Origin: a virus
Taxonomy: Duplodnaviria > Caudoviricetes
Length of the DNA: 58,941 nucleotides
Virus record (IMG/VR): IMGVR_UViG_3300010354_000100
Location: 1-58,941 of that record
Direction: 5' to 3' (one strand)
Shown here: positions 1-58,941 of the stretch, one piece after another
Numbering within the stretch: the first letter of the stretch is position 1
Layout: each line of letters opens with the position of its first letter
Position numbers and translations under genes: made by a program
The notes under the pieces: model-generated
The model's input: the letters and a program-made list of their open reading frames with translations, nothing else
What the model was told of the DNA's origin: nothing
Database searches by the model: none

Positions 1-22
1 CAACAACTGATTGGAGAATGAA

Positions 23-586
23 ATGGTCACACAAAACAGGGCACGAGAAAACGCAGCGTTCAACGTATGCCCGAAACAAAGAACACACGTCCCGCAAGAC
101 TCGTTCTTGCAGAACAACAAGTTCTTGATTGAAGGAGCAGCAAAGGCACCGCGAGGCGGCGCTTGCGAAGGCAAGGACGTGTCGATGTGGTTTCCCGTAT
201 CAAACCGAGGCACATTCCGGAAAGATGAAATTGAGAGACAAAAGGTTGCCGTGGCCACTTGCCGGCTCTGCCCGATTCGCGGAGAATGTCTCATGTACTC
301 GCTCGAACACGAGCCAATCGGAATCTGGGGCGGTTTCCCCGAGACCGCAAGAGCACTTCTCGGGACGTATTGGAAGATTCATAACAAGAGGTCATGGAAC
401 GTCAAGGCATCCTTCCTGAGGTATAGGAAGGTTATGGACTATATTGTGAACCCAGAAGACATCAAATTTGTAAAGGCCCTGGCACATGACAAAAATCTTG
501 CACAACCATCTTTTGCTGAACGGTCAGGCTTATCAGCCACCGCGCAGCGTCGAGTCAGTCTCGGATTGGCTGACACAACTAGTTGA
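23..586 (+). CDS. whiB: WhiB-family Fe-S transcription factor with C-terminal extension
   Basis: C-x(n)-WFP...CRLCPIRGEC...GIWGG; ATG at 23 follows GGAG (TTG at 11 is an alternative start). Confidence 0.85.
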   Translation: MVTQNRARENAAFNVCPKQRTHVPQDSFLQNNKFLIEGAAKAPRGGACEGKDVSMWFPVSNRGTFRKDEIERQKVAVATCRLCPIRGECLMYSLEHEPIGIWGGFPETARALLGTYWKIHNKRSWNVKASFLRYRKVMDYIVNPEDIKFVKALAHDKNLAQPSFAERSGLSATAQRRVSLGLADTTS

Positions 587-875
587 CAAGATTGGCATGA
601 AGATTGTTACCGGTCCTCATGCTTATTACGTGGAGAGTGAAGGAAACCGCGGAATCACCGCGTGCGTGTGCATCGAGACATCGCACATCGCTTTCCACGT
701 GTGGGACGAAGAAGTTCCGGCGCGCGTACAGTTCGACTTGTACACATGCTCCACTTTGCCGGTTGACAAAGTCCTGGCTGAGTGCGAGAAGTTCTTTGAC
801 ATGGTGGATTACAACTATGTCGTACTGAACCGCGAAGACGGATTCGTCATCGAGAAAACAGGTCAGCGTATTTAG
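486..875 (+). CDS. speD: S-adenosylmethionine decarboxylase proenzyme
   Basis: GIT..VCIETSHIAFHVWDE...QFDLYTC pyruvoyl AdoMetDC signature. Confidence 0.85.
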   Translation: MTKILHNHLLLNGQAYQPPRSVESVSDWLTQLVDKIGMKIVTGPHAYYVESEGNRGITACVCIETSHIAFHVWDEEVPARVQFDLYTCSTLPVDKVLAECEKFFDMVDYNYVVLNREDGFVIEKTGQRI

Positions 876-877
876 CC

Positions 878-1084
878 ATGGGCAAGAAGAACAAGAAGGT
901 CGCCCGCGGCGCACAGCAGCGCGAGAGGTTCAACTACCTCACCGGAAAGACCGAGATTGTTCCAGGCACCAAAGCAGGAAAGCGGCGCACACGCCTTTCG
1001 TACGGAGACCCACTACGCACGCACGACCTCCACGGCCCGGTCGGCAAGAAGTCAAAGAAGAGCAGGCGCAGCGAAGACGAATAA
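878..1084 (+). CDS. small basic hypothetical protein
   Basis: ORF packed directly after speD. Confidence 0.65.
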   Translation: MGKKNKKVARGAQQRERFNYLTGKTEIVPGTKAGKRRTRLSYGDPLRTHDLHGPVGKKSKKSRRSEDE

Positions 1085-1102
1085 CGCCGATAGCCTGACC
1101 CG

Positions 1103-1309
1103 ATGGACATCGACATCGACATTCCCCCTCTCGCCAACAGAATGAGAATCCTGAACGAATACAACAAGGCAATCAAGTTCATGGGCTTTGAGCACGCCTC
1201 GCGCGCATACCGCCGCTCGATGCGAGACCTCTACGAAAGATACAACCCCGAACTCGCACGCCAGCGAGCGTGGCAAGAAAAGAAAAAGGGCTACTCCGAG
1301 GATTACTAA
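1103..1309 (+). CDS. hypothetical protein
   Basis: ORF continues the + strand run and converges on the next gene. Confidence 0.6.
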   Translation: MDIDIDIPPLANRMRILNEYNKAIKFMGFEHASRAYRRSMRDLYERYNPELARQRAWQEKKKGYSEDY

Positions 1310-1770
1310 AAGGGAAGTTTCGCCCAGCGTCCCCGCCGCGCCGCGTCGTGGACCGACGTAATTCCAAGACGCCGATACATCGCCCGCGTTCCTGAGTTGG
1401 AATCAATCGCGTGATAAATCGACGGGTCGTCCCCGTAGCGAGAGAACACATGGTTCAGCATCTGGTGCTCTTTGATTTTCGGAGCGTCCTGCCCGTCATA
1501 GCCAGTGTCGTTGAAAAGCGCCACGTTCGGCTGCCACTCCGTCTCATCCACGATTCGCTTCAAGGTAGGAATCGCCCACTTGATGTTCCGCGCGGTAATC
1601 AGGATGACGAACTCCGGACGCAACAACTCCACCATCCACTGGCGGTACTTCTCGTGGTTCTTCACGAAGTCCTCAAAGCCGTACTGGTACATCGAGCCGA
1701 AGTTTGACGACAGCGCCACGTTCAAGTCCATGAGGACGATGCGGTTATGGACTTTCTTGTCGTCAATCAC
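1306..1770 (-). CDS. HAD-like (PNK phosphatase-like) protein
   Basis: VLMDLNVAL motif I variant, LITAR motif II, AIDS motif IV-like. Confidence 0.55.
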   Translation of the reverse strand: MIDDKKVHNRIVLMDLNVALSSNFGSMYQYGFEDFVKNHEKYRQWMVELLRPEFVILITARNIKWAIPTLKRIVDETEWQPNVALFNDTGYDGQDAPKIKEHQMLNHVFSRYGDDPSIYHAIDSNSGTRAMYRRLGITSVHDAARRGRWAKLPF

Positions 1771-1779
1771 GCGAGAAGT

Positions 1780-2274
1780 TTACCCCTCGTACTTGGTCAG
1801 TTGGTCTATGTGCACGACCCGCGTGTTCTCAGGGTCGTAATCCGACGGAACGCCAATCTCCCACCCTTGCTTCTGGGAGATGTATCCATAGACCTCGACT
1901 GAATCCATCTCTGGCCCGATAACCCGAGCAGCGAACACCTTCATGTTCTCTTTGTCGTTTTGCCTGCGCCGAATCGCCACCGTGTTGCGCGTACGCAATC
2001 TACGGACCTCTGTGTTCTTGCCTACGTCAGGAAGGTCGCGATACTTGGCATGCTCCGTCCAATGCCAGACATGACCGTGCCAGTAACTGTTGGTCAGTTT
2101 CGCAACGGCTAGTTCGCACAGCGCCGAAGCAACCTCGGCCGTACGGTTGTCCTCTTGTCGAGCCTTGTCCTGATAGTGAGGAGCGTCCTTGGAACCCCAG
2201 CGCGCCACGCACCTGGCTATCCCTACCGCATTGGCCCGTTCGTATTCCCATTTTTCAATTTTTACGATTGTCAT
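1780..2274 (-). CDS. hypothetical phage protein
   Basis: MTIVKIEKWEY start avoids overlap with the upstream oxygenase. Confidence 0.65.
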   Translation of the reverse strand: MTIVKIEKWEYERANAVGIARCVARWGSKDAPHYQDKARQEDNRTAEVASALCELAVAKLTNSYWHGHVWHWTEHAKYRDLPDVGKNTEVRRLRTRNTVAIRRRQNDKENMKVFAARVIGPEMDSVEVYGYISQKQGWEIGVPSDYDPENTRVVHIDQLTKYEG

Positions 2275-2288
2275 TATTGGCAGTGTAT

Positions 2289-2870
2289 CTAGCGATATGG
2301 ATTTCCGTGCGCCCACGCCGTCAGTGCATAGCGGACCCCGGAATCGACCGGTAAAACTTCGTGCAGAGTCCACGAAGGCCAGACTGTCGCCATCCCCTGA
2401 ACCCTGGAGATAGGCGAATCCTCCGGACCCGCGTACAGAACCACATCGCCCCCCTCGTAATTCTTCTCGGCAGTCAACTGGCAGGTCATGGACAACTTAC
2501 GCATCCGCGCCGCCCCATTCGACCAATCCGTATGGCGTCCATATCCGTCCCGCTTCTCATACTGCATCACACGGATGGAAGGAACCTCGGAATACTCCAG
2601 TTCCCAGACGTTCCCTAGAGCAAACGCCCCGTACACCCTGGAAGCCACGCTAGAGCCGTCAGGAAACGTTATGGCGTGTGGGTCTACCAAATACTCCCTA
2701 CAGCGCCTTAGAACGCTTCTAGAGGCATCCTGACGCGTGTGGACGAGTCCCTGGTGTGATTCTCCGTAGCGGATAGCCCAGTCCGTGATAGCCAAACACT
2801 CTGAAGCGCTGAACAACTGGGTTCGGGCAGACAGTCCGTCGGACACCACTGCCACTTTCTCGATTGCCAT
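2289..2870 (-). CDS. 2OG-Fe(II) oxygenase (PKHD-type)
   Basis: HxD (RHTD), RKLS, YEGG, HEV..V.SG.RYAL.W. Confidence 0.9.
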   Translation of the reverse strand: MAIEKVAVVSDGLSARTQLFSASECLAITDWAIRYGESHQGLVHTRQDASRSVLRRCREYLVDPHAITFPDGSSVASRVYGAFALGNVWELEYSEVPSIRVMQYEKRDGYGRHTDWSNGAARMRKLSMTCQLTAEKNYEGGDVVLYAGPEDSPISRVQGMATVWPSWTLHEVLPVDSGVRYALTAWAHGNPYR

Positions 2871-2941
2871 TTCCTACAGTCTCCCTATACAGCCGGTACT
2901 ATCCACAGCATACAATACCCTCACCCCTACACTGAGGAATC

Positions 2942-3496
2942 ATGAGCCTCCAAAAAACCCGCTACCCACAATGGGTAAAAGACTATGTCGTGAAACTGCA
3001 GGGAGAACTCAAACTCGCTCACTGGACAATCACCTTCGGTAAAACTTACTGCAGCGATATCGCAATGGCAGAGATATCAATCTCCCCAGCACAGCACTGC
3101 GCGACCATCACTCTGTCCAACGAGTGGAGAAAGTGGAACCCGTCGGTGATGCGGTCAACGATAGCGCACGAACTCATGCACTGTCACGTCAACCCCATCA
3201 ACGAACTCGCAGAAGAACACTTGGAAGAGTTGGCACCCCGTACGGCAGAAGAACGCAAGATGGGTCTCAACTACGTCAACGAGAGAGTCACGGACGCACT
3301 GGCGGAGATGATTGCACCTCACCTGACGCTACCGAGACTGCCGGTACGCGCACAATCCAAAACATTATCGCACACTTTAGCATACTCTCGCACGCTTAAG
3401 TCTAACAAGAAAACTGGAACGGGTGGCAAGAAGGGTAAGCGTCCCGTAAAAAAGCGGGCACATAAGCCGTCGAAAAAGGGCGCACGCAGAAAATAG
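2942..3496 (+). CDS. HExxH zinc metallopeptidase-like protein with basic tail
   Basis: IAHELMHCH; Lys-rich C-terminus. Confidence 0.6.
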   Translation: MSLQKTRYPQWVKDYVVKLQGELKLAHWTITFGKTYCSDIAMAEISISPAQHCATITLSNEWRKWNPSVMRSTIAHELMHCHVNPINELAEEHLEELAPRTAEERKMGLNYVNERVTDALAEMIAPHLTLPRLPVRAQSKTLSHTLAYSRTLKSNKKTGTGGKKGKRPVKKRAHKPSKKGARRK

Positions 3497-3568
3497 TTTG
3501 GAAATCTGGGCTCAGAACTAAAAATCCGGCTTGTCTGCGCGCGTGAAATTTTTACGAAAAGAAGGCCT

Positions 3569-3600
3569 AATTAACCCAAAATCGCCGGAACACCATATTT
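3569..3600 (+). repeat. bipartite repeat copy 1 (degenerate)
   Basis: AATTAACCCA-N8-GGAACACCATATTT. Confidence 0.7.
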
Positions 3601-3607
3601 TGCGTGT

Positions 3608-3931
3608 TTAATCCTGCTCTAGCCGTCTCCTTCGCAACGTTTCGTCCGACACATTGACTTCCTTCAGATATTTTTTCTTCTCCCACGCTTCCAATGCTTT
3701 CATTCCCTTCGGCGTGATGCGAATATTCTCGCCGTCGCGTGCGCACCAGCCGTTCGAGATGTATCGCCGGATGTATTCGTACGTTTGTGAGAGTGTGGGA
3801 ACGTTCCGGCCCTTTGCGTGTGCTCCGTCTGCCGGAGTAACGAACTGGATGTATACCGGAGCGTTGAATTCTTTGCCGATTCGGTTATAAAACCGCATGA
3901 TGTTGAGAATGTTCCACTTATGATTGGTCAT
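3608..3931 (-). CDS. hypothetical protein, possibly winged helix
   Basis: YI..GW....IRITPKG wing-like motif. Confidence 0.5.
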   Translation of the reverse strand: MTNHKWNILNIMRFYNRIGKEFNAPVYIQFVTPADGAHAKGRNVPTLSQTYEYIRRYISNGWCARDGENIRITPKGMKALEAWEKKKYLKEVNVSDETLRRRRLEQD

Positions 3932-4461
3932 TTGTTTCTCCCGGCAATCAATCTAGCCAGCATGACATCCTTTTCCTCCTGAGTGAGAGGTTTTTTCCAG
4001 CGTGTGTGTGTCTTGGAGTACTTGCAGTTATGTTTTTTCATCGCGGCCTTCAACTTGTTTTGCGTTTCTTCGCCGAAGAACAGTCTGACGAGATGCAGAT
4101 ACGTGCGGCAGAACTCTCTTCCGTGTCCGGCATACTCTGATGGAGTGAGTACGTGAGCGATTTCGTGCACCACTACCCACTCGGTTCGTGTCTTGCGCGG
4201 GAATGCCACAGAGATGTGGGTGTCGTACCGGCAAGTAAGGGCCCGGCGGTGTCCGGCTCCGTTGAGTATCTTCAGTTTCTGCGTGCCAGATACGATTTCC
4301 CGCGCGATTGGGTATTTACTTTGGACCCACCGGTTCTCTAAAACCTTCCAGAAGTACTCCTCCAGTTCCTCCATGTCCCGGAACTTTTCTTTGGACCATC
4401 CGAACACTTCCCACTCGGAGGCATAGAGCCGGCTGCGTTGGCTGTCGCGCGGGCGCTTCAT
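3928..4461 (-). CDS. HExxH metallohydrolase, Rv0185-like
   Basis: RDSQRSRLYASE N-terminus; VVHEIAH...HGREF..YL.LV. Confidence 0.7.
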   Translation of the reverse strand: MKRPRDSQRSRLYASEWEVFGWSKEKFRDMEELEEYFWKVLENRWVQSKYPIAREIVSGTQKLKILNGAGHRRALTCRYDTHISVAFPRKTRTEWVVVHEIAHVLTPSEYAGHGREFCRTYLHLVRLFFGEETQNKLKAAMKKHNCKYSKTHTRWKKPLTQEEKDVMLARLIAGRNK

Positions 4462-4489
4462 GAGGCCTCAGAGAAACGGCGTACGGCAG

Positions 4490-4521
4490 AATAAAACCAT
4501 TTCTGCTGGAACACCATATTT
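4490..4521 (+). repeat. bipartite repeat copy 2
   Basis: AATAAAACCA-N8-GGAACACCATATTT. Confidence 0.85.
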
Positions 4522-4708
4522 TCGGGCCAGAGGCAGGAAATAAAAAACGAAATGTATTTATCAATCATGTTGGTATCAATTGTACAGGCAGCGGGCGCAG
4601 AAACCAACTTTTACCGGAAGAAAATTTCCTCAAGATTTTTTCACGGGAGGTTGTGATGTGTGGCAGAGCATGATACAATCTAAGTACAACCAAATGAAAG
4701 GAATACCA

Positions 4709-5002
4709 ATGACAAAAACAACTATTGAACTTGACGCCAGGATTGAGGAGGCCATTGACAAGGCCATCCAAGCATTCTGGGGAAGCATCGTAGAGAGTTT
4801 TCCGGAATCCACCGGAGGAGACTTTGACCCGATGTACGAAGGCGTCATGTACCACGAGGCGACCGGCTGGCTGCGTCACTGGCTAGAACTAAATTGCCTG
4901 ACCTGCGAGAAGTGCGGGTCGCTGGTGCCGGAAAGCGACGCGTGCTACGAGATGGCAGAAGTTTCGTGCCCGGGTTGTTTTTCAAAGCAGTTCTCCCTAT
5001 GA
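4709..5002 (+). CDS. hypothetical protein with C-terminal Zn ribbon
   Basis: promoter plus AAAGGA RBS; CxxC...CxxC. Confidence 0.7.
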   Translation: MTKTTIELDARIEEAIDKAIQAFWGSIVESFPESTGGDFDPMYEGVMYHEATGWLRHWLELNCLTCEKCGSLVPESDACYEMAEVSCPGCFSKQFSL

Positions 5003-5245
5003 TAGAATGTGATAACAACAACAACCCAATGGAGGTAACTTCCTGAGAAAAGTATTCGGCTGGCTCTTCGTGGCCTTTATCGCTGCCAATGCGAATGCGT
5101 GGGGCATGAGCAATCCGCTCATCCCTGTAGTTCTGCTTGGCGTCATCCTGTATCCATCAATCGTGGGGACCATCGGTCTCTGGCGCTTGCTGAGATTCAA
5201 CTACTTCCCAACACCACTACAACTACTGAAAGGATTCCGCAAGAT

Positions 5246-5491
5246 ATGGCCCGCCGTAAGAAAAGGTCCAGTCGTCACTCGGGTAAGTCGCCCATCATCA
5301 CGTACACCGTGAGTGTCGCGCACGAACCCGGCAGCGAATGCGACGCATGCGCGCAGCCCCGACCTGTTCTGATTGAGCAGGAAGGTGGCGCGTGGATATG
5401 CGAGATTTGCGCCGGCGGTGCAGACGCAGGAGATTTGTGGCGCGCAGCCATGCTCACCGGCGTTTACTCGTGGGGAGGAGACGGACTGTGA
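5246..5491 (+). CDS. small Zn-finger protein
   Basis: CDAC...CEIC. Confidence 0.55.
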   Translation: MARRKKRSSRHSGKSPIITYTVSVAHEPGSECDACAQPRPVLIEQEGGAWICEICAGGADAGDLWRAAMLTGVYSWGGDGL

Positions 5492-5985
5492 AGCAGATTA
5501 CCGACGAAGTCATCCACGACTACCAGGCCAACCTCTGGAAGAGCGCCGTCGAGCGACATGGGACAGCCCTCAAGGTCCCCAGTGACGAGCAGCAGCGCAT
5601 CGGAGAACTGGTCCGCGGTCTCTACGTCATGCAGACGTGGCAGGCACATGGAAGTCAGGGAAACCCTGTGCGGTTCATGAAAGATTATTCAATTTCCATG
5701 AACGTCATAGGAGTACTTATTCCGGCGTTCTTAGGAAAACAAAAACTGGTCGAGATTGAAGAAGTCAAGCCAGTGAAGCGCGCAGACAGATGGCGCACAC
5801 TCGAAGAGTGGGCCAAGAAACATACATACCACGAGGTCACGACGGAACAACTTGTCGAGATTTCCGGATTCTCCTACCAGACCGTACTGAACTACGTGAA
5901 GACTTCACCGTACTTCCGCAGGATTCAGCGCGGGCAGTGGGAAGTCAGAGACCCCAAAGAAGACAGAGCAAGAGAGAAAAACTAA
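5488..5985 (+). CDS. hypothetical protein, possible C-terminal HTH
   Basis: GTG start after GGAGGAG; TTEQLVEISGFSYQTV. Confidence 0.65.
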   Translation: MKQITDEVIHDYQANLWKSAVERHGTALKVPSDEQQRIGELVRGLYVMQTWQAHGSQGNPVRFMKDYSISMNVIGVLIPAFLGKQKLVEIEEVKPVKRADRWRTLEEWAKKHTYHEVTTEQLVEISGFSYQTVLNYVKTSPYFRRIQRGQWEVRDPKEDRAREKN

Positions 5986-6228
5986 ATGGCAAAGAAAACA
6001 GAGTTCCGGCAGCCGCCGGGACCGAGGAACGGCAGCCCATTCCAGGTCGCCAACTTCGTAGAGAAACTTAAAGACAATCCTGGAGAGTGGGCGGTCTACT
6101 GCACCGGCAATATTGCGCGGACCGGTCACTCCAAGGCACAGCAATATAAAAAGCGTTATCCAGGCACGGAGTGGATTGTCCGGCGCGAAGAAGACGGCTA
6201 CACCGTCTTTGGGCGCTGGGTGGGGTAA
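5986..6228 (+). CDS. hypothetical protein
   Basis: abuts the previous gene. Confidence 0.7.
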   Translation: MAKKTEFRQPPGPRNGSPFQVANFVEKLKDNPGEWAVYCTGNIARTGHSKAQQYKKRYPGTEWIVRREEDGYTVFGRWVG

Positions 6229-6237
6229 GGTGCTGCC

Positions 6238-6474
6238 ATGAAGCCACTCACTCTGAGTATCACTATCAACACGTACCGTGAGGGCGTGACGATAGCAAAT
6301 CTCATTCGAGAGCACGACGAAACTGCTGACGTACACCTGCACGAGGCCAAGAGGGGCAACGGGTGGGTCATCGTCTCCCACATCTGCATACCCCAGGAAG
6401 AAACAAACCGGCTACGCAGGCGCATCCGGGAGACCGGTGCCCTGTGCGTGGTGCGGGACGCAGACCAGGCCTAA
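6238..6474 (+). CDS. hypothetical protein
   Basis: AAGG RBS, in operon. Confidence 0.6.
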   Translation: MKPLTLSITINTYREGVTIANLIREHDETADVHLHEAKRGNGWVIVSHICIPQEETNRLRRRIRETGALCVVRDADQA

Positions 6475-6492
6475 GGGAACGGCTCCGCGCTA

Positions 6493-6524
6493 AATAAATC
6501 CGAAATATCTGGAACACCATATTT
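6493..6524 (+). repeat. bipartite repeat copy 3
   Basis: AATAAATCCG-N8-GGAACACCATATTT. Confidence 0.95.
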
Positions 6525-6641
6525 TGGGGACAGGGGCAAGTGAGACAGATTCCCAAAAGTGTCTCAAATAAAATACCGGACAGTTCTTGTGAAATTATGA
6601 ACAAGGTTGCAAAACCAGAAAGAATGTGCTACAATTTACTT

Positions 6642-6890
6642 ATGACAACACAATACCTATTACAGAAAACCAACGACAAGGGCTACCGGCGATTCGTAGC
6701 AAAACTCTTGGGAGACAAGGGCGGAACCACCAGTTCCCTCCATCACGCTCTCACTTGGGACAGCGTGGCGAATGCCGAGACCTTCCGCATCATCAATGGG
6801 CTTCACCAGTTTGAGATAGTTCTCTCTGACGGGACTGATGACCAAGATGCCGAGGCAAAAGCATTCTGGGCGGCAAAGAATGGAAAATAA
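6642..6890 (+). CDS. hypothetical protein (leaderless)
   Basis: ATG 7 nt after the -10 TACAAT. Confidence 0.65.
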   Translation: MTTQYLLQKTNDKGYRRFVAKLLGDKGGTTSSLHHALTWDSVANAETFRIINGLHQFEIVLSDGTDDQDAEAKAFWAAKNGK

Positions 6891-7188
6891 TCTTCACTGG
6901 ACGGATATGCTCCTCGCTGACCCCTCCACAGTTCGTGAATACATCATTGAGGAAGCAATTGACTGGTGGGTGTGTCGTTGCGGCAACAATCCAGACTCAG
7001 ATGGCTTCTCCACGTGTAGCGAAATAGGCGAACGCTGCGAGCCGACCATTGGACAGTGGGACGGCAAGCACTGGCTCTGCGAGTCCTGCTACCGAGTCAT
7101 TGACGGCGACACACTGGAAGTAATCAGTGGTTGTAGCCAAGATGTCGTAAATAAAAATGAGGAATATCGCTGGCACGAAGAGTTGTAA
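6880..7188 (+). CDS. Cys-rich hypothetical protein
   Basis: CRCGN...C...CESC. Confidence 0.65.
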   Translation: MENNLHWTDMLLADPSTVREYIIEEAIDWWVCRCGNNPDSDGFSTCSEIGERCEPTIGQWDGKHWLCESCYRVIDGDTLEVISGCSQDVVNKNEEYRWHEEL

Positions 7189-7244
7189 GACGTGCTAGAG
7201 TATGCTACAATGTAATAACAACCCAATCACAGAAAGAGAAACAA

Positions 7245-7415
7245 ATGAGCAAAACAAAATACCGGTATCACCTTTCGGCTTACCTTTCAGACTTCGTGGA
7301 ATCAACCAACGAGGATGAGGCGTGGGAAGCATTTCAGGAGATGGTCGCCAACGCCAAGTTGCGTGACTTCATCTTTGAGATGCAAGACATTGAGGAACTG
7401 GACGACGCACAATGA
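7245..7415 (+). CDS. small acidic hypothetical protein (not in ORF track)
   Basis: own promoter plus AGAAAGAG leader; MSKTKYRY... Confidence 0.65.
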   Translation: MSKTKYRYHLSAYLSDFVESTNEDEAWEAFQEMVANAKLRDFIFEMQDIEELDDAQ

Positions 7416-7717
7416 CCGTTCTTATCAAGATGCCCTTTGACAAGTGGTGCGAGAAATACCAACCAATCGTCAATGTCTTTGACAAGGATGCGTCGTTTAA
7501 TGACGGCGATTACGGACTTATGTTTGAGACATACGGGAAAGAACTGGACTTTGTTCTTGCCTATGTCAAAGCAAAGCCCCACAATGTCTGGACATACATT
7601 GACGGCGAGGAAGGCACGGTAGTCGTGAACGGCTATCACCTAGTAAATCGCATCGGGTATTTCGTGACCTACCAACCGGCAGAATCCGAGGCTTTCTACG
7701 AAATTGAGGTTTCGTAG
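7412..7717 (+). CDS. hypothetical phage protein
   Basis: ATGA overlap; FETYG.E...VWT...GYH.VNR.GY. Confidence 0.75.
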   Translation: MTVLIKMPFDKWCEKYQPIVNVFDKDASFNDGDYGLMFETYGKELDFVLAYVKAKPHNVWTYIDGEEGTVVVNGYHLVNRIGYFVTYQPAESEAFYEIEVS

Positions 7718-7780
7718 GTTGTCAAGTGTGCTACAATGTGGTACAATGTAAGTATGAACCCAACACAGAAAGAGAACACA

Positions 7781-8017
7781 ATGAAACAATTTATTATCAG
7801 GCAAACCGTTGACCTTGACCTCCAGTGGTTGATTGAGGCGGAGTCTGTGGAAGATGCCCTCGCAAAAGCGTGGGGCAACTTTGACAGCGCCAAAGTCGTG
7901 GACATCTGTCCTCTTGACTGGGACAAGCCGTGGGATGCCGAAGAAGTAGAGGGTAAAGCACCGTCTTTCCTCTCCGCTAAGGAACTCCGCAAGTGGCAGG
8001 AAGTTGGTCTCCTCTAA
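7781..8017 (+). CDS. hypothetical protein
   Basis: cassette promoter and leader. Confidence 0.7.
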   Translation: MKQFIIRQTVDLDLQWLIEAESVEDALAKAWGNFDSAKVVDICPLDWDKPWDAEEVEGKAPSFLSAKELRKWQEVGLL

Positions 8018-8099
8018 CCAGAGGTTGCCAAACCCGAAAATAAGTGATACAATCTAAGTAACAGCAATAACCAACTCAACACAGAAAGATAAAACAACT

Positions 8100-8564
8100 A
8101 TGGGATTAGATATGTACCTTTCCGCCAAGAAGTATTACTCAGGTGCGGATTGGCGAACAGAAGAGAATAAAAAAGACTTTCAGGAACTCCTGAAGAAGTC
8201 GGGTATCGCAAAGTATGTGAAAACCGAACTTGCGAGTATTCAGTTGGAAGTATCCATCGGCTATTGGAGAAAGGCGAACGCCGTTCACCAATGGTTCGTG
8301 GACAACTGCCAGAACGGCGAGGACGACTGTCGCTACGCCTATGTCGGGCGTGAGAAGTTGGAAGAACTGAAGGCTTTGTGCCAGAAGGTTCTTCTCCAGC
8401 CAGCAGTGGCAGACGAAGAACTGCCGACCCAGCAGGGCTTCTTCTTCGGCTCGTACGAGTACGACGAATATTATTTCCACGACATCAAGCACACGGTTGC
8501 CATTATTGACAACTGTCTGGCTATGCCTGATGATTGGGAGTTCTACTACCACTCATCGTGGTAG
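8100..8564 (+). CDS. conserved phage hypothetical protein (MGLDMYL...YWRKAN type)
   Basis: MGLDMYL, YWRKANAVHQWF, GFFFGS..YDE.Y, YY.SSW. Confidence 0.8.
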   Translation: MGLDMYLSAKKYYSGADWRTEENKKDFQELLKKSGIAKYVKTELASIQLEVSIGYWRKANAVHQWFVDNCQNGEDDCRYAYVGREKLEELKALCQKVLLQPAVADEELPTQQGFFFGSYEYDEYYFHDIKHTVAIIDNCLAMPDDWEFYYHSSW

Positions 8565-8727
8565 ACACGACTGGCTGGGCTTGTCTGCGCGACATTGTCA
8601 ACAACGGCAACATGACCCAGCCACTAGTGGCTTGTGGTGGGGAGGGATTTCCCCACCACAGGTTGTTATTAGTGATACAATATGATACAATGTAGTTATG
8701 AACACAACTCAACAGAAAGGCAACACA

Positions 8728-8949
8728 ATGAACTTAGACGAATGGAACAACAGATACCTCGGAGCGGTCATCGCCGTCGCCGAAGGTTCGGCTAAACCGA
8801 CCGACGAGATGGAAGATGGCTTCGCAGGCTTCGTGCTTGATGGCATCTTGGCAATCAAGGATGTCGAGACCGACCTCAACGACTGGGACTTGGTGGAACA
8901 CATCGCAGACTTCTGCGAGATGTCTATCGCCATTCAGGAGCGTTTCTAA
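8728..8949 (+). CDS. acidic hypothetical protein
   Basis: cassette promoter and AGAAAGG leader. Confidence 0.7.
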   Translation: MNLDEWNNRYLGAVIAVAEGSAKPTDEMEDGFAGFVLDGILAIKDVETDLNDWDLVEHIADFCEMSIAIQERF

Positions 8950-9182
8950 TGACGACCATATGGCTTGACATAGAGAGTGGTACCTACTACTCGTGCCCGC
9001 CCCTGCGCATCAGAACAAACGACTGGTTGGCAAAAGACTGGGAGTGCTGGACTGAAACCATGTCTGACTTAGACCGTCAGGCGTGGGGCGAATACCATCT
9101 TCAGTATGGTCAGACTAAACAAGTCCGTCCGTCTGAATGGTGCGACCCAGAAAACGATATTGCGGGATGGCCATACACATGA
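8949..9182 (+). CDS. Trp-rich hypothetical protein
   Basis: TAATG translational coupling. Confidence 0.6.
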   Translation: MTTIWLDIESGTYYSCPPLRIRTNDWLAKDWECWTETMSDLDRQAWGEYHLQYGQTKQVRPSEWCDPENDIAGWPYT

Positions 9183-9259
9183 GCAAGGTCACAATCGTCC
9201 TCGCTCTGTGCGTTATCTACTTGGCAGCAGTAATCATCGGAAGAAAGGCAGTCAAATGA
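9179..9259 (+). CDS. 26-aa single-TM peptide
   Basis: ATGA overlaps at both ends; MSKVTIVLALCVIYLAAVIIGRKAVK. Confidence 0.5.
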   Translation: MSKVTIVLALCVIYLAAVIIGRKAVK

Positions 9260-9402
9260 ATATTCACATCAAAGAACCACACGAGTTCACGCCCGAGGAA
9301 GCCCGGAGGTTTATCCAAGCAATCTTGGACTACCAGCCGGAAAGCCGGTGGGAAAGACTCAATAATTGGCTCGCAAAGGTTGTGAGACGACGCAATAAGT
9401 GA
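9256..9402 (+). CDS. small hypothetical protein
   Basis: ATGA overlap. Confidence 0.5.
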   Translation: MNIHIKEPHEFTPEEARRFIQAILDYQPESRWERLNNWLAKVVRRRNK

Positions 9403-9451
9403 TACAATTGAGTTGTAAGCAATACCAACCCAACAACAGAAAGAGAACATA

Positions 9452-10129
9452 ATGCCAAACTGGTGCTACAGCAACATAGACATCATCGGTGACCGGGACG
9501 AACTCCAGAGTTTCGTTGACGCAACCAAAGTTGTCGCAGAGGACGGAGTTGTCCATCACGGACTAAACCACCTCTTCCCAATTCCAGCAGAACTCCAAGC
9601 AACGCCGTCGGCGTGGTACGGAGACGCAGAAGAGCAGGCTAAGCAGACCGCCCTAGAAGAGGCGATGTTTGCTAAGTACGGCTACAGGAACTGGTACGAC
9701 TGGGCTTGCGACGACAAGAACTGGTCTACCAAGTGGGGTGCGTGTGACTTTGAGTGGACTTCGTTTGATATGGATGACAACTACATCGTCGGACCGACTG
9801 AGCCGTACATCTCTGCGAAATACCAGAGTGCGTGGGGTCCAGCAGACGGACTCATCCGCAATATCTCAGCCAAGTTCCCGAAACTTATCTTCACCGTGGT
9901 CTCCACAGAAGAGAGCGACGCATTCGTCTGCTACTCCATCTTCCGTAACGGATTGCTGGAAGCAGAAGGCGGTGAGGAGCCGGTACAGCCGAAAGAACTT
10001 GAGGAACTCTACGAGAAGGACCCTGACGCCTTCTACGAGCAACTCGGTGACTGGCAGTGCGAGTACCAAGACAAATGGTCCAATGAGTGCGACAAGGCTC
10101 TCTCTGGGCTGATGTCCAGCCAGAACTAG
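9452..10129 (+). CDS. DUF1281/YubB-like ferredoxin-fold protein
   Basis: MPNWC.N, NWYDW...NW.TKW, SAW.P motifs. Confidence 0.7.
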   Translation: MPNWCYSNIDIIGDRDELQSFVDATKVVAEDGVVHHGLNHLFPIPAELQATPSAWYGDAEEQAKQTALEEAMFAKYGYRNWYDWACDDKNWSTKWGACDFEWTSFDMDDNYIVGPTEPYISAKYQSAWGPADGLIRNISAKFPKLIFTVVSTEESDAFVCYSIFRNGLLEAEGGEEPVQPKELEELYEKDPDAFYEQLGDWQCEYQDKWSNECDKALSGLMSSQN

Positions 10130-10141
10130 GTCAATATGTGG

Positions 10142-10386
10142 GGGGTGACAGATTGTCACCCCTACTACATATTGTATGTGACACCCGACACAAGGGGTGA
10201 CAGTTTGTCAGGAGGGGGGTGACAGATTGTCACCCCTACCCCGGACACTACTGTCAGGGGGGGGTGACAGATTGACATTCCTTAACTGGTACAAGACCTC
10301 GGGAAACCCTTACCCAATAAGGCTTTGCGGGGTTTACGAATTTCCTAACCGTCCCTTAACCGTATTTATAACCGTCACTTAACCAC
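10142..10386. repeat. iteron-like palindrome cluster
   Basis: GGGGTGACAG(A/T)TTG(T/A)CA at 10142, 10194, 10216, 10261; TAACC(G/A) at 10346, 10357, 10369, 10380. Confidence 0.85.
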
Positions 10387-10479
10387 AACGCGCACATAAA
10401 TGTGCACGGAGGTTGTGAATGGTTAGACAACAATGTATAATGAAGATGTAATACCAACCAACATAGAAAGAAGAAAGCA

Positions 10480-10647
10480 ATGAGCAAGACCAAGACCAAG
10501 GCGCCAGCCTCCAAGTACCCACTCATCGCATTCCGCTTGACTGCAGATATGCAGAAGCAGATTGCGGTTGCGGCGAAGGAAGACGGCATCAGCAAGTCGG
10601 CTGTCATCAAGTCCGCCATCGAGGCGTACCTCAAGAAGCGCGGCTAG
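10480..10647 (+). CDS. ribbon-helix-helix (CopG-like) DNA-binding protein (not in ORF track)
   Basis: IAFRL...IAVAAKEDGISKSAVIKSAIEAYL. Confidence 0.75.
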   Translation: MSKTKTKAPASKYPLIAFRLTADMQKQIAVAAKEDGISKSAVIKSAIEAYLKKRG

Positions 10648-10699
10648 TCAACGTCCCTCGGGCTGGACACACCCAGCCCAAGGGAACGACACAGCGCTA

Positions 10700-10730
10700 A
10701 ATAAATCCGATATCCAAGGAACACCATATT
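10700..10730 (+). repeat. bipartite repeat copy 4
   Basis: AATAAATCCG-N8-GGAACACCATATT. Confidence 0.95.
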
Positions 10731-10858
10731 GTGTGGCAGGGGCAGTTTTACTGCCGGCCCGGACACCTCCAAGATTTTTTCATAAGAGGTTGTGTCTGTG
10801 TCCACTATGTGGTATCCTTGAATCATAAGCAATAACCAACCCAAGAAAGGCAATAGAA

Positions 10859-11086
10859 ATGAAAACCACCAACCCACAACAGAACACGGTTCGCAGCCGC
10901 ATGACCCAGTTGCGTATTGACGCAGGTCTCTCGCAAGAGGCACTCGCCAAAGCAGCAGGAATCGACCGCAAGACCGTGAATCGTATTGAGAACGGGCACT
11001 TCTCCCCGAACCTCGATACCTTCTTCCGTTTGTGCGTCGCGCTTGATGTGCGCCCAGCAGACCTCATGAAGGGAATCGGCAAGTGA
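10859..11086 (+). CDS. XRE-family HTH regulator
   Basis: LSQEALAKAAGIDRKTVNRIENG..SP.L. Confidence 0.9.
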   Translation: MKTTNPQQNTVRSRMTQLRIDAGLSQEALAKAAGIDRKTVNRIENGHFSPNLDTFFRLCVALDVRPADLMKGIGK

Positions 11087-11304
11087 GTCGCCCGACAATC
11101 GCGATGAAGCACTACGCAGACTCGCTCGTAGGTAAAACTGTTTCTCGTGTTCGCACGGTGACTCAGGCTGAGATGGATGACCTGATGTGGTTTCCTATCA
11201 GCAATCCGACCACCGTAATTGAGTTCACGGACGGGACATACGCGCTAGTCGCCGCCGACCCAGAACTCAACGGTACGGGCTTCCTAGACATCGGAAAGTA
11301 CTAA
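11083..11304 (+). CDS. hypothetical protein
   Basis: GTGA overlap. Confidence 0.65.
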   Translation: MSRPTIAMKHYADSLVGKTVSRVRTVTQAEMDDLMWFPISNPTTVIEFTDGTYALVAADPELNGTGFLDIGKY

Positions 11305-11313
11305 CCTGACCGC

Positions 11314-11469
11314 ATGGACAACCAAGAGACGATAAAGAAACTCGTGGACGAGGCCCTCGCCGGAATCTCCGGTAGAGACCTCGTGTCCTCGGCTGAGATG
11401 ACAGACCTGCTGCTTGACATCAGACTTCATCTTCTGACATCAGAAGTTGCGGAAACGCCAACTTCGTGA
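11314..11469 (+). CDS. small hypothetical protein
   Basis: MDNQETIKK...; fills the gap before the next promoter. Confidence 0.5.
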   Translation: MDNQETIKKLVDEALAGISGRDLVSSAEMTDLLLDIRLHLLTSEVAETPTS

Positions 11470-11516
11470 TACAATAGAGTCATAAGCAATAACCAACCCA
11501 ACAGAAAGAGAAAACA

Positions 11517-11891
11517 ATGAAAATCAAATCAACAGATAAACACACCAAGCACGGCGTACTCGTCGGTCACTGTGGCGTAGATAGCGGTCAGATTATGTTT
11601 GCTGACCCTTGCTATGTCAAGGACTTCCGTATGGAAATGGATGAGGAAGGCGGTCACTTCACTGCCGACCTCAAACCAGATGCTCGTGGTGAGTATCCAT
11701 TCACCTACAACGGTGCTTGCTCTGCTACTTGCTCGGATGAGCAGGCAGGGCAACTCGGTCACAGCACCGGCGTTGTAATGTCAAGCGGTTGGGGCGACGG
11801 TTGCTACCCCGTCTATGTCAAGTACGGAAGCGACGGGCGTGTTGCCAGCGCAACAATCGTGTTTGTCGGCGAGGACGATGATGAGTACTAA
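11517..11891 (+). CDS. DUF4241-like protein
   Basis: GVDSGQ...SGWGDG.YPVY. Confidence 0.7.
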   Translation: MKIKSTDKHTKHGVLVGHCGVDSGQIMFADPCYVKDFRMEMDEEGGHFTADLKPDARGEYPFTYNGACSATCSDEQAGQLGHSTGVVMSSGWGDGCYPVYVKYGSDGRVASATIVFVGEDDDEY

Positions 11892-12165
11892 GCCTTATCG
11901 TTTTCTAGCCGACGAGCGTTTTGTCATAAGCATGATGCCAGCCGACCTCAGAAATGAGGTTGCCGAAATCTTGGCGCAGAACCCCACCCACGAGGAAGCC
12001 TTGTGGTGGGGTGATGCCAGTGACGAGGACTACGAGCAACTTGCTTATTCCATGATGAACGACGACTATTTATGGAATGTGTGGCGTGAATGCTTTTATC
12101 GCTCAATGACAGAAGAAAAGCGACACATAGAAATCCGGCAAAAAGAGTTGCAAGACAAGCAATAA
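11881..12165 (+). CDS. hypothetical protein
   Basis: GAGG RBS; overlaps the previous stop. Confidence 0.6.
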   Translation: MSTKPYRFLADERFVISMMPADLRNEVAEILAQNPTHEEALWWGDASDEDYEQLAYSMMNDDYLWNVWRECFYRSMTEEKRHIEIRQKELQDKQ

Positions 12166-12280
12166 GGTGATACAATAGAGTTGTGGGCAGATGACATTCG
12201 TTCTGCTGTAAAGGGTTGAGGTTCTAGACCAAAAAGCCCGTTCCCACACTAAACCAATCAACTAACAGAAAGATAAAACA

Positions 12281-12748
12281 ATGGGATACTTCGTAAACAT
12301 AACTGACCAAAACTTCTTCGTATCAAAGGAAAACTTCGATGCGGCGTACAAGGCGATGTGCGCTCTCAACGACAGAGACGACCTGAAACACGGCGGCTCG
12401 TACGGTGGGGACGGAATCAACGCAGACAGCCCGCGACCGGAGGGTATGACCTACCACCCTGCTCGCTGGTTCTCGTGGATGCCCGCAAACTACCCAGAGG
12501 TGTGCAAGGACTTCATTTCAATCCTGCAACAAATGGGGTTTGATACAGACCTTGATGCTGACGGGAATCTTATTCTTGTCCACTACGACAACAAAGTAGG
12601 CGCAGAAGGTCACTTCTTTGAGGCAATCGCCCCGTTTGTAAAAGACGGGTCGTTCATTGAGTGGCGCGGCGAAGACGGTGCTGAATGGCGCTGGCTCTTT
12701 ACTGGCGGCAAGGTCGTTGAGCAATCGGCAACGAAAATCTGGGCATAG
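12281..12748 (+). CDS. hypothetical phage protein
   Basis: cassette leader; IAPFV..GSFIEWRGEDG..WRW.F. Confidence 0.75.
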   Translation: MGYFVNITDQNFFVSKENFDAAYKAMCALNDRDDLKHGGSYGGDGINADSPRPEGMTYHPARWFSWMPANYPEVCKDFISILQQMGFDTDLDADGNLILVHYDNKVGAEGHFFEAIAPFVKDGSFIEWRGEDGAEWRWLFTGGKVVEQSATKIWA

Positions 12749-12880
12749 AGCATTTCAAGGTTGCAAGAGTAACCTTGACGTGATACAATAGAGTTGTGGG
12801 GTTCGCAATGATACCCGAGTAAGAGTGCCGTAGTCGGTACCACCCCACACTCAACAAACTCAACACAGAAAGATAAAACA

Positions 12881-13315
12881 ATGACAAAAGATACATACGG
12901 TAAAAACAAATCAGTGCCATACAGCCACACGCGCGGAACTGTCTCTGACAACTCTCGCTATCTGACCGATGCGACCGATAAGGGCGTCACTCGGACAGAA
13001 GGCAACGACACTGTCATGACCCTCCGGAACTATCAGCAGTCGTGGTATTTCACGGAAACCAAGACTCGTATCAAGAACGGCGTCCCAGTCCAATTGCGGG
13101 CAAGTATTCGCCGCAATGCGTACGACGAACAGTCGGAAATCCGCTACGAGGTCTGGAACGGCGCCAAGTGGGAAGCCAAGCACATCCTGGGCATAGAGGG
13201 CACTCCCGTGGAGCACATCTCCTACGTGACGCCGCTCTACAAACTTGACACGGAAGTGTTTCGTCAGACCGCCGACATCGTCTGGGATATCGCTCGGGCG
13301 TACGGCGACCTATAA
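12881..13315 (+). CDS. hypothetical protein
   Basis: same ACAGAAAGATAAAACA leader as the 12281 gene. Confidence 0.7.
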   Translation: MTKDTYGKNKSVPYSHTRGTVSDNSRYLTDATDKGVTRTEGNDTVMTLRNYQQSWYFTETKTRIKNGVPVQLRASIRRNAYDEQSEIRYEVWNGAKWEAKHILGIEGTPVEHISYVTPLYKLDTEVFRQTADIVWDIARAYGDL

Positions 13316-13473
13316 CAAAACAAAAAATCACGCGAGTACAGTGGCTCGCGCGGTCGGGTCTTTCCTTCCCTTGTGTCCCGACCGTCGGCTCGTGGGCCGC
13401 TGGCGTTCTTTCCTTTCTGTCGCCAGCGGCCCCGCTGCCCGGCCCGGGTGCCCAAGGGAACGGCCGCGCCCTA

Positions 13474-13505
13474 AATAAATCCGAAATCTGTGGAACACCA
13501 TATTT
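13474..13505 (+). repeat. bipartite repeat copy 5
   Basis: AATAAATCCG-N8-GGAACACCATATTT. Confidence 0.95.
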
Positions 13506-13556
13506 TTGGGAGGCGGGCAGAGGCAATCATCTATTCCGGGGGCCACCGGGCGAAAG

Positions 13557-13577
13557 TTATCCACAGCCTGTGGATAA
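13557..13577. promoter_or_regulatory. inverted pair of perfect DnaA boxes
   Basis: TTATCCACA-gcc-TGTGGATAA. Confidence 0.8.
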
Positions 13578-13745
13578 ATAATCTTGTAAATAGGTTGTGG
13601 TTTCGGTATTTACCCTATACATTGTAAGTATGCGAGACGGACGAAAGAAAGTTTCGCAGAGAGTTGCAACAACGCTAACTCTGTGATACACTTAGTAATG
13701 TAAGTAATACCAACCACATCAACCAAACAAGAAAGGCAATACACA

Positions 13746-14792
13746 ATGTCCAAAGAAACCATGGAGTGGCTCAACTCCAACATTCTCGTCGGGTTCACCG
13801 ATGAGCGTGGTCATGCGTGGCACTACCGCGCCGACCTACAAGGCAACGAGCCGAACCACTACAAGGGCGCAGTCCCTACGGATGACATTCTCCGCAGACT
13901 GTTCTCGTGGAAGGCAATCAGCGCGCCAGTGTTCATCCGAGTCCCCGCGACTCTCGATGACGCGACGGGCGTTGATGACGCAGGCAATCCGTACAAGTTC
14001 ATTCAGGCAGGCAATCGGCAGGCAATCTTGCGCGATGACACGCTTGACCTAATGGAAATCTTCAAGGACGGATACCGTTCGCACCAATACGGCGAATGGC
14101 TCGTTCAGAACCTTGCGAACATCGTTGATGACGAAATCAACTTTGGCTCGGCAGGACTCTTGAAGAACGGCGCGGTCGCGTTCGTATCGTTGGAGATGCC
14201 AGAGTCGGTGGAAGTGTTGAGCGGATTCTCAGTCCGTCCGCACCTACTGGCAACGACATCGCACAACGGACAACTCGCCACGACATACAAGAGCGTTAGC
14301 ACATTCGTAGTGTGCGACAACACTCACGCTATGGCGATGGGAGAGAACACGAGTCAGTTCAAGGCTCGTCACAGCAAGAACTCCGTGATGCGGATTCAAT
14401 CCGCGCGCGACGCACTCGGCATCGTTCACAAGATGACCGATGACATCGTTGCGGAAGTTCTCGCACTCTCGTCGCACAAAGTGAGTGACGCACAGTGGGA
14501 GAAGGTTCTCACCGCGCTCGCGCCGATTCCGACGCTTGACGATGACAACGCAAACAAAGCGGCAGTGACTCGCGCGGAGAACAAGCGCGACGAACTCGTG
14601 AACCTCTACAACTACGACACGCGCGTAGCACCGTGGAAAGGTTCGGCTCTTGGGGTTCTCCAAGCGTTCAACACATACAACCACCACATCGTGGGCGCGA
14701 ATGGCAACCGCGCTGAGCGCAACATGATGAACGCGCTCATGGGCAAGACCGAGCAGTCTGACCGCAAGGTTCTAGACCTACTCGGAGTCTGA
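13746..14792 (+). CDS. DUF932 / phage-plasmid TIGR03299-like protein
   Basis: AWH, SAGLL..G, LL.T.SHNG, VVCDNT..A, RHS.N motifs. Confidence 0.85.
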   Translation: MSKETMEWLNSNILVGFTDERGHAWHYRADLQGNEPNHYKGAVPTDDILRRLFSWKAISAPVFIRVPATLDDATGVDDAGNPYKFIQAGNRQAILRDDTLDLMEIFKDGYRSHQYGEWLVQNLANIVDDEINFGSAGLLKNGAVAFVSLEMPESVEVLSGFSVRPHLLATTSHNGQLATTYKSVSTFVVCDNTHAMAMGENTSQFKARHSKNSVMRIQSARDALGIVHKMTDDIVAEVLALSSHKVSDAQWEKVLTALAPIPTLDDDNANKAAVTRAENKRDELVNLYNYDTRVAPWKGSALGVLQAFNTYNHHIVGANGNRAERNMMNALMGKTEQSDRKVLDLLGV

Positions 14793-14823
14793 CCGCAAGG
14801 TTCGGGTGGGGCGAGTCCCCACC

Positions 14824-14837
14824 CGAACACGCGTTCG
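14824..14837. promoter_or_regulatory. LexA (SOS) box
   Basis: CGAAC-ACGC-GTTCG. Confidence 0.7.
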
Positions 14838-15049
14838 CCCCGCGGACACGAATCCGCCCCCGGGCGGAAACAGGCTCCCCCGGGCGGGAGCAGGGGCCAC
14901 TCTGCGTGGCCGGCCGACCACAAAAGAAATCTTTCACAAGGTTGCGAAAGCGACCGCGATGTGATACAGTATAGGTAGGGCAGTTGCCCTGAGAATAATT
15001 ATCGCGTCCGAGTTGCGAAAGCGACAAAGATGTGATACACTTAGAGTAT

Positions 15050-15275
15050 AAGGCAATACGAATACAGTAAGCAATTACTGACAACACATAGGAATACATC
15101 ACTTACACAAGTTGTATCACCAGCAATACTTACCGACGACCGTCCTAGGCGGTCGGCTCGTAGTCCCTTCTGCGTCGAGCCTTCCCTGTCAGTCCCTGTA
15201 ATCCGACGCAGGCGGAGTTGCTATCCGCCGAGTGTCAGTATGTGCGCGACGACGGTCGCTGTCGGTAGTTGCTTA
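15050..15275 (+). ncRNA. putative structured ncRNA
   Basis: promoter at 15012 and no ORF; long closing helix 15122-15144 pairs with 15251-15273. Confidence 0.55.
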
Positions 15276-15318
15276 GTGTATCCGTATGTGATACACTGTA
15301 AATAGAAAGGTAAACACA

Positions 15319-15495
15319 ATGACAAACCAATACCGAGGGTTCATCTCGTTCGCCACGAGCGATGCCGAGTTTGACCTCTTCAAACACAAGATAAATCGTT
15401 ACTACAACTGGTGCGGTGCTCTTCGCATTGACCCGATGGATGACGAGAACTACAACTCATTCTGCGAGGCCGACTCGGTCTTAGAGAATGCCTGA
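15319..15495 (+). CDS. small hypothetical protein (not in ORF track)
   Basis: promoter plus GAAAGG RBS; MTNQYRG... Confidence 0.65.
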   Translation: MTNQYRGFISFATSDAEFDLFKHKINRYYNWCGALRIDPMDDENYNSFCEADSVLENA

Positions 15496-15566
15496 CCTAG
15501 GTCCCGGCGCGCCTTACCTCCTTTCCGCGCGCCGGGACCATCGGGCCCAAGGAAATCGCCGCGCCG

Positions 15567-15595
15567 AATAAATCCAACAATCAAGGAACACCATA
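15567..15595 (+). repeat. bipartite repeat copy 6
   Basis: AATAAATCCA-N8-GGAACACCATA. Confidence 0.9.
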
Positions 15596-15823
15596 AATTC
15601 GGGGGGCGGAGGCAGGTTTGCCGGGAGCAGGGGCAGGCCCCGGGCGACCGGCACAGGGCCGCACGCATCTCACCCGCTACTACTATTGTAGCACAAACTG
15701 ACGCAGAAAGCAACCCAAAAAGAAATTTATCTTTCTTCCCGTAGAGGTTGCTATCTGTCTAACAATATGGTACCATTGAGTTGTGGGGAATAAGCCCCAC
15801 CGAACAGAATAGGAGCAATAACA

Positions 15824-16045
15824 ATGGATACCGAACAGAAAGCACGACAGAGCGCAAATCTCTATTCGTGGAATACGAGAGTAGACCAAATCAGCGTTCG
15901 CCTAAATGGTGGATATGTGGAGGTCAAAATCGGGGATATCGCTATCTGCCTTGGCGCAGCAGCAGGCGTTGAGCCTCTTGACCTCGTCAAGAAGTTTGGC
16001 GAGGTAGAAGTGACCCAGACCACTACCGGAAAAATCAGGGTCTAG
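15824..16045 (+). CDS. hypothetical protein
   Basis: AGGAG RBS, cassette. Confidence 0.7.
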   Translation: MDTEQKARQSANLYSWNTRVDQISVRLNGGYVEVKIGDIAICLGAAAGVEPLDLVKKFGEVEVTQTTTGKIRV

Positions 16046-16161
16046 TCGGTCGGTCGGGCAGGTGGGATTACCTGCCCGACCACTACCGAGTTGTGAAACT
16101 TCCGAAAGTGTGATACACTTAGGGTACAAGGCAATACCAACCCAAGACAGGAGACAAGACA

Positions 16162-16389
16162 ATGGCAAACTTCCCCGTTCCCTTTCAGGGAACAAAGGAA
16201 CAACGAGATGCGAACTTCGCTACCCATTCGTGGGGTGCTTTCGGAGACGACTGCCCCGTGTGTATGGAGTGCGACGCTAAGGTCTGGCATCAGGCGGCTA
16301 ACTACCCCTGCGGCACAGAGCCCGACCGCATCACCTGCGATTACGACGAGTGGGTGGCTCTACTCCGTAGCGCAGTCGTGAAAGCGTAA
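16162..16389 (+). CDS. Cys/His-containing hypothetical protein
   Basis: AGGAG RBS; H.W...CMECD...PCG. Confidence 0.7.
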   Translation: MANFPVPFQGTKEQRDANFATHSWGAFGDDCPVCMECDAKVWHQAANYPCGTEPDRITCDYDEWVALLRSAVVKA

Positions 16390-16574
16390 ACAGAACGAGT
16401 GCGGCTGGTGGGGTTCACCTCCTTCCCCCACCAGCCCAAACTCGCCGGCAGCGGGCAGAGGCCGCCGGCAGCGGGCCGGAGGCAGAATTTCTCGCGTGGA
16501 GTTGCAAAACTCGCGTGAGTGTGATACACTTAGATTATCAGGAAATACCAACTCAACAGAAAAGGAAAATACAA

Positions 16575-16922
16575 ATGAGAACCTACACAATGGCAATTAT
16601 TGACCGCGAAGGTCGCGACTGCGACGCTCACGAAGTAATCCGCCAAATCGGCAGAATGAACACATACGCCATTAGCGGCGGCGTGTGGTCTCCACTGCGA
16701 GACAGCACCGACCAAACGCGCATTATCGGCGCGTGGCTTCACTGCGGCACCTCGCGCGCCGTTGAGGTAGTCCTTGATTGGGACGATACCTACATTGTGC
16801 GCCGCGTCCGCCGCATTACGCGAGGCGTAGACCGCAATAACGGCGTGGTGGAGTTTGAGCAAAAAGGCGTCTACTGCGACGAACTAGCCGAAGTTGCCTA
16901 CCGCGCGAGTTGCTGGCGATGA
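16575..16922 (+). CDS. hypothetical phage protein
   Basis: AAGGA RBS; L.WDDTY.V...VYCDEL. Confidence 0.75.
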   Translation: MRTYTMAIIDREGRDCDAHEVIRQIGRMNTYAISGGVWSPLRDSTDQTRIIGAWLHCGTSRAVEVVLDWDDTYIVRRVRRITRGVDRNNGVVEFEQKGVYCDELAEVAYRASCWR

Positions 16923-17095
16923 ACCAACAGCACCACTACGGCGCGTTCAGGAACTTCGAGGGCTGGGAGGTCTGGCTCTATGACGGGACTACACGCGTAG
17001 ACCGAGAGCGGGGAAACTTCCGCTCTGAGCAAGATGCCCGCCGTTACGCAAGTCGCCTAAACAGTTGCAAAATAGCAGAAAGTGTGATACACTAG
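16919..17095 (+). CDS. small hypothetical protein (paralog of the next gene)
   Basis: EGWEVW...F.SEQDARR.A..LN. Confidence 0.6.
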   Translation: MNQQHHYGAFRNFEGWEVWLYDGTTRVDRERGNFRSEQDARRYASRLNSCKIAESVIH

Positions 17096-17099
17096 AACT

Positions 17100-17288
17100 A
17101 TGAGAACAAAACACCCATACCCATACAACTACCAAGTATTCCCGACCCGCGAGGGCTGGGAACTGTGGTTCTGCGACGAGAACGAGCCGGAGAGCCGCGA
17201 ACAAGTGTTTGCCACCGAGCAGGAAGCACGGCGGGCAGCGGCACAACTGAACTTGGAGTACGAACTCCACAACATTCCCACGCCGTAA
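17100..17288 (+). CDS. small hypothetical protein (leaderless)
   Basis: EGWELW...F.TEQEARR.A..LN; ATG 7 nt after the -10. Confidence 0.65.
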   Translation: MRTKHPYPYNYQVFPTREGWELWFCDENEPESREQVFATEQEARRAAAQLNLEYELHNIPTP

Positions 17289-17375
17289 GGTTGCGAAACC
17301 CCAAAGCGTGTGATACAATAATACTAGTGGGGCAACCGCTCCACTAGAAACCAAACAGGAAAGGCATACAACATA

Positions 17376-17786
17376 ATGAGTAAGACAATAAATGTGCGAG
17401 TGACAAAGGCAAAATTGCTTGCGGCACTCAAAGCAGCACTAGCGAAGCAGGAACAGGAAGCCAAGGACTACGCCAACGCAGAGAAGGCGCGGGCGAAGGC
17501 AACCGCCGACATCAAGAAGTCGGTGGCGGCACTCGTCAAGTCAGGCAAACTGACCCCGAAGGAAGTCTCCTTCCCATACTCGTACCGTCACGATACGAAC
17601 GAGTTTGAGGAAGTGACCGTCACCTTCTCGCACAAAATCACTCTGCCCAAGAAGGACAATCGCTTCTGCGAGCACACCAACAGGGCAGCAGTAGAGGAAC
17701 TCAGCAACGCAATCCGCGTTCTGGAACTCACCGACGAGGAGTATGTCCGTACTTCCTCCTACGGCGCAGTAGCCAAGTACCTCTAA
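17376..17786 (+). CDS. hypothetical coiled-coil protein
   Basis: cassette promoter and RBS. Confidence 0.75.
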   Translation: MSKTINVRVTKAKLLAALKAALAKQEQEAKDYANAEKARAKATADIKKSVAALVKSGKLTPKEVSFPYSYRHDTNEFEEVTVTFSHKITLPKKDNRFCEHTNRAAVEELSNAIRVLELTDEEYVRTSSYGAVAKYL

Positions 17787-17868
17787 GCAGGTTCGGCTGG
17801 TGGGGCTCTCCTTACCCACCAGCCACAACCCGCCGCCGGGCAGAGGCCAAGGGAAACGCAGCGCGTGG

Positions 17869-17896
17869 AATAAATCCGATTATCTTGGAACACCAT
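17869..17896 (+). repeat. bipartite repeat copy 7
   Basis: AATAAATCCG-N8-GGAACACCAT. Confidence 0.95.
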
Positions 17897-18032
17897 TTCT
17901 TGCGCGGAGGCAGGGGCAGGCGGGCCGGCCACGCAGAGTGGTCGCCGGCCACCCAGAGTGACCAGCCGGCTGTAATCAGATTGTAATACTAATAGTGTTG
18001 CAAATCTGTCTAACATACCCTACAATCTAAGT

Positions 18033-18353
18033 ATGACACACACACAAGGAACCAGCCCGTACGCTGGACGCGCAATACCCGAATGGACATCAGTGGAGGA
18101 ATTCACGGAATACTGCCGTGAGTTCTATTCAGTAGAGCGTCCAGGTGCTATCTATCCATTCGCCTACGAAATGGAGATAGTCACCGCTGTCAATGCCCAC
18201 CTAACGGACCCGAACCCGCTATTCCCGTTTGACGGAGATAGCGCCGACCGTGAGGCTGTCCGTGACCGCATCCTCGCGGAGCGCCGTTTGACGGGCTTTG
18301 AGGAATGTGACTTTGACAGGGCAGTAGAGGTTGGCAAAACTAAGATAGTGTGA
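18033..18353 (+). CDS. hypothetical phage protein (leaderless)
   Basis: F..YC..FY...IYP...F.GDS.DRE.VRD. Confidence 0.7.
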   Translation: MTHTQGTSPYAGRAIPEWTSVEEFTEYCREFYSVERPGAIYPFAYEMEIVTAVNAHLTDPNPLFPFDGDSADREAVRDRILAERRLTGFEECDFDRAVEVGKTKIV

Positions 18354-18407
18354 TACACTGTAAGTAGTAGGGCAATCCCGCCCTACGCAACGGAATAGGA
18401 GAACCCA

Positions 18408-18641
18408 ATGGCAAGAGTAAGACAATACAGATACGAACCCGTAGGTATGGACATCTTTGATGCCCGCAAGTACCAGCCAGCACGCGGCACGCTCGTCGTG
18501 AAATGCTCTGGCGGTGCAGGCGCGCCACCCAATGGCACTATGGGCCACTGCTATGTCAAAGACGCGATTACAGGCGCGTTCTATGGCCTAGTGCTGGTGA
18601 AGTCCCTCGTCCCCGCTGGCCTCGTCTCTACCGAAAGGTAG
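18408..18641 (+). CDS. hypothetical protein
   Basis: AGGAG RBS; GAPPNGTMGHCYV. Confidence 0.7.
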   Translation: MARVRQYRYEPVGMDIFDARKYQPARGTLVVKCSGGAGAPPNGTMGHCYVKDAITGAFYGLVLVKSLVPAGLVSTER

Positions 18642-18791
18642 GGCCGAGTCCGCGCGGCGGGCCGGAGACACTGGCGTGGTGGGGCCCAGCACGATTGCGA
18701 TGCTTAGCGCTCGCATAGCACAACGGCCTCGCCCGCCAGTGTTGCAAAACATAAACTAATGTGATACACTATAAATAGAAGGGAGAACCCA

Positions 18792-18947
18792 ATGGATAAA
18801 AAACTAACGTGGTGGGACTACTTGCCAGATGATGTGCAAGAAGGCCTCGCACCGCTCACGGAAGAAGACTTCTGGGAGGCAATGGCGGAAGCCCGCAATT
18901 GCGACGTCTCGGAAATCGGAGACCGCGACCCAATCGAATTCCTCTGA
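18792..18947 (+). CDS. small acidic protein (not in ORF track)
   Basis: promoter plus GGGAG RBS; MDKKLTWW... Confidence 0.65.
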   Translation: MDKKLTWWDYLPDDVQEGLAPLTEEDFWEAMAEARNCDVSEIGDRDPIEFL

Positions 18948-19028
18948 TTGGCAAGCGTGCCGGCATCGCCTCCTTGGTGCCGGCACGCAACGCCAGCGGG
19001 CAGAGGCCAAGAGAAACGCCGCTCGCGA

Positions 19029-19057
19029 AATAAATCCGATTACGAAGGAACACCATA
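19029..19057 (+). repeat. bipartite repeat copy 8
   Basis: AATAAATCCG-N8-GGAACACCATA. Confidence 0.95.
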
Positions 19058-19292
19058 AATTCGGGCGGGAGCCAGGAGCAGGTTTGTGAAAGTGTGAACA
19101 ATCACAAACCTTGTAACACACTTGTAACACTCAGGATTAGACAAGTGTCTAACAGTATGGTATCCTATTACTAGTGGGGCAACCCACCGAATAAAAAAAC
19201 TGTCGGGCAGGTTGTCAATCTGTCTAACAGTCGCTACAATCTAAGTAGTGGGCAATCCCGCCCACTACAACCCAATGAAAGAGGTAATGAGA

Positions 19293-19550
19293 ATGAAAAC
19301 TACAATCCACCAGACAACGCCGAACAGCACGGCAATCGCCAAGTGGGCGTTCTACTCCGACAACGAGAGTGGTATCGGCACACTGTTCGTATCATTCCAG
19401 AATGGCAGTGAGTACGCCTACGGTGACTGCCCACTCAATCTGGTAGTGCCGATGCTCACCCAAGCGTCAATCGGGCGCTACTTCGCTCACACGGTGAAGC
19501 CCGCAATCCCAGCCCACAAGGTTGAGAAGGTCGGCAACCTAGTCCACTAA
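19293..19550 (+). CDS. KTSC-domain protein
   Basis: STAI...TLFVSFQNGSEYAY...ASIGRYF..TVK. Confidence 0.75.
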   Translation: MKTTIHQTTPNSTAIAKWAFYSDNESGIGTLFVSFQNGSEYAYGDCPLNLVVPMLTQASIGRYFAHTVKPAIPAHKVEKVGNLVH

Positions 19551-19715
19551 TCGGGCAAGGTTCGGGCGGGACAACCCGCCCGAACCAACCCGATAGGGCA
19601 GGCGGCAGGGGCAGGCGGGCAAAAAAGTTTGCCTCTCAGGTTGCGAGAATAGAATAAGTGTGATACAATAATAGTAGTGGGCAATCCCGCCCACACGAAC
19701 AGCAAGGAGAACAGA

Positions 19716-19997
19716 ATGACACTCAAAAGAATGCCGAGAGGCGCAAAACTGACTACGGCGTGGTGCGAGGTGAGTTCGTATGCCTACCCCAAAGGGTGGA
19801 ATAACGAAGTCACTATCTGCCACTACGAGGCTGATATGACATACGCAGACGGGTTCGTAATTCCCGCAGCGATGGTTGCCGTCTATGACGATGGCAAGTG
19901 TGTCTATCGGCAAGCGTTCTACGGAGAGACAGCCGTAAGCGATGCTGAACGGTTCGGCAACGATGCCGTCAGCAAAGCGTTGTACGCCAACGCCTAA
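19716..19997 (+). CDS. hypothetical protein
   Basis: AAGGAG RBS; FYGETA.SDAER. Confidence 0.7.
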   Translation: MTLKRMPRGAKLTTAWCEVSSYAYPKGWNNEVTICHYEADMTYADGFVIPAAMVAVYDDGKCVYRQAFYGETAVSDAERFGNDAVSKALYANA

Positions 19998-20126
19998 GCG
20001 CAACGGAATAACTGTCGGGCAGGCAACACCTGCCCGACAGATAACCGTGTAACACCCTCTCGCTACAATGGGAGGGGGAGACTTCACGCGCGCGGGCGGG
20101 TGCCATCAAGGAAACGCAGCGCACGG

Positions 20127-20157
20127 AATAAATCCGATTGTGAAGGAACACCATATT
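20127..20157 (+). repeat. bipartite repeat copy 9
   Basis: AATAAATCCG-N8-GGAACACCATATT. Confidence 0.95.
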
Positions 20158-20241
20158 GTCAGGGGGCGGAGGCAGAATTGTTGCCGGGAGCCGGCGGCCG
20201 CGGAGCGTGACTGCCCGACCACTCAGAGTGGTGAATAACTT

Positions 20242-20257
20242 GTAACACAAATGAAAC
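20242..20257 (+). promoter_or_regulatory. GlnR/MtrA-like OmpR-family direct repeat
   Basis: GTAAC-N6-GAAAC; similar sites at 19113, 22083, 23186. Confidence 0.5.
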
Positions 20258-20355
20258 AAAAATAATGCCTCAAAAGTGAGGAAATCGTACACCCCTGTGA
20301 TACAATTGTATTAGTGAGGTAATCCCGCCTCACCGAACACAACGGAGGTAATGAA

Positions 20356-20598
20356 ATGCTCACACTAATCGGCACGGCAGAAATGCCGACACCGCCACAA
20401 AACGACACCGCTTGGCTGCGTGATAACGCCCGCTTCGGTGCCGCTATCGTCACCCGCAACGGAGTACGCACCCGCGAATTCCTGCCCGTGACCTACACCG
20501 ACCCCGATACGGGCAAGCAGGCTCACCCGCTGTTCCCTGCCCGTGAGCGTGGCGGCAAGCGGTACATTGACACCAGCGCCAAGCCCCAACTGGACTAA
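20356..20598 (+). CDS. LRDNAR-family paralog 1
   Basis: GGAGG RBS; TAWLRDNARFGA..TRNGV. Confidence 0.75.
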   Translation: MLTLIGTAEMPTPPQNDTAWLRDNARFGAAIVTRNGVRTREFLPVTYTDPDTGKQAHPLFPARERGGKRYIDTSAKPQLD

Positions 20599-20739
20599 GC
20601 GTCTAACGGGTGGGGCGAAAGCCCCACCCAACAGGGCAGGCGGCAGAGGCAAGCGGGCGACCGGCACGCAAAAAAACTTGCGTACCGAGTTGCGAAACTA
20701 AAACAACTGTGATACAATAATAGTAGGAGGAATAACCAA

Positions 20740-20985
20740 ATGAAAATCACAAACCTAATCACAAATGAAATGAAAACGGGGCGCACCCTCAAAGCGTCAT
20801 CGTGGCGAGCGGTTCAGGTATCCGACACCCGTCGGGAAATCTGGCACTACTCCACGCTAATGGCGGTGCTCAACGGCAACGAATTCCAGCAGGTTAGCAA
20901 CGGTTGGGGTTCAATGTCGGACAAGCACGGAATGGGCAAACTCCGCAAAGGCGTTACCTTGAAGGGTTACACCGAAACCGTGTAA
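20740..20985 (+). CDS. hypothetical protein
   Basis: AGGAGG RBS; WHYST.M...GWGS.SD. Confidence 0.75.
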   Translation: MKITNLITNEMKTGRTLKASSWRAVQVSDTRREIWHYSTLMAVLNGNEFQQVSNGWGSMSDKHGMGKLRKGVTLKGYTETV

Positions 20986-21142
20986 CACCCCCTCGCTACA
21001 ATGGGGTTAGGTGGGAAACCACCTAACCCCAGAGGGCGACAGAGGCAGGCGGGCAAAAAATCTTTCTTGGATAGTTGCAAAACTGCCGAGACTGTGATAC
21101 ACTAATAACATAAGGCAATACCAAACCAACAAGGAGAAAAAA

Positions 21143-21340
21143 ATGAACCACTACATACACGCACACGACGTAAAGGCGGAGGACGTAATAGTTACCGTCA
21201 ATGGCAATCCCTACGACAGCGCATCGCTGACCGTTGAGATTACCGACACGAACCGCAATACGACCAGCATCCACTTCTACACGAACGAATTGCTGGAAGT
21301 CCTGCGAAAGTTCGCCCAAGAAGCCGTAGCCGTACGCTAA
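21143..21340 (+). CDS. hypothetical protein
   Basis: AAGGAG RBS, cassette. Confidence 0.7.
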   Translation: MNHYIHAHDVKAEDVIVTVNGNPYDSASLTVEITDTNRNTTSIHFYTNELLEVLRKFAQEAVAVR

Positions 21341-21461
21341 CGGCTGGGCTGGCGGTGGGACGAGAAGCGCCCACCGCCAGCCACCGGGCGACAGAGGCAG
21401 GCGGGCAAGAATTCCCCCCGCACGAGTTGCAAAACTATCAGGAGTGTGATACACTAGAACT

Positions 21462-21602
21462 ATGAGGAAACAACAGCACAACAACAAGCGCCGAGCGTGG
21501 AACGCAACAGACCGACAAGCATACGCCGACGGGCTGCGCACACGAGCGGTGACTATCCACCACAAGCGCAAGCCTGCGCCGACAGTCCGAGAATGGGACT
21601 GA
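21462..21602 (+). CDS. small basic protein (leaderless, not in ORF track)
   Basis: ATG 7 nt after the -10; MRKQQHNN... Confidence 0.55.
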   Translation: MRKQQHNNKRRAWNATDRQAYADGLRTRAVTIHHKRKPAPTVREWD

Positions 21603-21708
21603 ACAGCGGGCCGGCAAAAATAATCCTCTCAGGAGTTGCGAAACTCTCAGGAGTGTGATACACTAATAGTAGTGGGGCAAAAGCCTCACCTAACCAAAGG
21701 AGAAAAAA

Positions 21709-21867
21709 ATGAAAGAACATAACTGGACATTCGTAGACGAGGACAGCATCCGCTGCTCAGACTGCGACTGCCGTTTTGGTGGACGCTGGCACGACCTGCC
21801 CTGCGGTTCGTCGGAGGAGGAGTACATCGCCTTCGCCAACGCTCGCCAGAGCGAATACCTCAAATAA
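21709..21867 (+). CDS. small Cys-rich protein (not in ORF track)
   Basis: AAGGAG RBS; H.W...CSDCDC...PCG resembles the 16162 gene. Confidence 0.65.
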   Translation: MKEHNWTFVDEDSIRCSDCDCRFGGRWHDLPCGSSEEEYIAFANARQSEYLK

Positions 21868-21952
21868 GCCGAGACGCCCCGCGGGTTCCACCTCCTTCCC
21901 CCGCGGGGCAATTCGGGGCCGCCGGGCGGGGCCCAAGGAACGCTCAGCGCGA

Positions 21953-21984
21953 AATAAATCCGAACATTCTGGAACACCATATTT
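21953..21984 (+). repeat. bipartite repeat copy 10
   Basis: AATAAATCCG-N8-GGAACACCATATTT. Confidence 0.95.
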
Positions 21985-22190
21985 TCGGAAGCGGGCGGAG
22001 GCAGATTGTGAAAGTTCGCACTTTCACAAGACCGAGGAAGGCCGACCACTCTCCGTGACTAGCCGACCACTCTCCGTGAAGTGTAACAATTGTGTGACAT
22101 CTGCCGAAATCGGGAGTAAATGGTACACCCATAGTGTACACTGTTATTAGTGGGGAAAACGCCCCACCTAACCAAATGGAGGTAAGCAGA

Positions 22191-22523
22191 ATGAAAATCA
22201 CACTAGAACATCTCACTTCGGGCGTAGCCCGAAAAGTGGAGTACTGGTACGGCGAATGCGACCCAGCCGAAATTGAGGATGGCGTACTTGACGTAACCTA
22301 CGGCACTTTGGAAGTTACCTTTACTTCGGGACGCTCTTATGAGTACGCCGAAGTCACGGTAGGAACCTTTGCCGAACTAATCAAGGCAGTGAGTTTCGGC
22401 AAGTTTCTCAATCAGGAAATCAAGCCGTACCACGAGGTTCGTGAGACCACCCCAGCCGAATTGCTCGCCGAAATCAAGGCAAAGCAGGCTGAGGCAAAGG
22501 CTCTCAAAGCCTCGCTCGCCTAG
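22191..22523 (+). CDS. KTSC-domain protein
   Basis: GTLEVTFTSGRSYEY..V....LI.A.SFGKFLN.EIK. Confidence 0.8.
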   Translation: MKITLEHLTSGVARKVEYWYGECDPAEIEDGVLDVTYGTLEVTFTSGRSYEYAEVTVGTFAELIKAVSFGKFLNQEIKPYHEVRETTPAELLAEIKAKQAEAKALKASLA

Positions 22524-22720
22524 TCGGGTCGGGTCGGTGGGGCGAAAGCCTCACCGACCACCACCGGGCAGGGGCAGTTTGTGCGTTCTGGTATGTCTGT
22601 CTAACAGCCCACTAGACGCAATAGGAAGCGATTAGAGAGGCTCTACAAAAAAGATAAGACTAGGGCAGAATAACTACCTTGTCTCACAGCCTGAGCAATC
22701 TGGAAGCGTCTGGCAAGGGG

Positions 22721-22734
22721 CGAACATACGTTCG
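22721..22734. promoter_or_regulatory. LexA (SOS) box
   Basis: CGAAC-ATAC-GTTCG. Confidence 0.75.
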
Positions 22735-22870
22735 GTCGGCGGGCGAAGAGCACCGGGCAGCGGGCTTGTGAAAAGTTTCTTTTGTTTGGAGTTGCGAAAC
22801 TGTCGCAAGTGTGATACACTTTTATTAGTGGGGCAATCGCCTCACATAACACAACAAGGAGAAAAAAGTA

Positions 22871-23119
22871 ATGCGACACAAAGGAATGGTGGCAAGTGCC
22901 GAAGTGGTACTTAGCCCGACAATTGAGTACGGAGTCCGTACTGAGTGGGCAATAGCCCTCCACTTTCAGAGCCCGACTGGTGACAGTTCGGACTTTATGG
23001 TGCGAGAGTTGCCCTGCCTCTCACGAGAGCAGGCAGTCATTATTGCCGACAAGTGGAATAGCGAAGTATGCCCCGAACTGGTGGGCAGGTTCGCAGTATC
23101 CGACCTGTTGCCGAACTAA
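22871..23119 (+). CDS. hypothetical protein
   Basis: AAGGAG RBS. Confidence 0.7.
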   Translation: MRHKGMVASAEVVLSPTIEYGVRTEWAIALHFQSPTGDSSDFMVRELPCLSREQAVIIADKWNSEVCPELVGRFAVSDLLPN

Positions 23120-23296
23120 CCAACCCAAAAGGGTGGGGCGAAAGCCCCACCCGACAGGGGGCGGCAGAGGCAGCGGGCGAATTCTGTAACACAAAAGTAA
23201 CAAAAAAAAGTGTGTTTCGGGTTGACAACCGTACACCCTTGTGATACACTGTAATTAGTGGGGAAAACCCCACTACAACACAAAGGAGAAAACCAA

Positions 23297-23536
23297 ATGA
23301 ACGGAATAGTCGGAACAAGGGTGGCAATGCCAGCCAACCCAACAGCGTGGCTGAGGGACAACGCTCGCAAGGGCGCAATGCTCTACACCCGAGACGGCGT
23401 GACCGTGGCACTGGTGAACACCCAGACCACCTACGGAGACCCAGACAAGGGCACCCAGCAGCACCCCCTCTACGCCCCCCAGGGCGAGGGCAAGCGGGTC
23501 TACTCGGCTCGCCCAGTAATGCCAATGCTTGACTAA
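23297..23536 (+). CDS. LRDNAR-family paralog 2
   Basis: TAWLRDNARKGA..TRDGV...TY.DPD.G.Q.HPL. Confidence 0.75.
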   Translation: MNGIVGTRVAMPANPTAWLRDNARKGAMLYTRDGVTVALVNTQTTYGDPDKGTQQHPLYAPQGEGKRVYSARPVMPMLD

Positions 23537-23743
23537 GAACCCCCGAAGGGGAAGGGCGAAAGCCCTTCCCCGAACGGCGGGCAGAGGCAGCCCCCGGGCG
23601 AGCGGGCGTTTCTGTATGTCTGTCTAACACCCGATTAGAAGCGTCAGGAAGCCCCAGGACGCGAGCAGAAAAAAAGTGGAGACTAGGGCAGAATAAATAG
23701 TCTGTCTCACAACCTGACGCACTAGGGCACGTCTGGCAGAGGG

Positions 23744-23757
23744 CGAACGTATGTTCG
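23744..23757. promoter_or_regulatory. LexA (SOS) box
   Basis: CGAAC-GTAT-GTTCG. Confidence 0.75.
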
Positions 23758-23842
23758 CTCGGAGGGCGAGGAAGGCAGCGGGCCGGCAAAAAAAGTTTCT
23801 CTCGGAGTTGACAAACCGCTTAGGCTGTGATACACTAATAAC

Positions 23843-24130
23843 ATAAGCAACAACGGCGAAAGCGGGTAGTCCGCTAGTAACCAGACAACTAGCAGCCCCC
23901 ACTCTCTGGGCAACAATCCCCGTGAGAAGATAAGTGGCGACCCAAGCGGTCGGGCAAACGGGTGCGACGTTGGCGGTAGGTGAAAGCCCTACGACATACA
24001 ACCCCGAAAGGGGTGAAACGCGCCAAGGCTTCGGCGTGCGAGACGCACGTTACGGCTACGAAGCAAGAGGGCACGGTGAGGCTTTACCTGACGGGCAACA
24101 ATCCCCTAGTAGGCAAAGATAGCCACCCGC
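23843..24130 (+). ncRNA. putative highly structured ncRNA of about 290 nt
   Basis: promoter at 23807, no RBS-led ORF, closing helix 23862-70/24122-30, many hairpins, two GGG-CAACAAT-CCC stem-loops. Confidence 0.65.
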
Positions 24131-24234
24131 AGCGGGTGAGAACCCCGCAAAAATAATTCTCTCAGGAGTTGACAAACTCCCGAGGGTGTGATACACTGGA
24201 ATTATCAGGCAATAACCAACCCAAGGAGGAAACA

Positions 24235-24489
24235 ATGGACACAATGGATTATCTCTCGGCAGAGCAGGTCAACGGAATAGACCCATTCTGCGAATGGTGC
24301 GGGCGGGTCACCTGCCACATTGGGGAGCACGAGCACGAACTGGCGCTAGGGCTTGTCACCTACGAGGAGAACAGTTACGTCAAGGTAACCGCCCTCGGGT
24401 ATGCGGTCAAGGCGAACGAGGAGGTTTCTCGCAAACTCTCGGATGCGCTCTACGGGCTCTACCTCATCGAGGGAGAGGTTGCTCAATGA
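24235..24489 (+). CDS. hypothetical protein (CxxC..CH)
   Basis: AAGGAGG RBS. Confidence 0.7.
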   Translation: MDTMDYLSAEQVNGIDPFCEWCGRVTCHIGEHEHELALGLVTYEENSYVKVTALGYAVKANEEVSRKLSDALYGLYLIEGEVAQ

Positions 24490-24617
24490 GACTCCAACTA
24501 TTGCTCACCTGCCCCGAATGCGGGCAGACGCTCACGAGGGAGGAGATGGCTTACGGTCACGACTGCGAAGTCCCAGCCGAAGGACAGTGGAGCCCCGAGG
24601 AGGACGATAACGCCTAG
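24486..24617 (+). CDS. small Zn-finger peptide
   Basis: ATGA overlap; CPEC...YGHDCE. Confidence 0.6.
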   Translation: MRLQLLLTCPECGQTLTREEMAYGHDCEVPAEGQWSPEEDDNA

Positions 24618-24858
24618 CCCCCGGGCAGCGTTGCCGAAGGGCGGCAGAGGCAGAGGAGAGAGGCGGCGGGCGAGCGGGGCGGTCTCTCCCCGACTTTTCC
24701 TCCCTGCCCCTCTACTTCCATTGTAGCACAACCCGACGCAAAAAGCAACCTCTAAAAATAAATTTTTTTTCTTCCCGTAAGAGTTGACAGTACGCCCCAC
24801 ACTTGGTACAATGTAGTTGTAAGGCAATCCCGCCTTACAAACAGAAAGAGGTAACTCA

Positions 24859-25101
24859 ATGAGTCAAGTCCAAGAAGGTGAGATGGTGAACGTGTTCCAG
24901 TTCCGCTTTCTCATCCACTGCTACATCACAGAGATTCTCTCAGGTCTCCGTGTGTGTCAAATCCCACTGAGCCGAGTCGCCCCACGATTCGGTGTCACCA
25001 CCAAGAACAAGAAGAAGGCACTCACCCAACTCCTCGCCAACTACGAGGCAACAATGGGCGAGCCTTACGAAGACGACCGCCTAGTGCGAATCTTCGGCTA
25101 G
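24859..25101 (+). CDS. hypothetical protein
   Basis: GAGG RBS, cassette. Confidence 0.7.
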   Translation: MSQVQEGEMVNVFQFRFLIHCYITEILSGLRVCQIPLSRVAPRFGVTTKNKKKALTQLLANYEATMGEPYEDDRLVRIFG

Positions 25102-25167
25102 CGAGTCCGCTCGGGCAGGCAACCCCTGCCCGAGCACTTTCGCACGAGGGCGGCAGAGGCAGGCGGG

Positions 25168-25181
25168 CGAACGTATGTTCG
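25168..25181. promoter_or_regulatory. LexA (SOS) box
   Basis: CGAAC-GTAT-GTTCG. Confidence 0.75.
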
Positions 25182-25441
25182 CCCCCGGGCGATGAGAGCG
25201 GCGGGCTGCGGCGGTGGCGGGCCGAGGAGAAGAGAGGCGGCGGGCAAGAAGGGCGGCGGGCCAGAGCCGAGGAGGGAGACGGTCTCTCCCCTCCCCCACT
25301 ATCAGTGTATCACATCTAAGCGAATTTGTCAACCTCAAAAGATTTATTTTTTTTTGGCGTTTTAGGTTGACAAATGTCTGACAATACCCTATACTGGAAT
25401 TAGTGGGGAAAACCTCACCTAACACAATAAAGGAGAACAAA

Positions 25442-25516
25442 ATGACTAACGAAGAGTTCCTCGCAAAGGTTGCCGAGATTGTAGAAGAGATTCTCGCAAT
25501 CGTTGACGAAGAGTAA
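25442..25516 (+). CDS. 24-aa acidic amphipathic micropeptide
   Basis: own promoter plus AAGGAG RBS; MTNEEFLAKVAEIVEEILAIVDEE. Confidence 0.6.
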   Translation: MTNEEFLAKVAEIVEEILAIVDEE

Positions 25517-25601
25517 ATAAAAAATAGGGGTTCGGGTTGACAAAAGCCCGAACCTCTGTTATACTTAGATTAGTAGGGAATACCAACCAAAGGAGAACAA
25601 A

Positions 25602-25748
25602 ATGGAAAACGAAGACCTAGACAGAATTATCTGGAATGAGTACGAGGCAGGCTGGTACGGAGTGCCAGTAGGCAAGTACACCTACCGACAAATGCTCGCC
25701 AAGTGGAGAGCCGAAAACGAAGAAATCCGAAAGGCGAAAGCCAACTAG
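25602..25748 (+). CDS. small hypothetical protein
   Basis: own promoter plus AAGGAG RBS. Confidence 0.65.
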   Translation: MENEDLDRIIWNEYEAGWYGVPVGKYTYRQMLAKWRAENEEIRKAKAN

Positions 25749-25909
25749 GACCGAGAGTCCCGAAGGGGGAGGGCGACCTCCCCCGAGAGGGGCGACAGGG
25801 GCAGCCCCGGGCGGCGGACAAGAAATATTTGCCCGAGAGGTTGACAAATCAAAAGTAATGTGATACACTGGTTTTAGTAGGGAATACCAACAACAAAAGG
25901 AGAAACACA

Positions 25910-26119
25910 ATGGATAAGAACAAGCAACTACAAAACCTCGCCGAGGAGTTCTTCGGTGAGTGGGCAATCGTCGCCAGCGACATTCCTGCTGTCGTGAAGA
26001 CTTTCGCCCGATACCTTCGCAGTGAGAAGGGCTTCACGCTCAACATCACCGACGAGGCGTGGGAGCGCTACACGGCGGGCTGGTTCGCCAAGCGGCTCTC
26101 GCCAGCGGGCCGCCGCTAA
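25910..26119 (+). CDS. hypothetical protein
   Basis: own promoter plus AAGGAG RBS. Confidence 0.7.
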   Translation: MDKNKQLQNLAEEFFGEWAIVASDIPAVVKTFARYLRSEKGFTLNITDEAWERYTAGWFAKRLSPAGRR

Positions 26120-26225
26120 ACCCCAAGGGGAGAGGCGAGAAATATTTGCCCACGGAGTTGACAAACCGAGGGTGGTGTGATACACTGGAATTATCAGGTA
26201 ATAACCAACACAAAGGAGAAACATA

Positions 26226-26423
26226 ATGAAGGAATACACACTGGTAGCAGAACTCACCGACGCAGAGGGTGGCGAGTGGACGGCGGACGCCGGAATCCTC
26301 GCAGCCGATGATGCGTCGGCAGTTCGTCAGGCTCGCATTTGGGCAAAGGACGAGGCGACGGCACAGGGTGCCAAACTCGTCGAGTTCTACGCTCAGGATG
26401 CCCAGGGCGTGGCGCACCGCTAA
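26226..26423 (+). CDS. hypothetical protein
   Basis: own promoter plus AAGGAG RBS. Confidence 0.7.
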   Translation: MKEYTLVAELTDAEGGEWTADAGILAADDASAVRQARIWAKDEATAQGAKLVEFYAQDAQGVAHR

Positions 26424-26444
26424 ACCCCCAAGGGGAGAGGCGAG

Positions 26445-26458
26445 CGAACACTTGTTCG
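26445..26458. promoter_or_regulatory. LexA (SOS) box
   Basis: CGAAC-ACTT-GTTCG. Confidence 0.7.
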
Positions 26459-26583
26459 CCCTCCCCTGAGGGAGGCGGCAGAGGCAGAAATAGGAGGGCG
26501 AGCGCAAAAAATGTTCGCCCGAGAATGCTTGACAAATGTCAGAGAGTGTGATACACTGGTATTAGTAGGGAAAGGAGACCCGA

Positions 26584-26712
26584 ATGACACCAAGAGACCA
26601 GAACAGAATCACGAGGGACGAGCACGAGGTCGTACCGATTTACGACTGGGCGCTTGACCCCGAAATGAACGAGGACTTCGCCCAGTGGGCTGAGGAACTC
26701 GCCGAGGGCTGA
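26584..26712 (+). CDS. small acidic protein
   Basis: own promoter plus AAGGAG RBS. Confidence 0.6.
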   Translation: MTPRDQNRITRDEHEVVPIYDWALDPEMNEDFAQWAEELAEG

Positions 26713-26871
26713 GAGGTCCGAGGAGAAGGGCGACAAAAGAAAATAGTCCTACCAAGGGGGACGGCCTTGCCTGACGGCGGGCCTCCCCCGAGGAGGAGAA
26801 GGATTCCGGAGGGAGAGGTTGTCTTTCCCCGAGGGAAGTTGTATAATAAAAGTAACAAGAAAGGGAAAGTA

Positions 26872-26937
26872 ATGCATTGGGCGTTCGGATTCGCACTCGT
26901 TGCGCTAACCATTCGGTTAGTCGGAAAGAGTCAATAA
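26872..26937 (+). CDS. 21-aa hydrophobic micropeptide
   Basis: promoter with TATAAT plus AAGGG RBS; MHWAFGFALVALTIRLVGKSQ. Confidence 0.45.
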   Translation: MHWAFGFALVALTIRLVGKSQ

Positions 26938-27007
26938 CAAAGGTTGCAAAAACTCAAGACATCTGTTATACTAATAACAGGGCAGAGAGAAAGGAAAAGG
27001 TAAACAC

Positions 27008-27103
27008 ATGGTTATCGAAATTTATGACTGGATGTGTGCCGTGCCGGTGGCAGTTGCTGCCGTCGTCATCGCCGTCATCTTCAAAGCCAAGAAAATGAAG
27101 TAA
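27008..27103 (+). CDS. 31-aa single-TM peptide
   Basis: promoter plus AAGG RBS; ...VPVAVAAVVIAVIFKAKKMK. Confidence 0.55.
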   Translation: MVIEIYDWMCAVPVAVAAVVIAVIFKAKKMK

Positions 27104-27360
27104 TCCAAGGGCGCAGCCCTGCGGGCGAGTGTGTTCGCCTGCGGGGCTCGCCTACGGGCGAGGCTTGTGAAAATCTGCACGAACCACGGGCGGCGGGCAA
27201 GAGCGGAGGAGAAGGGCGACCATCTCACGATTTTGGTCAAAACCCGAGGATGCGGCGGGCGAAGAGAGAAAAAAATGTGCCGCGGGAGTTGCGCGCGGGC
27301 TGAATCTGTGATACACTGGGATTAGTGGGGAAAACCCCACCAAACACAAAGGAGAAGACA

Positions 27361-27579
27361 ATGAAAACCATCAACGAGCAAGCACAAGAAATGCGAGAGT
27401 TACTGAGCCACTTGGTCTCCCGGATAGACGAAGCGGTGAACCAAGCCAACGAGGAAAGCGACAAGGAGTACGCAGACAATCAACTCGCAGATGAGTTGAG
27501 CAGCGTGGCCTTCCGGTGCGACCACCTCGCCTACGACTACAAGTACGGCCAAGACATCCTCCGAGCCTCCGAGCGGTAA
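27361..27579 (+). CDS. hypothetical helical protein
   Basis: own promoter plus AAGGAG RBS. Confidence 0.7.
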   Translation: MKTINEQAQEMRELLSHLVSRIDEAVNQANEESDKEYADNQLADELSSVAFRCDHLAYDYKYGQDILRASER

Positions 27580-27899
27580 AGACTTCGGCGGTCGCACAAA
27601 AAGTCAAGTGCGACCGCCGGAAGTTTCTTCCGGAAAGCCCCAGGACGGTAAGGTCTGCGGGCGAGGTATGCGGGCGATACAGCGGGCAAGCGACACCGGC
27701 TGCGAAGGGCAGTGGCAGAGGAGAAGGAAGGGCGACCACGGAGAGTGATTGCCGGCCACGGAGAGTGAGCAATTTATCTCGCGTTTTTGGAAAAAAACCG
27801 AGGATGGCGGGCAAGGCCAAGGGCAAGGGCGGTAACGCGACCGGGGCGGCGGGCCGCCCGGGTGCCGACGCCCGGGAGCCAAGGAAACGCTACGCGCAG

Positions 27900-27931
27900 A
27901 ATAAATCCGAATATCTTGGAACACCATATTT
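27900..27931 (+). repeat. bipartite repeat copy 11
   Basis: AATAAATCCG-N8-GGAACACCATATTT. Confidence 0.95.
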
Positions 27932-27999
27932 TGGGCCGGGGAGGAAGGGGCTCGCGCGCGTGTTAGGCGAGCCTGACACGGTTTGACCACTCTCCGCGG

Positions 28000-28008
28000 T
28001 TATCCACA
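28000..28008 (+). promoter_or_regulatory. DnaA box
   Basis: TTATCCACA. Confidence 0.6.
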
Positions 28009-28221
28009 GGCTCGGCGATTGTGTGACAATCCGACGAAACTACCTTGTGCGCTCGTGAATGGTGACGCGCTCGCCGTCCCTCTCTCGCGCCCTCCCTCCC
28101 TCCCTCGCCGTGTGTCAAATGTCATACAACTGTAACGCGCACAATGCGACGGAATGTCTAACAGTGTGCCTATACTGTCTGTATGGCAACAACGCCACAA
28201 CACAACAAGGAGAGCAACACA

Positions 28222-28494
28222 ATGAGCACATACACAGAACACACGCCGTCCAGCGTGTGGCCTCAACCCGTCAATGTCACGGCGTACTTGCGCGACAACG
28301 CGCGACACGGCGCGACACTCGTCACGCGTAACGGCGTGAGCGTCGTTGAGACAGGACACAAGGTGAACCGCTACAACGCGCAACCGCCGAAGCGTCTCGC
28401 CTACCGCGCCACCAATCGCGGCGTTATCGGAAGCACCGCAACGCTCGGACACTCTCAGAGTGACCTGCTTCGCGGAGACATCTCCGAAGCGTGA
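28222..28494 (+). CDS. LRDNAR-family paralog 3
   Basis: AAGGAG RBS; TAYLRDNARHGA..TRNGV. Confidence 0.75.
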   Translation: MSTYTEHTPSSVWPQPVNVTAYLRDNARHGATLVTRNGVSVVETGHKVNRYNAQPPKRLAYRATNRGVIGSTATLGHSQSDLLRGDISEA

Positions 28495-28610
28495 GACACG
28501 GCACGGCGCGCGCCCTCCGCGCGCCGTGCCACTCTCAGAGTGTGCGACACGCGCGCACATTCTGAGAGTGGCACTAACGCCACTCTCAACACAACAAGGA
28601 GAAACACACA

Positions 28611-29045
28611 ATGAACACATACACGCCACGACACACGGCGCGCCCGTCGCGCTCGCGTGTCATTCGCGCCCGCGTTAGCGGGTTCGTAGACAGACACGAT
28701 GACGCGCTCACGCTCGCCGTCGTTGCGACAATCGTCGTGCTAGTCAGCGCGCTTACGGCGGTCGCACTCGCGCAAGATTACTCAGTGAGCACACGCGACG
28801 CGCTCGCGGTTGCGGTTCTCACGGTTGCGCTAGGCACACTGTCTGGCGCATTCTCGTACCTCGTCGGCAGTGAGCGCGCATCGCGTCGCGTATCGCGTCG
28901 CTACTCGCGCTATCTCAACGAGCAGAGCGACAAGTACCGCGACGAGTTAGAGCGCGTCACGCGTGAGCGCGACGACGCACGACGCGAGAACTCGCGCACC
29001 GCGTACGCGCTACTCTCCGCGCTAGAACAGAGCGACACGCACTAA
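28611..29045 (+). CDS. two-TM membrane protein with C-terminal coiled coil
   Basis: AAGGAG RBS; two hydrophobic segments. Confidence 0.65.
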   Translation: MNTYTPRHTARPSRSRVIRARVSGFVDRHDDALTLAVVATIVVLVSALTAVALAQDYSVSTRDALAVAVLTVALGTLSGAFSYLVGSERASRRVSRRYSRYLNEQSDKYRDELERVTRERDDARRENSRTAYALLSALEQSDTH

Positions 29046-29115
29046 GTACCGCGCAAGGTATACGCGCACGGCGCGCACACTCTCGCGAGTGTGCGCGCCG
29101 TTGTCGTGTGTACGG

Positions 29116-29151
<36 letters not shown>

Positions 29152-29376
29152 GCGACGCGCTCACGCTTAGGCGGTCGCACACGCTCGCGCTCGCGCTCGC
29201 CGTCGCACACTTACGAGCCAGAGCCACACGGCGCGACACACGCCACGCGCCACACGCGTTGAGAGCCTCTCAGAGCGTCGCAACGCGCCTACCCTTACCC
29301 GACATAGCCTCCCCTATTCTGAGCGCGTCCTAGCGCGTCCTATTGCGTCCCCGCACAAGCGCACAAGCGGGGACAG

Positions 29377-29397
29377 TTATCCACAGGCTGTGGAAAT
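29377..29397. promoter_or_regulatory. inverted DnaA box pair (second box degenerate)
   Basis: TTATCCACA-ggc-TGTGGAAAT. Confidence 0.65.
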
Positions 29398-29568
29398 CCG
29401 ACGAAATAGGAGAAATAGGAGAAATACCCCCCCCCTCTCGACCACGCTGCGCGTTCGCCCCCGCGCCGGGGCAAGCCAAACTCCAGTGTGGAACCTACTT
29501 GACCTGTATAGACGTACTAGACCAACTGTTATGCAGATAGGATTCCCGAAAGGGTTGATGAAGAATCG

Positions 29569-30384
29569 ATGAGCCAATATCCGTTGCGCGTGCTGTCTTT
29601 AGGCGCAGGCGTGCAGTCAACGACACTGCTGCTCATGATGCTGCACGACGAGATACCCAGAGCCGACCACGCTGTTTTTGCTGATACTGGATGGGAATCC
29701 CAAAAGACCTACCGGCACCTTGAATATCTGGAAGGACTGATGGAGAAGGCAAAAATGCCGTTCCATAGGGTCACCAACGGCAATATCCGTGAAGACTTTT
29801 TACGTGACGACAAACGATATGTGTCAATGCCTTTGTATGTGATTGGGGAAGATGGTAAGCGTGGAATGGTGCGTCGCCAATGTACCCGTGAGTACAAACT
29901 GGACCCGCTTCGCGTAAAGCAAAGGGAACTGGCTGGCTTGAAGTATCGCCAGCGCTGCAAAGAGCATCGAATCACGACGGTCATCGGCATCTCTTGGGAT
30001 GAGGTTCAGCGCGTAAGAGACCCGCAGTTTCCATGGATGCAGCATGAGTATCCATTGATTGACAGACGCATGACACGACAGGACTGCCTGGACTGGTGCA
30101 AAGAAAAAGGATACGAACTTCCGCCAAGGTCGGCATGCATCGGATGTCCGTTCAAGAATGAAAGTGAATGGAAGGATTTGAAAGAGTCACCACAAGAATG
30201 GGCCGATGCTGTGGACTTTGACCATTCCATCCGCTCCCTACCGCACGTACGGGAAAGATTCACCTCTGCCCCGTTCCTTCACAGACAAAGAGTTCCTCTA
30301 GAGAACGTTGATTTGCGTATGGACCAAGACAAAGGAATCGAGACATTGTTCAATCAAGAGTGCGAAGGAATGTGCGGGACATAG
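29569..30384 (+). CDS. PAPS-reductase-like / adenine nucleotide alpha-hydrolase family protein
   Basis: LSLGAGVQST, FADTGWE, RQCT..YK..P, GIS.DE..R, SAC.GCPF. Confidence 0.8.
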   Translation: MSQYPLRVLSLGAGVQSTTLLLMMLHDEIPRADHAVFADTGWESQKTYRHLEYLEGLMEKAKMPFHRVTNGNIREDFLRDDKRYVSMPLYVIGEDGKRGMVRRQCTREYKLDPLRVKQRELAGLKYRQRCKEHRITTVIGISWDEVQRVRDPQFPWMQHEYPLIDRRMTRQDCLDWCKEKGYELPPRSACIGCPFKNESEWKDLKESPQEWADAVDFDHSIRSLPHVRERFTSAPFLHRQRVPLENVDLRMDQDKGIETLFNQECEGMCGT

Positions 30385-30653
30385 CCCAAAAAATCCAGTC
30401 CACCGGTATAGGTATTCTACCCTGCGATGTGATATACTGGTGTCAAGCATTGGGGTTGACCTCGGCGTTTCTTTCTGTTGGCGCCAGTTCATCCTCCTTA
30501 ACACCGCTGGCAGACCGGCGTCCGATGTGTAAGTCTGCCTTACAAATTCACGAACACAAAAGGACACGTATGAACCTCCACATACCCGCTGCGTTTATTG
30601 CGATTGCTGCCTTCTGGTTCGCCGTATTGTGGTGGTTGGGTAATTCCGAATAG

Positions 30654-30725
30654 GCCCAGTTAGCACAGTGGTAGTGCATCCGCCTTGTAAGCGGAAGGTC
30701 CTCAGTTCAATCCTGAGACTGGGCT
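30654..30725 (+). tRNA. trnT: tRNA-Thr(UGU)
   Basis: GCCCAGT/ACTGGGC acceptor; TCCGC-CTTGTAA-GCGGA anticodon arm; GTTCAAT T-loop. Confidence 0.9.
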
Positions 30726-30880
30726 CTGTGTGGCGGATTCGTCCACCGTCACGAAATTCGTGATATGAGAGGAAACTGATACGAATTCCCCTCACCCCAG
30801 CGATACAAATAGTTGACACTGGCGGCAACTGTCCGTATCGTAAAAGTGTTAGCGATAGTGGTACATAAGGGAAGAACAAC

Positions 30881-31039
30881 ATGGCCAAAAAGAAGAAGAA
30901 AGAACCGATGGAACCGCTGCGCAGATGGATGGATGACCGGATGAATCGCGGCGACATTTCCTACGTCCACCGAGTGAACGGCATCGAGGTGTACCGGGCT
31001 TTGCGCAATCCGTATCCAGAAGAACAAGACACCGAGTGA
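30881..31039 (+). CDS. small basic protein
   Basis: AAGGGA RBS; MAKKKKKEP... Confidence 0.5.
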   Translation: MAKKKKKEPMEPLRRWMDDRMNRGDISYVHRVNGIEVYRALRNPYPEEQDTE

Positions 31040-31202
31040 TAGCCGACCATCACAACGTCGTTGACACAACGATGTGGGATGTCTTTGGCATCTTTCTTGT
31101 GATTGTGTGTGTGGGTATAGGCATGATGGTGAAAAACCTGCTTGATGACAAGGAAAACGGGTACTGACTTGACTATCCGGCTCGGGCCAATAGTTTCCGG
31201 TC

Positions 31203-31400
31203 ATGAATTCATTTACACAGAAGGAAGTAAAGAGCCTCTTACATAGAGTGGAAGCCGTCGAGGACGATTGCCGTGAATGGCAGGATGTCGCGAGCAAACT
31301 GTACAGAGCCCTGGTGGTGGAAAAGAATCATCGGGGTATCCGCTGGCAGGACGCCGAGATGGTTGCAGAAGCGCTAGAGTCATACGAGAAGATTGCGTAG
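31203..31400 (+). CDS. hypothetical protein
   Basis: W..VA..LY.AL...AL..YE helix shared with the next gene. Confidence 0.6.
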   Translation: MNSFTQKEVKSLLHRVEAVEDDCREWQDVASKLYRALVVEKNHRGIRWQDAEMVAEALESYEKIA

Positions 31401-31408
31401 GTAACACA

Positions 31409-31747
31409 ATGGCACAAAGCAAATGGGAGAAGATTTCCCGCGACCTGTACGAAGCGTTGATGCAGATGCGCCATTCCCGAGGTATCGAAATCAACGACTT
31501 TGACATCGTCCTTGATGCAATGGAGCGGTACGAGGCTGCCACGAATCACCCGAGCGACACGATGATGTGGCGGTCAAACTGGCACAAGTCCGTCAAGCCC
31601 TACTGGGTGGTGACCTGCCGGTTGTGCCGTGTAGGTGAGGTTCGTTTACCTAACGTGGAGATTGCCCGTAAGTGGTGTGTTCAGCACTCGTGCGAGGATG
31701 TCATTCATCACGTGGACGAGAAAGAAGCCGCTGCGCTCGAAGAATGA
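31409..31747 (+). CDS. hypothetical protein with CxxC..H
   Basis: AGG RBS; WEKISRDLYEAL. Confidence 0.6.
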   Translation: MAQSKWEKISRDLYEALMQMRHSRGIEINDFDIVLDAMERYEAATNHPSDTMMWRSNWHKSVKPYWVVTCRLCRVGEVRLPNVEIARKWCVQHSCEDVIHHVDEKEAAALEE

Positions 31748-32006
31748 GACTGCGCTCGCGGGCGCTCTTTCCTCCCCAGATACCGAACCGCTCGTTGGTG
31801 TCTAAGGCGAACTGAAGACAATCCAAGCGGACTTCACAGTCCTTACAGATTGACTTGGCGCGACGGAGTTTGTCCACGTCTCCGGGGGCTGGGTAGAAAG
31901 TATCGACGGGCTCATCAAAGCAGTTTTTTAACTTCATCCACTTGGGCCTATTTATCTGCAGGCCAATGGACGGAAAGTCCAAGTCGAATTCGTTCCAGTG
32001 AGCCAT
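31701..32006 (-). CDS. whiB: WhiB-family transcription factor
   Basis: W....C......FYP....AK.IC..C.VR..CL.FAL...ERFGIWGG.S.RER. Confidence 0.92.
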   Translation of the reverse strand: MAHWNEFDLDFPSIGLQINRPKWMKLKNCFDEPVDTFYPAPGDVDKLRRAKSICKDCEVRLDCLQFALDTNERFGIWGGKSARERSLILRAQRLLSRPRDE

Positions 32007-32170
32007 ACGAGTGTGCGATACTGTAACAGAGTGTGATAACTTGACGGATGACTCTTGCTATTGGGGGCGTGTACTGTGTGGGTCATGAATTTTGCAACGG
32101 AGCAAAAATCAGATACAAAGTCGGCGGGCTGCCAAAAACAAGAAAGGTTCGAATAGACGTGATATACGAG

Positions 32171-32368
32171 ATGATTATGAAAAAAAATCCGGTTTCGGTC
32201 CCCGAGTATTGGGCGACATTGCTCAGCAAGTTGGAGGACGAGTTGAACATGGGGTGGTCCATCGTTTCTCCCACGCCGGAGAAACTGGATGAAAGACAAA
32301 AGGTACTCAAGGAAATCGTCGAACTGGTGCACAAGACGGTGGTGGAGGCTGAAAATGCGCGAAAGTAA
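32171..32368 (+). CDS. hypothetical protein
   Basis: first ORF of the + strand operon leading to the terminase. Confidence 0.5.
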   Translation: MIMKKNPVSVPEYWATLLSKLEDELNMGWSIVSPTPEKLDERQKVLKEIVELVHKTVVEAENARK

Positions 32369-32816
32369 TCCGCAAGAAGAGTTGGAGATGGCTTTCCACG
32401 GTTTCTGGAACGACGACAATCCGGAGTCAACACACGATGAAACCGGTGAGGAGTATTACGCGCGAGTTCCGTTGTACGTGTTGCACGAGGCGATTGAAAG
32501 ACTTGAGCGATACGAGACAATCGTGAACAACCTGACGGATGTGGGTGAGTTCTTGTGGCAGGAGAATCTCAGGAAGTACGGAGGACGCAAGATTCACAAA
32601 GGCGAGACTCCGCTCGGGTCAACTGAGGACCCGGTTTTCCAACGGATGAGTTGTCTCGTCACCGAGGGCAAGGAACTGGAAGAGTTGACCCTTGATGATG
32701 CCTATGTCGAACTGACGTTGTCGCACTGCAGGCTTGACACGGACGACCCGACCGGACTGAACCAGTATTTGGACAAAGAACAAGAATTGTTCAAGCAACT
32801 CGAACAGGGCGAATGA
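32355..32816 (+). CDS. hypothetical protein
   Basis: GGAGG RBS. Confidence 0.65.
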   Translation: MRESNPQEELEMAFHGFWNDDNPESTHDETGEEYYARVPLYVLHEAIERLERYETIVNNLTDVGEFLWQENLRKYGGRKIHKGETPLGSTEDPVFQRMSCLVTEGKELEELTLDDAYVELTLSHCRLDTDDPTGLNQYLDKEQELFKQLEQGE

Positions 32817-32817
32817 C

Positions 32818-33135
32818 ATGGCAGAAAAGGTCCGAGTAATGCCGGTGGCCCACAAGGCCAGACTTCTTTCAGACGCCGACGCGGCACGTTTGCGCCGACG
32901 AAGGGAAGCCCTTGACGCGCTGAGGAAGCAAACCAAAGCAGCCGAGAACCGTCTTCGCTGGGACATCTTCAATACTTGGAGGACTGGGTCGGGAACGATG
33001 GACGCAATTGCGGAAGCGACGAATTACCGACGCGACTGGATTTGGCGGCTCATCAACCGAATCAGGAACAACGACAAGTTCCTGCAGATGGCCATTGACG
33101 AGTACCTGAAGGAGAATCCCGGTGCAACACTCTGA
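32818..33135 (+). CDS. hypothetical protein, possible HTH
   Basis: TMDAIAEATNYRRDWIWRL. Confidence 0.6.
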   Translation: MAEKVRVMPVAHKARLLSDADAARLRRRREALDALRKQTKAAENRLRWDIFNTWRTGSGTMDAIAEATNYRRDWIWRLINRIRNNDKFLQMAIDEYLKENPGATL

Positions 33136-33406
33136 GCAGCAACCAGAACAAGACACCCGTCCGCTCCGCGAGAGACTGACCTTTCCTGACACCCCGACGG
33201 CGGAGTTGTATCCGTACGACGACTGGTTCGACGGCGATGTGTGGAAGTTGAAGATGTTCGAGGATTTTTTCGTTGAGCCGGGCTCGATGCAATCCGCCGT
33301 GTATCAGGCTGCGCGTAAGCGTGGACTAAAAGTCCGCACTCATATCCCCACGACAGAAGATTGTCTCTACATCCAAGTCACCAAGAAGAACACGAAAAAC
33401 CGATGA
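33122..33406 (+). CDS. hypothetical protein
   Basis: YPYDDWFDG.VW.L...DF motif; AAGGAG RBS. Confidence 0.65.
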   Translation: MQHSEQQPEQDTRPLRERLTFPDTPTAELYPYDDWFDGDVWKLKMFEDFFVEPGSMQSAVYQAARKRGLKVRTHIPTTEDCLYIQVTKKNTKNR

Positions 33407-33993
33407 GCGAAGAAACCTCAGCAGCAGATTTCCAAAAGAGCATGGAGATGTCCGAAGGGCGCATGACTCTCGTGGCGCGCAAGGGCTCAACCATCATTGA
33501 ATTGATGAAGGGTGGGCTGACTCCGACTCGTGCGGCTGAAGTTGCTGAGGTATCCAAGAACACGGTCACCAACTGGCTCAAGCGCGGATTGCTCGAACAA
33601 AGAAGGATTGAGGAGGGCGGAGAGCCGAATCCAGAAGAAAAGATTTATATGGACTTCGCCCTGGGTGCACTGAAGGCAGAATCAGAAGCACAGGCGGGAC
33701 TCGTTCTGGCGTGGTTCCGTGAGGCGCGTCAGGGTGACTGGAAGGCCGCGGAGCGATTCCTGGCCAAGAGGTTCCCGCAGGAGTGGGGGGACAACAACAC
33801 TGTCAAACTTGAGGTGAGCGCAATGGGTATCTCATCGGATACATCAAGACCCGTTGTCCAAGAAGACGATGACACCCGCCAACGCGCGGTTCTGGCTGCT
33901 CTCGTGGAGGCCGGAGATTTGCCGAGGGATGTTCTTTCTGCGTGGGACGGCGAGGGAGTTATTGAGGGAGTCGTAGTTGAAGAAGAAGAGTGA
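33403..33993 (+). CDS. terS: probable terminase small subunit
   Basis: N-terminal HTH; DWKAAERFLAKRFP.EWG; directly upstream of TerL. Confidence 0.65.
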   Translation: MSEETSAADFQKSMEMSEGRMTLVARKGSTIIELMKGGLTPTRAAEVAEVSKNTVTNWLKRGLLEQRRIEEGGEPNPEEKIYMDFALGALKAESEAQAGLVLAWFREARQGDWKAAERFLAKRFPQEWGDNNTVKLEVSAMGISSDTSRPVVQEDDDTRQRAVLAALVEAGDLPRDVLSAWDGEGVIEGVVVEEEE

Positions 33994-34083
33994 GACCAGT
34001 TTGGTTCCCGCGGGAAGGAAATGTCCGTGTTCGCCCATGAATACCGACCCGTTCTGCGAGTCGGCTGAAAGCGACGACGACTA

Positions 34084-35418
34084 ATGGACAAAGAGAGCAT
34101 CAGGAAGAAACTTGCCGGACTTACCGGTTACAAGATTCCCTGCGGGTTGGAACTTCCCCACCACATGCACCCCAAACAGGCGGCGTTCTTAACATGGTCA
34201 ACGACCCGCGAAGCCCTGTACGGCGGCGCGGCTGGTGGAGGTAAATCAGATGCCCTACTCATGTCCGCACTCCAATACACCTGCGTGCCTGGATACTCTG
34301 CACTGCTCTTGCGTCAGACATATCCGCAACTTGCGGGTCCGGACGGGTTCATCGACCGATGCAATGCCTGGCTCGCCAACACCGACGCAACGTATGTCGG
34401 GACGAACAAAAGATGGACGTTCCCTTCTGGGGCGACTCTTTCGTTCGACCACTGCGAACGAGACGACGACAGGTACAAGTTCCAGTCGTTCGCCTACCAC
34501 TTCGTAGGTGTTGATGAGTTGACCCAGTACAAAACCGACCGTGTCTACAGGTATGTCGGCTTTTCCCGTGTACGTAAACCGTCAGAAGCAGCCAACCTCC
34601 CGCGCTGCCCGAACTGCGGAATGAGTGCTGCCGATGTTCCGCTGCGAACCAGGGCAGCAACAAACCCCGGAGGTCCGGGCAATAACTGGGTGTACGAGCG
34701 TTTCATCTTGAACAAAGGAGACGACCGGAAGTTCATGCCAGCCCGCATCTCTGACAACCCGTCTCTTGATGCCGACACCTACATCAAGTCGCTGGACGAA
34801 CTTGACGCAATTGAACGCGCCCGACTGCTTGACGGAAACTGGGAGGTCCGTGAAGAGGGAGGAATGTTTAAGCGGGAATGGTTCAACATCACCGGAGTGT
34901 TCCCAGAAGACATGACCAAGGTCCGCTATTGGGACTTGGCCGCCACCGCCGCAAAACACGGCACTGACCCCGACTGGACAGTCGGAGCGCTCGTTGGAAT
35001 GAAGGACGGAAGATATTTCATCTTGGATATACGAAGGATGAGAGGCACGCCATACGAAGTGGAAAGGCTCATCCGCGCAACGGCAGACGAGGACGGAATC
35101 GGTACGCGAATCATCATGGAACAAGAGCCAGGCTCGTCTGGGGTCAACGTCATTGACCACTACTCGCGATTGGTGGTTCCGGGGTTCAACTTCAAGGGAC
35201 AAAAGACCAACACGTCCAAAAAGGACAGGGCCGGAGTCTTTTCTGCCGCTGCAGAATCAGGCAATGTCATGGTGGCCCGAGGACCTTGGAATACTCCGTT
35301 CTTTGACGAGTGCGAAGTCTTCCCCTACGGAGCACACGACGACCAAGTTGACGCAATCTCTGGCGCGATTCTTTCCTTGACTCAGCGCAAGATGAAGCAA
35401 GTCAGAATCATCGTATGA
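34084..35418 (+). CDS. terL: terminase large subunit
   Basis: YGGAAGGGKS Walker A, VDELT Walker B, ATNPGG, WDLA, HDDQVDA nuclease. Confidence 0.95.
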   Translation: MDKESIRKKLAGLTGYKIPCGLELPHHMHPKQAAFLTWSTTREALYGGAAGGGKSDALLMSALQYTCVPGYSALLLRQTYPQLAGPDGFIDRCNAWLANTDATYVGTNKRWTFPSGATLSFDHCERDDDRYKFQSFAYHFVGVDELTQYKTDRVYRYVGFSRVRKPSEAANLPRCPNCGMSAADVPLRTRAATNPGGPGNNWVYERFILNKGDDRKFMPARISDNPSLDADTYIKSLDELDAIERARLLDGNWEVREEGGMFKREWFNITGVFPEDMTKVRYWDLAATAAKHGTDPDWTVGALVGMKDGRYFILDIRRMRGTPYEVERLIRATADEDGIGTRIIMEQEPGSSGVNVIDHYSRLVVPGFNFKGQKTNTSKKDRAGVFSAAAESGNVMVARGPWNTPFFDECEVFPYGAHDDQVDAISGAILSLTQRKMKQVRIIV

Positions 35419-35885
35419 AAAAATTTTCCCACAAGGGATATTGCGAAGGACGAGAAGAAAATTGCGGACACCTCAACTGTGGGAAGTTTGGAAATCTTTA
35501 CCTTGAGGAAGGGCAAAAAGACGCCAGAGCAAGGCTGAAATACTGCCTAGATAAGCCAATTAAAATACGCGAACGCAAACTTAAGTCGACTCGACTCAAC
35601 CCTGCATCCCAAAAGACGAGGAAGAACGCCGCAAAGAGGACAGAGGTTCGCCGTATAGTCCATCAACGCGACATGGGGTTGTGTCAGGCAAGATTCCTGG
35701 TAGGGTCGATTACGTGTTCAGGACCACTGGACATTGATGAAGTGATACCTAGGGGTCGAGGAGGCAACTACTTAGACCCGGACAACTGCCAGGTGCTGTG
35801 CCGAGCGCACCACCGGTGGAAGCATGACAACCCAGCCGAGGCTGAAAGGTTAGGACTCACGAAGTCTCTCCCGCCTCAGGCCTGA
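35415..35885 (+). CDS. HNH endonuclease
   Basis: CQ...C...DIDEVIPRGRGG...DNCQVLCRAHH. Confidence 0.8.
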   Translation: MKKFSHKGYCEGREENCGHLNCGKFGNLYLEEGQKDARARLKYCLDKPIKIRERKLKSTRLNPASQKTRKNAAKRTEVRRIVHQRDMGLCQARFLVGSITCSGPLDIDEVIPRGRGGNYLDPDNCQVLCRAHHRWKHDNPAEAERLGLTKSLPPQA

Positions 35886-35899
35886 CGTTAGGAGATACT

Positions 35900-36646
35900 T
35901 TGATTAGCAAAGAAGCAGTAATTGGCTTTACCCTATGGCTGGCAGCGGCGATAGGTGTCGGAACTGCCAACGGCGGAATCACCAGACAAGAGGCCTCCGA
36001 GCGACCTTATTCAAGGGTCTCGGTGGCCAGCCAGTCGATTCGGCAGACAGAATCCAATGAAACAATTGCGGCCCCCCGACCCGAGGCCATCCTCCAAGAG
36101 GTCTTCGTTTTCAACGAAAGAAGCGAGCGCGTCGCCAAACTTCAGGGATTCCTGGGGCTGACCGTCGACCAACATTACGGAAAGATGACAAGAAAGGCCC
36201 ACCTCGCCGCCCTTCAGGCTGCCGGGATGGAGACTGCTTTTGTCCCCGCCGTCCCCAACCCGCTCATCACGGATGGCAAGAGGCGCTACAACATCTCAGA
36301 TGACCCCACTCACCGATGCCCCCAGTTTGAGCCGCTGTTTCAGCAGTACGGACTGGAGCCCGTCGAGGTCTTCTCTTACATCGCCTACCGCGAGTCAAGG
36401 TGCAATCCAAAGGCTGTGAACGCCAAATTCGACTCCAAGGGCAATGTGATTTGGACCCTCAACAAGAACGGGTCGATTGACCGTGGCTTAGTGCAAATTA
36501 ACTCCTGCTGGAAGACGGTCACCCAGAACGTCTGTGGGACGGGCCTGGAGGGGTTGTTCGATGTCCATTGCAATTTGAAGGTTGCCAAGCACATCATGGA
36601 TAATTCGTCCGGCGGTCTGGCAAACTGGAACGTATGGAACAAGTGA
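35900..36646 (+). CDS. lytic transglycosylase (SLT-like) with N-terminal signal/TM and PG-binding-like segment
   Basis: IAYRESRC.P, DRGLVQIN, N...A, W; LQ.FLGL.VD..YG..T. Confidence 0.8.
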   Translation: MISKEAVIGFTLWLAAAIGVGTANGGITRQEASERPYSRVSVASQSIRQTESNETIAAPRPEAILQEVFVFNERSERVAKLQGFLGLTVDQHYGKMTRKAHLAALQAAGMETAFVPAVPNPLITDGKRRYNISDDPTHRCPQFEPLFQQYGLEPVEVFSYIAYRESRCNPKAVNAKFDSKGNVIWTLNKNGSIDRGLVQINSCWKTVTQNVCGTGLEGLFDVHCNLKVAKHIMDNSSGGLANWNVWNK

Positions 36647-36858
36647 GAAAACTCTTCACCAAGAACATCTACTTCTTCGTCGTCTATTCGGTCATTTCCG
36701 TGATTGGGATATGGGTGTATGAGAGAGTGATTCGCCCACGCAAGGTTCAGCGCGACATCCAAAAGGCAATCGATGAGATTCGCATGATGCGAGAAGAGCG
36801 AACCGATAATCTCGCATCGCTTTTCACAGGCACGAAAGACTCGATATCCAAACTGTAA
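36634..36858 (+). CDS. single-TM membrane protein
   Basis: IYFFVVYSVISVIGIWVY. Confidence 0.6.
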   Translation: MEQVRKLFTKNIYFFVVYSVISVIGIWVYERVIRPRKVQRDIQKAIDEIRMMREERTDNLASLFTGTKDSISKL

Positions 36859-36864
36859 GAACGA

Positions 36865-36940
36865 GCCCTCGTATCGGCTCACTCTTATAAGGTGTAGAAA
36901 CCGCAGCGGTGACACGGTGGTTCAAATCCACCCGAGGGCA
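36865..36940 (+). tRNA. atypical tRNA-like RNA, anticodon UAU (Ile), lacking a normal D-arm
   Basis: GCCCTCG/CGAGGGC-A acceptor; GGTGG-TTCAAAT-CCACC T-arm; CACT-CTTATAA-GGTG. Confidence 0.65.
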
Positions 36941-37073
36941 CTCTGCGCTATCATTTGCCCAAACGTTCCACCCCATTGACAAGAACCCGCGGGTTCTTCG
37001 CCGCTCGTTAGCGATAGGTGGGGTGGTCATGAGAACTACTTCTATTCGATTTCGTCAAGTCAGAATGACCCGC

Positions 37074-37271
37074 ATGAAAAGACGGACTAGGGCACTGCTT
37101 CTCGCCACTCTCGGTGTTGTCGCCCTCTCTGCGTGCGGTTACCAAGGAAGTTATCGTTACGAGTGCCAAGACCCAGAAAACTGGGAAAATCCTGAATGCA
37201 ATCCGCCAGCCTGCAAGGTCAATGGGGACTGCTGGAAAGATTTGGTGGGTTACGAAGAGGAGCAGCCGTGA
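37074..37271 (+). CDS. small Cys-rich lipoprotein
   Basis: LSAC lipobox; YRY.CQDPENW...C.PP.C. Confidence 0.75.
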   Translation: MKRRTRALLLATLGVVALSACGYQGSYRYECQDPENWENPECNPPACKVNGDCWKDLVGYEEEQP

Positions 37272-37540
37272 GCAATCGGATGACACCAGAGGAATTAGAT
37301 GCGAGACTTAAGTTCGTTGTTGGTTGCATTCTTGGCGGAGTTCTCACCATCACTACCATCGGCGTCCTCTACGCGCTTGTCTTCGTTGCGCAGCCGATTG
37401 GCGTTCAGGCAGAAAACGACAAAATGTTCTTCGGAGTGTTGTCGTCGGTAGCCACCTTTATTACCGGTACTCTTGCTGGCCTCATGATTTCAACTGGTCG
37501 AAACAAAGAAACGAGCAGCGAGGAGGCGGCAAGTGAGTGA
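37268..37540 (+). CDS. two-TM membrane protein (holin-like candidate)
   Basis: two TM helices; GTGA overlap. Confidence 0.6.
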   Translation: MSNRMTPEELDARLKFVVGCILGGVLTITTIGVLYALVFVAQPIGVQAENDKMFFGVLSSVATFITGTLAGLMISTGRNKETSSEEAASE

Positions 37541-37645
37541 AACGTTGAGGGTCATTTTGGCGCTTCTTGTCGGCGGTGCCGCAGGATTTATCCTTGCCGC
37601 AAGAACGGTTCATTGCGAAAACTGCGATTGCGGGGCTGAGTAACC

Positions 37646-37927
37646 ATGACTCTGGACGACTTCCTCAACACGAACTTTGGAGTGACCCTGGCCTTCGCGC
37701 TCACATGGGGTGCTGCAGTCTGGGCTTATCGCAAGAACACCGAAGACCATAACGCCCTGGGTGACAAGGTTGATGACGCAAAGAGCGAAATGCTTGAATC
37801 GGTAAGGCAACTTGGCGAGAAGATTGACGCAGTTCGTGAGGCAATCTCTCATCACGAGACTGTGTGGCATGCCCCAGAGCACGTGGAAGCAAAACCCAAG
37901 CGAAAGAGTGCCGCCAAGAAAAAGTAG
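37646..37927 (+). CDS. TM plus coiled-coil protein
   Basis: N-terminal TM, heptad pattern. Confidence 0.6.
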   Translation: MTLDDFLNTNFGVTLAFALTWGAAVWAYRKNTEDHNALGDKVDDAKSEMLESVRQLGEKIDAVREAISHHETVWHAPEHVEAKPKRKSAAKKK

Positions 37928-37942
37928 GCATTGGTAATCTTT

Positions 37943-38683
37943 ATGGAACAAGAACAAGAGAGGAAATCCTGGATGATAGTCGTAGCGACTACTATCCACG
38001 CCTACGTCATGGACAACCCAGACCACTGGGGCTCGTGGATGAAAAACGCCGAAAAGGTCAAAGCCGAATATGCAAAATTCGGAGACTGGGCTGGAGTCCA
38101 GTACTTTGCAGCAATACAAATGGACTCACGTGGACTGGAGCCATTCAAGCCATTTTTGGAAAGGCTCACCGAAATCGGTGGCGGCTTTTGGACATACACG
38201 CTTGATGATGGCAGAACTCAAGTAACCACAAAAAACAGAATCAGGCACATTGTTGCCGGTCAAAACCTTTGCAATGACTTTTCAATGTCAACTCACGGAT
38301 GCACACACATGCTCTTCATGGCTGCTGATTGCATGCCGCCAGACGACATTCTGCCCAAGATGCTGGAGATGGACCATCCGCTTTGCGCACCATACATTCG
38401 CACATACAACCTTCGCGGAACCAAGATTGACAAATACCCATTTCCAGTTGAGGATGCGATGGCTTCGGCGGCGGCAATTTTCATGGATAGACGAGTTTTT
38501 TCTTCCATCAGATGGCGTTGGGATTTTGACAAAAACATGTCCGATGACCCATGTTTCCACCACGACGCACTTCACTACCTGGGAATACCGACATACGTCC
38601 GTCACGACTGCATTGCCAGACATTTTCCAGAATCGGTCGGCGCAATTGAGACTCGCGGACATAACATGATTGTTCACAGATGA
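37943..38683 (+). CDS. glycosyltransferase-like (GT-A) protein
   Basis: THMLFMAAD..PP.D.L, SDD..F, G...YV..D....H. Confidence 0.6.
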   Translation: MEQEQERKSWMIVVATTIHAYVMDNPDHWGSWMKNAEKVKAEYAKFGDWAGVQYFAAIQMDSRGLEPFKPFLERLTEIGGGFWTYTLDDGRTQVTTKNRIRHIVAGQNLCNDFSMSTHGCTHMLFMAADCMPPDDILPKMLEMDHPLCAPYIRTYNLRGTKIDKYPFPVEDAMASAAAIFMDRRVFSSIRWRWDFDKNMSDDPCFHHDALHYLGIPTYVRHDCIARHFPESVGAIETRGHNMIVHR

Positions 38684-39240
38684 TTAAGCAACTAAGACCA
38701 TTCCACGACAGCGAGGCGCTTGCCAGGATTTACGCAAAGCCTCATGACCACAGGATTTATGGACGTGGACACCATGTCCGAGTTGAGGTAACCAAGAACA
38801 TCGTTCGCGATGCGATTTCAATGTCAAGAGGGAGCAGTATTGCCGACCTGAGTTGCGGAAACGGGGACATAGTTCGCTCAATGGGTTTGCAAAATATGTT
38901 TCTTGGTGACTATGCGCCTGGCTACGAGTTGGTCGGACCAATCGACAAGACGATAATTCAAATTCCGAAAGTCCACGTTTATGTATGTTCTGAATCGTTG
39001 GAACACGTCGAAGACCCTTTGCAAATCCTGAAACTGGTGCGTGACAAGTCCAAGTATCTTGTTCTTTCTACGCCAATCGAAAACTGGGAAGACACGAACG
39101 AAGAGCACTATTGGTCGTGGGACCGAGAAGGGATTGAAGAGTTGTTTTCTCAGTCTGGCTGGAAGCCCGACATGTTTCTTTTCCTCGACACAACAGTTTT
39201 TGGAGAGCCATACAAGTACGGAATTTGGGTCTGTAAGTGA
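38680..39240 (+). CDS. class I SAM-dependent methyltransferase-like protein
   Basis: IADLSCGNG, CSESLEHVEDP, LVLSTP. Confidence 0.75.
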   Translation: MIKQLRPFHDSEALARIYAKPHDHRIYGRGHHVRVEVTKNIVRDAISMSRGSSIADLSCGNGDIVRSMGLQNMFLGDYAPGYELVGPIDKTIIQIPKVHVYVCSESLEHVEDPLQILKLVRDKSKYLVLSTPIENWEDTNEEHYWSWDREGIEELFSQSGWKPDMFLFLDTTVFGEPYKYGIWVCK

Positions 39241-40103
39241 AGATTCTGATAACCGGCGATGCCGGTTTTGTCGGTGGATACTTTCGCAAGTCCCTTGAAG
39301 GTCACGACATTGTCGGAGTGGACATCAAGAATGGTCTTGATGCCAGGAAATTCTTTGCTGAAGATGACACCAAATTTGACCTAGTCGTGCATCTCGCTGC
39401 CATAGTTGGAGGTCGTGCAACAATCGAGGGAGCACCTCTTTCTGTCGCTGTCGATTTAGCAATCGACTCAGAGTTATTCCAATGGGCTTTGCGAACTCGC
39501 CCAGGAAGAATTATTTACTACTCGTCATCCGCTGCTTACCCAATACACCTTCAGGCTGCTGGAAGCACGCACAGGTTGAAGGAGTCCGACATAGACCTTT
39601 CAGACATAAAGTCTCCTGACTACACATACGGGTGGGCAAAACTAACTGGAGAAATGCTCGCCAGTTATGCAGAAAAAGAAGGATTGAGAGTTCATGTATT
39701 TAGGCCATTCTCTGGATACGGAGAAGACCAATCATTGGACTATCCGTTTCCATCGTTCATCATGCGAGGAGTGCAAAGGCAGGACCCATTCCTTATTTGG
39801 GGTACTGGAAAACAAACGCGGGATTTCATGCACATGGAAGATGTTGTCGCAGCAACGCTGGAAGCAGTCAAGCAAGACGTTCCCGGCCCAGTGAATCTTG
39901 GGCTCGGAAGGGCCACCTCGTTCAATGAACTTGCTGAAATAGTCACCAAGCAGTGCGGATATTTCCCTTTCTACGAAAGAAAACTTGGAGCCCCAGAGGG
40001 AGTTCAATATCGGGTATGTGACCCTACAAAAATGCTTTCTTTCTATAAGCCAAAAATAACTTTAGAAGAAGGCGTATCAAGAGCAATTAAATATCTTTCA
40101 TGA
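39237..40103 (+). CDS. NAD-dependent epimerase/dehydratase
   Basis: ITGDAGFVG, HLAA.VGG, SSS.AY, YGWAK, RPFSGYG. Confidence 0.92.
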   Translation: MKILITGDAGFVGGYFRKSLEGHDIVGVDIKNGLDARKFFAEDDTKFDLVVHLAAIVGGRATIEGAPLSVAVDLAIDSELFQWALRTRPGRIIYYSSSAAYPIHLQAAGSTHRLKESDIDLSDIKSPDYTYGWAKLTGEMLASYAEKEGLRVHVFRPFSGYGEDQSLDYPFPSFIMRGVQRQDPFLIWGTGKQTRDFMHMEDVVAATLEAVKQDVPGPVNLGLGRATSFNELAEIVTKQCGYFPFYERKLGAPEGVQYRVCDPTKMLSFYKPKITLEEGVSRAIKYLS

Positions 40104-40163
40104 AAGTTGCTTTGGTGCACCGAAACCCGTAGGCTTTACTCAACCAATTGAAAGGCAAACCAA

Positions 40164-41342
40164 ATGCTCAAATTCATCGTTTCACTGTTCGTCTCTGCCG
40201 CATCCCTGATGTCGCAGCCGTTGCCAAACGACAACGGGTACCGTCCCGCATGGGGTCTTGACAGAATTGACCAACGTCAATCAACGCTCAATGACAACTA
40301 CACCTACAACCTGACCGGAGAGGGAGTCAACGTTTACGTTTTTGACTCTGGAATTACTTCCGGTCACGACGATTTTGAAGGGCGAGTAGATGCGGGCTTC
40401 AGTGTCATAACCGACGGATTAGGAACAGAGGACTGCGCAGGACACGGCACGCACACGGCAAGTCTCGTTGGTGGCAAGACCTACGGGGTGGCAAAGAAAG
40501 TCAGACTGATTCCCGTGCGTGTTCTGAATTGCAACAACAGCAACTCCTCAAGTGCAACGTTGTACCCGGCAATCGATTGGATTATTGAACACCACAAGCC
40601 AGCAACTCCGGCAGTGGTCAACATGAGTGTCGGCATGCCAAAATCTGAGGCGTTCAACGAGGCAGTCCGCAGGCTCATTGCCGACGGTCTCATCGTCGTT
40701 GGTGCCGCTGGTAATCAATCCAAAGATGCGTGCCTGTATTCCCCCGCTTCGGAGCCTTCAATCATTTCTGTTGGCGGAACAGACAAAACGGACCTCCGCG
40801 GGACTCAATCAAACTTCGGCTCATGCGTTGATTTGTTTGCTCCCGGCTGGGACCTTGTAGGCGCATGGACTGGAGGTGCATCCGTATACCGCTCAAGCAG
40901 CGGCACCTCAAATGCGGCACCAATCGTCAGCGGAATTGCTGCGCTTATGCTGCAAGAAAATCCAACACTCACCCAGTCCCAGGTAGAGGCAAATCTCAAG
41001 TCAACTGCCACAGCGGGAGCACTGTTCAACATTGGCGCAGGGAGTCCCAACCTTCTCGCCTACTCGCATTTTGCTGCTCAGCAAGTTGTACCAACGACGA
41101 CAACGATTGTCACGACGACAACGACTGTTCCAGTTGCCCCTGTTCCAACCCCGGTCGTAACAACGACTACGGTCGTTCAGAACGTCACAACCACCACCGC
41201 TGCACCACAACCGCAACAGTTGGAACTGTCCTGTTCGAATCCAGCAGAACGGACGCGCTTCTACGGCGTTCCCTACGTTTGCGTGAACACCGGCAACCAG
41301 TTGATGTGGATTCCCCAGCGCTATTCGCCAGGACGTCCATAA
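40164..41342 (+). CDS. secreted S8 subtilisin-like serine protease with Thr/Pro-rich tail
   Basis: WGLDRIDQ, FDSG, GHGTH, SGTSNAAP triad; signal peptide. Confidence 0.92.
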   Translation: MLKFIVSLFVSAASLMSQPLPNDNGYRPAWGLDRIDQRQSTLNDNYTYNLTGEGVNVYVFDSGITSGHDDFEGRVDAGFSVITDGLGTEDCAGHGTHTASLVGGKTYGVAKKVRLIPVRVLNCNNSNSSSATLYPAIDWIIEHHKPATPAVVNMSVGMPKSEAFNEAVRRLIADGLIVVGAAGNQSKDACLYSPASEPSIISVGGTDKTDLRGTQSNFGSCVDLFAPGWDLVGAWTGGASVYRSSSGTSNAAPIVSGIAALMLQENPTLTQSQVEANLKSTATAGALFNIGAGSPNLLAYSHFAAQQVVPTTTTIVTTTTTVPVAPVPTPVVTTTTVVQNVTTTTAAPQPQQLELSCSNPAERTRFYGVPYVCVNTGNQLMWIPQRYSPGRP

Positions 41343-43268
41343 CTACTTGATTGGGCAAGCGCCTGTCGCGCAGTTGTCCAAGTCCAACTCTCCGTCGAAC
41401 GACTTCTGCTGAAGTGGGATGGTGAAGTCAATGCCTGCAAGCATCTTCTCGTAATCCTCTTTTGAGCATGCCTCGTATGGAGGCAATGGGAAGTTGTGGT
41501 CGCTGTGAAGCAAGAACGACACGGATTTGACTCCATTGTCGTAGTTCTTTTCCAGCCACTCCTTCATTGATGCGAGTTCTTCCTTGCGGTAGTACACGGT
41601 CACCGAAACTGCGTTGTCAGCCCACACTGTCTGCATCTTCTTGACCCACTCCAACTGCTCAACTGCGGTCATGGATGTTGCGAGTACAGAGCCTTCCGGC
41701 GACATGCATGGGAAGTCAACGACGTAGCGAGTGTGGTCCTCGCGACCGTCAAGACCGATGTCCCATTGGACCTTGTATCCACGCTTACGGCAAGCGTCAA
41801 CCAGCGGGTCTGCCGAGCCGAAACGCACGCGACGTACGTAATACTGCGCAAACGCTGGGTGGATTCCTGGGGTAACGCCGGGAAGCAGCGACAGTGTTCC
41901 GGATGGCTGAACAGTGGTCAAGCGGACGGAAACTGGCCAGCCCTTTTCCTTGGAGTATTTCTTGTCGAATGCTGCAAGGTTCTTGTACGCCTCATCAAGC
42001 CACTCCACCTTCTCGACAGGAACCTGCAAGATTCCAGTCACATTTTGACCCAATCGTGCGTTCTTCTTGACGATGTTGGTGGTCTTCTCGTACGGGTAAG
42101 CAAGGCGTGTAATTTGCTTTTGGACCTTGTAAAGAAGGATTGAGATTTCCTTCAGTTGCTCAAGGCTCTCAACGTTCGGCAAATAGATGGTCGCCAAGTT
42201 GCACGACTCTCCGTCAGCCAACGCAATCTCCGCACACGGGTTGAAACCCTCGATTGAGGGGTCTGGGTTCTTCTCGCCCAAGCGGCCGACACTGCGGGCC
42301 AATTTGCGATTAAGCAGTCCGTATGGCTCGCCAGAGCCGTCATAGCCCTTCCATAGTTCAGGCATGATTTCTTCGTATGAGTCGGCGTAGATGCTGTTGT
42401 TGCTGTTGGCTCGCCATGCCGGGATGGAGCCAGTAGCCCAGTTCTTGGCTCGCAAGAACAGAACGTCATCTGGGTCACCCATCGCAATCTGTGCAGAGCG
42501 ACGTGACGAACCCGACACGACGATTCGCCCGATGATGTTGCAAATGTCAAGAACATCGATTGAGCGAAGTTTCTTGCCCACGCGACCGTCCAGTACTTTG
42601 CAGATGTCCGCTATGCCGTCGATGAGCGCACCAGGTCCAGATGCGGTACCACCGAAAGTCTTGAGTGGCGCACCGTACTCGCGGATAAGAATCGTGGAGT
42701 AGGAGAAGGACTTACCAGTCTCAAAGTACGACTTCAAGACTGCGTGCAAGAGTCGCTTCCAACCGTGACGCGAATCAGGGACAATGATGTCGGCGTCATT
42801 GCTGCGCTCATGGGTGATGCTCACGCCTGACTTGACTTTTGGAAGGTCATGAATCTTTGCCCGCTCCACGGAGAATCCGACGCCACCGCCAAGCATGAGA
42901 TACTCAAACAGGAGTTCAAAATCCTCAATCTTTTCAATGTTTGTGAAGTAGCAGTTGTTTAACGACGACCCGTTGAATTTCTGAACGAGTGGCGTTCCAA
43001 GTTGCCAAAGTGCTCGGCCGGAGAATGAGCAGCGCAAATTGAACATGTGGTCGAAGAGAGCCTCTGCTTCTTCCTTCGTGTACTCGACTCCAATTTCGTG
43101 AGCACCGTTAACCACGCGCTGAAGAGTTTCAGTCCAAGTTTCATTGTCGCCGTTCTCCTTCTTGCGACTATAGGTGCGCAAGAAAACGATTTCTCCCATG
43201 CCGTTAAATCCCCAAGGAGCAAGTTTTTGGGAATAGGAGTCCACAAAGGACTGGTCTAGCAATGTCAT
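41343..43268 (-). CDS. nrdJ: class II (B12-dependent) ribonucleoside-triphosphate reductase
   Basis: RTYSR, LNNC, GGVG, RRSA, NPCAE, CNL, TVQPSGT, C-terminal CATGACP. Confidence 0.92.
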   Translation of the reverse strand: MTLLDQSFVDSYSQKLAPWGFNGMGEIVFLRTYSRKKENGDNETWTETLQRVVNGAHEIGVEYTKEEAEALFDHMFNLRCSFSGRALWQLGTPLVQKFNGSSLNNCYFTNIEKIEDFELLFEYLMLGGGVGFSVERAKIHDLPKVKSGVSITHERSNDADIIVPDSRHGWKRLLHAVLKSYFETGKSFSYSTILIREYGAPLKTFGGTASGPGALIDGIADICKVLDGRVGKKLRSIDVLDICNIIGRIVVSGSSRRSAQIAMGDPDDVLFLRAKNWATGSIPAWRANSNNSIYADSYEEIMPELWKGYDGSGEPYGLLNRKLARSVGRLGEKNPDPSIEGFNPCAEIALADGESCNLATIYLPNVESLEQLKEISILLYKVQKQITRLAYPYEKTTNIVKKNARLGQNVTGILQVPVEKVEWLDEAYKNLAAFDKKYSKEKGWPVSVRLTTVQPSGTLSLLPGVTPGIHPAFAQYYVRRVRFGSADPLVDACRKRGYKVQWDIGLDGREDHTRYVVDFPCMSPEGSVLATSMTAVEQLEWVKKMQTVWADNAVSVTVYYRKEELASMKEWLEKNYDNGVKSVSFLLHSDHNFPLPPYEACSKEDYEKMLAGIDFTIPLQQKSFDGELDLDNCATGACPIK

Positions 43269-43362
43269 AAAGTAACCTTCCGTATGAGTTTGAGCCGAGT
43301 AGGTTAGTGCAGGCTAGTTACTACGGTCGTCTAATCGTTGTGTATGCGGCTATGATTTCTGT

Positions 43363-43722
43363 ATGGACGTAACTTCTTTTGATAAGCAGGCATTCATGGA
43401 CTTCAACCAGTATCAATTCAGGTCAAGCCTCACGGCAAAGTATCCACAGGACAGGGCTGTTGAGTATTTAGTTCTTGGCCTTGCATCAGAAGCGGGAGAA
43501 GTTGCCGGCAAGTACAAGAAGATTATTCGCGACAAAGACGGAGTAATGACCGACGAAATGAAGCAGGACATGTCCGATGAAATTGGAGATGTGCTTTGGT
43601 ACTGTGCTCAACTCGCCAAAGCGCTTGACAACAGTCTTGGTGCCATTGCGGCAAACAATCTTGCAAAACTTGAATCGCGCCTTGAGCGAGGCAAGATAAG
43701 TGGTAGTGGCGACAAGCGATGA
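43363..43722 (+). CDS. mazG: MazG-like NTP pyrophosphohydrolase
   Basis: LGLASEAGEV..K.KK..RD, EIGDVLWY, N..KL..R..RG...GSGD.R. Confidence 0.9.
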   Translation: MDVTSFDKQAFMDFNQYQFRSSLTAKYPQDRAVEYLVLGLASEAGEVAGKYKKIIRDKDGVMTDEMKQDMSDEIGDVLWYCAQLAKALDNSLGAIAANNLAKLESRLERGKISGSGDKR

Positions 43723-43747
43723 CTGTGATTAGCCTGTGGACATCAAA

Positions 43748-44029
43748 ATGAGCAAGCAAGATAAAATAAAAGAGACCCTTGAGATTCTCGCTGATGCGGT
43801 TGAAAAATCAGAGGAAGCCAATTCTGAATTCACAGTCAGGATTCATTCCACAGTTCTGCGTGATGCCTTGGAGTCGATTGAGACATGGAAGTTGATAGCC
43901 GAAGAATTTGCCAGGTCGATAACGGTAACGCAGGGCGAGATAAAGCCAAAGATTGCGGTCGATATTGAAAGATTTCTTGCGGCTCAGTGGACGTACAATC
44001 AGGTGGCAAGTGAAGATAATCCGCTATAG
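43748..44029 (+). CDS. hypothetical protein
   Basis: in operon. Confidence 0.6.
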   Translation: MSKQDKIKETLEILADAVEKSEEANSEFTVRIHSTVLRDALESIETWKLIAEEFARSITVTQGEIKPKIAVDIERFLAAQWTYNQVASEDNPL

Positions 44030-44056
44030 TGGTACAAACAACAAATCGGAGGACTA

Positions 44057-44392
44057 ATGTCCAAAATTTCAGGAATTGACCTTGGTGACCCCAACAAGCC
44101 CTTTCAGGTATTTGGAAGTCAACTTGGAGGGCGCGACCAAGCAATAACCGTGCAACGTCCCAGTGCAAATATCAACAGGGACAAGATTGCTGCTCTTTCC
44201 AAGAATCTGAGTGCGCACATGAAGCAGATTCGTGCGACCATCGACAAACTTGAGGTCATGCAGGAGATGCTGACGGTCGATGATGACACCGACTCAATCG
44301 TGATGGACAAGGGTTTCGCTGACGAATACGAAACGCACGTCAAGAAACTGAAGGAATTGTTCGAGGAAGTGCTCAGGGCCTCGCAGCAATAG
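44057..44392 (+). CDS. hypothetical protein
   Basis: GGAGG RBS. Confidence 0.7.
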   Translation: MSKISGIDLGDPNKPFQVFGSQLGGRDQAITVQRPSANINRDKIAALSKNLSAHMKQIRATIDKLEVMQEMLTVDDDTDSIVMDKGFADEYETHVKKLKELFEEVLRASQQ

Positions 44393-44658
44393 TGGCAACG
44401 AAAAAGAAACCGGCGCGGCAAAAAGCCACGTCCAAGAACAAGACAGAGACAAAGTGCGAGATTGACCTCATAGGCGGAAAATACGACGGTCAAAAATTTG
44501 GTGTGGTTTTCCCGACGCCCAAATACATCGTTTTATCCCTTGGCACGGAGTTGTACGAACGCCAAGACCCTGATATAGTGATAGACGCAACATACAGGTA
44601 CACAGACAATTGGGTCGCTTACAGAGAGTGGCTCAAGGAACAGGCACAGAACATCTAA
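44392..44658 (+). CDS. hypothetical protein
   Basis: coupled start; L.GG.YDG. Confidence 0.6.
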   Translation: MATKKKPARQKATSKNKTETKCEIDLIGGKYDGQKFGVVFPTPKYIVLSLGTELYERQDPDIVIDATYRYTDNWVAYREWLKEQAQNI

Positions 44659-45431
44659 TGACGAATCCAAAAGTTCAGACCGTAACGGTCAGCGGATATC
44701 GCTACTACAAGCATCCAAGCCTCAAAGTGCAGGCACCTTCAGTCACGTCAATCATTGACATGCTGCCGGCGCCATTCTTGCGGCAATGGAACAGCAAGGT
44801 CACCGCTAACGCTGCCGTCGACAACATCGAGTACGTCAACGAACTCATCATGGCGAACAAGCAAGAGAAAGCACGCTTGTGGCTCAAGGCTGCTCCAGAG
44901 CGAGAACTGTCCATCGCTGCGGATACTGGAGACCGCGTACACAAAGCGATTGAGAACAGAATTGCCGACCCATCAGCACCATACGACCACGACCTCGAAC
45001 CATACATTCAGAACTTTGACCAGTTCTGTGTTGAGTACGAACCAGAGTGGCTTCATGTAGAGCGGTCTGTTTTCTCAATCACGCATCTTTACGCCGGCTC
45101 ATTTGACGCGATAGCAATGATTCGCAACAAAATGACATTGCTTGACTTCAAGACGACACGCTCAGGCATCAGCGCAAAAGTTGCGCTTCAGTTGGCTGCG
45201 TATTCCAGGGCAGACGAAATGTTCGACGACAACATGAACTCCATGCCGCTGCCAGACATTCAACAGGGTGCCGCACTTTGGCTCAGGCCAGACAAGTGGG
45301 GATTCTTTCCGCTTCGGATAGAAGACGACATCTTCGACACATTCCTTGCCCTGCGCAGAACATTTGAATGGGAAGCCCGTCAATCAAAGACGGCAATGCT
45401 CGCACCAATAACTTACGAAAGGCAACAATGA
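44658..45431 (+). CDS. PD-(D/E)XK exonuclease (RecB/Cas4-like)
   Basis: PSVTSI, G..VH, YAG.FD, LDFKT, QLAAY. Confidence 0.85.
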   Translation: MTNPKVQTVTVSGYRYYKHPSLKVQAPSVTSIIDMLPAPFLRQWNSKVTANAAVDNIEYVNELIMANKQEKARLWLKAAPERELSIAADTGDRVHKAIENRIADPSAPYDHDLEPYIQNFDQFCVEYEPEWLHVERSVFSITHLYAGSFDAIAMIRNKMTLLDFKTTRSGISAKVALQLAAYSRADEMFDDNMNSMPLPDIQQGAALWLRPDKWGFFPLRIEDDIFDTFLALRRTFEWEARQSKTAMLAPITYERQQ

Positions 45432-45964
45432 GCACTATTGGAACAGAACCAACCACGTGGAATCAAGCAGCGTCCAGAGTGATTGTTGACGCGATGCTTG
45501 ATGCCTCACGTCTTAATCACAACGGGACGCTAGAGACTTCAACTTGCCAGGCAAGCATCATTAACGTGTTCGAGCAACTCGTTGACGATGTATTCCACTC
45601 CGAAATCCCAGGTACGGATTTTGTGCGAAGAAATATGTTCTGTTCATTGGCAGCCAATGGCATCATCGGCTATTCCAACGAAACACAGGTTTCCGTCGAC
45701 AAGGCGGGAATACAACTGCTGCAGACCGTAATTGGTAAGCAGCGGATGTACGGACACGGCAACATTGCACGCTTCGGGGTTCCGGGGCTCGTAATTCGTC
45801 TTAACGACAAATTAGAGAGACTCAAGAACATCCAAAAGCACGATGGCCCGGTTCTGTTTGAACCACTGCATGACACATGGCTTGACATTTGCGGTTATTC
45901 CGTGATTGCGGTCATGTGGATGAGCGACTGGTTCATGCTGGAACTGGAAGCCGGCCAACAATAA
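45428..45964 (+). CDS. DUF1599 / nucleotide-modification-associated domain protein
   Basis: KQ..YG..NI, G...R..DK..RL.N, DT..D..GY..I. Confidence 0.75.
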   Translation: MSTIGTEPTTWNQAASRVIVDAMLDASRLNHNGTLETSTCQASIINVFEQLVDDVFHSEIPGTDFVRRNMFCSLAANGIIGYSNETQVSVDKAGIQLLQTVIGKQRMYGHGNIARFGVPGLVIRLNDKLERLKNIQKHDGPVLFEPLHDTWLDICGYSVIAVMWMSDWFMLELEAGQQ

Positions 45965-45988
45965 ACATCAGGTACATAGGAGATAAAT

Positions 45989-46408
45989 ATGACAGCACAG
46001 GTAACAGTGGTCGGGAATCTCACTGCAGAGCCCGAAATCAAGACCACTAAGACGGGGAGCAGTGTCCTCAAGGTTGGCGTAGCAGTCAACCGTCGCTGGA
46101 AGAACAAGCAGGACGAATGGGAAGAGGAAGTCTCTTTCTTTGACGTCAACGCTTGGGGCGAACTGGCAGACAACGTTGCTCAAAGCCTTTCCAAGGGCTC
46201 GCGAGTAATCGTCTCCGGAAGGCTTGAGCAGCAGAGTTGGGAGAACAAGGAAGGTCAGAAGCAGTCCAAGGTCGTCTTGGTCGCCGATGACATCGGTGTC
46301 TCCCTGCGCAAGGCCCAGGTAACCGGAATCAACAAGACCGGTCAGCAGGCGCAGCAGCAAAAGCCAGCGCCAAAGGGCAACACTTCCTGGGACGACGAGT
46401 CGTTCTGA
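45989..46408 (+). CDS. ssb: single-stranded DNA-binding protein
   Basis: VVGNLT.EPE, AW..LA.NV..SL.KG.RVIV.GRL.Q, acidic C-terminus. Confidence 0.95.
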   Translation: MTAQVTVVGNLTAEPEIKTTKTGSSVLKVGVAVNRRWKNKQDEWEEEVSFFDVNAWGELADNVAQSLSKGSRVIVSGRLEQQSWENKEGQKQSKVVLVADDIGVSLRKAQVTGINKTGQQAQQQKPAPKGNTSWDDESF

Positions 46409-46520
46409 AGTAAGACTTACACCAATGGTGGTGCGAACACCTTTCCGGGTGCCAGCACTACCATTGGTGTAGTTTCATAAATATGGAAAAGTTGTCTGTT
46501 GGCACGGCAAAGGATAAGTC

Positions 46521-46751
46521 ATGGTTCTAGGAGCAATCATCGCCGCGGTACTTGCGATAGGCGTGTTTTTTGCGAGCAGATTTGTTCTTTTCTCAGACCG
46601 TGAGAGAGTTTCGATGTCGGTGCTGTTTGCTGGCGGGACTTGCATTTCCACTGGTGGATTCATGGTGGGACCAGAAGTTGGATTTTTTGTAACTGGCGCT
46701 CTTTTGATTTTCTTGAGCCTCTTGCTTGCGTATGAAAACGAAGGTGAATAA
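46521..46751 (+). CDS. small membrane protein upstream of portal
   Basis: three hydrophobic segments. Confidence 0.65.
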   Translation: MVLGAIIAAVLAIGVFFASRFVLFSDRERVSMSVLFAGGTCISTGGFMVGPEVGFFVTGALLIFLSLLLAYENEGE

Positions 46752-46753
46752 CG

Positions 46754-48916
46754 GTGGCATTCTTTAAGACTTTCAACAGGGCAGGCGCTGACGGATTCGT
46801 CGGGCTCACAGAAAAAAAGCGTTATGCGACAACCGGATATAGCCGCCCAGGAGAGCCATACAAGGACGGTTGGGATGTTGAACGTGGAATCAACCAGGCT
46901 CTTGACCGCGTGGTATGGGTATATAAAGCGGTTTACGCAATCGCCTCCAATGCAGCGTCACTACCGCTCGGAATACGAGTCGATGACTGGCGCATCGGTG
47001 AACTGACCTGGGAAGACCCGATTCTCAATCTTTTGAATCGCCGCCCCAATAAAAACACTGACGCCTTCTCGTTCAGGTTCATGCTCTCCTCGCAGGTGCT
47101 TTTGTCCAAGAAGGGCGCGTACGTAGAAGTTACGCGAAACAGGCTTGGTGATGTGACCTCGTTGTTCCTTCACCAGCCGCAGTATGTATTCCCAATTCCA
47201 GACCCAGTCAACTATGTCTCTGGCTATGCGGTTGAATATCCAAATACTCCGCGCAAAATAGTTGAGCCGGAGAACATGCTGTGGATTCGTGTTCCGCACC
47301 CGATTGACCCCTATAAGGGCCAGACACCACTGGAGTCTGCTGGACTTGCGATTGAGTTTGATTACTACTCGCGCGTCTATAACCGTAACTTTGTCATCAA
47401 CGACGGCCGCCCAGGTGGAATGTTGGTAATCAAAGGCGACATGGAAGAAGAGCAGAGCGAAGAAATCGCTCGCAGGTTCCGTGGAACGACTGGCTCAAAC
47501 ATCGGTGGTGCGGGTCGAATCACCGTGCTTTCGGCAGAAGACGCAAGTTTCATTGACACTGCTGTCAATCAGCGTGATGCGCAATACACAGAAGCGCGAA
47601 TGCAAAACAAGGAAGAAATTCTTCTTGCGTTTGGCGTCCCGGAGTCGGTGATTGGAAACGCTTCAGGTCGCACGTTTGCAAACGCAGACGTTGAACTTGA
47701 AGTGTTCTGGCGAGAAACGATGCTTCCGCATTTGACACTCCTTGAGCGTGCATTTGACATCCTTGACGATGACCCAAATACTTACTTCTCTTACGACCTT
47801 TCGTCTGTTGCCATTCTCAGCCGCGACGACAGAGAGCGCGCCAAGTTCCATCTTGAGGAACTAAAGCAGGGCGCAATCAGCATTGATGAATACCGAGAAC
47901 TGACTGGCCGAGAAGGCGTCGGTATGGACGACTTGCTCGTGCCGACCAACTTGTCGCCGGTGGTCATGTCTACCGATGGCAACGGGGCACAGCCTGGGGA
48001 GCGGGTAAACCCGAATCAAAATCCTGGTCGTCGACCAAATGACGCTCCCGATGCGGCAGTTCCTTCTGCGGGAGCCAATGCGCCATCTTCCCCGCAGGTT
48101 GATACCGACAACACCAATGACCCAAATCCTCGCCCTATTTACGCTCCAGCCATGTCGGAACTTTCCATCCCCGAACCAGAGGCGACCAAGGAAACGGTCA
48201 ACATTCAGCGCAGGACCCGCCAACTGGACCGACTTGAGGCCAGTGTGACCCTACAAATCGCTTCCTACTTCAAGCGCCAACAGCGTGTGGTGATGGAAAA
48301 AGCAGGCTCCAAGAAACTCAAGGAGCGTTGGGACTCAGGCGAAAAGATTGAAGTGGACGATTTCTTTGATATCGATATCTGGAATGGGCAGTTGGAGACT
48401 GACGGTAAGACGTGGATTTCAGCCGTATTCCTTGACGGCGCAATCGACATTGCCGGAGAAGGTTTCGATAAGTTGGACATGCAGGGCAAGGCTGTCCAGG
48501 AATTGATTGCCGACAGAATCAGCAATCTCCTGCTCGTGAACCAGACCACAAAAGTCAACATGCAGAAGATGCTTGATGCCTTTGCTGGACGCCCACACGC
48601 CTCCTTTGTCGCCGAACTGACAAAGTGGATGTCAGACTCCTTCTCCAAGAGAATTAAAACAATTGTCAGGACTGAAGTGTCCGGAGCGTTTAATGCCGGT
48701 CTACTCTGGGCGGCCCTTCAACTTGGCTACACGAAGAAGACTTGGGTCCATTCGAACGATGAGGACGGGCGTGCAGAACATCATCATGTCTCCAATGTGA
48801 CGATTGGAATCGCAGATAATTTTGATATCGAAGGCAAGTCAGTTCGCTTCCCGGGCGACTTCGTCGGCGATGGCACTTCAGTTATCAACTGCCGCTGCAC
48901 ATTGGCGTTTGCTTAG
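46754..48916 (+). CDS. HK97-type portal protein fused to a MuF/SPP1 gp7-like minor head domain
   Basis: VY..V..IA, LL..PN, G..P, FGVP..IG; C-terminal RTE...KTW...R..H...FPGD...INCRC. Confidence 0.9.
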   Translation: MAFFKTFNRAGADGFVGLTEKKRYATTGYSRPGEPYKDGWDVERGINQALDRVVWVYKAVYAIASNAASLPLGIRVDDWRIGELTWEDPILNLLNRRPNKNTDAFSFRFMLSSQVLLSKKGAYVEVTRNRLGDVTSLFLHQPQYVFPIPDPVNYVSGYAVEYPNTPRKIVEPENMLWIRVPHPIDPYKGQTPLESAGLAIEFDYYSRVYNRNFVINDGRPGGMLVIKGDMEEEQSEEIARRFRGTTGSNIGGAGRITVLSAEDASFIDTAVNQRDAQYTEARMQNKEEILLAFGVPESVIGNASGRTFANADVELEVFWRETMLPHLTLLERAFDILDDDPNTYFSYDLSSVAILSRDDRERAKFHLEELKQGAISIDEYRELTGREGVGMDDLLVPTNLSPVVMSTDGNGAQPGERVNPNQNPGRRPNDAPDAAVPSAGANAPSSPQVDTDNTNDPNPRPIYAPAMSELSIPEPEATKETVNIQRRTRQLDRLEASVTLQIASYFKRQQRVVMEKAGSKKLKERWDSGEKIEVDDFFDIDIWNGQLETDGKTWISAVFLDGAIDIAGEGFDKLDMQGKAVQELIADRISNLLLVNQTTKVNMQKMLDAFAGRPHASFVAELTKWMSDSFSKRIKTIVRTEVSGAFNAGLLWAALQLGYTKKTWVHSNDEDGRAEHHHVSNVTIGIADNFDIEGKSVRFPGDFVGDGTSVINCRCTLAFA

Positions 48917-48981
48917 CCTATACGCCAGGTTTAGTTACCCTGGACGTCTGCTCAATGTATAATCGCTCGCCAGGAGGCTAG

Positions 48982-51594
48982 ATGGACCGCAAGAACGTTC
49001 CAGTTTCATCAGTTCGCGGCTTGAGCGAAGCAGATGGGATTGTAGAGGCAATCGTCTCCGTCACCAATGTCGTTGACTCTGTCAATGATGTCATCGAGCC
49101 TGGCGCGTATAAAAACACGCTACGCAAGCGCAATCCAAAAGGTGTGTGGTCTCACGACACAAACATTCCCGTTGCAAAAACTTTGAAAGTTGAAGAATTG
49201 ATGCCCGGCGACCAGAGACTGCCGGAAGATTTGCGACAGCAAGGCGCTGGGGCATTGCTAGTGAAGATGCAATTTAACTTGAACACGAGTCGTGGTCGTG
49301 ATGCTTTCTATGATGTTCAGTTCTTTGCAGAAGAGCAGGAATGGTCAATCGGTTATTCGGTTCCGGAAGGCAAGTCGACAACTGACGAAAAGAGCGGAGT
49401 GCGATTTATTAAGGCTCTTGAACTTTACGAATACTCGCCAGTCATTTTTGGCGCTGCTCCCAACACGCGAACTCTTAGCGTGAAAGATGATTTGACAATT
49501 GACGAAGAGAAGGCCTCACCAGAAGATGTAATGGTGGGTACGCCTGTCTCCTTCTCCGTCCCCAAGCCCCCCGACCAGACTGAGTCTGCTCACGGGATTG
49601 TCGAAAGAATTGCTCGCTCTGGAGAAGTGCGCCTACCAAACACATCTGAAACGCTTGAAGCAACTAGCGACGACCCAGTAGCCACCGTCCGCGTTTACGC
49701 GCGCATGGAGGATGGTTCGCATGAGCGAACAGACCGTCGCGTTATCAAGAATGTTTCAAAACTGCGCGTCATTGAAGACTTCCGCGAAGACGAAAAGGAA
49801 TACGCAGAGTACGAAGAAAAAGCCGGCAAGTATGACGACCTTGATTTTCGCATTCCTTCTGGCGTCAAGAAGCAGGCTCAAATTGGTCTTGACTGGTCAA
49901 AGGAATACAACCGTGGTGGTACTGCCGTTGGCAAGAACACCGCTCGCTATCTCATCAATAACAGCGTTGCCGGACCAGAAAAAGTGCGACATATCGCACG
50001 GTACTTCCCGCGCCATGAAGTTGACCTTCGCACACCATCCAACAGTCGACCCGGCGCAGATGGATACCCGGGCGCTGGCCTCATCGCTTGGAAGTTGTGG
50101 GGCGGAGATGCCGGCAAGACATGGTCAATGAAACTCGTCGAGGCAATGAATCGCCGTGACCAAAAATCACTTGAGGAAGAACTTGAGCAAAAGGCACCAG
50201 CAGTTTCCGCTTCAGTGGAAAAGACATTGCGTCAAAAAGTTGCAGACCATAACGAAAAGTACGGAGACAGTGCTGGCAAGCGCGCGACATACGCGATGCT
50301 CGCCGCCTCATATCGTCGCGGCATAGGTGCATACCGCACCAACCCGTCGTCTGTCCGTCCGTCTGTTTCTTCCGCAGAGCAGTGGGCGATGGCTCGCGTA
50401 AACGGTCTTTTGTATGCGCTGCGAACCGGCAGGTTCCGCCGCAAGCCTTATGACACCGACCTTCTGCCATCCGCTCATCCTTTGAGCACGCGCAGCAAAG
50501 ATATTTACACCGATATGCCCGAAGGCGAGCCGAGTGCATTTGGGGAGCCGCAAGGACTCAACCCTCCACGACGTCCACGTCGTCGCCGTCGTCGCACGGA
50601 CGAAGGCAAGCCGTATCGCATCTCGCGCAATATGGAAGGCTGCAGCGGGTATGCGGTTGTCAAAGAAGGTGAAAACTCACCGGTTCCTGGCGGCTGCCAC
50701 GAGACACTCGGCGAGGCTCGCCGACACATGGCTGCCCTGTATGCGGCAGAGACGTCAAAGTCAGATGATGTTGATACGGAGTCAAAGATGTATGAGCACG
50801 GAAGATTGCATCCCAACCTGACAGCAGATGAACAGGCTTTGCACGACGCCCTCATTCACATTGCCGACGTGCACGGCAAGTTTGATGAGGATGGCTCTGG
50901 AATCTGGGCTGGGTATGAAAGCCCTGCAGAAAATGATGAGAAGAGTATTGGCGTTAAGTGCGCCAACTGCACCCTGTATCAGGGTGATGGTGTTTGCTCG
51001 ATTATCAAGCAAAAAGTCAATGAAAATGGCAAGTGCCGTTTTGCTGTCATTCCCGACGGAGTGGTGGAGTGGAGCGGCATGAAGTCATATGCCGCTGCCA
51101 TCGATGAGTGGGAGCAGAGCGAAGAAGGAATCGACTGGGACGCCATTGAGGCAAAAGCAGACGGCGGTCCGATTCGCTCACACTCCTCTGCCGTACGCGA
51201 TGACACACCGATTGACCGCAGTGCAATTCTTGCTGTTCGCTCCCCGGAAACCCCAGAGTATTTCCGAAAGATTTTTGCGTATCAAACACCAAAGACTGAC
51301 GGAACCAGAAAGACCCACTACACCTTCATCCACCATCACATTTCAGAAGATGGTCGACCTGGCGCAGCAGCAATGTCTGAACTTCGTGTTCAGATGTCGG
51401 TGTTGAACGGCGCTCGCGGTGGTACTATTTTGCGCGGAGCAGACCGAAAGGCAGTTTACAATCATCTTGCCCGTCACTATCGTGACGGAGGAACCACACC
51501 ACCTTCTTTGAAGTCTGACGAGGAAGTGGATAATCTGATGATTAAGGCTGGATACATTACTGAGCCGCTTACGAAAGCAGAAGTAGATGAGTGA
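48982..51594 (+). CDS. HK97-family prohead protease with long multi-domain C-terminal extension
   Basis: D...D.I.PGA, WSHD, WSIGY, LYEYSPV.FGA..T in the first ~165 aa. Confidence 0.85.
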   Translation: MDRKNVPVSSVRGLSEADGIVEAIVSVTNVVDSVNDVIEPGAYKNTLRKRNPKGVWSHDTNIPVAKTLKVEELMPGDQRLPEDLRQQGAGALLVKMQFNLNTSRGRDAFYDVQFFAEEQEWSIGYSVPEGKSTTDEKSGVRFIKALELYEYSPVIFGAAPNTRTLSVKDDLTIDEEKASPEDVMVGTPVSFSVPKPPDQTESAHGIVERIARSGEVRLPNTSETLEATSDDPVATVRVYARMEDGSHERTDRRVIKNVSKLRVIEDFREDEKEYAEYEEKAGKYDDLDFRIPSGVKKQAQIGLDWSKEYNRGGTAVGKNTARYLINNSVAGPEKVRHIARYFPRHEVDLRTPSNSRPGADGYPGAGLIAWKLWGGDAGKTWSMKLVEAMNRRDQKSLEEELEQKAPAVSASVEKTLRQKVADHNEKYGDSAGKRATYAMLAASYRRGIGAYRTNPSSVRPSVSSAEQWAMARVNGLLYALRTGRFRRKPYDTDLLPSAHPLSTRSKDIYTDMPEGEPSAFGEPQGLNPPRRPRRRRRRTDEGKPYRISRNMEGCSGYAVVKEGENSPVPGGCHETLGEARRHMAALYAAETSKSDDVDTESKMYEHGRLHPNLTADEQALHDALIHIADVHGKFDEDGSGIWAGYESPAENDEKSIGVKCANCTLYQGDGVCSIIKQKVNENGKCRFAVIPDGVVEWSGMKSYAAAIDEWEQSEEGIDWDAIEAKADGGPIRSHSSAVRDDTPIDRSAILAVRSPETPEYFRKIFAYQTPKTDGTRKTHYTFIHHHISEDGRPGAAAMSELRVQMSVLNGARGGTILRGADRKAVYNHLARHYRDGGTTPPSLKSDEEVDNLMIKAGYITEPLTKAEVDE

Positions 51595-53017
51595 AGAGCA
51601 AGAAGTAGAACTGAAAGAAGCCGGACCCAACGGTCGCGTCGTCCCTGTTCACTCCACTTCGGTCGATTTGAGTTCTGCATGGGACCGAACTGCGCAATTC
51701 AAGAAGATGCGCTCCCCGGCGACTGCTGACTACTACAACGATATTTTTGCTTTTCAGTTGCCAAACACAAAGGGAACTCGCAAAACTCACTACTCTTTTA
51801 TTCACCACTTTGTCGGGACAAATGGTGCTGCAGGCGCAGCCTCTGGCCGGGCATTGGCAAACTCAGTTGCCGTCTTGAACGGCGGACGCCAAGGGACTGT
51901 TCTCCGTGGTGCAGCGCGACAGGGCGTGTACCGCCATATTGCTGCTCACTACAAGGACGCAGATAGGGAAGCACCAGAACTGAAGTCTGACGAGGACGTA
52001 GATGCAATCATGATGTTTAAGGGTCTTATCTCCGCCCCATTGGCAGAAACACTGGACCTGACCATCAAGGGTCTGGAGGATTTGGACAACATCATCGATG
52101 TCGAGAGCGATGTTTCTTGGTTTGACGGGGAACAAGAAATAAAGGGCATCGTTGTCGAGGCCGATGATGATGTCGCCCTCGTAGAGGAAGTTGACGAGAC
52201 TGGCGAGCGCACCGGCGAGTTGTATGAACTTGAGTATTCAGAAATAAAACTCCGAACATTCGTGGTTATGGAAAAAGCAGATGACATGCCAGAAAAGGGC
52301 GCAATCGTTTCTTGGGACACCTCAAAGGGCAAGTACTACGGCGATGTGGTTGAGGTCGTAACAGACGGGATGGCCCGCGGCGAGCCTCAGGGCCTTGAAA
52401 TCGAGGGCACGGAGGAGAATCCTGCCTTTATCGTCAGGGTCTGGATGATGGAGGAATACGAGGAAGAAGAAGACGAGCCAGAGGACGACGAGGACATGGA
52501 AGAGTCCTCAAAATCGACCAAATCAGAGGGCGAATGGCACTCAACCAACGTAACCGTCGTCGCCCGCGGCGACGCCCTGAAGGTAGAGGAAGCCTTGCCC
52601 ACCGGGACCGAAGAAAGTGACTACGATAGTGAAGAAGAAGATGAGGAGACAGCAATGAAGAGCATCGACCCAGAGTTCAGCGCGCTTGTCAAGCGTGTCA
52701 TCGAGCAGAACGCCGAAGTTCTGAAGCGTCTCGCAGAGTTGGACAGCGAAGAGAAGTCAGACGCAGTCGAAGAGACTCCTGCCGTTGAAGAGACTGTCAC
52801 CGAGGAAGTGAAGTCAGAGGAAGTTGCAGTCTCAACTGAGGAAGTCATCGCAGAAGAGACACCAGTCGTTGAAGCAGCAGCCGAAGAAGTCAAGTCAGAA
52901 GAAGTTGCGGTTGAAGCAGTTCAGGAAGAGCAGCCAATTGTTGAAGAGAAGGCCTCCATTTCGTTTGACGAACTCAAGGAGTTCCACAACTTGCTGAAGG
53001 AAGTCACCAAACAGTAA
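51587..53017 (+). CDS. acidic multi-domain head-associated protein sharing domains with the protease extension
   Basis: GTRKTHY.FIHH domain and Tudor-like domain; Glu-rich tail. Confidence 0.75.
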   Translation: MSEEQEVELKEAGPNGRVVPVHSTSVDLSSAWDRTAQFKKMRSPATADYYNDIFAFQLPNTKGTRKTHYSFIHHFVGTNGAAGAASGRALANSVAVLNGGRQGTVLRGAARQGVYRHIAAHYKDADREAPELKSDEDVDAIMMFKGLISAPLAETLDLTIKGLEDLDNIIDVESDVSWFDGEQEIKGIVVEADDDVALVEEVDETGERTGELYELEYSEIKLRTFVVMEKADDMPEKGAIVSWDTSKGKYYGDVVEVVTDGMARGEPQGLEIEGTEENPAFIVRVWMMEEYEEEEDEPEDDEDMEESSKSTKSEGEWHSTNVTVVARGDALKVEEALPTGTEESDYDSEEEDEETAMKSIDPEFSALVKRVIEQNAEVLKRLAELDSEEKSDAVEETPAVEETVTEEVKSEEVAVSTEEVIAEETPVVEAAAEEVKSEEVAVEAVQEEQPIVEEKASISFDELKEFHNLLKEVTKQ

Positions 53018-53068
53018 CCACGCATGTGTTAAACTCTCCATGGGCGGATTTACCAACCATGGAGGCAC

Positions 53069-53323
53069 ATGGACTTCTACGAAGAATGCAAATCGGATAC
53101 CAAGCAGCACAAGTCGCTAAAAGTCGACAATCTGCTTGCGTCGTTAAATAAAAAAGATGCTGAGAGCCTCAAGAAGGCTTTGTTGGACCCAGATGTTCCC
53201 ACTCGTGCGATTGAGCGAGTTTTGCTCAATAACAAAATTGAATGCGGTTGCTGGGCAATAAATCAATGGCGTAAAACTAACGGGATTACGCTCCGCTCTT
53301 CTAACGCTATTGGAGGGAAATAA
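53069..53323 (+). CDS. hypothetical protein
   Basis: GGAGG RBS. Confidence 0.65.
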   Translation: MDFYEECKSDTKQHKSLKVDNLLASLNKKDAESLKKALLDPDVPTRAIERVLLNNKIECGCWAINQWRKTNGITLRSSNAIGGK

Positions 53324-53325
53324 TC

Positions 53326-54510
53326 ATGCCATTGTCAGACGACATAAACAAAGTGTCCGAGAAATCACACATTGAGGCAGTTGCAAAACTGCTCAAGGAC
53401 CACAACATCAAGCCAGACGAAGTCGGCTCAATCAAATCGATGAGGGTTGGCAAATGGCAGACGGTCACCAAAGATGAGGCCGGTGAAGCACAAATTCACG
53501 ACCTCAAAGGCGCAAGTCTCGTGCTTAGCCCCAAATGGGATTCGGGTCCCGAATGGCCAGTAATCGTTCCTGGTCCAAAGCACAACATTCCAAAAATAAA
53601 AGCAAAGTCTCGCAAGACGAAAGAGTGGGAAACCGCAGTCATCTTGCCAGACATGCAGATGGGCTACTACAAAAAGTCATTGGAGCAAAATGCGCAGTTG
53701 GAACCAATCCACGACGAGAAGGCAATTTCAATTGCACTGAAACTCGTTGAGGATATGAACCCAGACCAAGTTGTGTTGTTGGGGGATAACCTTGACTTCG
53801 CCGAGTTCGGTAAGTATTTGACTGCTCCGACTTTCAAGCAACTTACGCAAGCGACAATTGACCGCGCAACGCTTTTGTGCGCACAGATTCGCGCTGCTGC
53901 ACCAAACGCAAAGATTACTTGGATTGCCGGAAACCACGAGGCACGACTTGCAAGATACGTCCAAATGAATGCTGAAGCAGCGTTCGGTCTTACACGCGGG
54001 AAACTCAACGACGAACTGCGCGACAACTGGCCTGTTCTGTCCGTTCCGAACCTGTGTCGCATGGACGAATTCCAAGTGGAATATTTGTCCGGATACCCAG
54101 AGTCGTTCCTTGCGCTGAATGAGAATCTCATCATCAGACATGGTGACCGAGTGACTTCAAATGGGTCAACCACGACCAAGTACCTGAATGATGCCCACAA
54201 GTCAGTCATCTATGGACACATTCACAGAGTTGAGGTTGCATACCGAACGCGAGTCTCAGAGGCGGGCCCGCGAACAATCATGGCGGCCAGCCCTGGTTGC
54301 TTGTGCAGAATCGACGGCGCAGTCCCGTCAACCAAGTCTGGCTCTGACGAGTTCGGTCGACCATTGATGCAGGGTGCAGAGAATTGGCAGCAGGGTCTTG
54401 CTGTGGTTCAGTATCAGCCCAAGGGCGTCAAGGAAGAGTGGTTCAATTACGAACAGATGTGGATTTACAACGGGAGGGGCATCTTTAGGGGTGTCGAGTA
54501 TGCGGCCTGA
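53326..54510 (+). CDS. metallophosphoesterase
   Basis: PDMQ, GDNLD, GNHE, HG, GHIHR. Confidence 0.85.
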   Translation: MPLSDDINKVSEKSHIEAVAKLLKDHNIKPDEVGSIKSMRVGKWQTVTKDEAGEAQIHDLKGASLVLSPKWDSGPEWPVIVPGPKHNIPKIKAKSRKTKEWETAVILPDMQMGYYKKSLEQNAQLEPIHDEKAISIALKLVEDMNPDQVVLLGDNLDFAEFGKYLTAPTFKQLTQATIDRATLLCAQIRAAAPNAKITWIAGNHEARLARYVQMNAEAAFGLTRGKLNDELRDNWPVLSVPNLCRMDEFQVEYLSGYPESFLALNENLIIRHGDRVTSNGSTTTKYLNDAHKSVIYGHIHRVEVAYRTRVSEAGPRTIMAASPGCLCRIDGAVPSTKSGSDEFGRPLMQGAENWQQGLAVVQYQPKGVKEEWFNYEQMWIYNGRGIFRGVEYAA

Positions 54511-54799
54511 TTTTCAGGACGACAGTGATATCCAGTTCCCAGTAATCACCATCTCGGTCTCCCATGATGACCTGGATGAGCCGATTCACGTGGATTTGGG
54601 CTCCATACCCCCGTTTGTTGCTGCGGCTGTCCTTGACAAGGTGGCATCAATACTCAAAGCAGCCACCCCAGCCCCCAAAATCAGTTTCAAGGGGAACGTG
54701 TTGGTCGAGCCATTCAATACCAACTCGGTGACGATGATTGACAACCTGTTTGATGTCTTCCTTGACGAGGATGATAAGGATGAAGAAGAAGACGACTAG
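54500..54799 (+). CDS. acidic hypothetical protein
   Basis: overlaps the previous stop. Confidence 0.6.
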   Translation: MRPDFQDDSDIQFPVITISVSHDDLDEPIHVDLGSIPPFVAAAVLDKVASILKAATPAPKISFKGNVLVEPFNTNSVTMIDNLFDVFLDEDDKDEEEDD

Positions 54800-54806
54800 C
54801 GCCTGC

Positions 54807-54835
54807 TTGACAACCTGTTTATGTTGTAGCATACT
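54807..54835 (+). promoter_or_regulatory. putative promoter of the capsid gene
   Basis: TTGACA-N17-CATACT. Confidence 0.5.
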
Positions 54836-54902
54836 CTGTCACGGCGAGGTGCTTACCTTGTCGTCCTATAAGTTACAAACACTCTAAAAAGGAGTACCTA
54901 CT

Positions 54903-56171
54903 ATGGCTATGGACAGCCGTTTGAAGGAACTTAAGGGTGCACTCAAGGATGTCCTCGCACAGAACGACGCAATCGTCGACCATGTCGAGGCCAACCGCGA
55001 AGAGGGCGGCCCTGAAGTTCAAGTTGAAGCAAAGCATGTCGAGGCGTTCCGTTCGGGACTTGCCAAGGCTCGCGAAATCCGTTCAGAGATTGAGGCCCTT
55101 GAGGGTCTTCAGGAAGTCAAGGCTTGGGCCGCCGGTTCGTCGGCTCAAATCTCGACTGCCCAGAAGTCGCTCTACTTGCCTGGTGACGAAAAGAAGTCAC
55201 TTGGTCAGCGCTTCGTTGACTCTGACGAGTTCAAGAGCATGGGCAATGGCCGCAATGGTTACACCATGCATGCTCCGTATCAGGTGAAGGACATCTTCAC
55301 TGCATTGCCGACAGGCACCCCTGGCGACTTCGGTACGCCAGTTCGCGAAGGCATCGTGGAGCGCGCAAAGCGTGCTATGCGAGTCCGCGACCTGTTCCCG
55401 GTGCAGCAGACCAACACCAACATGATTGAGTACTTCCGCGTCAGCGGATTTACCAACAACGCGTCGACAGTTGCTGAGCGCTCGGGTTCGCCCGCCGTGT
55501 TCACAGCCAAGCCGCAGTCATCCATGACCGTCGTGGGTGTGCAGGCTCCGGTCCGCACAATCGCCCACTACGAGGTTGCCCACCGCAACGTTCTTGACGA
55601 TGAGCCCACACTTCGTGGCATCATCGACAACGAGTTGCTCTACGGCCTCCGCCTCGTGGAAGATGACCAGATTTTGAACGGTGACGGAACAGGTTCAAAC
55701 CTGACCGGTATCCGTGAGACATCGGGCATCCAGACTCAGGTGTGGAGCGATGGCGTCGCTGGTGACACCCGCATTGACGTTATCCGTCGTGCAATCACCA
55801 AGTCGTTGCTCGCCTACTACGAGCCAACGGGCATCATCGTTCACCCGAACGACATGGAAGACCTCGAACTGACCAAGGATGCCGAAGAGCGTCACTTGAT
55901 GGTCATGTCGGTGTCGCTTGGTGCAGAAGCACGCCTGTGGCGTCTGCCGATGGTCGCCACTCCGGCAATCACCGAGGGCTACGCTCTCGTTGGTTCGTTC
56001 GGTATCGGCGCCACGCTGTACGACCGCATGGAAGGCAACATCCGCGTTGCTGAGCAGCACAGCGACTTCTTCATCCGGAACGCAGTTGCGATTCTGGCCG
56101 AAGAGCGTCTTGCTCTTGCTGTCAAGCGTCCGGAGTCGTTCGTCGAGGTTGAATTCGACGCAGCGCCCTGA
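54903..56171 (+). CDS. major capsid protein (HK97 fold)
   Basis: delta domain; RVRDL, E....KP.S, TIAH, D.QILNGDG, HP.D, F.RN..AILAEERL.L.V.RP..F. Confidence 0.95.
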   Translation: MAMDSRLKELKGALKDVLAQNDAIVDHVEANREEGGPEVQVEAKHVEAFRSGLAKAREIRSEIEALEGLQEVKAWAAGSSAQISTAQKSLYLPGDEKKSLGQRFVDSDEFKSMGNGRNGYTMHAPYQVKDIFTALPTGTPGDFGTPVREGIVERAKRAMRVRDLFPVQQTNTNMIEYFRVSGFTNNASTVAERSGSPAVFTAKPQSSMTVVGVQAPVRTIAHYEVAHRNVLDDEPTLRGIIDNELLYGLRLVEDDQILNGDGTGSNLTGIRETSGIQTQVWSDGVAGDTRIDVIRRAITKSLLAYYEPTGIIVHPNDMEDLELTKDAEERHLMVMSVSLGAEARLWRLPMVATPAITEGYALVGSFGIGATLYDRMEGNIRVAEQHSDFFIRNAVAILAEERLALAVKRPESFVEVEFDAAP

Positions 56172-56193
56172 TTCTGAGCAGTCAGAAAAGATT

Positions 56194-56226
56194 GGCCCGG
56201 GGGGAAACCTCCGGGTCTTTCTTTTT
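56194..56226 (+). terminator. intrinsic terminator after the capsid gene
   Basis: GGCCCGGGGG-GAAA-CCTCCGGGTC followed by TTTCTTTTT. Confidence 0.8.
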
Positions 56227-56253
56227 GTATCGATGATGGGTTATGATGTAGTC

Positions 56254-56412
56254 ATGACACACGTAATCGCACCACGAGATATCTTCGAGACCCACAACGG
56301 CGTTGCCGTCAAGGTCAAGAGCCGAGGCGACCGGATGACGGTCGAAGAGGCGAAAAAGTACAAAGTCCTTCCAATCACTGTTTCGTCTGTCGCAAATATC
56401 GAAACGAAGTAG
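56254..56412 (+). CDS. small hypothetical protein
   Basis: follows the terminator. Confidence 0.55.
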   Translation: MTHVIAPRDIFETHNGVAVKVKSRGDRMTVEEAKKYKVLPITVSSVANIETK

Positions 56413-56415
56413 TCC

Positions 56416-56811
56416 GTGGACGAGTCCGAGAAAGACGGCTCCACGTCCTATGACTTCTCCGGCGCATGGGAGTTTCCCAACGCTTTCGCAGTAATCAAAA
56501 TGGGCATCTTGAAGATGTTCATGAATAGGGAGGACTTCTCCCCAGAAAACCCGTACGAGCAACTTATCTCAATAGTTACCGCAACTGGAATGATTCATAG
56601 CGCTTACGAACTTGGCAAAAATATCGAGATTAGGTATGGCTGGGAACTCCTGGATGACGAAAACATCATTATGCACTCCTGTTACGGAACCGTGGACAAG
56701 ATTGACATAAGGATTAAGGCTGACGAACCTGGATTCTTGCTGGATATGGGGGATGACGATTACGCGGCTTTTGCCTACAAGGATGTCTTCTGGGTTTGCG
56801 AGGCAAAGTAA
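56416..56811 (+). CDS. hypothetical protein
   Basis: in operon. Confidence 0.6.
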   Translation: MDESEKDGSTSYDFSGAWEFPNAFAVIKMGILKMFMNREDFSPENPYEQLISIVTATGMIHSAYELGKNIEIRYGWELLDDENIIMHSCYGTVDKIDIRIKADEPGFLLDMGDDDYAAFAYKDVFWVCEAK

Positions 56812-56853
56812 GCCAATTTCAATAATTTTCGTTGCTGGTGTATTATCGGCCGC

Positions 56854-57414
56854 ATGGCCATTCTCACTCCGGGCGACTTAGAGATATATATGGGCAAGAC
56901 CTTTACGGATGCCCAAGAAGACGCCGCACAGTCAATTCTTTCGAGCCTTGAAGCCGAACTTGAGTACTATCTCAACCGGCCCCTAGGTGCTCGTGTTTAT
57001 ACCGAGGAAGAACACAAACTTGTCCCTGGACAACGACAAATATTCTTGCGCCATGCTCCTGTTCAGAGTGTGACATCGTTTTATGTAGGAATGCCTGGTG
57101 AGGAAGTGCAGCAAAACATTGCTGACTTTGACATCTTTCCTTGGGGTATTGACAACATTCGGATTGCCGGAACGGGCAATCAGGCCTTGGTTACCTACAG
57201 CGCAGGAATGACGAGTACCGACACGGTAGCCCTAGAAAGAATTGTTTATTCTGCTGCTACCAGGGAGATGGGTAAATACCTGATTGATGCACAGGGCCTT
57301 GCTCGTCTCAATGTTGAGGGTACCGATTACATATTTCCAAATGCTGGAGAAGGAGGCTTCACGCAAGCAGAACTGAATTCTGTAAAGCGATTCAAGAGAA
57401 GGGTCATCGCTTAA
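56854..57414 (+). CDS. head-tail connector/adaptor
   Basis: position; E.YL.R.L, L..APV.SV, VTY.AG. Confidence 0.7.
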   Translation: MAILTPGDLEIYMGKTFTDAQEDAAQSILSSLEAELEYYLNRPLGARVYTEEEHKLVPGQRQIFLRHAPVQSVTSFYVGMPGEEVQQNIADFDIFPWGIDNIRIAGTGNQALVTYSAGMTSTDTVALERIVYSAATREMGKYLIDAQGLARLNVEGTDYIFPNAGEGGFTQAELNSVKRFKRRVIA

Positions 57415-57416
57415 TT

Positions 57417-57758
57417 ATGCGTGGGGCGGCTACGGCAATCGTCATTCGTAATATGAACGCAGAGTTCGCCGACTCTTCTGCCGAAGACGAAGGCATCTGG
57501 ACGAATGGTGGCAATGACACAACCATCTATGGTTCTGTTCACCAGAAAATGTCAGAAGAGGTTAACGAATCAACTGTCGGACAGTTGAGCGAGCAGAGGA
57601 ACATAATCTGTCGCATACCCCTTAGCGCATCTGTCACCTACGGAGACCAGATAGTTATCGCCGATGTGAATCCAGTAATCAACGGTACTTACGAAATCGA
57701 TTCTTTGATGTACACGAAGACTCATGTCCGGGCTGAATGCAGAAGGACGTTGCGCTGA
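57417..57758 (+). CDS. probable head closure protein
   Basis: synteny; GD.I...YEI. Confidence 0.55.
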   Translation: MRGAATAIVIRNMNAEFADSSAEDEGIWTNGGNDTTIYGSVHQKMSEEVNESTVGQLSEQRNIICRIPLSASVTYGDQIVIADVNPVINGTYEIDSLMYTKTHVRAECRRTLR

Positions 57759-57759
57759 T

Positions 57760-58269
57760 ATGGCAAAGACAACACCTACGCAAAAAGTATATAAAGCGTT
57801 GGAAGGCGTTGATGCCTCAATAAAAGGCATGGTGCTTGCCGGCATTTGGCAGATGCGACAAACGTCGGGCAAATTGGCAGATATGGGCAAAAAAGCCGTA
57901 CTGGTATCAATTTTGAAAAAGGGAAGTTACAAGCCATATTACAAAAAAGGACGCAAGAGATATTCATCGCACCCGGGCAGTCCGCCAGCAGCAGAAAGAG
58001 GCGAAGAACTAGAGCCGACAATATACGCAGAAACAAAGAGCAAGAACAATCAGAACCCTGCTGTTGCTGAATTTGGTTCTACTGCACCGTTTGCGCGCAA
58101 GTTGGAGTTCGGCACACCATCATTACCAGCCCGACCGTTTATGCTCCCGGCACGACAGACCGTTGCTCAAATTGCCAGACAGGTGGTTATGACTGACCTC
58201 GGACGTGCTTACGCAAAAAAGGCAAAGAAGATGAAGGCTCAAGAAATCAAGTTTGAGTTGGGGTTGTAA
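57760..58269 (+). CDS. HK97 gp10-like neck/tail protein
   Basis: S.PG.PPA..G.L, A..LEFGT....RPFM.PA. Confidence 0.75.
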   Translation: MAKTTPTQKVYKALEGVDASIKGMVLAGIWQMRQTSGKLADMGKKAVLVSILKKGSYKPYYKKGRKRYSSHPGSPPAAERGEELEPTIYAETKSKNNQNPAVAEFGSTAPFARKLEFGTPSLPARPFMLPARQTVAQIARQVVMTDLGRAYAKKAKKMKAQEIKFELGL

Positions 58270-58658
58270 TGGCATCGACAGGTGGCGCAATCCGAACCGC
58301 TCTGGTTGATGCGGCTATAACCGGCATCTCTTCGCGGATATACAGGGACATTGCTCCTCCGGAGACGACGTACCCGTACGTAACGATAAGCGATGAGATA
58401 ACAAATCAACCTGCTCTCCTTGGCGACAAAAGAGTTCTGGCCAGAAGTAGGCAGTTGCGTGTCAATCTTTGGCAACTGCGCACAGAAGAAAGCGTCGGAT
58501 TGATTGACGAAATTGTTGCCGCCCTTGACTCTGCCAATATTTCTGCAAACCAGTACGTTTATGGAGTTAGGGTGTTTGACATTCAAAGGCAGTTTGATTC
58601 AGAAGATGATACAATTTTGCACGCAATAACCCTCAACGTGATTCAAAAGGCCGAATAA
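58269..58658 (+). CDS. tail terminator (DUF3168-like)
   Basis: RIY...AP....YPYVT. Confidence 0.7.
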   Translation: MASTGGAIRTALVDAAITGISSRIYRDIAPPETTYPYVTISDEITNQPALLGDKRVLARSRQLRVNLWQLRTEESVGLIDEIVAALDSANISANQYVYGVRVFDIQRQFDSEDDTILHAITLNVIQKAE

Positions 58659-58941
58659 TGGCATTTACACAAGTAGTCGTAACCGGAACGTACCTTGAGA
58701 GCGGTACTGGCACGCCGAGAGATGGGCGTGTCACATTTTTGGCCACAGCGCCAATGCGTCAAGCATCGATAAACCAGACAATCGCTCCCACGGAAATAAC
58801 TGCCACATTGAGTGCTTCGGGCTCTTTTTCAGTCACGCTTTATGCAACAAACGACACTGACACTGAACCAAAAGGTGTAACCTACGAAGTGACAGAGCGC
58901 ATTAAGGGCGCTGCGCTAAACAAATATTTCATTTCCCTTGA
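58658..58941 (+). CDS. virion structural protein, truncated by the window end
   Basis: TAATG coupling; G.F.V.L.ATND...P....Y.V.E; open to the end. Confidence 0.6.
   Translation, partial: MAFTQVVVTGTYLESGTGTPRDGRVTFLATAPMRQASINQTIAPTEITATLSASGSFSVTLYATNDTDTEPKGVTYEVTERIKGAALNKYFISL

Follow-up and report, generated by a model that had tools for sequence, protein, structure and literature searches.

In phage T4, middle promoters combine a MotA box near -30 with a sigma70 -10 element and depend on the appropriation of sigma by AsiA and MotA. Cluster A mycobacteriophages carry stoperators, single boxes of about 13 bp that are distributed genome-wide and bound by the immunity repressor. ECF sigma promoters have a -35 GGAAC, and some phages carry localized single-strand interruptions (nicked genomes). 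How actinobacteriophages without a polymerase of their own time their gene expression is largely unknown, and uncultured freshwater lineages are unstudied in this respect. Repeats with a composite structure are known from the PeSL (promoter-early stem-loop) cassettes of T4-like phages, terminator/promoter repeats that lie between small early genes (PMC4122927). These cassettes are placed in variable regions and are possible points of homologous exchange (PMC4122927; see also PMC2839356).

Here we analysed a window of 58,941 nucleotides, positions 1-58,941 of record IMGVR_UViG_3300010354_000100, from an uncultured freshwater phage whose host is probably an actinobacterium. Its early region contains a repeated element that we tentatively interpret as a phage-specific promoter. 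A signal so sharply defined and strictly spaced is a concrete handle, both as DNA bait for pull-downs and as a reporter promoter.

Copies of the element and their anatomy

A pattern scan of the window for AATAAATCCG-N8-GGAACACCAT, allowing at most three mismatches, returned 11 matches, all on the + strand, compared with a chance expectation of 0.01; none of 100 shuffles reached 11. Eight copies are exact, and those at 15567, 4490 and 3569 have one, two and three mismatches, respectively. The original prediction had listed these same eleven copies on one strand and described them as intergenic, 0.9-6 kb apart and absent beyond 28 kb. All of this is borne out: independent gene calls place every copy between genes, start-to-start gaps range from 921 to 5,947 nt, and none occurs after 27,927. 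The repeated motif is thus a genuine, confirmed observation.

Copy 1 (3569..3604, +; AATTAACCCA-N8-GGAACACCATATTTT) is degenerate and points into convergent minus-strand genes at 3608-4461, whereas + strand genes lie downstream of the other 10 of the 11 copies. That this copy faces two minus-strand genes is a correction to the original account. Its degenerate form is retained at the syntenic place in five related phages (G001, G002, G003, G005 and G006). Copy 2 (4490..4525, +; AATAAAACCA-N8-GGAACACCATATTTTCGG) has a sigmaA-type promoter 161 nt downstream. Copies 3 to 10, also on the + strand, are full elements with a U box, box 1, N8, box 2 and a G-rich tail. Copy 3 (6471..6538) is the reference copy of family D3; at copy 4 (10678..10745) the hairpin GGGCTGG-acacac-CCAGCCC abuts the U box; copy 5 (13452..13519) is followed about 80 nt downstream by an inverted pair of TTATCCACA 9-mers; and in copy 6 (15545..15612), where box 1 ends in A, the loop of the upstream hairpin is CTTACCTCCTTTCC. 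Copies 7 (17847..17914) and 9 (20105..20172) complete the series, and copies 8 (19007..19074) and 10 (21931..21998) precede the palindromes TGTGA-N12-TCACA and GTGAAAGT-TCGC-ACTTTCAC. Downstream of the last copy, copy 11 (27878..27945, +), the + strand genes continue into packaging and head genes.

Each full element begins with the U box (CCAAGGGAACGG), which is followed after 9-12 nt by box 1 (AATAAAWCCR), then by a spacer of exactly 8 nt, box 2 (GGAACACCATWTTTTGGG) and a G-rich nCAGGGGCA. The gap after the U box is flexible and differs by at least 3 nt among copies. The spacer between boxes 1 and 2 was predicted to be invariant in length, and in the window and its relatives it is exactly 8 nt in 50/50 box-2 sites that have a box 1 (at most one mismatch) within 40 nt; at 13 further forward box-2 sites there is only a more degenerate box 1. 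The spacer sequence had been described as variable, but it is not free, being AT-rich and having T at position 18 in 39 of 61 copies. The proposed extension to about 75 bp also stands, in a refined form, with CCAAGGGAACGG upstream and WTTTTGGG followed by nCAGGGGCA downstream. Positions 29-36 are conserved among the 61 copies although they lie outside every search pattern (T30 in 59, T31 in 55, T32 in 58, T33 in 59 and G36 in 54), with A at position 29 in only 33. The WTTTT run is followed by GGG and the G-rich tract at a fixed distance. Conservation extends across more than 50 bp and three boxes. GGAAC is missing from three variants (G008 119, G008 1452 and G005 19012), which keep box 1 and ACCATATTTTGGG.

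A protein-coding repeat on the reverse strand was ruled out, as no open frame of consistent length passes through the element; frames starting from the ATG in box 2 span 4-153 codons (median 32), and only 26 of 61 reach 40.

Conservation among related phages and gene order

Our scan also recovered the motif from six distinct IMG/VR records of related phages, where the copies share one orientation and are gathered in a single region of about 25 kb. Copies number 13 in G001, 11 in G002, 9 each in the near-duplicates G003 and G004, 6 in G005, 2 in G006 and 3 in G008; within each record every copy is on one strand, and the reversed-pattern control gave zero in all. Syntenic pairs between the window and G001 are identical at 70/70 positions of box 2, 62/70 of box 1 and 45/56 of positions +29..+36, while their flanks are 30-35% identical in ungapped comparison. 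Only two isolated hits were found across 185,579 species' genomes. Judged by this sequence distribution the motif is phage-specific, and it is a marker for this roughly 106-kb phage lineage.

The arm-8-arm layout had suggested a site-specific recombination site for cassette exchange. Cassette content does differ between relatives, in that 22.6-27.8 kb of the window has little counterpart in G002, and one G002 copy is missing from the window. However, the arms are not inverted repeats (box 1 and reverse-complemented box 2 agree at 3 of 10 positions), and the genes between copies are for the most part arranged as in the closest relative, with collinear order over most of 0-22 kb. In G002, the copy missing from the window is flanked by a short direct repeat, GCAGGGGC, which fits deletion or ordinary homologous exchange between repeats rather than cleavage within the spacer. 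Tyrosine and serine recombinases (PF00589, PF00239) were found in 0/5 records, with positive controls in 14/14 and 12/14, an absence that falls short of proof because the records are incomplete (43-79% by CheckV). A recombination site finds no support here, and we regard it as extremely unlikely.

The element was also proposed to mark a strand-specific nick or to halt DNA entry that proceeds in steps, a role for which phages with locally nicked genomes are the analogy. Its restriction to a single strand, its fixed geometry and its confinement to one end region of the map would suit such a role. However, a nick signal needs neither complete avoidance of coding sequence nor a fixed relation to hairpins and gene starts, and no nicking enzyme was identified. 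We consider this function very unlikely.

Promoter-like features and neighbouring signals

The original prediction held that the element is neither a sigma70 promoter nor a hairpin. The former stands: a consensus scan for housekeeping sigmaA/sigma70 promoters (TTGACA-like -35, TANNNT -10) did not call the motif, which has no TTG at its -35 position and the A at position 29 in only 33 of 61 copies. The latter stands for the element itself, but 10 of the 11 window copies follow a hairpin. What the copies do have, intergenic and co-oriented as they are, is a sigma-type geometry, with TAAAWC (positions 3-8) and CATWTT (positions 26-31) 17 bp apart. We know of no sigma specificity that fits either hexamer. 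By pattern scan, 43 sigmaA-type promoters occur between 4.6 and 27.3 kb, the same region as the motif, which is therefore a separate signal class; nearly all of them share the 17-bp spacing with TAAAWC-CATWTT.

From these features we infer that the element may be a phage-specific promoter read by a redirected host polymerase, an interpretation to which we would give slightly less than an even chance. The boxes, their conservation, their orientation and the absences reported below are observed, whereas promoter activity, start site and reader are proposed. The element would form a second promoter class beside the 43 sigmaA-type early promoters, and in most cases it would be coupled to a terminator-like hairpin that belongs to the gene block before it. 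Box 1 would provide a -35-like contact. Exactly 17 bp on, box 2 would provide a segment that melts easily, like a -10, with GGAACAC ahead of it in the extended -10 zone. Transcripts would begin with a purine at about positions 37-41, within the conserved GGG/nCAGGGGCA tract. The U box would lie at about -50 to -58, its distance being flexible, and could be touched by an activator or by the alpha subunit of the polymerase. The positions that no pattern searched for suggest the same, in their resemblance to a -10 element, a discriminator and a start region. Several observations run counter to a promoter: the motif is never the sole promoter before its genes, transcription from copy 1 would be antisense to two conserved minus-strand genes, conservation over more than 50 bp exceeds the need of most promoters, and the unfamiliar hexamers, the missing sigma region 2 and the contig starts described below also count against it.

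Among described systems, T4 middle promoters are one of the close parallels. In both, an upstream box peculiar to the phage stands in for the -35 and keeps a fixed distance to a -10-like element (as proposed here), the sites are co-oriented in the early region in tandem with ordinary early promoters, and small phage proteins with affinity for sigma region 4 would give host polymerase its new target. Unlike T4 middle promoters, the sequence is unrelated, the host is probably actinobacterial, CATWTT is non-canonical, there is a third upstream box, and no MotA or AsiA homologue was found. ECF promoters resemble the element in the GGAAC of the U box and box 2, and the phage family encodes a stand-alone protein that carries the region 4.2 signature of ECF type. 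However, neither GGAAC is followed 16-18 nt on by a conserved GTT or CGT, no sigma region 2 was found, the three variants lose the box-2 GGAAC and keep the rest, and the U box shifts relative to box 1 by the 3 nt or more noted above.

The hairpins upstream of 10 of the 11 window copies have energies of -20 to -34 kcal/mol and end 9-36 nt before the motif. For all 61 copies, the upstream 73 nt have a mean z of -2.2, with z < -2 in 32 and z >= -2 in 29. This layout may be compared with that of PeSL cassettes: small composite repeats of a hairpin, where there is one, and a putative promoter lie between early genes, and a one-copy indel occurs between short repeats. The PeSL promoter is an ordinary early promoter, whereas here 43 sigmaA-type promoters are separate from the repeated element. 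By pattern, a sigmaA-type promoter lies between the motif and the first gene at 7 of 11 copies, and a -10-only site is visible by eye at 3 more.

The position of the motif, always at boundaries and directly after hairpins, is also what would be expected of an oriented array of binding sites for a phage DNA-binding regulator. Such sites could act as roadblocks or insulators at block boundaries, in the manner of stoperators, or as loading or organising sites, for instance for ParB_N proteins, and would involve no transcription start. Like stoperators, the motif is asymmetric, intergenic, present in many copies and in one orientation to transcription in what is probably an actinobacteriophage; unlike them, it exceeds 50 bp, which is beyond minimal promoter length, has three boxes, is confined to the early region and is linked to no repressor. 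An array would be consistent with the sigmaA-type promoters that already serve the downstream genes, and potential binding proteins encoded by the phage family include two with ParB_N domains, one HTH protein of Cro/CI type and further small HTH proteins. Copy 1 is well placed to shield the convergent genes from rightward transcription. No such transcription reaches copy 2 (4490), in contrast, since the genes on its left side are read from the minus strand, and a stop there would have no target. In addition, an array leaves the T run and the fixed-distance G-rich tract unexplained, ParB and HTH-dimer sites are usually palindromic whereas the motif is not, and no protein has been linked to the site. 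We consider a regulator array somewhat unlikely.

RNA data consist of assembled metatranscriptome contigs only. Contigs of the identical strain begin 10-25 nt after the predicted sigmaA-type starts at 15794/15796, 16137, 19686 and 22161 and not after the motif, but such contigs cannot display transcript starts. RNA-library contigs also bridge the motif (21474-22076), and upstream of the loose ends at 13494 and 21950 the contigs extend for at least 255 nt, as would suit an element acting at the RNA level in read-through transcripts. This could be a processing, antitermination or ribosome-related signal in which pyrimidine-rich upstream loops (CCUCCUU) accompany a GGAGG-containing G-rich tract downstream. 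CU-rich loops of 10-18 nt occur in about 15 of 61 upstream hairpins, and GGAGG is found downstream of several copies, but not at 6493 and 10700. Moreover, many copies have a weak hairpin or none (the 29 with z >= -2), no pairing is possible in the core and no covarying stem was read from the alignment of copies, the motif region matches no Rfam family, and the contigs may originate in contaminating DNA. We consider an RNA-level role decidedly improbable.

Candidate readers

The original prediction's general view of an asymmetric, protein-read site of fixed geometry holds, and the candidate site is without description in print. Among its specific proposals, a promoter fits best, with rigid, promoter-sized boxes that are intergenic and co-oriented with genes; the phage polymerase or complete sigma factor that was to read it was not found. 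Sigma region 2 (PF04542) was found in none of the 5 records, and region-4-like profile hits are weak only. The motif resembles promoters of T7-like single-subunit polymerases in being long, highly conserved and phage-specific and in ending in ...CACCATA followed by a G-rich stretch. It differs in being 8 nt longer, and PF00940 matched 0/5 records, a weakly tested absence because the same search matched none of its control genomes. In G001 there is no unassigned frame of polymerase size, all frames of at least 640 aa being otherwise assigned or of low complexity. Since no phage RNA polymerase was found in the five records, we infer that host polymerase would read the element once either a phage factor or an alternative sigma factor of the host had redirected it.

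One candidate factor is a 94-aa HTH protein that resembles sigma region 4 and whose gene lies immediately upstream of the window. PF08281 is detected in about 20 of 53 clusters of this protein, its HTH helix VSKPLIQQMVALARKI is invariant, and its model aligns to sigma region 4 chains with Z of 5.8-7.0. The family also occurs, with an identical recognition helix, at 26 loci of more distant phages where there is no motif, and it is therefore unlikely to read the whole motif alone.

The other candidate is a WhiB-like protein of 187 aa (23..586, +; Pfam Whib, E 1.4e-12) whose C-terminal extension of 70 residues is specific to the family. Region 4 of sigmaA is the known binding partner of WhiB proteins. 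In a T4-like appropriation of sigma, the WhiB-like protein with its novel C-terminal domain, alone or with the 94-aa protein, would seize region 4 of host sigmaA and move polymerase from the 43 canonical early promoters to the tripartite promoter (U box, AATAAAWCCR, N8, GGAACACCATWTTTT), giving an early to middle/late switch with neither a phage sigma nor a phage polymerase. In this specific form we consider the proposal unlikely. Should the element prove to be a redirected-polymerase promoter, it would point to a new role for WhiB-like proteins, a group that many actinophages carry and that is little understood; as a mere regulator site, or a repeat prone to recombination, it would be ordinary. 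Residues 36-116 of the WhiB-like model match WhiB3 and WhiB1 bound to sigmaA region 4 (Z 7.9 and 7.5), and the homologues form 17 clusters, all of 181-187 aa.

Copies and anatomy of the element

The pattern AATAAATCCG-N8-GGAACACCAT matches the window 11 times at no more than three mismatches (chance expectation 0.01), always on the + strand, at 3569, 4490, 6493, 10700, 13474, 15567, 17869, 19029, 20127, 21953 and 27900 (copies 1-11). The eleven co-oriented copies originally predicted are thus recovered, and each lies between the gene calls of the present analysis, as had also been claimed. An exact-pattern scan of IMG/VR returned 20 stretches on 8 contigs other than the window. Whole-record scans, again allowing up to three mismatches, gave 13 copies in G001, 11 in G002, 9 each in G003 and G004, 6 in G005, 2 in G006, 1 in G007 and 3 in G008, all of them IMG/VR virus records; G004 duplicates G003 at a constant offset of 214. 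Every record carries its copies on one strand only, and the reversed-pattern control gave zero. The G007 match, which sits within a 577-aa frame on a contig of 35% GC, was dropped as a chance match. A scan of 185,579 species' genomes gave only two isolated matches, in MAGs of Bdellovibrio and Thomasclavelia, which we took as chance rather than as host or prophage copies. No description of the element turned up in the literature searched, where motif strings gave, among the matches listed, unrelated primer-type sequences. The element, found once per block of 1-10 genes, is real, strongly selected, lineage-specific and regulatory.

Ungapped and gapped alignments of 61 copies (at most four mismatches, the G007 match counted in) resolve three boxes. 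The U box is CCAAGGGAACGG, with variants that include AAGGAAACG and AAGAAACGG; box 1, AATAAAWCCR, lies 9-12 nt downstream of it; and box 2, GGAACACCATWTTTTGGG, leads into a G-rich stretch, typically nCAGGGGCA(G/A)A. The spacer between boxes 1 and 2 is 8 nt long in 50/50 sites with both boxes recognisable, which bears out its predicted fixed length; its sequence, originally described as variable, is AT-rich and not free. Positions 29-36 lay outside every search pattern, and T30, T31, T32, T33 and G36 are retained in 54-59 of the 61 copies. Between the window and the syntenic copies of G001, box 2 is identical at 70/70, box 1 at 62/70 and the flanks at 30-35%. Because GGAAC is replaced in three variant copies that keep box 1 and ACCATATTTTGGG, we place the strongest constraint on AATAAAWCC...ACCATWTTTT.

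Recombination, coding and hairpins

A site-specific recombination site, one of the original candidates, is unlikely, because boxes 1 and 2, which would be its arms, are not inverted repeats, no tyrosine integrase or resolvase was found in six-frame searches of five records each (G000-G004, G000 being the window, or G000-G003 plus G005), and gene order over 0-22 kb, rather than being shuffled between copies, is collinear with that of the closest relative, G002. One G002 copy is missing from the window, and in G002 the direct repeat GCAGGGGC stands on both sides of it. Its absence from the window would fit ordinary deletion or homologous exchange, similar to what is described for the PeSL cassettes of T4-like phages in PMC4122927.

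The element itself is not a hairpin, as originally stated: the possible internal pairing AAATAT/ATATTT is not retained by the other copies, and no covarying stem was seen in the core. Among Rfam families only tRNA-Thr was found, and none matches the element. A fixed-length spacer would suit coding sequence, and box 2 contains an ATG on the reverse strand; the reverse frames run for just 4-153 codons (median 32), and the element is therefore not a gene. What remains once these readings are set aside is a DNA signal read by a protein.

In the window, 10 of the 11 copies are preceded by a stable hairpin whose end lies 9-36 nt away. Over the upstream 73 nt of all copies the mean z is -2.2 against mononucleotide shuffles, and since z < -2 in just 32/61, the hairpin is frequent, not obligatory. 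The upstream hairpins can have unusually long pyrimidine-rich loops, for example CTTACCTCCTTTCC and TTCCACCTCCTTCC, which resemble the 3' end of 16S rRNA (window 13400-13440, 15505-15540, 17800-17830, 18958-18990 and 21880-21912). Hairpins of another kind, with a GAAA tetraloop (GGGTGGGGC-GAAA-GCCCCACCC), occur in other parts of the region.

Possible promoter or regulator site

The early region also carries many ordinary sigmaA-type promoters. TTGnnn-N16-18-TAYMVT has 47 matches on the + strand, 43 of them within 4.6-27.3 kb and 39 with an extended TGn, versus 10 on the minus strand and 4 and 13 in reversed-sequence controls. Almost every small early gene has such a promoter, and the element must therefore be a distinct signal. 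A sigmaA-type promoter stands between the element and the first gene at 7/11 copies by pattern, and at 3 further copies a -10-only site was seen by eye ahead of the first gene. The 43 host-type promoters (window 4651-27317, +) are near-identical, with GTTGCAAAAC/TTGACA, 17 nt and TGTGATACACT/TACAAT, and some precede a 5' hairpin, TAGTGGGG..CCCCAC. The first sigmaA-type promoter after an element copy often shares the spacer word TCTGTCTAACA, perhaps an operator embedded in the spacer (window 15748, 17998, 19137, 19212, 25367 and about 28150).

Within the element, TAAAWC and CATWTT lie 17 bp apart. They could serve as a -35/-10-like pair of sigma-type promoter dimensions, the T-rich segment after CATWTT is expected to be easy to melt, and the G-rich tract is where transcription would begin at a purine; a redirected host polymerase would then read the element. 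We favour a promoter because of the box spacing, the T-rich segment, the G-rich tract, the orientation, the intergenic placement and the terminator-like hairpins that come before. The element is probably a new promoter variant, its mechanism unproven, and we tentatively suppose, at somewhat under even confidence, that it represents a class of promoters specific to the phage, at which host polymerase would act after being redirected. As to the phage-specific polymerase or sigma factor originally proposed, six-frame searches of five records found no sigma region 2, only weak matches to region-4-like HTHs, and no T7-type polymerase, the last a weak test since control genomes also gave no match. 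The large frames of G001 were all assigned to tail, tape-measure, head, helicase or ParB-like functions, or are of low complexity. Among 69 early proteins of the window, Pfam scans picked out WhiB, a Cro/CI HTH (10859-11086), RHH and several domains of unknown function, and no sigma factor. By eye, the consensus sequences of sigma54, sigma28 and SigH/E-type motifs do not appear to fit. The WhiB gene and the 43 sigmaA-type promoters led us to reject an archaeal TATA/BRE reading that the terminase match to phage psiM2 had prompted.

The main rival, an oriented regulator or roadblock site, appears rather improbable to us. It would account for the length of the conservation, for the redundancy with sigmaA-type promoters and for copy 1, ahead of which lie two convergent genes, but it explains neither copy 2 nor the T/G tract. 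The genes at window 3608-4461 (-), bracketed by copies 1 and 2, are the sole minus-strand genes of the motif region; they would be read in antisense from copy 1, and one encodes an HExxH-type motif (VVVHEIAHVL).

Two proteins are candidate, unproven readers of the element. One is a 187-aa WhiB-like protein encoded at the start of the window (23-586; Pfam Whib, E 1.4e-12), whose model residues 36-116 match WhiB3 and WhiB1 in sigmaA region 4 complexes (Z 7.9 and 7.5). Its 70-residue C-terminal extension, searched only as part of the larger model, gave no structural match, and its homologue clusters (n=17) all fall within the phage's lineage. The other is a 94-aa HTH protein that relatives encode just upstream of the window's position. 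At >=69% identity it is represented by 53 clusters, about 20 of which carry PF08281, and the second helix of its HTH does not vary. The model of this protein, a confident one (pLDDT 93.5), gave middling scores, with Z 5.8-7.0 against sigma region 4 chains and 7.8 against the DeoR DNA-binding domain, and its profile had no match at E < 1 to PDB sequences. The element is present at 8/8 close 94-aa loci with sufficient downstream DNA and at 0/26 loci that are more distant but share the helix; at seven loci of intermediate distance, either the downstream DNA is too short or the element is missing. The link between the 94-aa protein and the element is thus weak. In phages whose 94-aa protein is 50-65% identical, frequent 10-mers considered as a diverged motif proved to be coding coincidences. 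A complex prediction for the two proteins, run without controls, scored at the very bottom of its scale and speaks neither for nor against binding.

Parts of the region occur in four metatranscriptome runs (10-16% of sampled words), as assembled contigs only, in which 5' ends are unreadable and uncovered parts mean nothing. Identical-strain contigs begin shortly after predicted sigmaA-type starts, and some contigs of relatives span the element; these data neither support nor refute promoter activity. Contigs of three runs, starting at 19686-19734, cover a small gene at window 19677-20057 that a simple gene caller missed, and that has a sigmaA-type promoter at 19641-19669.

The phage, its host and neighbouring sequences

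The window is a complete IMG/VR record of 58,941 bp with a completeness rating of 43%. Its right half codes for a large terminase, a portal, a protease-containing 870-aa protein, a major head protein and ribonucleotide reductase, and its single tRNA is tRNA-Thr. Megablast of 20 kb of the window against 50,697 phage records found no close cultured relative, and the best terminase matches, at most 43.5% identical, are to the methanogen phages psiM2/psiM100 and to Gordonia or Brevibacterium phages. The WhiB-like gene, the terminase kinship with Gordonia and Brevibacterium phages and the form of the ordinary promoters (TTGnnn-N17-TGnTAYAMT) suggest an actinobacterial host.

G001 (106,278 bp) is syntenic with the window at 65-85% nucleotide identity. 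Since window sequence bridges both of its ends, G001 may come close to a full genome, permuted and about 106 kb long. The contig ends of G001 and G002 both fall in the promoter-repeat region equivalent to 22.2-27.8 kb of the window. For these two reasons each record may be an almost complete genome of about 105 kb in permuted form, although CheckV puts them at 75-79%. Just ahead of the early region, G001 encodes two ParB_N-domain proteins side by side, 439 and 515 aa long (74150-77016; L032:14150-17016), followed by a tRNA-methyltransferase-like gene. It also encodes a 712-aa protein, mostly threonine runs, with no family match, a signal-like N-terminal segment and a C-terminal membrane segment (53312-55450; L031:13312-15450), near a tryptophan-halogenase-like gene and two glycosyltransferase-like genes.

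Several element copies are followed after 25-30 nt by palindromes TGTGA-N12-TCACA (GTGAAAGT-TCGC-ACTTTCAC), at window 19056-19085 and 22006-22029 and in G001 near 782, 99694 and 104421. Other leaders have CCACTC-N-GAGTGG, GAGACA..TGTCTC or GCGAACA..TGTTCGC, and small HTH proteins probably use such leader palindromes as operators. The DnaA-box-like 9-mer TTATCCACA has four perfect copies in the window versus 0.36 expected: two in opposite orientation some 80 nt downstream of copy 5 (13557 and 13569(-)), one about 100 nt after copy 11 (28000) and one at 29377. Near element copies, GCCGACCACTCTCCGTGA forms tandem or inverted repeats (window 22040-22080 and 27735-27775), at which RNA-library unitigs end, as expected for repeats.

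Follow-up and report, generated by a model that had tools for sequence, protein, structure and literature searches.

The locus described here has its closest precedent in PeSL cassettes, known from T4-type phages (PMC2839356, PMC4122927) and missed in the preliminary description, and a likeness to the host-takeover regions of SPO1 and T5 is also reasonable, with early timing presumed in our case. The window (the whole 58,941-nt stretch analysed) holds an array of ~48 small expression units, each typically combining a predicted strong host-type promoter, a stereotyped leader, a tiny gene and a hairpin. We interpret it, with a probability of about 0.75, as an accessory, most likely early-expressed actinophage region of ~48 cassettes that is built for both expression and shuffling.

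Setting and coding content

The source contig is a fragment of an uncultivated, freshwater, WhiB-encoding tailed phage with terminase, portal, protease and HK97-type capsid genes at 34-56 kb; a search of five records for an integrase found it in none (0/5). Since the phage encodes WhiB (two genes), its gene content places its host among the actinobacteria, at the phylum level only; in a control set of 14 genomes WhiB was matched in Corynebacterium only. The array (4651..28494, ~24 kb) comprises 49 promoters and 58 small ORFs, every one on the + strand (Table 1). The preliminary description of a 23-kb array of ~45 promoter-leader-gene-hairpin cassettes thus captured a real structure, for which we count 38 strict and ~11 looser promoters. 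Because the first third is poor in hairpins and includes several operons, the term "self-contained cassette" fits the array only partly.

Purifying selection acts on the ORFs: of 61 ortholog pairs, 60 show dN/dS below 0.5, i.e., 30/30 between the window (W) and the related contig G002 (median 0.15) and 30/31 between the relatives G001 and G003 (median 0.23). Their products are mostly ORFans. An alignment-mode Pfam scan of 54 array proteins, which leaves the matching members unnamed, returned 17 families, among them several HTH models that overlap; by our reading the 17 probably trace to roughly 8-10 proteins. Two proteins match KTSC, which we assign to the likely candidates, the paralogue pair 19293/22191; one has a weak DUF1281_C match, which we would guess belongs to ORF 9452-10129; and an HTH_3/XRE match was assigned by inspection to ORF 10859-11086 as its probable source.

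Promoters

A strict pattern (TTGNNN-N(11-15)-TGNTANNNT) has 41 matches on the + strand; 38 of them fall in 4651-27289, each with exactly N14 between the blocks, equivalent to a 17-bp spacer. With three + strand matches outside the array, the pattern is nearly absent from the other 30 kb of the window, and there are three matches on the - strand. The motif TGTGATACANT (≤1 mismatch) occurs 39 times in the window versus a mean of 2.49 and a largest value of 7 in 100 shuffles, 34 of the 39 being + strand matches at 6625-27317, and a generic sigma-70 scan of 4600-24599 gives 30 sites versus 11.4 ± 3.5 expected. The 11 looser promoters, three of which are weak, were read by eye. AT content is 55% upstream of promoters versus 46% for the array. 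The array -10 is identical to the SigA consensus published for Corynebacterium, tgngnTA(c/t)aaT, which PMC1779776 gives for C. glutamicum as tgngnTA(c/t)aaTgg.

Many small ORFs do have their own promoter, as first proposed, but the real share is about three in four rather than nearly all: 44 of the 58 stand first behind a promoter and 14 lie further along short operons. Five promoters (13595, 14942, 15013, 19138 and 23808) meet the next promoter before any ORF, including the three previously noted near 13594, 14942 and 19140. The drift along the array that had been described is likewise present: the -35 reads TTG(T/C)NN as far as 22792, then TTGACA at 8/10 strict promoters in 23222-27289, and the RBS changes from AGAAAG(A/G) (7245-15319) to GGAG/AAGGAG (15824 onwards; one exception, 24859).

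Table 1. Features of the array and its surroundings (+ strand unless marked (-); P, predicted promoter; E, 55-nt element)
Feature	Position	Content
Sub-array I	4651..13315	-35 TTG(T/C)NA; -10 TG(A/C)TACAAT; A/C-rich leader; RBS AGAAAG(A/G); few 3′ hairpins, several operons of 2-5 genes
P4651 (TTGTGA/TGATACAAT)	4651..5002	ORF 4709-5002, 97 aa
P4979, looser (TTTTCA-18-TAGAAT, TG)	4979..6474	five-gene operon: 5043(CTG?)-5312, 5246-5491, 5488-5985, 5986-6228, 6238-6474
P6607	6607..7188	leaderless ORF 6642-6890; overlapping ORF 6880-7188
P7183	7183..7717	ORFs 7245-7415, 7412-7717
P7719, two overlapping -10 boxes	7719..8017	ORF 7781-8017; in-frame ATG at 7754 falls on predicted +1
P8025, GCAATAACCAAC leader	8025..8564	ORF 8100-8564, 154 aa
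P8663, two overlapping -10 boxes	8663..9402	ORFs 8728-8949 (in-frame ATG at 8698), 8949-9182, 9179-9258, 9256-9402
P9380	9380..10129	ORF 9452-10129, 225 aa
P10413 (TTGTGA-17-TATAAT)	10413..10647	ORF 10480-10647; RHH_1/CopG match assigned by inspection
P10790 (-10 TGGTATCCT)	10790..11469	ORFs 10859-11086, 11104-11304, 11314-11469
P11447	11447..12165	ORFs 11517-11891, 11878-12165 (latter missing from G002)
P12148	12148..12748	~100-nt three-way-junction leader (12177-12280); ORF 12281-12748
P12761	12761..13315	second three-way-junction leader; ORF 12881-13315
Sub-array II	13595..23119	-35 AGTTGC(A/G)AAAC; -10 TGTGATACA(C/A)T; leaders A/C-rich, +1 hairpin or none; GC hairpin + G-box behind most genes; 7 copies of E
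Looser (TTGTGG..TACATT)	13595..13623	tandem, 70 nt upstream of P13664
P13664	13664..14828	ORF 13746-14792, DUF932, 348 aa; 12-bp hairpin 14800-14828
P14942	14942..14970	tandem with P15013; without ORF
P15013	15013..15297	conserved structured non-coding RNA, about 15048-15290
P15269	15269..15540	ORF 15319-15495; bulged hairpin, loop CCTCCTT
P15748 (spacer TCTGTCTAACA)	15748..16081	+1 hairpin; ORF 15824-16045; hairpin 16052-16081
P16091	16091..16389	ORF 16162-16389
P16502	16502..17095	ORFs 16575-16922, 16919-17095
P17065	17065..17288	leaderless ORF 17100-17288, paralogue of 16919-17095
P17291	17291..17816	+1 hairpin; ORF 17376-17786
P17998 (spacer TCTGTCTAACA)	17998..18353	leaderless ORF 18033-18353
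P18331	18331..18662	+1 hairpin; ORF 18408-18641
P18742	18742..18988	ORF 18792-18947; 14-bp hairpin
Looser (TAGACA..TGGTATCCT)	19138..19166	only a hairpin before P19212
P19212 (TCTGTCTAACA)	19212..19586	+1 hairpin; ORF 19293-19550
P19641	19641..20040	+1 hairpin; ORF 19716-19997; hairpin
TGTGATACAAT -10, without clear -35	20296..20629	+1 hairpin; ORF 20356-20598; hairpin GGGTGGGGCGAAAGCCCCACCC
P20690	20690..21031	ORF 20740-20985; hairpin
P21075	21075..21340	ORF 21143-21340
P21427	21427..21602	leaderless ORF 21462-21602
P21636	21636..21867	+1 hairpin; ORF 21709-21867, paralogue of 16162-16389
Weak (-10 TACACT ends 22142)	22114..22559	+1 hairpin; ORF 22191-22523; hairpin
P22792	22792..23152	+1 hairpin; ORF 22871-23119; hairpin
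Sub-array III	23222..27579	-35 TTGACA; -10 TGTGATACACT; RBS AAGGAGA; ORFs 21-84 aa
P23222	23222..23571	+1 hairpin; ORF 23297-23536, paralogue of 20356 and 28222; hairpin
P23808	23808..24150	candidate RNA, ~300 nt without RBS-led ORF; fold z -2.24
P24169, GCAATAACCAAC leader	24169..24645	ORFs 24235-24489, 24486-24617
P24784	24784..25135	+1 hairpin; ORF 24859-25101; hairpin
P25366, looser (TTGACA-17-TATACT)	25366..25516	+1 hairpin; ORF 25442-25516, 24 aa
P25537	25537..25784	ORF 25602-25748; hairpin
P25841	25841..26119	ORF 25910-26119
P26158	26158..26460	ORF 26226-26423; hairpin
P26529	26529..26712	ORF 26584-26712
Looser (TTGTCT-17-TATAAT)	26819..26937	ORF 26872-26937, 21 aa
P26944	26944..27148	hydrophobic ORF 27008-27103, 31 aa; 15-bp hairpin
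P27289	27289..27579	+1 hairpin; ORF 27361-27579
Weak, with GTCTAACA	28148..28494	ORF 28222-28494, third paralogue of 20356 family
Minus-strand promoter, strict	15685..15713 (-)	back to back with P15748
Minus-strand promoter, strict	24720..24748 (-)	back to back with P24784
Minus-strand promoter, strict	25304..25332 (-)	back to back with P25366
E, partial	3587..3601	GGAACACCATATTTT block only; 1 kb left of array
E copy 1	4466..4522	left half degenerate
E copy 2	6469..6525	
E copy 3	10676..10732	
E copy 4	13450..13506	
E copy 5	15543..15599	
E copy 6	17845..17901	
E copy 7	19005..19061	
E copy 8	20103..20159	
E copy 9	21929..21985	
E copy 10	27876..27932	
G-box starts 1-11	4526, 10735, 13516, 15605, 15626, 16454, 17909, 19604, 20165, 20642, 21038	
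G-box starts 12-21	21390, 21994, 22567, 23163, 23580, 24643, 25152, 25794, 26477, 27708	

Leaders, hairpins and repeated elements

The A/C-rich leader GCAATA(A)CCAAC exists as described but is less of a standard part than supposed, being carried by only ~16 of the 38 strict cassettes. In the +1 stem-loop leaders the stem begins 7-8 nt past the -10 and, read by eye, its sequence varies between cassettes while complementarity is kept. In each of the four leaderless genes reported earlier (6642, 17100, 18033 and 21462), the ATG begins exactly 7 nt past the last -10 T (4/4).

A perfect GC-rich stem of at least 6 pairs within 70 nt follows 27 of the 58 ORFs, a criterion that misses bulged stems and includes four stems that are in fact the promoter or 5′ hairpin of the following cassette. 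The reported lack of a U-tract is borne out, with at least 5 T in the next 10 nt behind 0/27, and canonical terminators are not enriched (27 versus 24.6 ± 4.5 expected). Termination at these hairpins is thus not assured; two RNA-library contigs extend across a hairpin and an element E.

Behind two "ORF-less" promoters lies a conserved structured non-coding RNA of about 230 nt, whose 3′ closing strand overlaps the P15269 -35. The candidate RNA of P23808 has no Rfam match and was found in none of the relatives' arrays. The strand-specific 55-nt element E (GGAACACCAT core) has 11 copies, at block boundaries. The G-box (GGCAGRGGCAG, ≤1 mismatch) has 21 copies over 4526..27718, all 21 on the + strand and with 2.07 expected by chance, and the distances from G-rich box to next promoter fall in roughly 10-bp steps. 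Element E, the G-box with its stepped spacing, the +1 stem-loop leaders and the conserved 230-nt RNA are new here.

Gain, loss and re-partnering among relatives

The same array is found in five related viral contigs, at contig ends, with 20-39 strict promoters each, and all five contigs break inside it; a search of IMG/VR with the promoter pattern gave multiple matches in this phage clade only. Gene order among relatives, the comparison proposed at the outset, is not invariant: among 82 gene families, 18 are shared by all five arrays and 29 are confined to a single one. W and G002 differ by a 1.2-kb three-gene insertion that falls exactly between a TGTGATACACT -10 and the leader and carries a second promoter at the opposite end, and by a gene + promoter + structured-leader unit that is in W only and whose leader precedes a different gene in G002. 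The G001-G003 comparison shows a 351-bp cassette with ~30 nt of leader/SD/ATG homology at its flanks. Junctions in lagoon-metagenome contigs connect like with like: two elements, two promoters or two paralogous hairpins. Judged from the sequences, these comparisons show that related phages gain, lose and re-partner units at shared control sequences.

The first interpretation holds in part: the swapping of genes through shared promoter/leader homology is supported by these comparisons, and the suggested sequestration of host RNA polymerase is a conjecture. Swapping fits the insertions, the leader swap and the 26 of 68 junction ends found from -45 to +60 relative to a strict -10 end, in windows covering only 14-18% of the arrays; the other 42 lie outside the promoter/leader window. 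Junctions of cassette indels and leader swaps fall in the -10, the leader/SD, a hairpin end or a G-rich box, and also in the 55-nt element, and where they are clean the homology is short (9-30 nt). Exchange would then be driven by homology, but selection for intact genes alone would also put surviving junctions between genes.

Array pieces occur in two metatranscriptome libraries, and 8 of the 16 RNA-library pieces listed start 6-18 nt past a predicted +1, versus 1 of the 8 listed for a DNA run; these pieces are assembled contigs, which cannot prove a transcription start, so that their starts give only a hint of transcription. DNA carry-over is a possible source of the same pieces.

A model for the array and its known counterparts

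In our reading of an expression and shuffling region, each cassette has a predicted promoter near-consensus for the host housekeeping sigma factor (TTGNNN -35, 17-bp spacer, actinobacterial extended -10 tgngnTA(c/t)aaT), with an A-rich stretch near -50. One of four 5′ end types follows (an unstructured A/C-rich leader, a +1 stem-loop, a three-way-junction leader of about 60 nt, or none), then a purine-rich RBS and an ORF of 20-350 aa. Across the right two-thirds of the array, a strong GC hairpin that lacks a U-tract and a G-rich box come after the ORF. Every cassette would be transcribed by host RNA polymerase once the DNA enters, with the +1 and 3′ hairpins probably stabilising the short mRNAs and damping read-through. 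About ten blocks appear to open with the 55-nt element and a weaker promoter bearing a putative operator, suggesting a second control layer. The shared control sequences are repeated every 0.5 kb and may for that reason act as portable recombination sites; relatives differ by whole cassettes, duplicated cassettes and swapped leaders, with junctions inside control sequences. In its shuffling logic the array resembles the PeSL cassettes, in a lineage unrelated to the T4-type phages, and it would be, like their PeSL-rich hyperplastic regions, both an expression and a gene-shuffling platform.

Phage type, host and relatives

The array of small promoter-leader-ORF-hairpin cassettes on the + strand (4651-28494 of the window; sub-arrays I, II and III at 4651-13315, 13595-23119 and 23222-27579) is best interpreted as an early and accessory region, made up of cassettes headed by SigA promoters, in a freshwater actinophage that encodes WhiB. 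The 58,941-bp record, with an estimated completeness of 43%, codes in its right half for a large terminase, portal, prohead protease, HK97-type major capsid protein, class II ribonucleotide reductase and subtilase; the array ends about 5 kb ahead of the terminase genes, and the window has one copy of tRNA-Thr. The genome, which includes replication and nucleotide-metabolism genes, has a size of about 105 kb or more. By capsid, the nearest cultured relatives are Gordonia phage GMA6 and Brevibacterium phage Cantare (44-47% identity), and a megablast search of the whole array against cultured phages returned no match. The WhiB family is represented in each of the five related records; of the 14 control genomes, Corynebacterium alone gives a match to it, and the host is therefore an actinobacterium. 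No tyrosine integrase was found in any of the five records, which are 43-79% complete. A phage-encoded sigma factor was rejected, the sigma-70 region 2 domain (Sigma70_r2) being found in none of these same five records and the only matches being weak r4-like HTH matches in the small-terminase region. A freshwater group of actinophages with several whiB genes is already known, and promoters go unmentioned in the available part of the paper on such phages (PMC10914622).

Relatives were found through the pattern of element E, a 55-nt strand-specific repeat at block boundaries, which retrieved seven related viral contigs; five records were examined, and one relative (G004) is nearly identical to another (G003). 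In each of the five records one strand has the -10 motif 11-37 times, grouped at an end of the contig, and strict promoters number 20-39. Across 2.9 million viral contigs, multiple matches to the promoter pattern were confined to this clade. The coding strand of the 50-kb right arm of Cantare has no strict promoter, its genes being packed in long operons, and the array is therefore not general to the wider group. Every related contig breaks inside the array, as is to be expected of assemblies where there are repeats and a heterogeneous population. Both ends of the related contigs G001 (L034/L035) and G002 (L036/L040) lie in or beside the array; those of G001 overlap by exactly the 11-nt -10 box and have nothing more in common, and in G002 the equivalent of 22.6-27.8 kb of the window is missing or unassembled.

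Among the matches listed, parts of a 10-kb array piece occur in 24 runs from 15 studies (aquatic, freshwater, lake, lagoon and aquaculture), and four of these runs, from three studies, are RNA libraries. Eight of the 16 RNA-library pieces listed start 6-18 nt after a predicted +1, as against one of the eight listed for the DNA run X2; this comparison covers assembled contigs only, which cannot prove starts, with 32 of 749 pieces listed, and the contig starts are a hint only of transcription from the cassettes.

The GC-rich (59%) stretch at 27.6-29.5 kb, with a 21-bp perfect hairpin (28526-28574) and a (CA)13 tract near 29120, may by its sequence be an origin or packaging region. Inverted DnaA-box-like 9-mers (TTATCCACAgccTGTGGATAA and related sequences) are seen at 13563-13583, 27990-28005 and 29375-29395.

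Features of the array and its surroundings. Positions are those of the window unless a sequence piece of a relative's contig (L033 to L039) is named.
Feature	Position	Strand	Remark
WhiB-family gene 1	158-355	+	conserved in relatives; frames of the WhiB pair 191 and 118 aa
WhiB-family gene 2	31749-31940	-	conserved in relatives, like gene 1
Strict promoters on the - strand	15685-15713, 24720-24748, 25304-25332	-	back to back with a + strand promoter, A/T-rich spacer between
CCACTCTCCGTG/CACGGAGAGTG repeats	17930-17970, 20215-20235, 22040-22080, 27735-27775, 27985		probable operators
230-nt structured RNA	15048-15297; L036:8562-8811(-); L033:9570-9838; L037:9408-9676(-); L039:5019-5265(-)		between two promoters
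Three-way-junction leaders	12177-12250, 12790-12850		also in the G002, G003 and G005 arrays
RNA-library starts 6-18 nt past predicted +1	13638, 15310, 21474, 10466, 15794, 16137, 19686, 22161

A uniform set of SigA-type promoters

That the small genes are served by an array of near-consensus promoters, as the preliminary description of this DNA stated, is borne out by both the number and the geometry of the sites. Allowing at most one mismatch, TGTGATACANT occurs 39 times in the window against 2.5 expected, with 34 copies on the + strand (6625-27317). A regular expression that admits gaps of 11-15 nt retrieves 38 + strand sites between 4651 and 27289, all 38 of which have a 14-nt gap and hence a 17-bp spacer; the same expression yields three + strand sites outside the array and three on the - strand of the whole window. 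An independent sigma-70 scan gave 30 sites against 11.4 expected. The consensus, aaaaa-N13-aG TTGc.AaA-N9-TGTGATACAcT, has an A-run near -50, and the AT content upstream is 55% versus 46% for the array. The -35 drifts along the array as had been described, with TTGACA from 23222 onward. The -10 box, TGTGATACA(A/C)T, agrees letter for letter with the SigA consensus of Corynebacterium glutamicum, tgngnTA(c/t)aaTgg, as given in the available part of PMC1779776, and the sites combine the two features of actinobacterial SigA-type promoters, namely an extended -10 of the form tgngnTA(c/t)aaT and a -35 of the form TTGNNN at 17 +/- 1 bp. In contrast to the phage set, which is far more uniform, host SigA promoters rarely add a conserved TTGNNN -35 at exactly 17 bp.

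Counting 11 looser sites read by eye (three of them weak) with the strict ones, there are 49 promoters for 58 ORFs, or one per ~0.5 kb across 24 kb; 44 of the 58 ORFs, about three in four and not nearly all, stand first behind a promoter and 14 lie inside short, often overlapping operons. Promoters are tandem or overlapping at 7727/7737, 8671/8681 and 14942/15013, and in two of them (7727-7747 and 8671-8691) overlapping duplicated -10 boxes lie 10 nt apart. The three promoters on the - strand would produce antisense transcripts that run into the C-rich strand opposite the G-rich tracts, and no ORF lies downstream of them. To the right of the array the sole near match to its -10 is TGTGATATACT, a -10-like box ~220 nt upstream of tRNA-Thr(TGT) (30428-30726).

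Several further sequences have the look of regulatory sites. An operator-like spacer sequence, TCTGTCTAACA, is found in some promoters. The sequences CCACTCTCCGTG and CACGGAGAGTG, its complement, recur, often as tandem copies, between element E and the next promoter and are probably operators. At 10136-10280, between the ORF 9452-10129 and the promoter of an RHH gene, the palindrome GGGGTGACAG(A/T)TTGTCACCCC occurs four times, in a cluster that resembles operators or iterons. A non-coding repeat of ~170 nt that opens GTCTGTCTAACA...TAGACGCAATAGGAAGC is present at 22583-22760 and 23603-23760, with similar copies in the relatives G001 and G003; no clear promoter or ORF was found in it.

Small genes, leaders and hairpins

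The ORFs of the array are real genes, which were recovered by a gene caller based on codon usage and RBS and which show dN/dS below 0.5 in 30 of 30 and 30 of 31 ORF pairs of the two closest genome pairs (medians 0.15 and 0.23). An alignment-mode Pfam scan of 54 proteins reported 17 families, among them many overlapping HTH models, with matches on a minority of the proteins; DUF932, XRE-type HTH, RHH, two KTSC, DUF4241 and a few weak families were assigned to single ORFs by inspection, the scan itself not naming member proteins. Early and accessory genes of phages usually have few Pfam matches. Of 82 protein families, 29 are present in one array only.

Translation starts are of more than one design. 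All four genes that had been called leaderless have the A of the ATG 7 nt past the -10; leaderless mRNAs are frequent in actinobacteria, and starts at this distance fit them. Genes with a leader show the reported RBS drift, from AGAAAG to GGAG/AAGGAG at ~15.8 kb. The A/C-rich leader GCAATA(A)CCAAC does exist; the preliminary description took it to be shared by nearly every small ORF, and it proved to be one of four leader types, present in ~16 of 38 strict cassettes. At 7754/7781 and 8698/8728, an in-frame ATG at the predicted +1 is accompanied by an RBS-led ATG 27-30 nt further on, and two protein forms are possible for these genes.

Perfect GC stems of 6-15 pairs follow 27 of the 58 ORFs and are positioned outside the -35/-10 region. 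The claim that such hairpins lack a U-tract holds in that none of the 27 has the T-rich tail of a canonical intrinsic terminator; as a general feature of the cassettes it does not extend to 4.7-13 kb, from which hairpins are nearly absent. A generic terminator scan gave 27 sites against 24.6 expected, which is chance level, four of them on the + strand. The loops of 3' hairpins at 15517, 16418, 18969 and 21891, and in the G001 and G003 orthologues, contain (A)CCTCCTT, which is identical to the anti-Shine-Dalgarno end of 16S rRNA, and the G-box that follows often contains GGAGG; as an enriched feature these loops were rejected, CCTCCTT occurring 8 times in the window versus 7.0 expected, with four of the copies in loops.

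A second type of hairpin stands at the other end of the transcript. At 10 of the 38 strict promoters of the window a 5-9-bp stem begins 7-8 nt past the -10, that is, at the predicted +1/+2, and 7-11 such +1 hairpins occur in three of the four other arrays examined, with none in the fourth (G005). The stems, such as GTGGGC/GCCCAC, GTAGGGC/GCCCTAC, GTGAGGT/GCCTCAC and TGTAAGGC/GCCTTACA, vary in sequence among cassettes with complementarity kept, as read by eye from the listing without a count of pairs. A 5'-terminal stem-loop is a classic shield against 5'-end-dependent RNases, and by analogy the +1 hairpins would protect the cassette mRNAs from such enzymes.

Promoters without an ORF and structured RNAs

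The preliminary description had also noted promoters that drive no ORF, and we count five with no ORF before the next promoter. Two of these, P13595 and P19138 (promoters are named by their starting position), are upstream tandem partners of gene promoters. Another two, P14942 and P15013, precede a 230-nt non-coding stretch that lies at the same place in all five arrays and is the best-conserved part of the array (92.9% between the window and G002). RNAalifold gives it 71 pairs, of which 32 have changes on both sides that preserve pairing in at least one sequence, and the closing strand on its 3' side overlaps with the -35 of the promoter that follows. No Rfam family matches it, and a new structured RNA is a well-supported interpretation of this element. 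The fifth, P23808, has downstream a stretch of ~300 nt with moderate fold support only (z -2.24); no homologue was found in the fetched parts of the relatives' arrays, that of G002 being incomplete there.

A further structured leader of ~60 nt is a three-way junction, in which a closing stem GUGGGG/CCCCAC encloses two inner hairpins joined by GUAA(A/G); it is a longer variant of the +1 hairpin, with two hairpins in place of the loop. It precedes different genes in different genomes and in G003 once stands alone between two promoters. At the gathering score, Rfam returned tRNA-Thr only; at E up to 1, the region 4600-29600 gave five microRNA or snoRNA matches, which is chance level, and none for the RNA at 15048-15290, the three-way-junction leaders, element E or the 23.8-kb RNA.

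The G-box and element E

Two repeats lie outside the promoters proper. The G-box, GGCAGRGGCAG, occurs with at most one mismatch in 21 copies against 2.1 expected, all on the + strand (4526-27718), and is almost absent from sub-array I, where promoters are present. Measured in five arrays, the distances that separate its core, CAG(G/A)GGCA, from the following -35 group at 24-25 (13 cases), 35-36, 45-46, 53-57 and 64-65 nt. With orthologous duplicates taken out, 31 distances give a Rayleigh R of 0.68 at a period of 10.25 nt, and without the main mode (n=19) R is 0.52 (p about 0.006) with the phase unchanged, in a test that was post hoc, on partly paralogous copies and within a G-rich tract that has an internal 10-11-nt repeat. 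This spacing points to a DNA-level rather than an RNA element, which would lie on one face of the helix, centred near -56 and at -56 minus whole turns.

Element E has the consensus CCAAGGGAACGGC-N8-AAATAAATCC(G/A)A-N7-GGAACACCAT(A/T)TTTT-GGG. Its core, GGAACACCAT, occurs 11 times in the window against 0.06 expected, on the + strand only, and between 7 and 11 times per relative, in the orientation of the array and inside it or within a few kb upstream. The element comes after a 3' hairpin and before a G-box, and it precedes the same gene families across genomes (families 6 and 23 in all five, 16 in four of five, and also 2, 25, 30, 33 and 35). The promoters downstream are often weaker or have the spacer TCTGTCTAACA. 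Two RNA-library contigs run across a copy and end 50-100 nt beyond it.

Several identities for element E were tried and discarded. As an RNA it is essentially unstructured, single folds being in conflict and RNAalifold on 39 copies giving -0.3 kcal/mol. There is no helical phasing to the next promoter (R at most 0.26). A copy of a host element was rejected, with eight scattered single matches in 596 Gb of genomes; among 185,579 species representatives the pattern was found in no actinobacterial genome, and the eight single matches lie in other phyla. An ECF-sigma promoter is marked by a GGAAC -35 and, 16-18 bp away, a -10, both of them conserved; some copies in the window do read GGAAC-N18-TCCGA, but the would-be -10 varies across the 39 copies (TCCGA, ACCAT, TCCAA, TCAAA). 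Sigma-54, Bacteroidetes-type and sigma-70 promoters were ruled out by eye and by the same variability, and for a tRNA 3' half or an attachment site the spacing is wrong. We rank highest, tentatively and at less than even odds, a factor-dependent terminator or insulator that would shield regulated promoters from read-through; a promoter for a phage-modified polymerase is a more doubtful candidate, and to the same degree so is a protein-binding site of another kind.

Cassette turnover among relatives

The called proteins of the five arrays form 82 families, of which 18 are shared by five arrays, 10 by four, 9 by three and 16 by two, the remainder being confined to one. A backbone of conserved order is interspersed with variable cassettes; the right half of the array is reshuffled between the window and G001, and the window itself contains four sets of paralogous cassettes. 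Against G002 (84-90% identity) three differences can be delimited. A 1.2-kb three-gene insert in G002 sits precisely between TGTGATACACT and the leader TAAATAGAAAGG, with a second promoter closing it. A unit present only in the window comprises the gene 11878-12165, P12148 and a 100-nt structured leader, with its right junction at the ATG at 12281, and in G002 the same leader stands before the orthologue of another gene (7781 in the window). Finally, a 55-nt element with a TCTGTCTAACA-type promoter stands in G002 where the window has a plain promoter, the junction falling at the -10. Between G001 and G003, the differences are a 351-bp cassette flanked by ~30-nt direct repeats (ACCAACA.AAGAAAGG.AAG.AAATGGCAA, covering leader, SD and start), a 1-kb insert that reaches from the end of a hairpin as far as the A-tract ahead of a -35, and a 1.4-kb replacement from promoter +16 to a G-box. 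The shared sequence at the cleanest junction is ~10 nt. Junction ends fall within -45 to +60 of a strict -10 end in 26 of 68 cases, these windows making up 14-18% of the arrays, for a ~2.4-fold enrichment in which the effective number is about half of 68 because the ends that one junction has in two genomes depend on each other.

Contigs of a high-depth lagoon metagenome contain an element-to-element joint (17902>20162), a promoter-to-promoter joint with a chimeric promoter (22784>26544) and a joint between paralogous hairpins (20600>23542), and they reproduce the 11885>12281 deletion; these joints are alternative neighbourhoods and not events, because contigs at 90% likeness come from relatives. 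Joints that "go back", as excised cassette mini-circles would produce, are present in assembled contigs, and rearranged relatives would look alike. The junction sequences, their enrichment and the lagoon joints together uphold the earlier proposal that genes are swapped through shared promoter and leader homology, and they support a reading in which the control sequences of the cassettes would also serve as exchange points.

Weighing the readings

The strongest challenge to exchange at the control sequences is that the region is plastic without the repeats driving it, illegitimate or microhomology recombination taking place everywhere and only junctions that leave genes and promoters intact surviving. 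We regard this as possible, if somewhat unlikely. Mosaic junctions at gene borders are general in phages, 42 of the 68 junction ends lie outside the promoter/leader window and the cleanest one shares only ~10 nt; yet the junctions fall inside the -10 and the leader/SD/ATG, at hairpin ends and at G-boxes rather than anywhere intergenic, and against it stand also the ~30 nt of direct leader homology flanking one indel, the ~2.4-fold enrichment over area, and the element-element and promoter-promoter joints with chimeric promoters in metagenome contigs. It is unlikely that the promoters form a delayed or conditional class in need of a phage or host factor at the G-box, helically phased with the -35, or of a WhiB-type SigA partner. 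The phasing (R 0.68 at n=31, 0.52 at n=19) speaks for an activator, as do the two WhiB-like and the HTH/RHH proteins encoded by the phage. Against one, -35, spacer and extended -10 all come near the consensus already, such promoters normally need no activator, sub-array I has almost no G-boxes, and the phasing could stem from the 10-11-nt repeats of the G-rich tract, in a post hoc test on partly paralogous copies.

The sequestration of host RNA polymerase, which the preliminary description had raised, would in its full form make the array mainly a sink, in which dozens of consensus promoters titrate the SigA holoenzyme and the small ORFs are secondary. The promoter density of one per ~0.5 kb over 24 kb, with some sites lacking an ORF and some tandem or overlapping, is what such a sink would look like, but purifying selection is seen in 60 of 61 ORF pairs, two of the ORF-less promoters precede a conserved structured RNA (32 covarying pairs) and two others are tandem partners; we consider a sink quite improbable, as the reading is weakened because ORFs and RNAs are clearly under selection. 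Least probable of all is a region expressed from a prophage (moron or immunity) rather than in the lytic early phase. XRE-type HTH and RHH genes with operator-like repeats, and the operator-like spacer TCTGTCTAACA of some promoters, would suit it, against which stand the want of a tyrosine integrase in five records (43-79% complete), of the element pattern in any actinobacterial genome among 185,579 species representatives, and a genome of at least ~105 kb that has genes for replication and nucleotide metabolism.

An early and accessory region built of SigA-promoter cassettes remains the most probable reading. Its principle is known from the PeSLs of T4-type phages and from early modules of the SPO1/T5 type (PMC6873191, in its available part). 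The novel points are lineage and density, the designs without a leader or with a +1 hairpin, element E, the G-box with its phasing, and the structured RNA embedded in the array. More speculatively, the array might carry an undescribed regulatory grammar with at least two temporal layers, in which a factor acts on RNA polymerase and element E, linked to a constant set of genes, is a factor-dependent insulator/terminator or a promoter of a second, phage-specific class; the G-box, set at whole helical turns from each promoter, would then be the site of that factor. A self-diversifying expression platform that evolved independently of the T4 PeSLs would be part of the same joint reading, together with the +1 hairpins, mobile leaders and structured RNAs. 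This joint reading is tentative and on the unlikely side. Actinobacterial phages are usually described with few promoters and long operons, and a clade widespread in fresh water uses the opposite design. The array offers a putative catalogue of ~48 graded natural promoter, leader and terminator parts for actinobacteria, and its ~58 small proteins, under selection and for the most part unknown, are prime candidates for roles in host takeover and anti-defence; its cis elements and one structured RNA are open to direct testing.

Comparison with known systems

Cantare and GMA6 resemble the phage of the window in capsid, in overall type of virion module and in their actinobacterial hosts, whereas Cantare lacks the array. 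In the literature searched, with subscription journals outside its scope, no earlier description of an actinobacteriophage array of this kind was found. Integron arrays are likewise composed of co-oriented small, mostly unknown genes, and their relatives too differ by whole cassettes; integron cassettes, however, are promoterless, whereas those of the array each have their own promoter and come without an integrase and without attC sites. In the array, control sequences would be the sites at which cassettes are exchanged, through general or phage recombination.

The pre-early and early regions of T5 and the early region of T4 are similar to SPO1's host-takeover module. According to the available part of PMC6873191, that module consists of small, mostly unknown early genes with promoters and RBSs of the highly-expressed type, served by the main holoenzyme of the host. 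In the array, too, small genes are clustered behind strong promoters of host type and strong RBSs, on a different scale: SPO1 has 26 genes in 12.4 kb, in operons and in a terminal region, and the array ~58 ORFs and 49 promoters in 24 kb.

The closest parallel is with the PeSL cassettes in the hyperplastic regions of T4-type phages, for which terminator activity, promoter activity and mini-circles were demonstrated experimentally, as set out in the available parts of Arbiol et al. 2010 (PMC2839356) and Comeau et al. 2014 (PMC4122927). Going by these sources, both systems have a repeated composite motif with a strong sigma-70-type promoter and an A/T-rich upstream part, an associated stable GC stem-loop (in the array, with part of the cassettes), and an SD and start codon at the 3' end of the motif; both stand mostly before ORFans in variable regions, show indels of close relatives that are bounded by the motifs (in the array, not at all junctions), and have a proposed role as portable regulation and recombination sites. 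The PeSL promoters are early promoters, and those of the array are probably early as well. On the same sources, the array differs in its unrelated motif sequence, in forming one contiguous co-oriented 24-kb stretch where PeSLs occupy several regions, in placing the stem-loop after the stop codon or at the +1 rather than within the promoter, and in its leaderless genes, 55-nt element, phased G-box and embedded structured RNAs. Its carrier is not a T4-type myovirus, being of an unrelated lineage with an HK97-type capsid nearest to Gordonia and Brevibacterium phages, WhiB genes and an actinobacterial host. The array works like the PeSLs and is not a member by descent; as an independent second case of their principle, it supports the doubling of control sequences as recombination sites as a general route to accessory-gene turnover.

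What the first reader, a model, noticed from the sequence alone, without database searches (positions are those of the whole stretch)
15050..15275. Promoter-driven ORF-less structured RNA with repeated UCCCU motifs
Seen: a standard cassette promoter (15012) and leader are followed by no gene. There is a CAGTAA-GCAA-TTACTG hairpin, then a long interrupted helix (AGCAA/TTGCT, TACCGAC/GTCGGTA, GACCGTC/GACGGTC). It encloses GGCTCG/CGAGCC and GGCGGA/TCCGCC stems, an alternative CTGCGTCG/CGACGCAG pairing, and three TCCCT motifs. Inference: an sRNA with anti-Shine-Dalgarno-like seeds, or a switchable/pseudoknotted RNA.
Basis: partly seen in the sequence, partly recalled or inferred. Interest (0 to 1): 0.7.

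Follow-up and report, generated by a model that had tools for sequence, protein, structure and literature searches.

The report
Structured noncoding RNA of freshwater actinophages
A phage of freshwater actinobacteria carries a promoter-driven gene with no protein product, whose roughly 230-base RNA folds into a conserved multi-helix shape matching no known RNA family; its function is still unknown.

Summary
A promoter at 15013-15041 is followed by about 240 nt with no conserved ORF, and this stretch folds far better than shuffles (z -5.7).

The element is conserved downstream of a DUF932 gene in five related IMG/VR phage contigs and in four further metagenome contigs. That gives 9 distinct sequences at 77% mean column identity.

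- A 25-bp closing helix joins the 5' and 3' ends (P1). It continues into two further helices (P1b, P1c), giving a rod of about 40 bp.
- Hairpins P4 and P5 branch from the 3' strand.
- The apical domain holds an invariant hairpin (P2), a variable hairpin (P3) and a C-rich, G-poor strand with the pyrimidine/UCCCU motifs.

In the main model, 96% of pair cells are standard pairs against 29-54% in slid controls. Twenty-three pairs change on both sides.

There is no Rfam match, no match in 50,697 phage records, and one copy per genome. Metatranscriptome contigs hold the element, at higher depth than flanking contigs in two runs.

Verdict: a real, new structured phage ncRNA family. The mechanism is inferred only. 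A trans-acting RNA using exposed pyrimidine-rich seeds is most likely; a protein decoy is close behind.

The parts
14800..14828 (+). Perfect 12-bp GC-rich hairpin just after the DUF932 stop codon. It is the likely terminator of the upstream gene and is not part of the RNA.
   Evidence: Inverted repeat I3, 100% complementary; sequence.
14941..14970 (+). Upstream tandem promoter: -35 TTGCGA 14942-14947, 17-nt spacer, -10 TACAGT 14965-14970. A short GGGC/GCCC hairpin follows at 14977-14990.
   Evidence: Exact copy of the 14-nt promoter motif. Direct repeat D1 with 15012-15039, 89%. An upstream promoter plus short hairpin is also present in relatives. Reading it as a promoter is an inference from the consensus.
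15012..15041 (+). Promoter of the RNA: -35 TTGCGA 15013-15018, 17-nt spacer, extended -10 TG 15033-15034, -10 TACACT 15036-15041. The predicted start is about 15047-15049.
   Evidence: The same promoter precedes the element in all relatives read. The start site is inferred, not mapped.
15047..15285 (+). The noncoding RNA itself. The structured core of 228 nt runs from 15058 to 15285.
   Evidence: z -5.73. The covariance model matches 15047-15292 at 229.9 bits on +, against 25.5 bits on -. 54-pair model: 96.1% of cells paired. No conserved ORF.
15058..15083 (+). P1, 5' strand. It pairs with 15260-15285 in a 25-bp closing helix.
   Evidence: Helix 1: 97.3% of cells paired, 8 of 25 pairs change on both sides. 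Inverted repeat I1, 28 nt, 86%.
15085..15090 (+). P1b, 5' strand (CACATA). It pairs with 15239-15244.
   Evidence: 48 of 54 cells paired against 9-29 of 50-54 when slid; 3 of 6 pairs change on both sides.
15091..15098 (+). P1c, 5' strand. It pairs with 15197-15204, which includes the UG of the third UCCCUG motif.
   Evidence: with one column shift made by hand for five sequences: 62 of 67 cells paired against 8-30 of 67 when slid; 6 of 8 pairs change on both sides.
15111..15124 (+). P2 hairpin GUUG-UAUCAC-CAGC, nearly invariant. It contains the reverse complement of the promoter core GTGATACA.
   Evidence: Columns 66-75 are invariant in 9 of 9 sequences. The helix cannot be tested by covariation (helix 2). 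Inverted repeat I2.
15138..15154 (+). P3, a hairpin of variable sequence.
   Evidence: A local hairpin of 4-8 bp forms in 9 of 9 sequences when the segment is folded alone. The window and L005 differ by a C:G to U:A change.
15155..15181 (+). P3b, a small helix that presents pyrimidine motif 1 (TCCCT at 15164-15168) in its loop.
Evidence: Helix 4: 4 pairs, 94.4% paired. A pyrimidine run of 8-11 nt is present in 9 of 9.
15182..15197 (+). Single-stranded C-rich strand carrying motifs 2 and 3 (TCCCT at 15183 and 15193).
   Evidence: UCCCU is kept in 6 of 9 (motif 2) and 8 of 9 (motif 3) sequences. The region is 33-43% C and 18-22% G. Unpaired in the consensus.
15205..15236 (+). P4, a two-part hairpin: GACGC/GTGTC outside, GGCGGA/TCCGCC inside. 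Its 7-nt loop is conserved: CUUGCUA in 8 of 9 sequences, GUUGCUA in the window.
   Evidence: Helix 5: 98% paired, 9 of 11 pairs change on both sides. Loop columns 174-179 are invariant.
15246..15259 (+). P5 hairpin with the invariant loop GACG.
   Evidence: Helix 6: 100% paired, 4 of 5 pairs change on both sides.
15260..15285 (+). P1, 3' strand. In the window it also holds TTGCTT (15269-15274), which I read as the -35 of the next promoter.
   Evidence: direct repeat D1, third copy at 15268-15295.
15286..15297 (+). Extended -10 region of the next cassette promoter, which drives the 58-aa ORF at 15319-15495. This is the boundary of the element.

Best explanation
SHOWN
Positions 15047-15285 (+) are a stand-alone gene for a structured noncoding RNA of about 230-240 nt in an uncultured freshwater actinophage.
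- Two tandem sigma-A-type promoters precede it.
- It encodes no conserved peptide.
- It occurs once per genome.
- Its fold is maintained by compensatory substitutions: a rod of about 40 bp (P1-P1b-P1c) built on one continuous 5' strand, hairpins P4 and P5 branching from the 3' strand, and an apical domain. The apical domain holds P2, P3 and a C-rich, G-poor strand with three pyrimidine/UCCCU motifs.
I put the probability that this is a real functional RNA gene at about 0.9.

INFERRED MECHANISM (about 0.4)
The RNA is made early and abundantly and acts in trans. The rigid helical scaffold protects it from nucleases. It displays the pyrimidine-rich motifs, one in a hairpin loop and two in a single strand, as seeds that pair with purine-rich ribosome-binding regions of host mRNAs, and possibly phage mRNAs, to block their translation or destabilise them. 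C-rich loops work this way in regulatory RNAs of Hfq-less Gram-positive bacteria (recalled).

NOT ACCOUNTED FOR
The sequence-conserved hairpin loops (UAUCAC, UUGCUA, GACG) would be tertiary or protein contacts. This mechanism does not explain them.
For: RNA gene
- z -5.73.
- 9 distinct homologues.
- 54-pair model: 96.1% of cells paired against 28.6-53.7% in six slid controls. 23 pairs change on both sides against 1-6 in the slid controls. 0 of 500 shuffles reach the observed percentage paired, the number of pairs or of cells changed on both sides, or the covariation score. For 'further standard pair types', however, 60 of 500 shuffles reach the observed value.
- P1b and P1c add 14 pairs, 9 of them changing on both sides.
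- A 1-nt indel between L003 and L137 shifts every reading frame while the RNA is kept.
- The + strand folds lower than the - strand in 7 of 9 sequences, and there are 5-11 G-U pairs per sequence.
- A conserved promoter lies directly upstream.
- The downstream gene differs among relatives and has its own promoter.

Expression
- Metatranscriptome contigs identical to the window cover 15071-15265 at depth 24.3, against 2-5.6 for four flanking identical contigs (run X14).
- In run X20, a contig covers 15093-15253 at depth 8.6, against 2.1-3.5 for two flanking contigs.

Mechanism
- A pyrimidine run of 8-11 nt is present at motif 1 in 9 of 9 sequences. UCCCU is kept at motif 3 in 8 of 9.
- Mean predicted unpaired probability of the motifs is 0.46-0.60, against 0.33 overall.
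- Three TCCCT copies compare with 0.15 expected.
Against: - No target is known.
- An RNAduplex scan of three of the five phage genomes (G000, G002, G003) with both motif regions gave best energies no better than five shuffled queries in each of the six tests.
- Motif 1 keeps its composition but not its sequence between clades, and motif 2 is lost in 3 of 9 sequences. This fits a degenerate target or a protein at least as well as a specific mRNA.
- A 228-nt RNA with eight helices and three sequence-conserved loops is more elaborate than most base-pairing sRNAs.
- The expression evidence comes from assembled contigs only. It gives no strand and no ends, DNA carry-over cannot be excluded, and the two runs may belong to one campaign.
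- No terminator follows the element, so the 3' end is unknown.
- The minus strand folds as well or better in 2 of 9 sequences.
Confidence: 0.4

Rival explanations
1. Protein decoy or RNP scaffold. The RNA sequesters or recruits a host protein that recognises pyrimidine-rich single strands or the conserved loops. Candidates are termination factor Rho (a rut-like C-rich, G-poor strand on a closed scaffold), ribosomal protein S1, RNA polymerase, or a phage protein.
For: - Stems covary while three hairpin loops stay fixed in sequence. This is typical of recognition surfaces.
- The central strand is 33-43% C and 18-22% G, with three pyrimidine blocks 10-20 nt apart.
- Motif 1 conserves composition rather than sequence.
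- It is a large, multi-helix RNA.
- Abundant early noncoding RNAs that are toxic to the host are known in Cluster A mycobacteriophages (PMC5712189, passages read).
Against: - No partner has been identified.
- No TROVE, RtcB, RNase III or reverse transcriptase gene is present in the held parts of the five genomes, which are 43-79% complete.
- No 6S-like central bubble and no Rfam hit.
- No binding can be tested with these tools.
Confidence: 0.3
2. Cis-acting transcript element. A processive antitermination RNA (put-like or EAR-like), or a processing or stability module, modifies the polymerase or the long transcript that runs from the tandem promoters into the downstream cassettes.
For: - It sits behind two strong promoters with no terminator of its own.
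- Downstream cassettes on the same strand end in GC-rich hairpins.
- One 850-nt contig of an RNA library (run X23) runs from the DUF932 gene through the element and stops at 15282.
Against: - Every downstream cassette read has its own promoter, and the gene next to the element differs among relatives.
- The known put and EAR RNAs are much smaller (recalled).
- No Rfam match.
Confidence: 0.1
3. Self-assembling RNA. Conserved complementary segments (AGCRA beside P2 and UUGCU in the P4 loop) form intermolecular kissing contacts, giving an oligomeric RNA particle as in phi29 pRNA or the ROOL and GOLLD RNAs.
For: Columns 77-81 and 174-178 can pair in 9 of 9 sequences, with A-U or G-U at one position. 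Both segments are among the most conserved parts.
Against: - Both segments are nearly invariant, so there is no covariation test.
- The same bases are needed for the P2 hairpin.
- The contact could equally be intramolecular.
Confidence: 0.05
4. Not a functional RNA. The element is a DNA-level palindromic feature (an origin, a recombination site, or the remnant of a decayed cassette gene).
For: - 28-nt inverted repeat arms.
- The minus strand folds about as well in some homologues.
- The P2 segment is an inverted copy of the promoter core.
Against: - 5-11 G-U pairs per sequence would be A-C mismatches on the other strand.
- Covariation extends to small internal hairpins.
- A dedicated promoter is conserved.
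- In two RNA libraries the element's contigs lie at higher depth than flanking contigs.
- There is no coding signal.
Confidence: 0.05

Closest known systems
C-rich-seed regulatory RNAs of Hfq-less Gram-positives: Staphylococcus RNAIII and RsaE/RoxS, actinobacterial 6C/B11 (features recalled; a B11 paper, PMC10470900, was seen only in a search listing)
   Same: - Several unpaired UCCC-type or pyrimidine motifs are displayed on a structured RNA.
- As in RNAIII, the 5' and 3' ends are closed by a long-range helix.
- The host phylum is expected to lack Hfq (recalled).
   Different: - No sequence or structure match to any Rfam model.
- No run of four C anywhere in 9 of 9 sequences.
- It is encoded by a lytic-type phage early region, and no target is known.
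Abundant early noncoding RNAs made from Pleft of Cluster A mycobacteriophages L5, D29 and StarStuff (PMC5712189; abstract and passages read)
   Same: - It is an actinophage element immediately downstream of a strong early-type promoter.
- It has no conserved ORF and its function is unknown.
- It probably accumulates.
   Different: - No nucleotide similarity: blastn of 14800-15500 against 50,697 phage records found nothing.
- Those RNAs lie at the genome end, and no conserved secondary structure is described in the passages I read.
- Here the structure is supported by covariation, but abundance and toxicity are untested.
6S RNA and Ms1 (RNA polymerase-binding RNAs; features recalled)
   Same: Similar length (about 200 nt), a long closing helix and a rod-like overall shape.
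   Different: - The rod is interrupted by three-way junctions with hairpins P5 and P4, not by a two-sided central bubble.
- No Rfam hit even at E up to 10.
Large phage-associated structured RNAs of unknown function (ROOL, GOLLD; phi29 pRNA). The preprint 10.1101/2024.12.08.627333 was seen as a listing and abstract start only.
   Same: It is phage-borne, has multiple helices, shows covariation-supported structure with conserved loops, and may form loop-loop contacts.
   Different: It is much smaller than ROOL or GOLLD, has no model match, is restricted to one phage lineage, and shows no evidence of oligomers.
Candidate structured RNAs predicted from IMG/VR (Fremin et al. 2023, PMC10690425; outline and passages read)
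   Same: They come from the same data source and the same kind of evidence (intergenic conservation plus covariation).
   Different: Their IMG/VR candidates are 29-151 nt long (mean 67), so the whole 228-nt RNA cannot be one of them. Single hairpins of it could be listed in their supplementary files, which I could not open.

Membership tests
Any Rfam 15 family (4227 models) | Covariance-model score at or above the family's gathering threshold | tested here: not met
   Whole window at gathering thresholds: only a tRNA at 30654-30725. Region 14900-15400 at E up to 10: 5 weak hits, the best 22.3 bits against a threshold of 41, all to eukaryotic snoRNA, miRNA or lncRNA models or a plant-virus element.
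6C RNA (Actinobacteria) | Two hairpins whose loops carry runs of C (recalled), and a match to the Rfam model | tested here: not met
   No CCCC in any of the 9 sequences; no Rfam hit.
6S RNA / Ms1 | Closing stem, two-sided central bubble and terminal stem (recalled), and a match to an Rfam model | tested here: not met
   In the consensus, one unpaired base on the 5' strand lies opposite hairpin P5, and P4 sits at the next junction. No Rfam hit.
RNAIII / RsaE-type C-rich-seed regulators (what it may work like) | Unpaired UCCC-type motifs | tested here: met
   Motifs are unpaired in the consensus. Predicted unpaired probability is 0.46-0.60 against 0.33 overall. This is a prediction only, not probing.
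RNAIII / RsaE-type C-rich-seed regulators (what it may work like) | Pairing of the motifs with ribosome-binding sites of defined target mRNAs | tested here: inconclusive
   The phage-internal duplex scan was no better than shuffled queries. The host genome is unknown, so host targets could not be tested.
Retron msr-msd RNA | An adjacent reverse transcriptase gene | tested here: not met
   RVT_1 found in 0 of 5 records, which are 43-79% complete. The neighbouring genes are DUF932 and small ORFs.
Bacterial Y RNA (YrlA) | A Ro (TROVE) gene in the genome and a tRNA-like domain in the RNA | tested here: not met
   TROVE in 0 of 5 and RtcB in 0 of 5 records. ARAGORN finds only tRNA-Thr at 30654-30726.
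Cluster A mycobacteriophage Pleft ncRNAs | Sequence homology to the L5/D29 right-end transcript | tested here: not met
   blastn (word size 11) of 14800-15500 against 50,697 phage records gave no match.
put / EAR processive antitermination RNAs | Makes the transcribing polymerase resistant to terminators in cis | not testable with these tools
   This needs in-vitro or in-vivo read-through assays. Only the position behind promoters is consistent.

The most novel reading that the evidence does not exclude
The RNA is a host-takeover decoy. Its three spaced pyrimidine (YC-rich) blocks sit on a C-rich, G-poor strand locked inside a closed helical scaffold of about 40 bp. They mimic a rut site and trap termination factor Rho, or another pyrimidine-tract binder such as ribosomal protein S1. 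This would protect the phage's many untranslated leaders and read-through transcripts. It would be an RNA-only anti-Rho factor made by a phage.
Probability: 0.1. Interest if true: 0.85.

Novelty: new variant of a known kind. Interest (0 to 1): 0.6.

Why it matters
Bacterial and phage RNAs over 200 nt with covariation-supported multi-helix structure and no known family are uncommon. Several earlier ones turned out to have new biochemistry.

This RNA sits in the early, promoter-dense accessory region of abundant freshwater actinophages whose hosts are largely uncultured. Its partner, whether mRNA or protein, would point to a host process that these phages must control.

It also offers a clean test case:
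- one copy per genome;
- about 35 covarying pairs (32 counted: 23, 9) from only nine sequences;
- three sequence-conserved loops to mutate.

If it is only a stable regulatory sRNA, it is still the first structurally defined one for this phage group. That claim rests on the searches named in the full report; the supplements of one paper were not seen.

Tried and rejected
WIDENING THE FAMILY
- The 17-nt P2 pattern in IMG/VR gave 119 stretches. nhmmer kept only contigs already known, plus a coding repeat in L035.
- Three further gapped patterns in IMG/VR returned the same five contigs plus L172-L176, none of which the covariance model accepts.
- The metagenome scan added four new sequences and two chance hits, L131 and L139.
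- The scan of one genome per prokaryote species gave three chance hits.
- The distant relative G001 (152 kb, complete, DUF932 at 35% identity) has no copy.

OTHER CHECKS THAT LED NOWHERE
- Phage-internal targets of the pyrimidine motifs: nothing above shuffled queries.
- DUF932 as a general partner: in the phages Madraxi and Orchid the next gene starts 89 and 106 nt after DUF932, leaving no room for such an RNA.
- Coding remnant: rejected.
- P2 as an antisense promoter: its would-be -10 reads TACAAC, lacking the final T, and I saw no -35. This was judged by eye.

EXPRESSION, WEAK OR EMPTY RESULTS
- Run X21 has contigs of a relative on both sides but none over 14924-15259.
- Run X23 has one 850-nt contig that ends at 15282.
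- Neither is evidence either way.

UNAVAILABLE

Full report
WHAT THE WINDOW IS
- The window is an IMG/VR virus record of 58.9 kb, estimated 43% complete, with 52.7% G+C.
- It encodes WhiB, terminase, portal, prohead protease, capsid and a class II ribonucleotide reductase.
- Its capsid is 42-47% identical to capsids of Gordonia and Brevibacterium phages.
- The 348-aa gene upstream of the finding is a DUF932 / phrog_1221 protein. It has relatives below 60% identity in 527 actinophage records. The window is therefore an actinophage.
- Runs holding it are labelled aquatic, lake or freshwater metagenomes.
- Between about 6.6 and 30.4 kb the + strand carries 33 near-copies of ATGTGATACA, against 2.2 expected. 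I read these as extended -10 promoters of the form TG-n-TAnnnT, one per small gene.

CHECKING THE OBSERVATION
- The promoter at 15012-15041 is real as a sequence feature. An 89%-identical copy lies 71 nt upstream.
- No + strand ORF of 30 aa or more lies between 14964 and 15319.
- Positions 15046-15285 fold to -93.8 kcal/mol, z -5.73.
- Three TCCCT copies compare with 0.15 expected in 240 nt.

HOMOLOGUES
- The DUF932 protein retrieved five close IMG/VR contigs (84-99% identity) and one distant contig at 35%.
- In the four distinct close contigs that I read, the same element follows DUF932 after 250-360 nt. L004 carries the same element sequence as L003.
- A three-part pattern found nine real copies in metagenome contigs, several identical to one another, and two chance hits.
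- Together this gives 9 distinct sequences, aligned as A3 at 77% mean column identity.
- Four more IMG/VR scans and one scan of prokaryote genomes added nothing real.
- Covariance model R1 finds exactly one copy in the window and in four relatives. It finds none in the complete 152-kb distant relative.
- The family is therefore confined to one phage lineage.

STRUCTURE
RNAalifold on A3 predicts 56 pairs, 22 of them with compensatory changes. A 54-pair version was counted against controls:
- 96.1% of 486 cells are standard pairs, against 28.6-53.7% when partners are slid by 1-3 columns.
- 23 pairs change on both sides, against 1-6 in the slid controls.
- 0 of 500 shuffles reach the observed percentage paired, the number of pairs or of cells changed on both sides, or the covariation score. 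For 'further standard pair types', 60 of 500 shuffles do reach the observed value.

Per helix:
| Helix | Positions | Cells paired | Pairs changing on both sides |
|---|---|---|---|
| P1 | 15058-15083 with 15260-15285 | 97% | 8 of 25 |
| P4 | 15205-15236 | 98% | 9 of 11 |
| P5 | 15246-15259 | 100% | 4 of 5 |

- P2 (15111-15124) is nearly invariant, so covariation cannot test it.
- P3 forms a local hairpin in 9 of 9 sequences but with different sequences.
- Reading the alignment columns, I found two more nested helices that MAFFT and RNAalifold missed. P1b joins 15085-15090 to 15239-15244. P1c joins 15091-15098 to 15197-15204.
- I shifted one column by hand for five sequences. On that alignment P1b has 48 of 54 cells paired and 3 of 6 pairs changing on both sides. 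P1c has 62 of 67 cells paired and 6 of 8 pairs changing on both sides. Slid controls give 9-29 of 50-54 cells for P1b and 8-30 of 67 for P1c. That alignment was fitted by me, so it leans towards the helices.

The resulting picture is as follows. The 5' strand 15058-15098 is one almost continuous helix strand. P5 and P4 branch from the opposite strand. The apex carries P2, P3, a small helix P3b and a C-rich, G-poor strand.

Tested on the same alignment:
- Only GGCGGA/TCCGCC (the inner part of P4) and the inner four pairs of GGCTCG/CGAGCC survive.
- The CAGTAA/TTACTG hairpin is kept only in the four window-like sequences, where those bases form the 5' strand of P1.
- In the other clade a different local hairpin is possible further 5'. 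It resembles the leader hairpin of neighbouring cassettes.
- A transient 5' hairpin that is later replaced by P1 is therefore conceivable, but untested.

CODING, STRAND AND EXPRESSION
- No ORF is shared across clades, and a 1-nt indel between two close sequences shifts all frames.
- The consensus contains 5-11 G-U pairs per sequence. The + strand folds lower in 7 of 9 sequences, once by only 0.1 kcal/mol, and higher in 2.
- Four RNA-library runs from four studies hold parts of the stretch as assembled contigs.
- In X14 the contig over 15071-15265, identical to the window, has depth 24.3. Four other identical contigs have depths 3.2, 2, 5.6 and 2.4.
- In X20 the contig over 15093-15253 has depth 8.6, against 3.5 and 2.1 for two flanking contigs.
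- Contigs show neither strand nor ends, and DNA carry-over is possible. This is a hint of higher abundance, not proof of a transcript.

WHAT IT IS NOT
- There is no Rfam family match.
- There is no tRNA-like or tmRNA gene here.
- There is no similarity to any of 50,697 phage records.
- The held parts of the five genomes carry no reverse transcriptase, Ro, RtcB or RNase III gene.
- It is not a general companion of DUF932.

HOW IT MAY WORK (inference)
- The neighbouring gene downstream differs among relatives and has its own promoter. The RNA is therefore an independent module and not a leader.
- Its conserved single-stranded parts are pyrimidine-rich. Motif 1 is an 8-11-nt pyrimidine run in 9 of 9 sequences, presented as a hairpin loop. 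Motifs 2 and 3 keep UCCCU in 6 and 8 of 9 sequences. They are moderately accessible in partition-function folds.
- The commonest known use of such motifs in Hfq-less Gram-positive bacteria is pairing with purine-rich ribosome-binding sites (recalled). I take this as the most likely mechanism, at about 0.4.
- It is not demonstrated. The phage-internal target search was empty and host sequence is lacking.
- The conserved loops and the composition-only conservation of motif 1 fit a protein decoy or RNP almost as well (about 0.3).
- Cis antitermination or processing (0.1), self-assembly through the complementary AGCRA and UUGCU segments (0.05) and a DNA-level element (0.05) remain possible.

LITERATURE
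- Three searches were made.
- Abundant early noncoding RNAs of unknown function, toxic to the host, are described for Cluster A mycobacteriophages (PMC5712189, abstract and passages). They share no sequence with this element.
- A screen of IMG/VR reported 8495 novel candidate structured RNAs of 29-151 nt (PMC10690425, outline and passages). The full 228-nt RNA cannot be among them. Fragments might be listed in supplements that I could not open.
- I found no description of this RNA in those three searches.

VERDICT
This is a real, new family of structured phage noncoding RNA. The function is open.

Noticed in passing
window 3587-27927 (11 sites, e.g. 15515-15600): GGAACACCAT occurs 11 times exactly, all on the + strand. 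Each copy ends a conserved intergenic repeat of about 60 nt (CCAAGGGAAACG, a variable block, AAATAAATCCGA, a variable block, GGAACACCAT, then ATTTT). Relatives carry 7-11 copies on the same strand. In relatives one copy lies between DUF932 and the RNA; in the window it lies after the 58-aa gene instead. RNAalifold finds no consensus structure (-1.5 kcal/mol). It may be a second promoter or operator class, or a cassette boundary.
   Followed up: partly
window 6624-30436: There are 33 + strand near-copies of ATGTGATACA (expected 2.2), roughly one per small gene. GTGATACA occurs 30 times on + and 2 times on - in the window, and 7-29 times on the RNA's strand in four relatives. This is an unusually dense promoter-per-gene layout.
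   Followed up: partly
window 15104-15120 versus 15032-15048: The near-invariant P2 hairpin contains UGUAUCAC, the exact reverse complement of the promoter core GTGATACA. The inverted repeat with the RNA's own promoter runs 17 nt at 76%. It could be chance, a relic of an inverted duplication, or a site that pairs with promoter sequences present in read-through transcripts.
   Followed up: partly
window 15265, in run X14: The 203-nt metatranscriptome contig covering 15071-15265 carries 8 extra letters after 15265 that equal 15072-15079. That is, its end runs back into its start. It could be an assembly tip, template switching at helix P1, or a joined molecule; contigs cannot resolve this.
   Followed up: no
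L003 4403-4420, and the same place in L006, L133, L135, L137: In the second clade the 5' end can form a 7-bp local hairpin with a GAAA loop. It resembles the leader hairpin of neighbouring cassettes and overlaps the 5' strand of P1. The window clade has the CAGTAA/TTACTG hairpin at a different place. Both would compete with P1 during transcription.
   Followed up: no
window 14857-14894: An 18-nt GC-rich tandem direct repeat (CCCCCGGGCGG...), 89% identical, lies between the DUF932 terminator hairpin and the first promoter. The relatives read do not have it at this place.
   Followed up: no
window 30654-30726: A tRNA-Thr (anticodon TGT) lies at the end of the small-gene region.
   Followed up: no
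window 39237-43268: An NAD-dependent epimerase/dehydratase, a subtilase-family protease and, on the minus strand, a B12-type ribonucleotide reductase sit among the structural genes.
   Followed up: no

Follow-up and report, generated by a model that had tools for sequence, protein, structure and literature searches.

Positions 23843 to 24150 of a phage genome fragment are probably an independently promoted, structured, non-coding RNA (ncRNA) gene with a functional transcript, a conclusion that we draw from sequence analysis. A novel ncRNA in a cassette slot was the core of an original prediction for this stretch, and the present analysis supports it: no open reading frame (ORF) that qualifies as a gene and no Rfam match were found, and the RNA has ORF-less homologues and compensatory base changes. 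The fuller statement, in which this functional RNA also takes a trans-acting role by presenting a loop, is more tentative and falls short of probable. With moderate confidence, we place the RNA in a small undescribed family within a known kind, the phage-encoded small RNAs. The element that would define the family is a long irregular hairpin, which can be drawn with an AGAU bulge on its 3′ strand and in which GGCAACAAUCCC places CAACAAUC at the apex.

The phage and its ORF-less cassette

The window (the whole stretch of DNA analysed, 58,941 nt) is a 58.9-kb fragment from an uncultured virus record, with a CheckV completeness of 43%. It carries genes for terminase, portal, protease, major head protein, and ribonucleotide reductase, and at 11–586 for a 191-aa protein with a WhiB domain (Pfam PF02467, E = 1.4e-12). 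WhiB is an established marker of actinobacteria and actinophages, and an actinobacterial host is probable because the phage encodes such a protein. Actinophages are also called by WhiB in PMC10914622. Among cultured phages of bacteria, the best relatives of the terminase are Gordonia phages (41–43% identity), with two archaeal Methanobacterium phage records slightly higher (43.5%), and related contigs are present in runs labelled as lake-water or freshwater metagenomes. Given the WhiB protein, the terminase relatives, and these lake and freshwater runs, the host is probably a freshwater actinobacterium. A search for the host by the ribonucleotide reductase returned only L210, a 3.3-kb contig of an 'Alphaproteobacteria' MAG (76% identity); it is probably a phage fragment binned with that MAG.

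On the + strand, about 13.6–27.4 kb of the window is an array of small-gene cassettes with promoters of the form TTGnnn-17-TAcAcT plus an extended −10 TG. The cassette promoter type has 21 matches in the window against 0.28 expected, and promoter-like sites in 21.0–27.5 kb number 13 against 2.2 expected. In the coding cassettes, the promoter is followed by a short leader, an AAGGAG ribosome site, and an ORF of 40–110 aa, and each gene of the array is trailed by GC-rich hairpins that lack U tracts; terminator-like sites show no excess in 21000–27500 (10 versus 9.9 in shuffles). The neighbours of the ORF-less cassette all share one orientation, and every gene downstream of it has a strong promoter of its own. 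The cassette and its surroundings comprise the following features.

23745–23756, no strand: GAAC-N4-GTTC palindrome GAACGTATGTTC, 52 nt upstream of the −35 element, part of a repeated intergenic module
23808–23836, + strand: cassette promoter TTGACA-17-TACACT with extended −10 TG, the same type as before the neighbouring small genes
23843–24150, + strand: predicted ORF-less transcript, the two-unit RNA, its 5′ end placed from the promoter
24169–24197, + strand: promoter of the next cassette
24235–24489, + strand: 84-aa protein with CxxC...TCHIGEHE, downstream of the RNA; in L195, a relative described below, the RNA cassette is likewise followed by a homologue

The 3′ end of the RNA was set from the last hairpin and the next promoter. 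As had been predicted, the promoter opens a cassette slot without an ORF led by a ribosome site: between 23837 and 24168, no start codon is led by AGGAG or GGAGG, and the sole match is a GTG frame of 26 aa behind GAGG at 24076. The two longest + strand frames of the cassette (62 and 58 aa) both start with GTG and lack a ribosome site, and a natural variant has +2 and +3 nt insertions within the longest frame of the window RNA, which argue against coding. A small protein gene, that is, a conserved ORF with a start signal, was found neither in the window RNA nor in its short homologues L003 and L195, and the latter two contain no + strand ORF of at least 20 aa inside the RNA. The LexA box predicted upstream is present as the GAAC-N4-GTTC palindrome at 23745–23756, which could be a Gram-positive/actinobacterial LexA-box-like site or an RNA hairpin.

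No known RNA family accounts for the cassette. At the gathering score, an Rfam search of the whole window returned nothing except one tRNA (30654), and none of its matches lay over 23843–24150, in agreement with the original prediction; at E up to 10, the region 23500–24400 gave five weak matches, the best with 17.7 bits against a gathering score of 37.8, and none over the core. Membership in Rfam 15 families, including tmRNA, RNase P, SRP, 6S, 6C, C4 antisense, GOLLD, ROOL, and HEARO, was not found, and the short homologues L003 and L195 gave no relevant Rfam match. ARAGORN, which searches for tRNA and tmRNA, reported one tRNA-Thr(UGU) at 30654–30726 and none at 23843–24150.

The minimum free energy (MFE) of the whole RNA is modestly better than that of shuffles, with z-scores of −2.24 for the + strand and −1.33 for the − strand; taken separately, unit A has a z-score of +0.13 and unit B one of −1.46. 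The MFE fold retains most of the helices that had been named beforehand. As complementary stretches, GCTAGT/ACTAGC, CCACT/AGTGG, CGACC/GGTCG, GTAGG/CCTAC, ACCCC-GAAA-GGGGT, GCTTCG/CGAAGC around CGTGC/GCACG, and CTTT.CCT/AGG.AAAG were all recovered. The helix TTGGCG/CGCCAA is possible as complementary stretches, but the MFE fold pairs this region differently. The ends, claimed to pair at 23862–23870 and 24122–24130, can form 8 of 9 pairs, of which the MFE fold uses 6. The parts of the RNA are listed below; R1 is the covariance model described in the next section.

23873–23893, + strand: unit A hairpin H1′, GCUAGU-9 nt-ACUAGC, predicted fold
23899–23937, + strand: unit A loop module H2a; its MFE structure equals the drawn structure, and it matches R1 with 13.6 bits (E = 0.069)
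23938–23952, + strand: unit A hairpin H3′, CGACC-CAAGC-GGUCG; a natural variant retains the helix through changes on two strands
23976–23993, + strand: hairpin GUAGG-UGAAAGC-CCUAC, of the GGG-UGAAAG-CCC type that ends gene cassettes in the phage group
24000–24006, + strand: left AACCCCG direct repeat, which bounds a natural 141-nt deletion
24026–24150, + strand: unit B, with the ORF-less 125-nt RNAs in L003 and L195 as its homologues (R1 positions 1–125)
24028–24064, + strand: unit B hairpin H1, GCUUCG...CGAAGC around GUGC-GAGAC-GCAC, with 4 pairs changed on both sides (helices 1 and 2)
24080–24124, + strand: unit B loop module H2b, from predicted fold and alignment
24132–24148, + strand: 3′ hairpin GCGGG-UGAGAAC-CCCGC without U tract, overlapping the right AACCCCG repeat (24141–24147)

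In the variant of H3′, C23942A occurs with G23948T, which turns a C-G pair into A-U, plus insertions, and a 6-bp helix replaces the 5-bp one. The hairpin at 23976–23993 may be the end of unit A.

The invariant loop and its homologues

The twin loop motif reported in the original prediction, GGGCAACAATCCC at 23908 and 24093, occurs exactly twice in the 58.9-kb window, where 0.16 copies are expected, and at least two copies appeared in 2 of 100 shuffles. By our own estimate (about 1e-5), chance falls far short of explaining two copies only 185 nt apart. In H2a, the outer helix is CCAC/GUGG, the 3′ bulge AGAUAA, the middle helix UCUC/GAGA, and the inner helix GGG(U)/(G)CCC; in H2b, an outer GGCU/AGCC helix and an AGAU bulge surround a middle helix and an inner GGG/CCC helix. 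Both end in CAACAAUC, which forms the apical loop in all four modules folded (two from the window and one each from L003 and L195). One common layout is possible in all four despite their differing helix sequences:

Outer helix (4 bp): GGCU/AGCC in three modules, CCAC/GUGG in one
3′ bulge: AGAU or AGAUAA
Middle helix: CACC/GGUG, UCUC/GAGA, or UU+CCUG/UAGG+AA
Inner helix (3–5 bp): closed by G-C pairs
Apical loop: CAACAAUC

The 12-mer GGCAACAAUCCC at the apex is invariant across the four copies. An AGAU bulge on the 3′ strand can likewise be drawn in each, but this layout lies 1.8 kcal/mol (L003) and 5.7 kcal/mol (L195) above the MFE, and the bulge is therefore the less certain part. An alignment by MAFFT alone put the 3′ strands of the modules out of register, and no pair counts were taken from it. 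In the searchable literature, GGCAACAAUCCC appears only as unrelated DNA strings, once in each of three papers.

The relatives were reached through neighbouring genes and through the motif. The upstream gene led to four related records (G001–G004) and the terminase to 35 records. BLAST of the RNA found only a 22-nt hairpin in G001 (E = 0.105) among the four and nothing among the 35, and BLAST of 23600–24300 against 50,697 phage records gave no match. Among viral contigs, neither the twin-motif pattern nor the exact 22-mer of unit A had a match, and a generic promoter pattern, with at least 119 single chance matches, was uninformative. A weak nhmmer match (E = 0.34) at the end of G002 led to a short cassette, L003; by sequence alone, the window and L003 are weakly alike (nhmmer E = 0.17–0.87). 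This cassette has the same promoter type and, over about 125–135 nt, one GGCAACAAUCCC hairpin, after which the next promoter follows. A metagenome scan for a −10 element followed at 55–85 nt by the 12-mer yielded four loci, three of which are identical to G002 and one a new variant, L195, 92% alike to L003. In the homologues, the 12-mer lies 66–77 nt past the −10 element of a promoter of the same type, and the window, L003, and L195 each hold an ORF-less cassette behind TTGnnn-17-TAnAnT with an extended −10 TG.

Homologues and covariation had been proposed as the check on the RNA, and homologues with compensatory base changes were found. For the covariance model R1, L003 and L195 were the only input sequences, and its structure of three hairpins (H1, H2, and H3) was drawn by hand. 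Run against the whole 58.9 kb on both strands with filters off, it placed first a full-length match at 24026–24150 (31 bits, rough E = 3.9e-6) and second the other loop module at 23900–23936 (13.6 bits, E = 0.069). In the model-guided alignment of three sequences, pairing holds in 96.4% of 83 cells, and among the 29 pairs 8 are changed on both sides and still paired; these counts come from three distinct full-length sequences, in an alignment fitted to the model and with a structure derived from two of the three. None of 500 column shuffles reached the observed pairing, and sliding the partners by 1–3 columns left 0–1 two-sided pairs. The window RNA thus matches a model of the other family members and shows compensatory change, the family being three distinct sequences.

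Other candidate relatives were rejected. The segment 4400–4640 of L002, considered as a homologue of the central domain, shares only a generic GGG-UGAAAG-CCC hairpin and a recurrent intergenic element. The pattern GGCAACAATCCC..GATAGCC matched six loci among viral contigs, near the chance number by our own estimate, and only L029 (the same as G002) is related. L025 and L027 have no related terminase, no match to R1 or R2 (the model of all three sequences), and no Rfam family, and we do not count them as family members. Both contain large, ORF-poor, hairpin-rich stretches with GGCAACAATCCC...GATAGCC on the minus strand (L027, about 550–1350; L025, about 1–560), which may be unrelated large RNAs; one of the two is a complete 150-kb record.

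The twin motif can also be read as DNA. Identical 13-bp direct repeats 185 bp apart, in a region that is a recombination hot spot, could bind a DNA-binding protein in replication, packaging, or recombination. We regard this as exceedingly unlikely: the short homologues carry a single copy, the conservation obeys RNA pairing rules of the + strand, G-U included, the + strand folds better than the − strand relative to shuffles, and no AT-rich stretch, iteron cluster, or local turn of GC skew was found.

Modularity and distribution of the cassette

Contigs of four runs were placed on 23200–24800 at 85% likeness. A deletion variant without 24000–24140, between the two AACCCCG repeats, was present in an RNA-library contig (X23) and in a DNA contig (X3); in both, 23999 is joined to 24141, and 7 letters at the joint fit both sides. 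Unit A alone is this deletion variant, unit B alone is the 125-nt RNA of L003 and L195, and A plus B is the window RNA. Because each unit also occurs alone, we read the window RNA as a fusion of the two. The earlier description of one multi-domain RNA of 290 nt is accordingly kept as to an ncRNA with several hairpins, but revised to two units, each alone elsewhere. Against the model, unit A matches only in H2.

The family is thinly spread. Of 41 other records, only G002 matched R1, and one of 35 matched R2. Over 76 kb, G003 and G002 share 99.9% identity, and they part exactly at the cassette, where both contigs end; G003 has no RNA cassette and a different next gene. The genes on either side of the RNA in L195 are direct neighbours in L005, with no RNA between them, and contigs of relatives (85% likeness) join 23769 to 24165 and 23769 to 24645, with one further joint that has a short side. 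This patchy presence among relatives marks the cassette as an accessory and mobile component of the array. The full promoter is kept in every cassette variant, and the genes downstream of the RNA cassette differ between L003 and L195. The TCHIGEHE protein (window 24235–24489; L195 514–735; L005 4242–4463) has three invariant Cys and two invariant His and matches no Pfam family; the RNA cassette precedes it in the window and in L195, but in L005 it stands without one. Relatives of this downstream protein were absent from a first search, and a later one gave only the record of L005.

Recombination, which is heavy in this array, could also have produced a non-functional leftover, either a cassette minus its gene or generic intergenic hairpins trapped between promoters. 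The exact divergence of the two near-identical phages G002 and G003 at this point, the relatives' contigs that skip the cassette, and the rarity of the family would suit such an origin, as would the poor fold of unit A, which alone does no better than shuffles, and the internal GGG-UGAAAG-CCC and CCCC-GAA(A)-GGGG hairpins, which resemble those after ordinary genes. The intergenic DNA of the phage group is rich in GC hairpins of the GGG-UGAAAG-CCC type, a point that counts against our reading to the extent that some of the RNA helices may be generic. A decaying remnant is nevertheless improbable in our view: a 12-mer invariant in four copies amid compensatory helix changes would be unexpected of it, every variant has a full promoter, and no version bears a trace of a ribosome site or ORF.

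In the RNA-library run, the X23 contig over the cassette variant has a depth like that of its neighbours and extends into the next promoter and start codon, with DNA carry-over possible. It starts ~13 nt after the predicted start, as the loose end of one contig in one study. The promoter region 23686–23847 has no contig in X23 and has one in the DNA run X3, and X24 contigs cover 24274–24565 only.

Another reading takes the cassette as a cis-acting element of the array, either a nascent antiterminator like HK022 put or a processing or stability element for read-through transcripts, which we consider very unlikely. HK022 put exerts its effect in cis, on the transcribing polymerase and ahead of terminators. 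Like put, the window RNA is phage-encoded, lies just downstream of an early promoter, forms stem-loops, and has no ORF. The cassette has no intrinsic terminator (terminator-like sites being at the shuffled level), transcripts from 23808 probably run on since the neighbours are co-oriented, and the RNA-library contig links the RNA to the next promoter and start codon. Unlike the situation of put, a strong promoter precedes each downstream gene, leaving no obvious need of antitermination; the element moves between positions, with different genes after it in L003 and L195, and is missing from most relatives that retain the same genes; and no resemblance to put or another Rfam cis element was found.

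A second promoter-led ORF-less cassette lies at 15013–15300 of the window, with a transcript predicted at about 15042–15268. The segment 15013–15268 has homologues in G004, G002, and G003 (nhmmer E about 1e-13), and RNAalifold over four phages gave 78 pairs, 14 with compensatory change, in a fold with a hairpin whose UUGCUA loop is conserved and a long closing helix; 15013–15300 has no Rfam match at the gathering score. The segment looks like a further phage RNA gene, one with wider conservation, and with this second ORF-less cassette, RNA cassettes therefore appear as a feature of the phage group.

Several other elements recur in the array. An intergenic module of ~250 nt at 23537–23807 is repeated at 22537–22783 (nhmmer E = 1e-26), and L002, L003, and L004 contain relatives of it; both copies hold GAAC-N4-GTTC (22722 and 23745). 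The window contains six exact copies of this palindrome where 1.55 would be expected, five of the six being intergenic, and these boxes could be LexA-type operators or RNA hairpins. TGTCTAACA occurs 7 times, always on the + strand, against 0.29 expected (15756, 18007, 19146, 19221, 22598, 23621, and 28155); at 15756 and 18007 and in L002, L003, and L005, it lies between the −35 and −10 elements of a second promoter type and may be an operator. By eye, a recurrent intergenic element, CCAAGGAAAnCGC...GCG..AAUAAAUCC....GGAACACCAU, was seen at 15540–15610, at 17848–17908, and in L002 at 4570–4635. The cassettes at 17065 and 21427 have AGAACU-AUG 6 nt past the −10 element without a ribosome site and look like leaderless mRNAs; the cassette start at 17100 opens a 62-aa ORF.

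The leaders of the array bear on one further claim, a link of the RNA to AAUCCC leader hairpins. Such hairpins, GG(G)C-AAUCCC-GCC(C) at the leader start, were found at 3 of 35 promoter-like sites (18331, 19641, and 24784), and GGCAAUMCC stands at the leader start of many others. The 12-mer of the loop resembles the leader motif with CAA inserted. The resemblance is real and extends to three leaders, but the letters sit in a different structural context and pair differently, and mimicry of the leader hairpins by the RNA loop is only a possibility. Leaders after 18331, 19641, 24784, 21636, 22792, 23222, and 27289 would form GGGC-AAUCCC-GCCC or GUGGGG-AAAA-CCCCAC hairpins of −11 to −13 kcal/mol, which may serve as 5′ stabilisers; other cassette leaders are unstructured GGCAAUACCAACC.

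Candidate partners and known systems

We propose that the RNA is an accessory cassette carried among the early small genes of an uncultured phage from fresh water and that it would act in trans during early infection. The invariant loop and the bulge would form the recognition surface for a partner, and a host or phage protein would be titrated or scaffolded through the presentation of one or two loop copies. A protein sponge or scaffold had also been suggested in the original prediction, and it is a guess. That the partner of the loop is a protein is possible, though doubtful. It is somewhat favoured over a plain antisense seed because the closing pairs and the loop, possibly with the bulge, are invariant, and a protein-binding role is further favoured because no complementary site beyond chance was found in the phage DNA.

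Base-pairing against a host RNA is the main rival to a protein decoy or scaffold. The CAACAAUC loop with its adjacent C run would then be an antisense seed for a host mRNA or other RNA, with the two loops redundant, and we judge this unlikely. The loop is invariant while the stems vary, one RNA carries two identical loops, and the actinobacterial RNA 6C reportedly acts without chaperones, to go by a 2019 title of Mai, all of which would suit base-pairing. According to PMC10470900, B11 has two C-rich loops, either of which is enough for repression. The loop of the window RNA is A/C-mixed rather than C-rich, and its closing G-C pairs are invariant too, a better fit to a shape-specific binder. 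Complementarity was searched in the phage DNA and related records. With up to two mismatches allowed, GGGATTGTTGC matched 28 times where 18.4 matches were expected, and two of the 28 are simply the opposite strand of the RNA. On the + strand, ATTGTTG stands at 5 positions, all of them away from start codons, and with up to one mismatch, the 12-mer had 10 matches in 28 related records against 4 for the control.

Turning back to a protein partner, the protein-sponge RNAs offer one comparison: CsrB and RsmZ bind CsrA, and CrcZ binds Hfq/Crc. Like these, the window RNA is ORF-less and repeats an identical short motif in hairpin loops; they have 6–20 motifs, whereas the window family has one or two, and the motif is not GGA. 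AACAAU fits an A-R-N repeat, and to our knowledge most actinobacteria lack Hfq and CsrA. Among actinobacterial RNAs, 6C and B11 would be the nearest by analogy. 6C is a host RNA of <100 nt, and it was absent from the Rfam matches at E up to 10. The loops of 6C and B11 are C-rich and pair with G tracts, whereas that of the window RNA is CAACAAUC; the likeness lies in what is probably the same host phylum and in two hairpins with identical or similar, possibly redundant loops (PMC10470900).

The nearest analogues in kind are the abundant early-promoter ncRNAs of the Cluster A mycobacteriophages L5, D29, and StarStuff (PMC5712189). They share with the window RNA an actinophage origin, an early sigma-A-type promoter, the lack of a conserved ORF, and a length of a few hundred nt or less. 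According to the same source, RNA-seq and Northern blots document these ncRNAs, which are toxic to their host, whereas the window RNA is known from its sequence, and they lie at the genome end behind Pleft, whereas the window RNA lies in a gene-cassette array.

A bolder reading, which we regard as a long shot, takes the RNA genes of this phage group as moron-like, self-contained promoter-plus-RNA cassettes that are shuffled, fused, and lost in an early array for host takeover, with the CAACAAUC loop as a portable decoy of a host factor, its valency tunable between one and two loops. If true, it would define a new class of RNA-based host-takeover or counter-defence element aimed at a freshwater actinobacterial factor, for example, a defence or RNA-turnover protein. 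Were the partner of the window RNA a defence or RNA-decay factor, the RNA would be an RNA-based takeover tool; otherwise, it would be one more orphan RNA family. Phage ncRNAs are few and come mostly from model phages, and for phages of the abundant freshwater actinobacteria almost none have been described. The family presents a compact RNA with a small invariant recognition element, an 8-nt loop plus bulge, and its natural one-unit and two-unit versions, together with its presence or absence in near-identical phages, would be useful for pull-downs and fitness comparisons. Together with the cassette at 15013–15268, the RNA suggests that the early array of this phage mixes protein and RNA cassettes.
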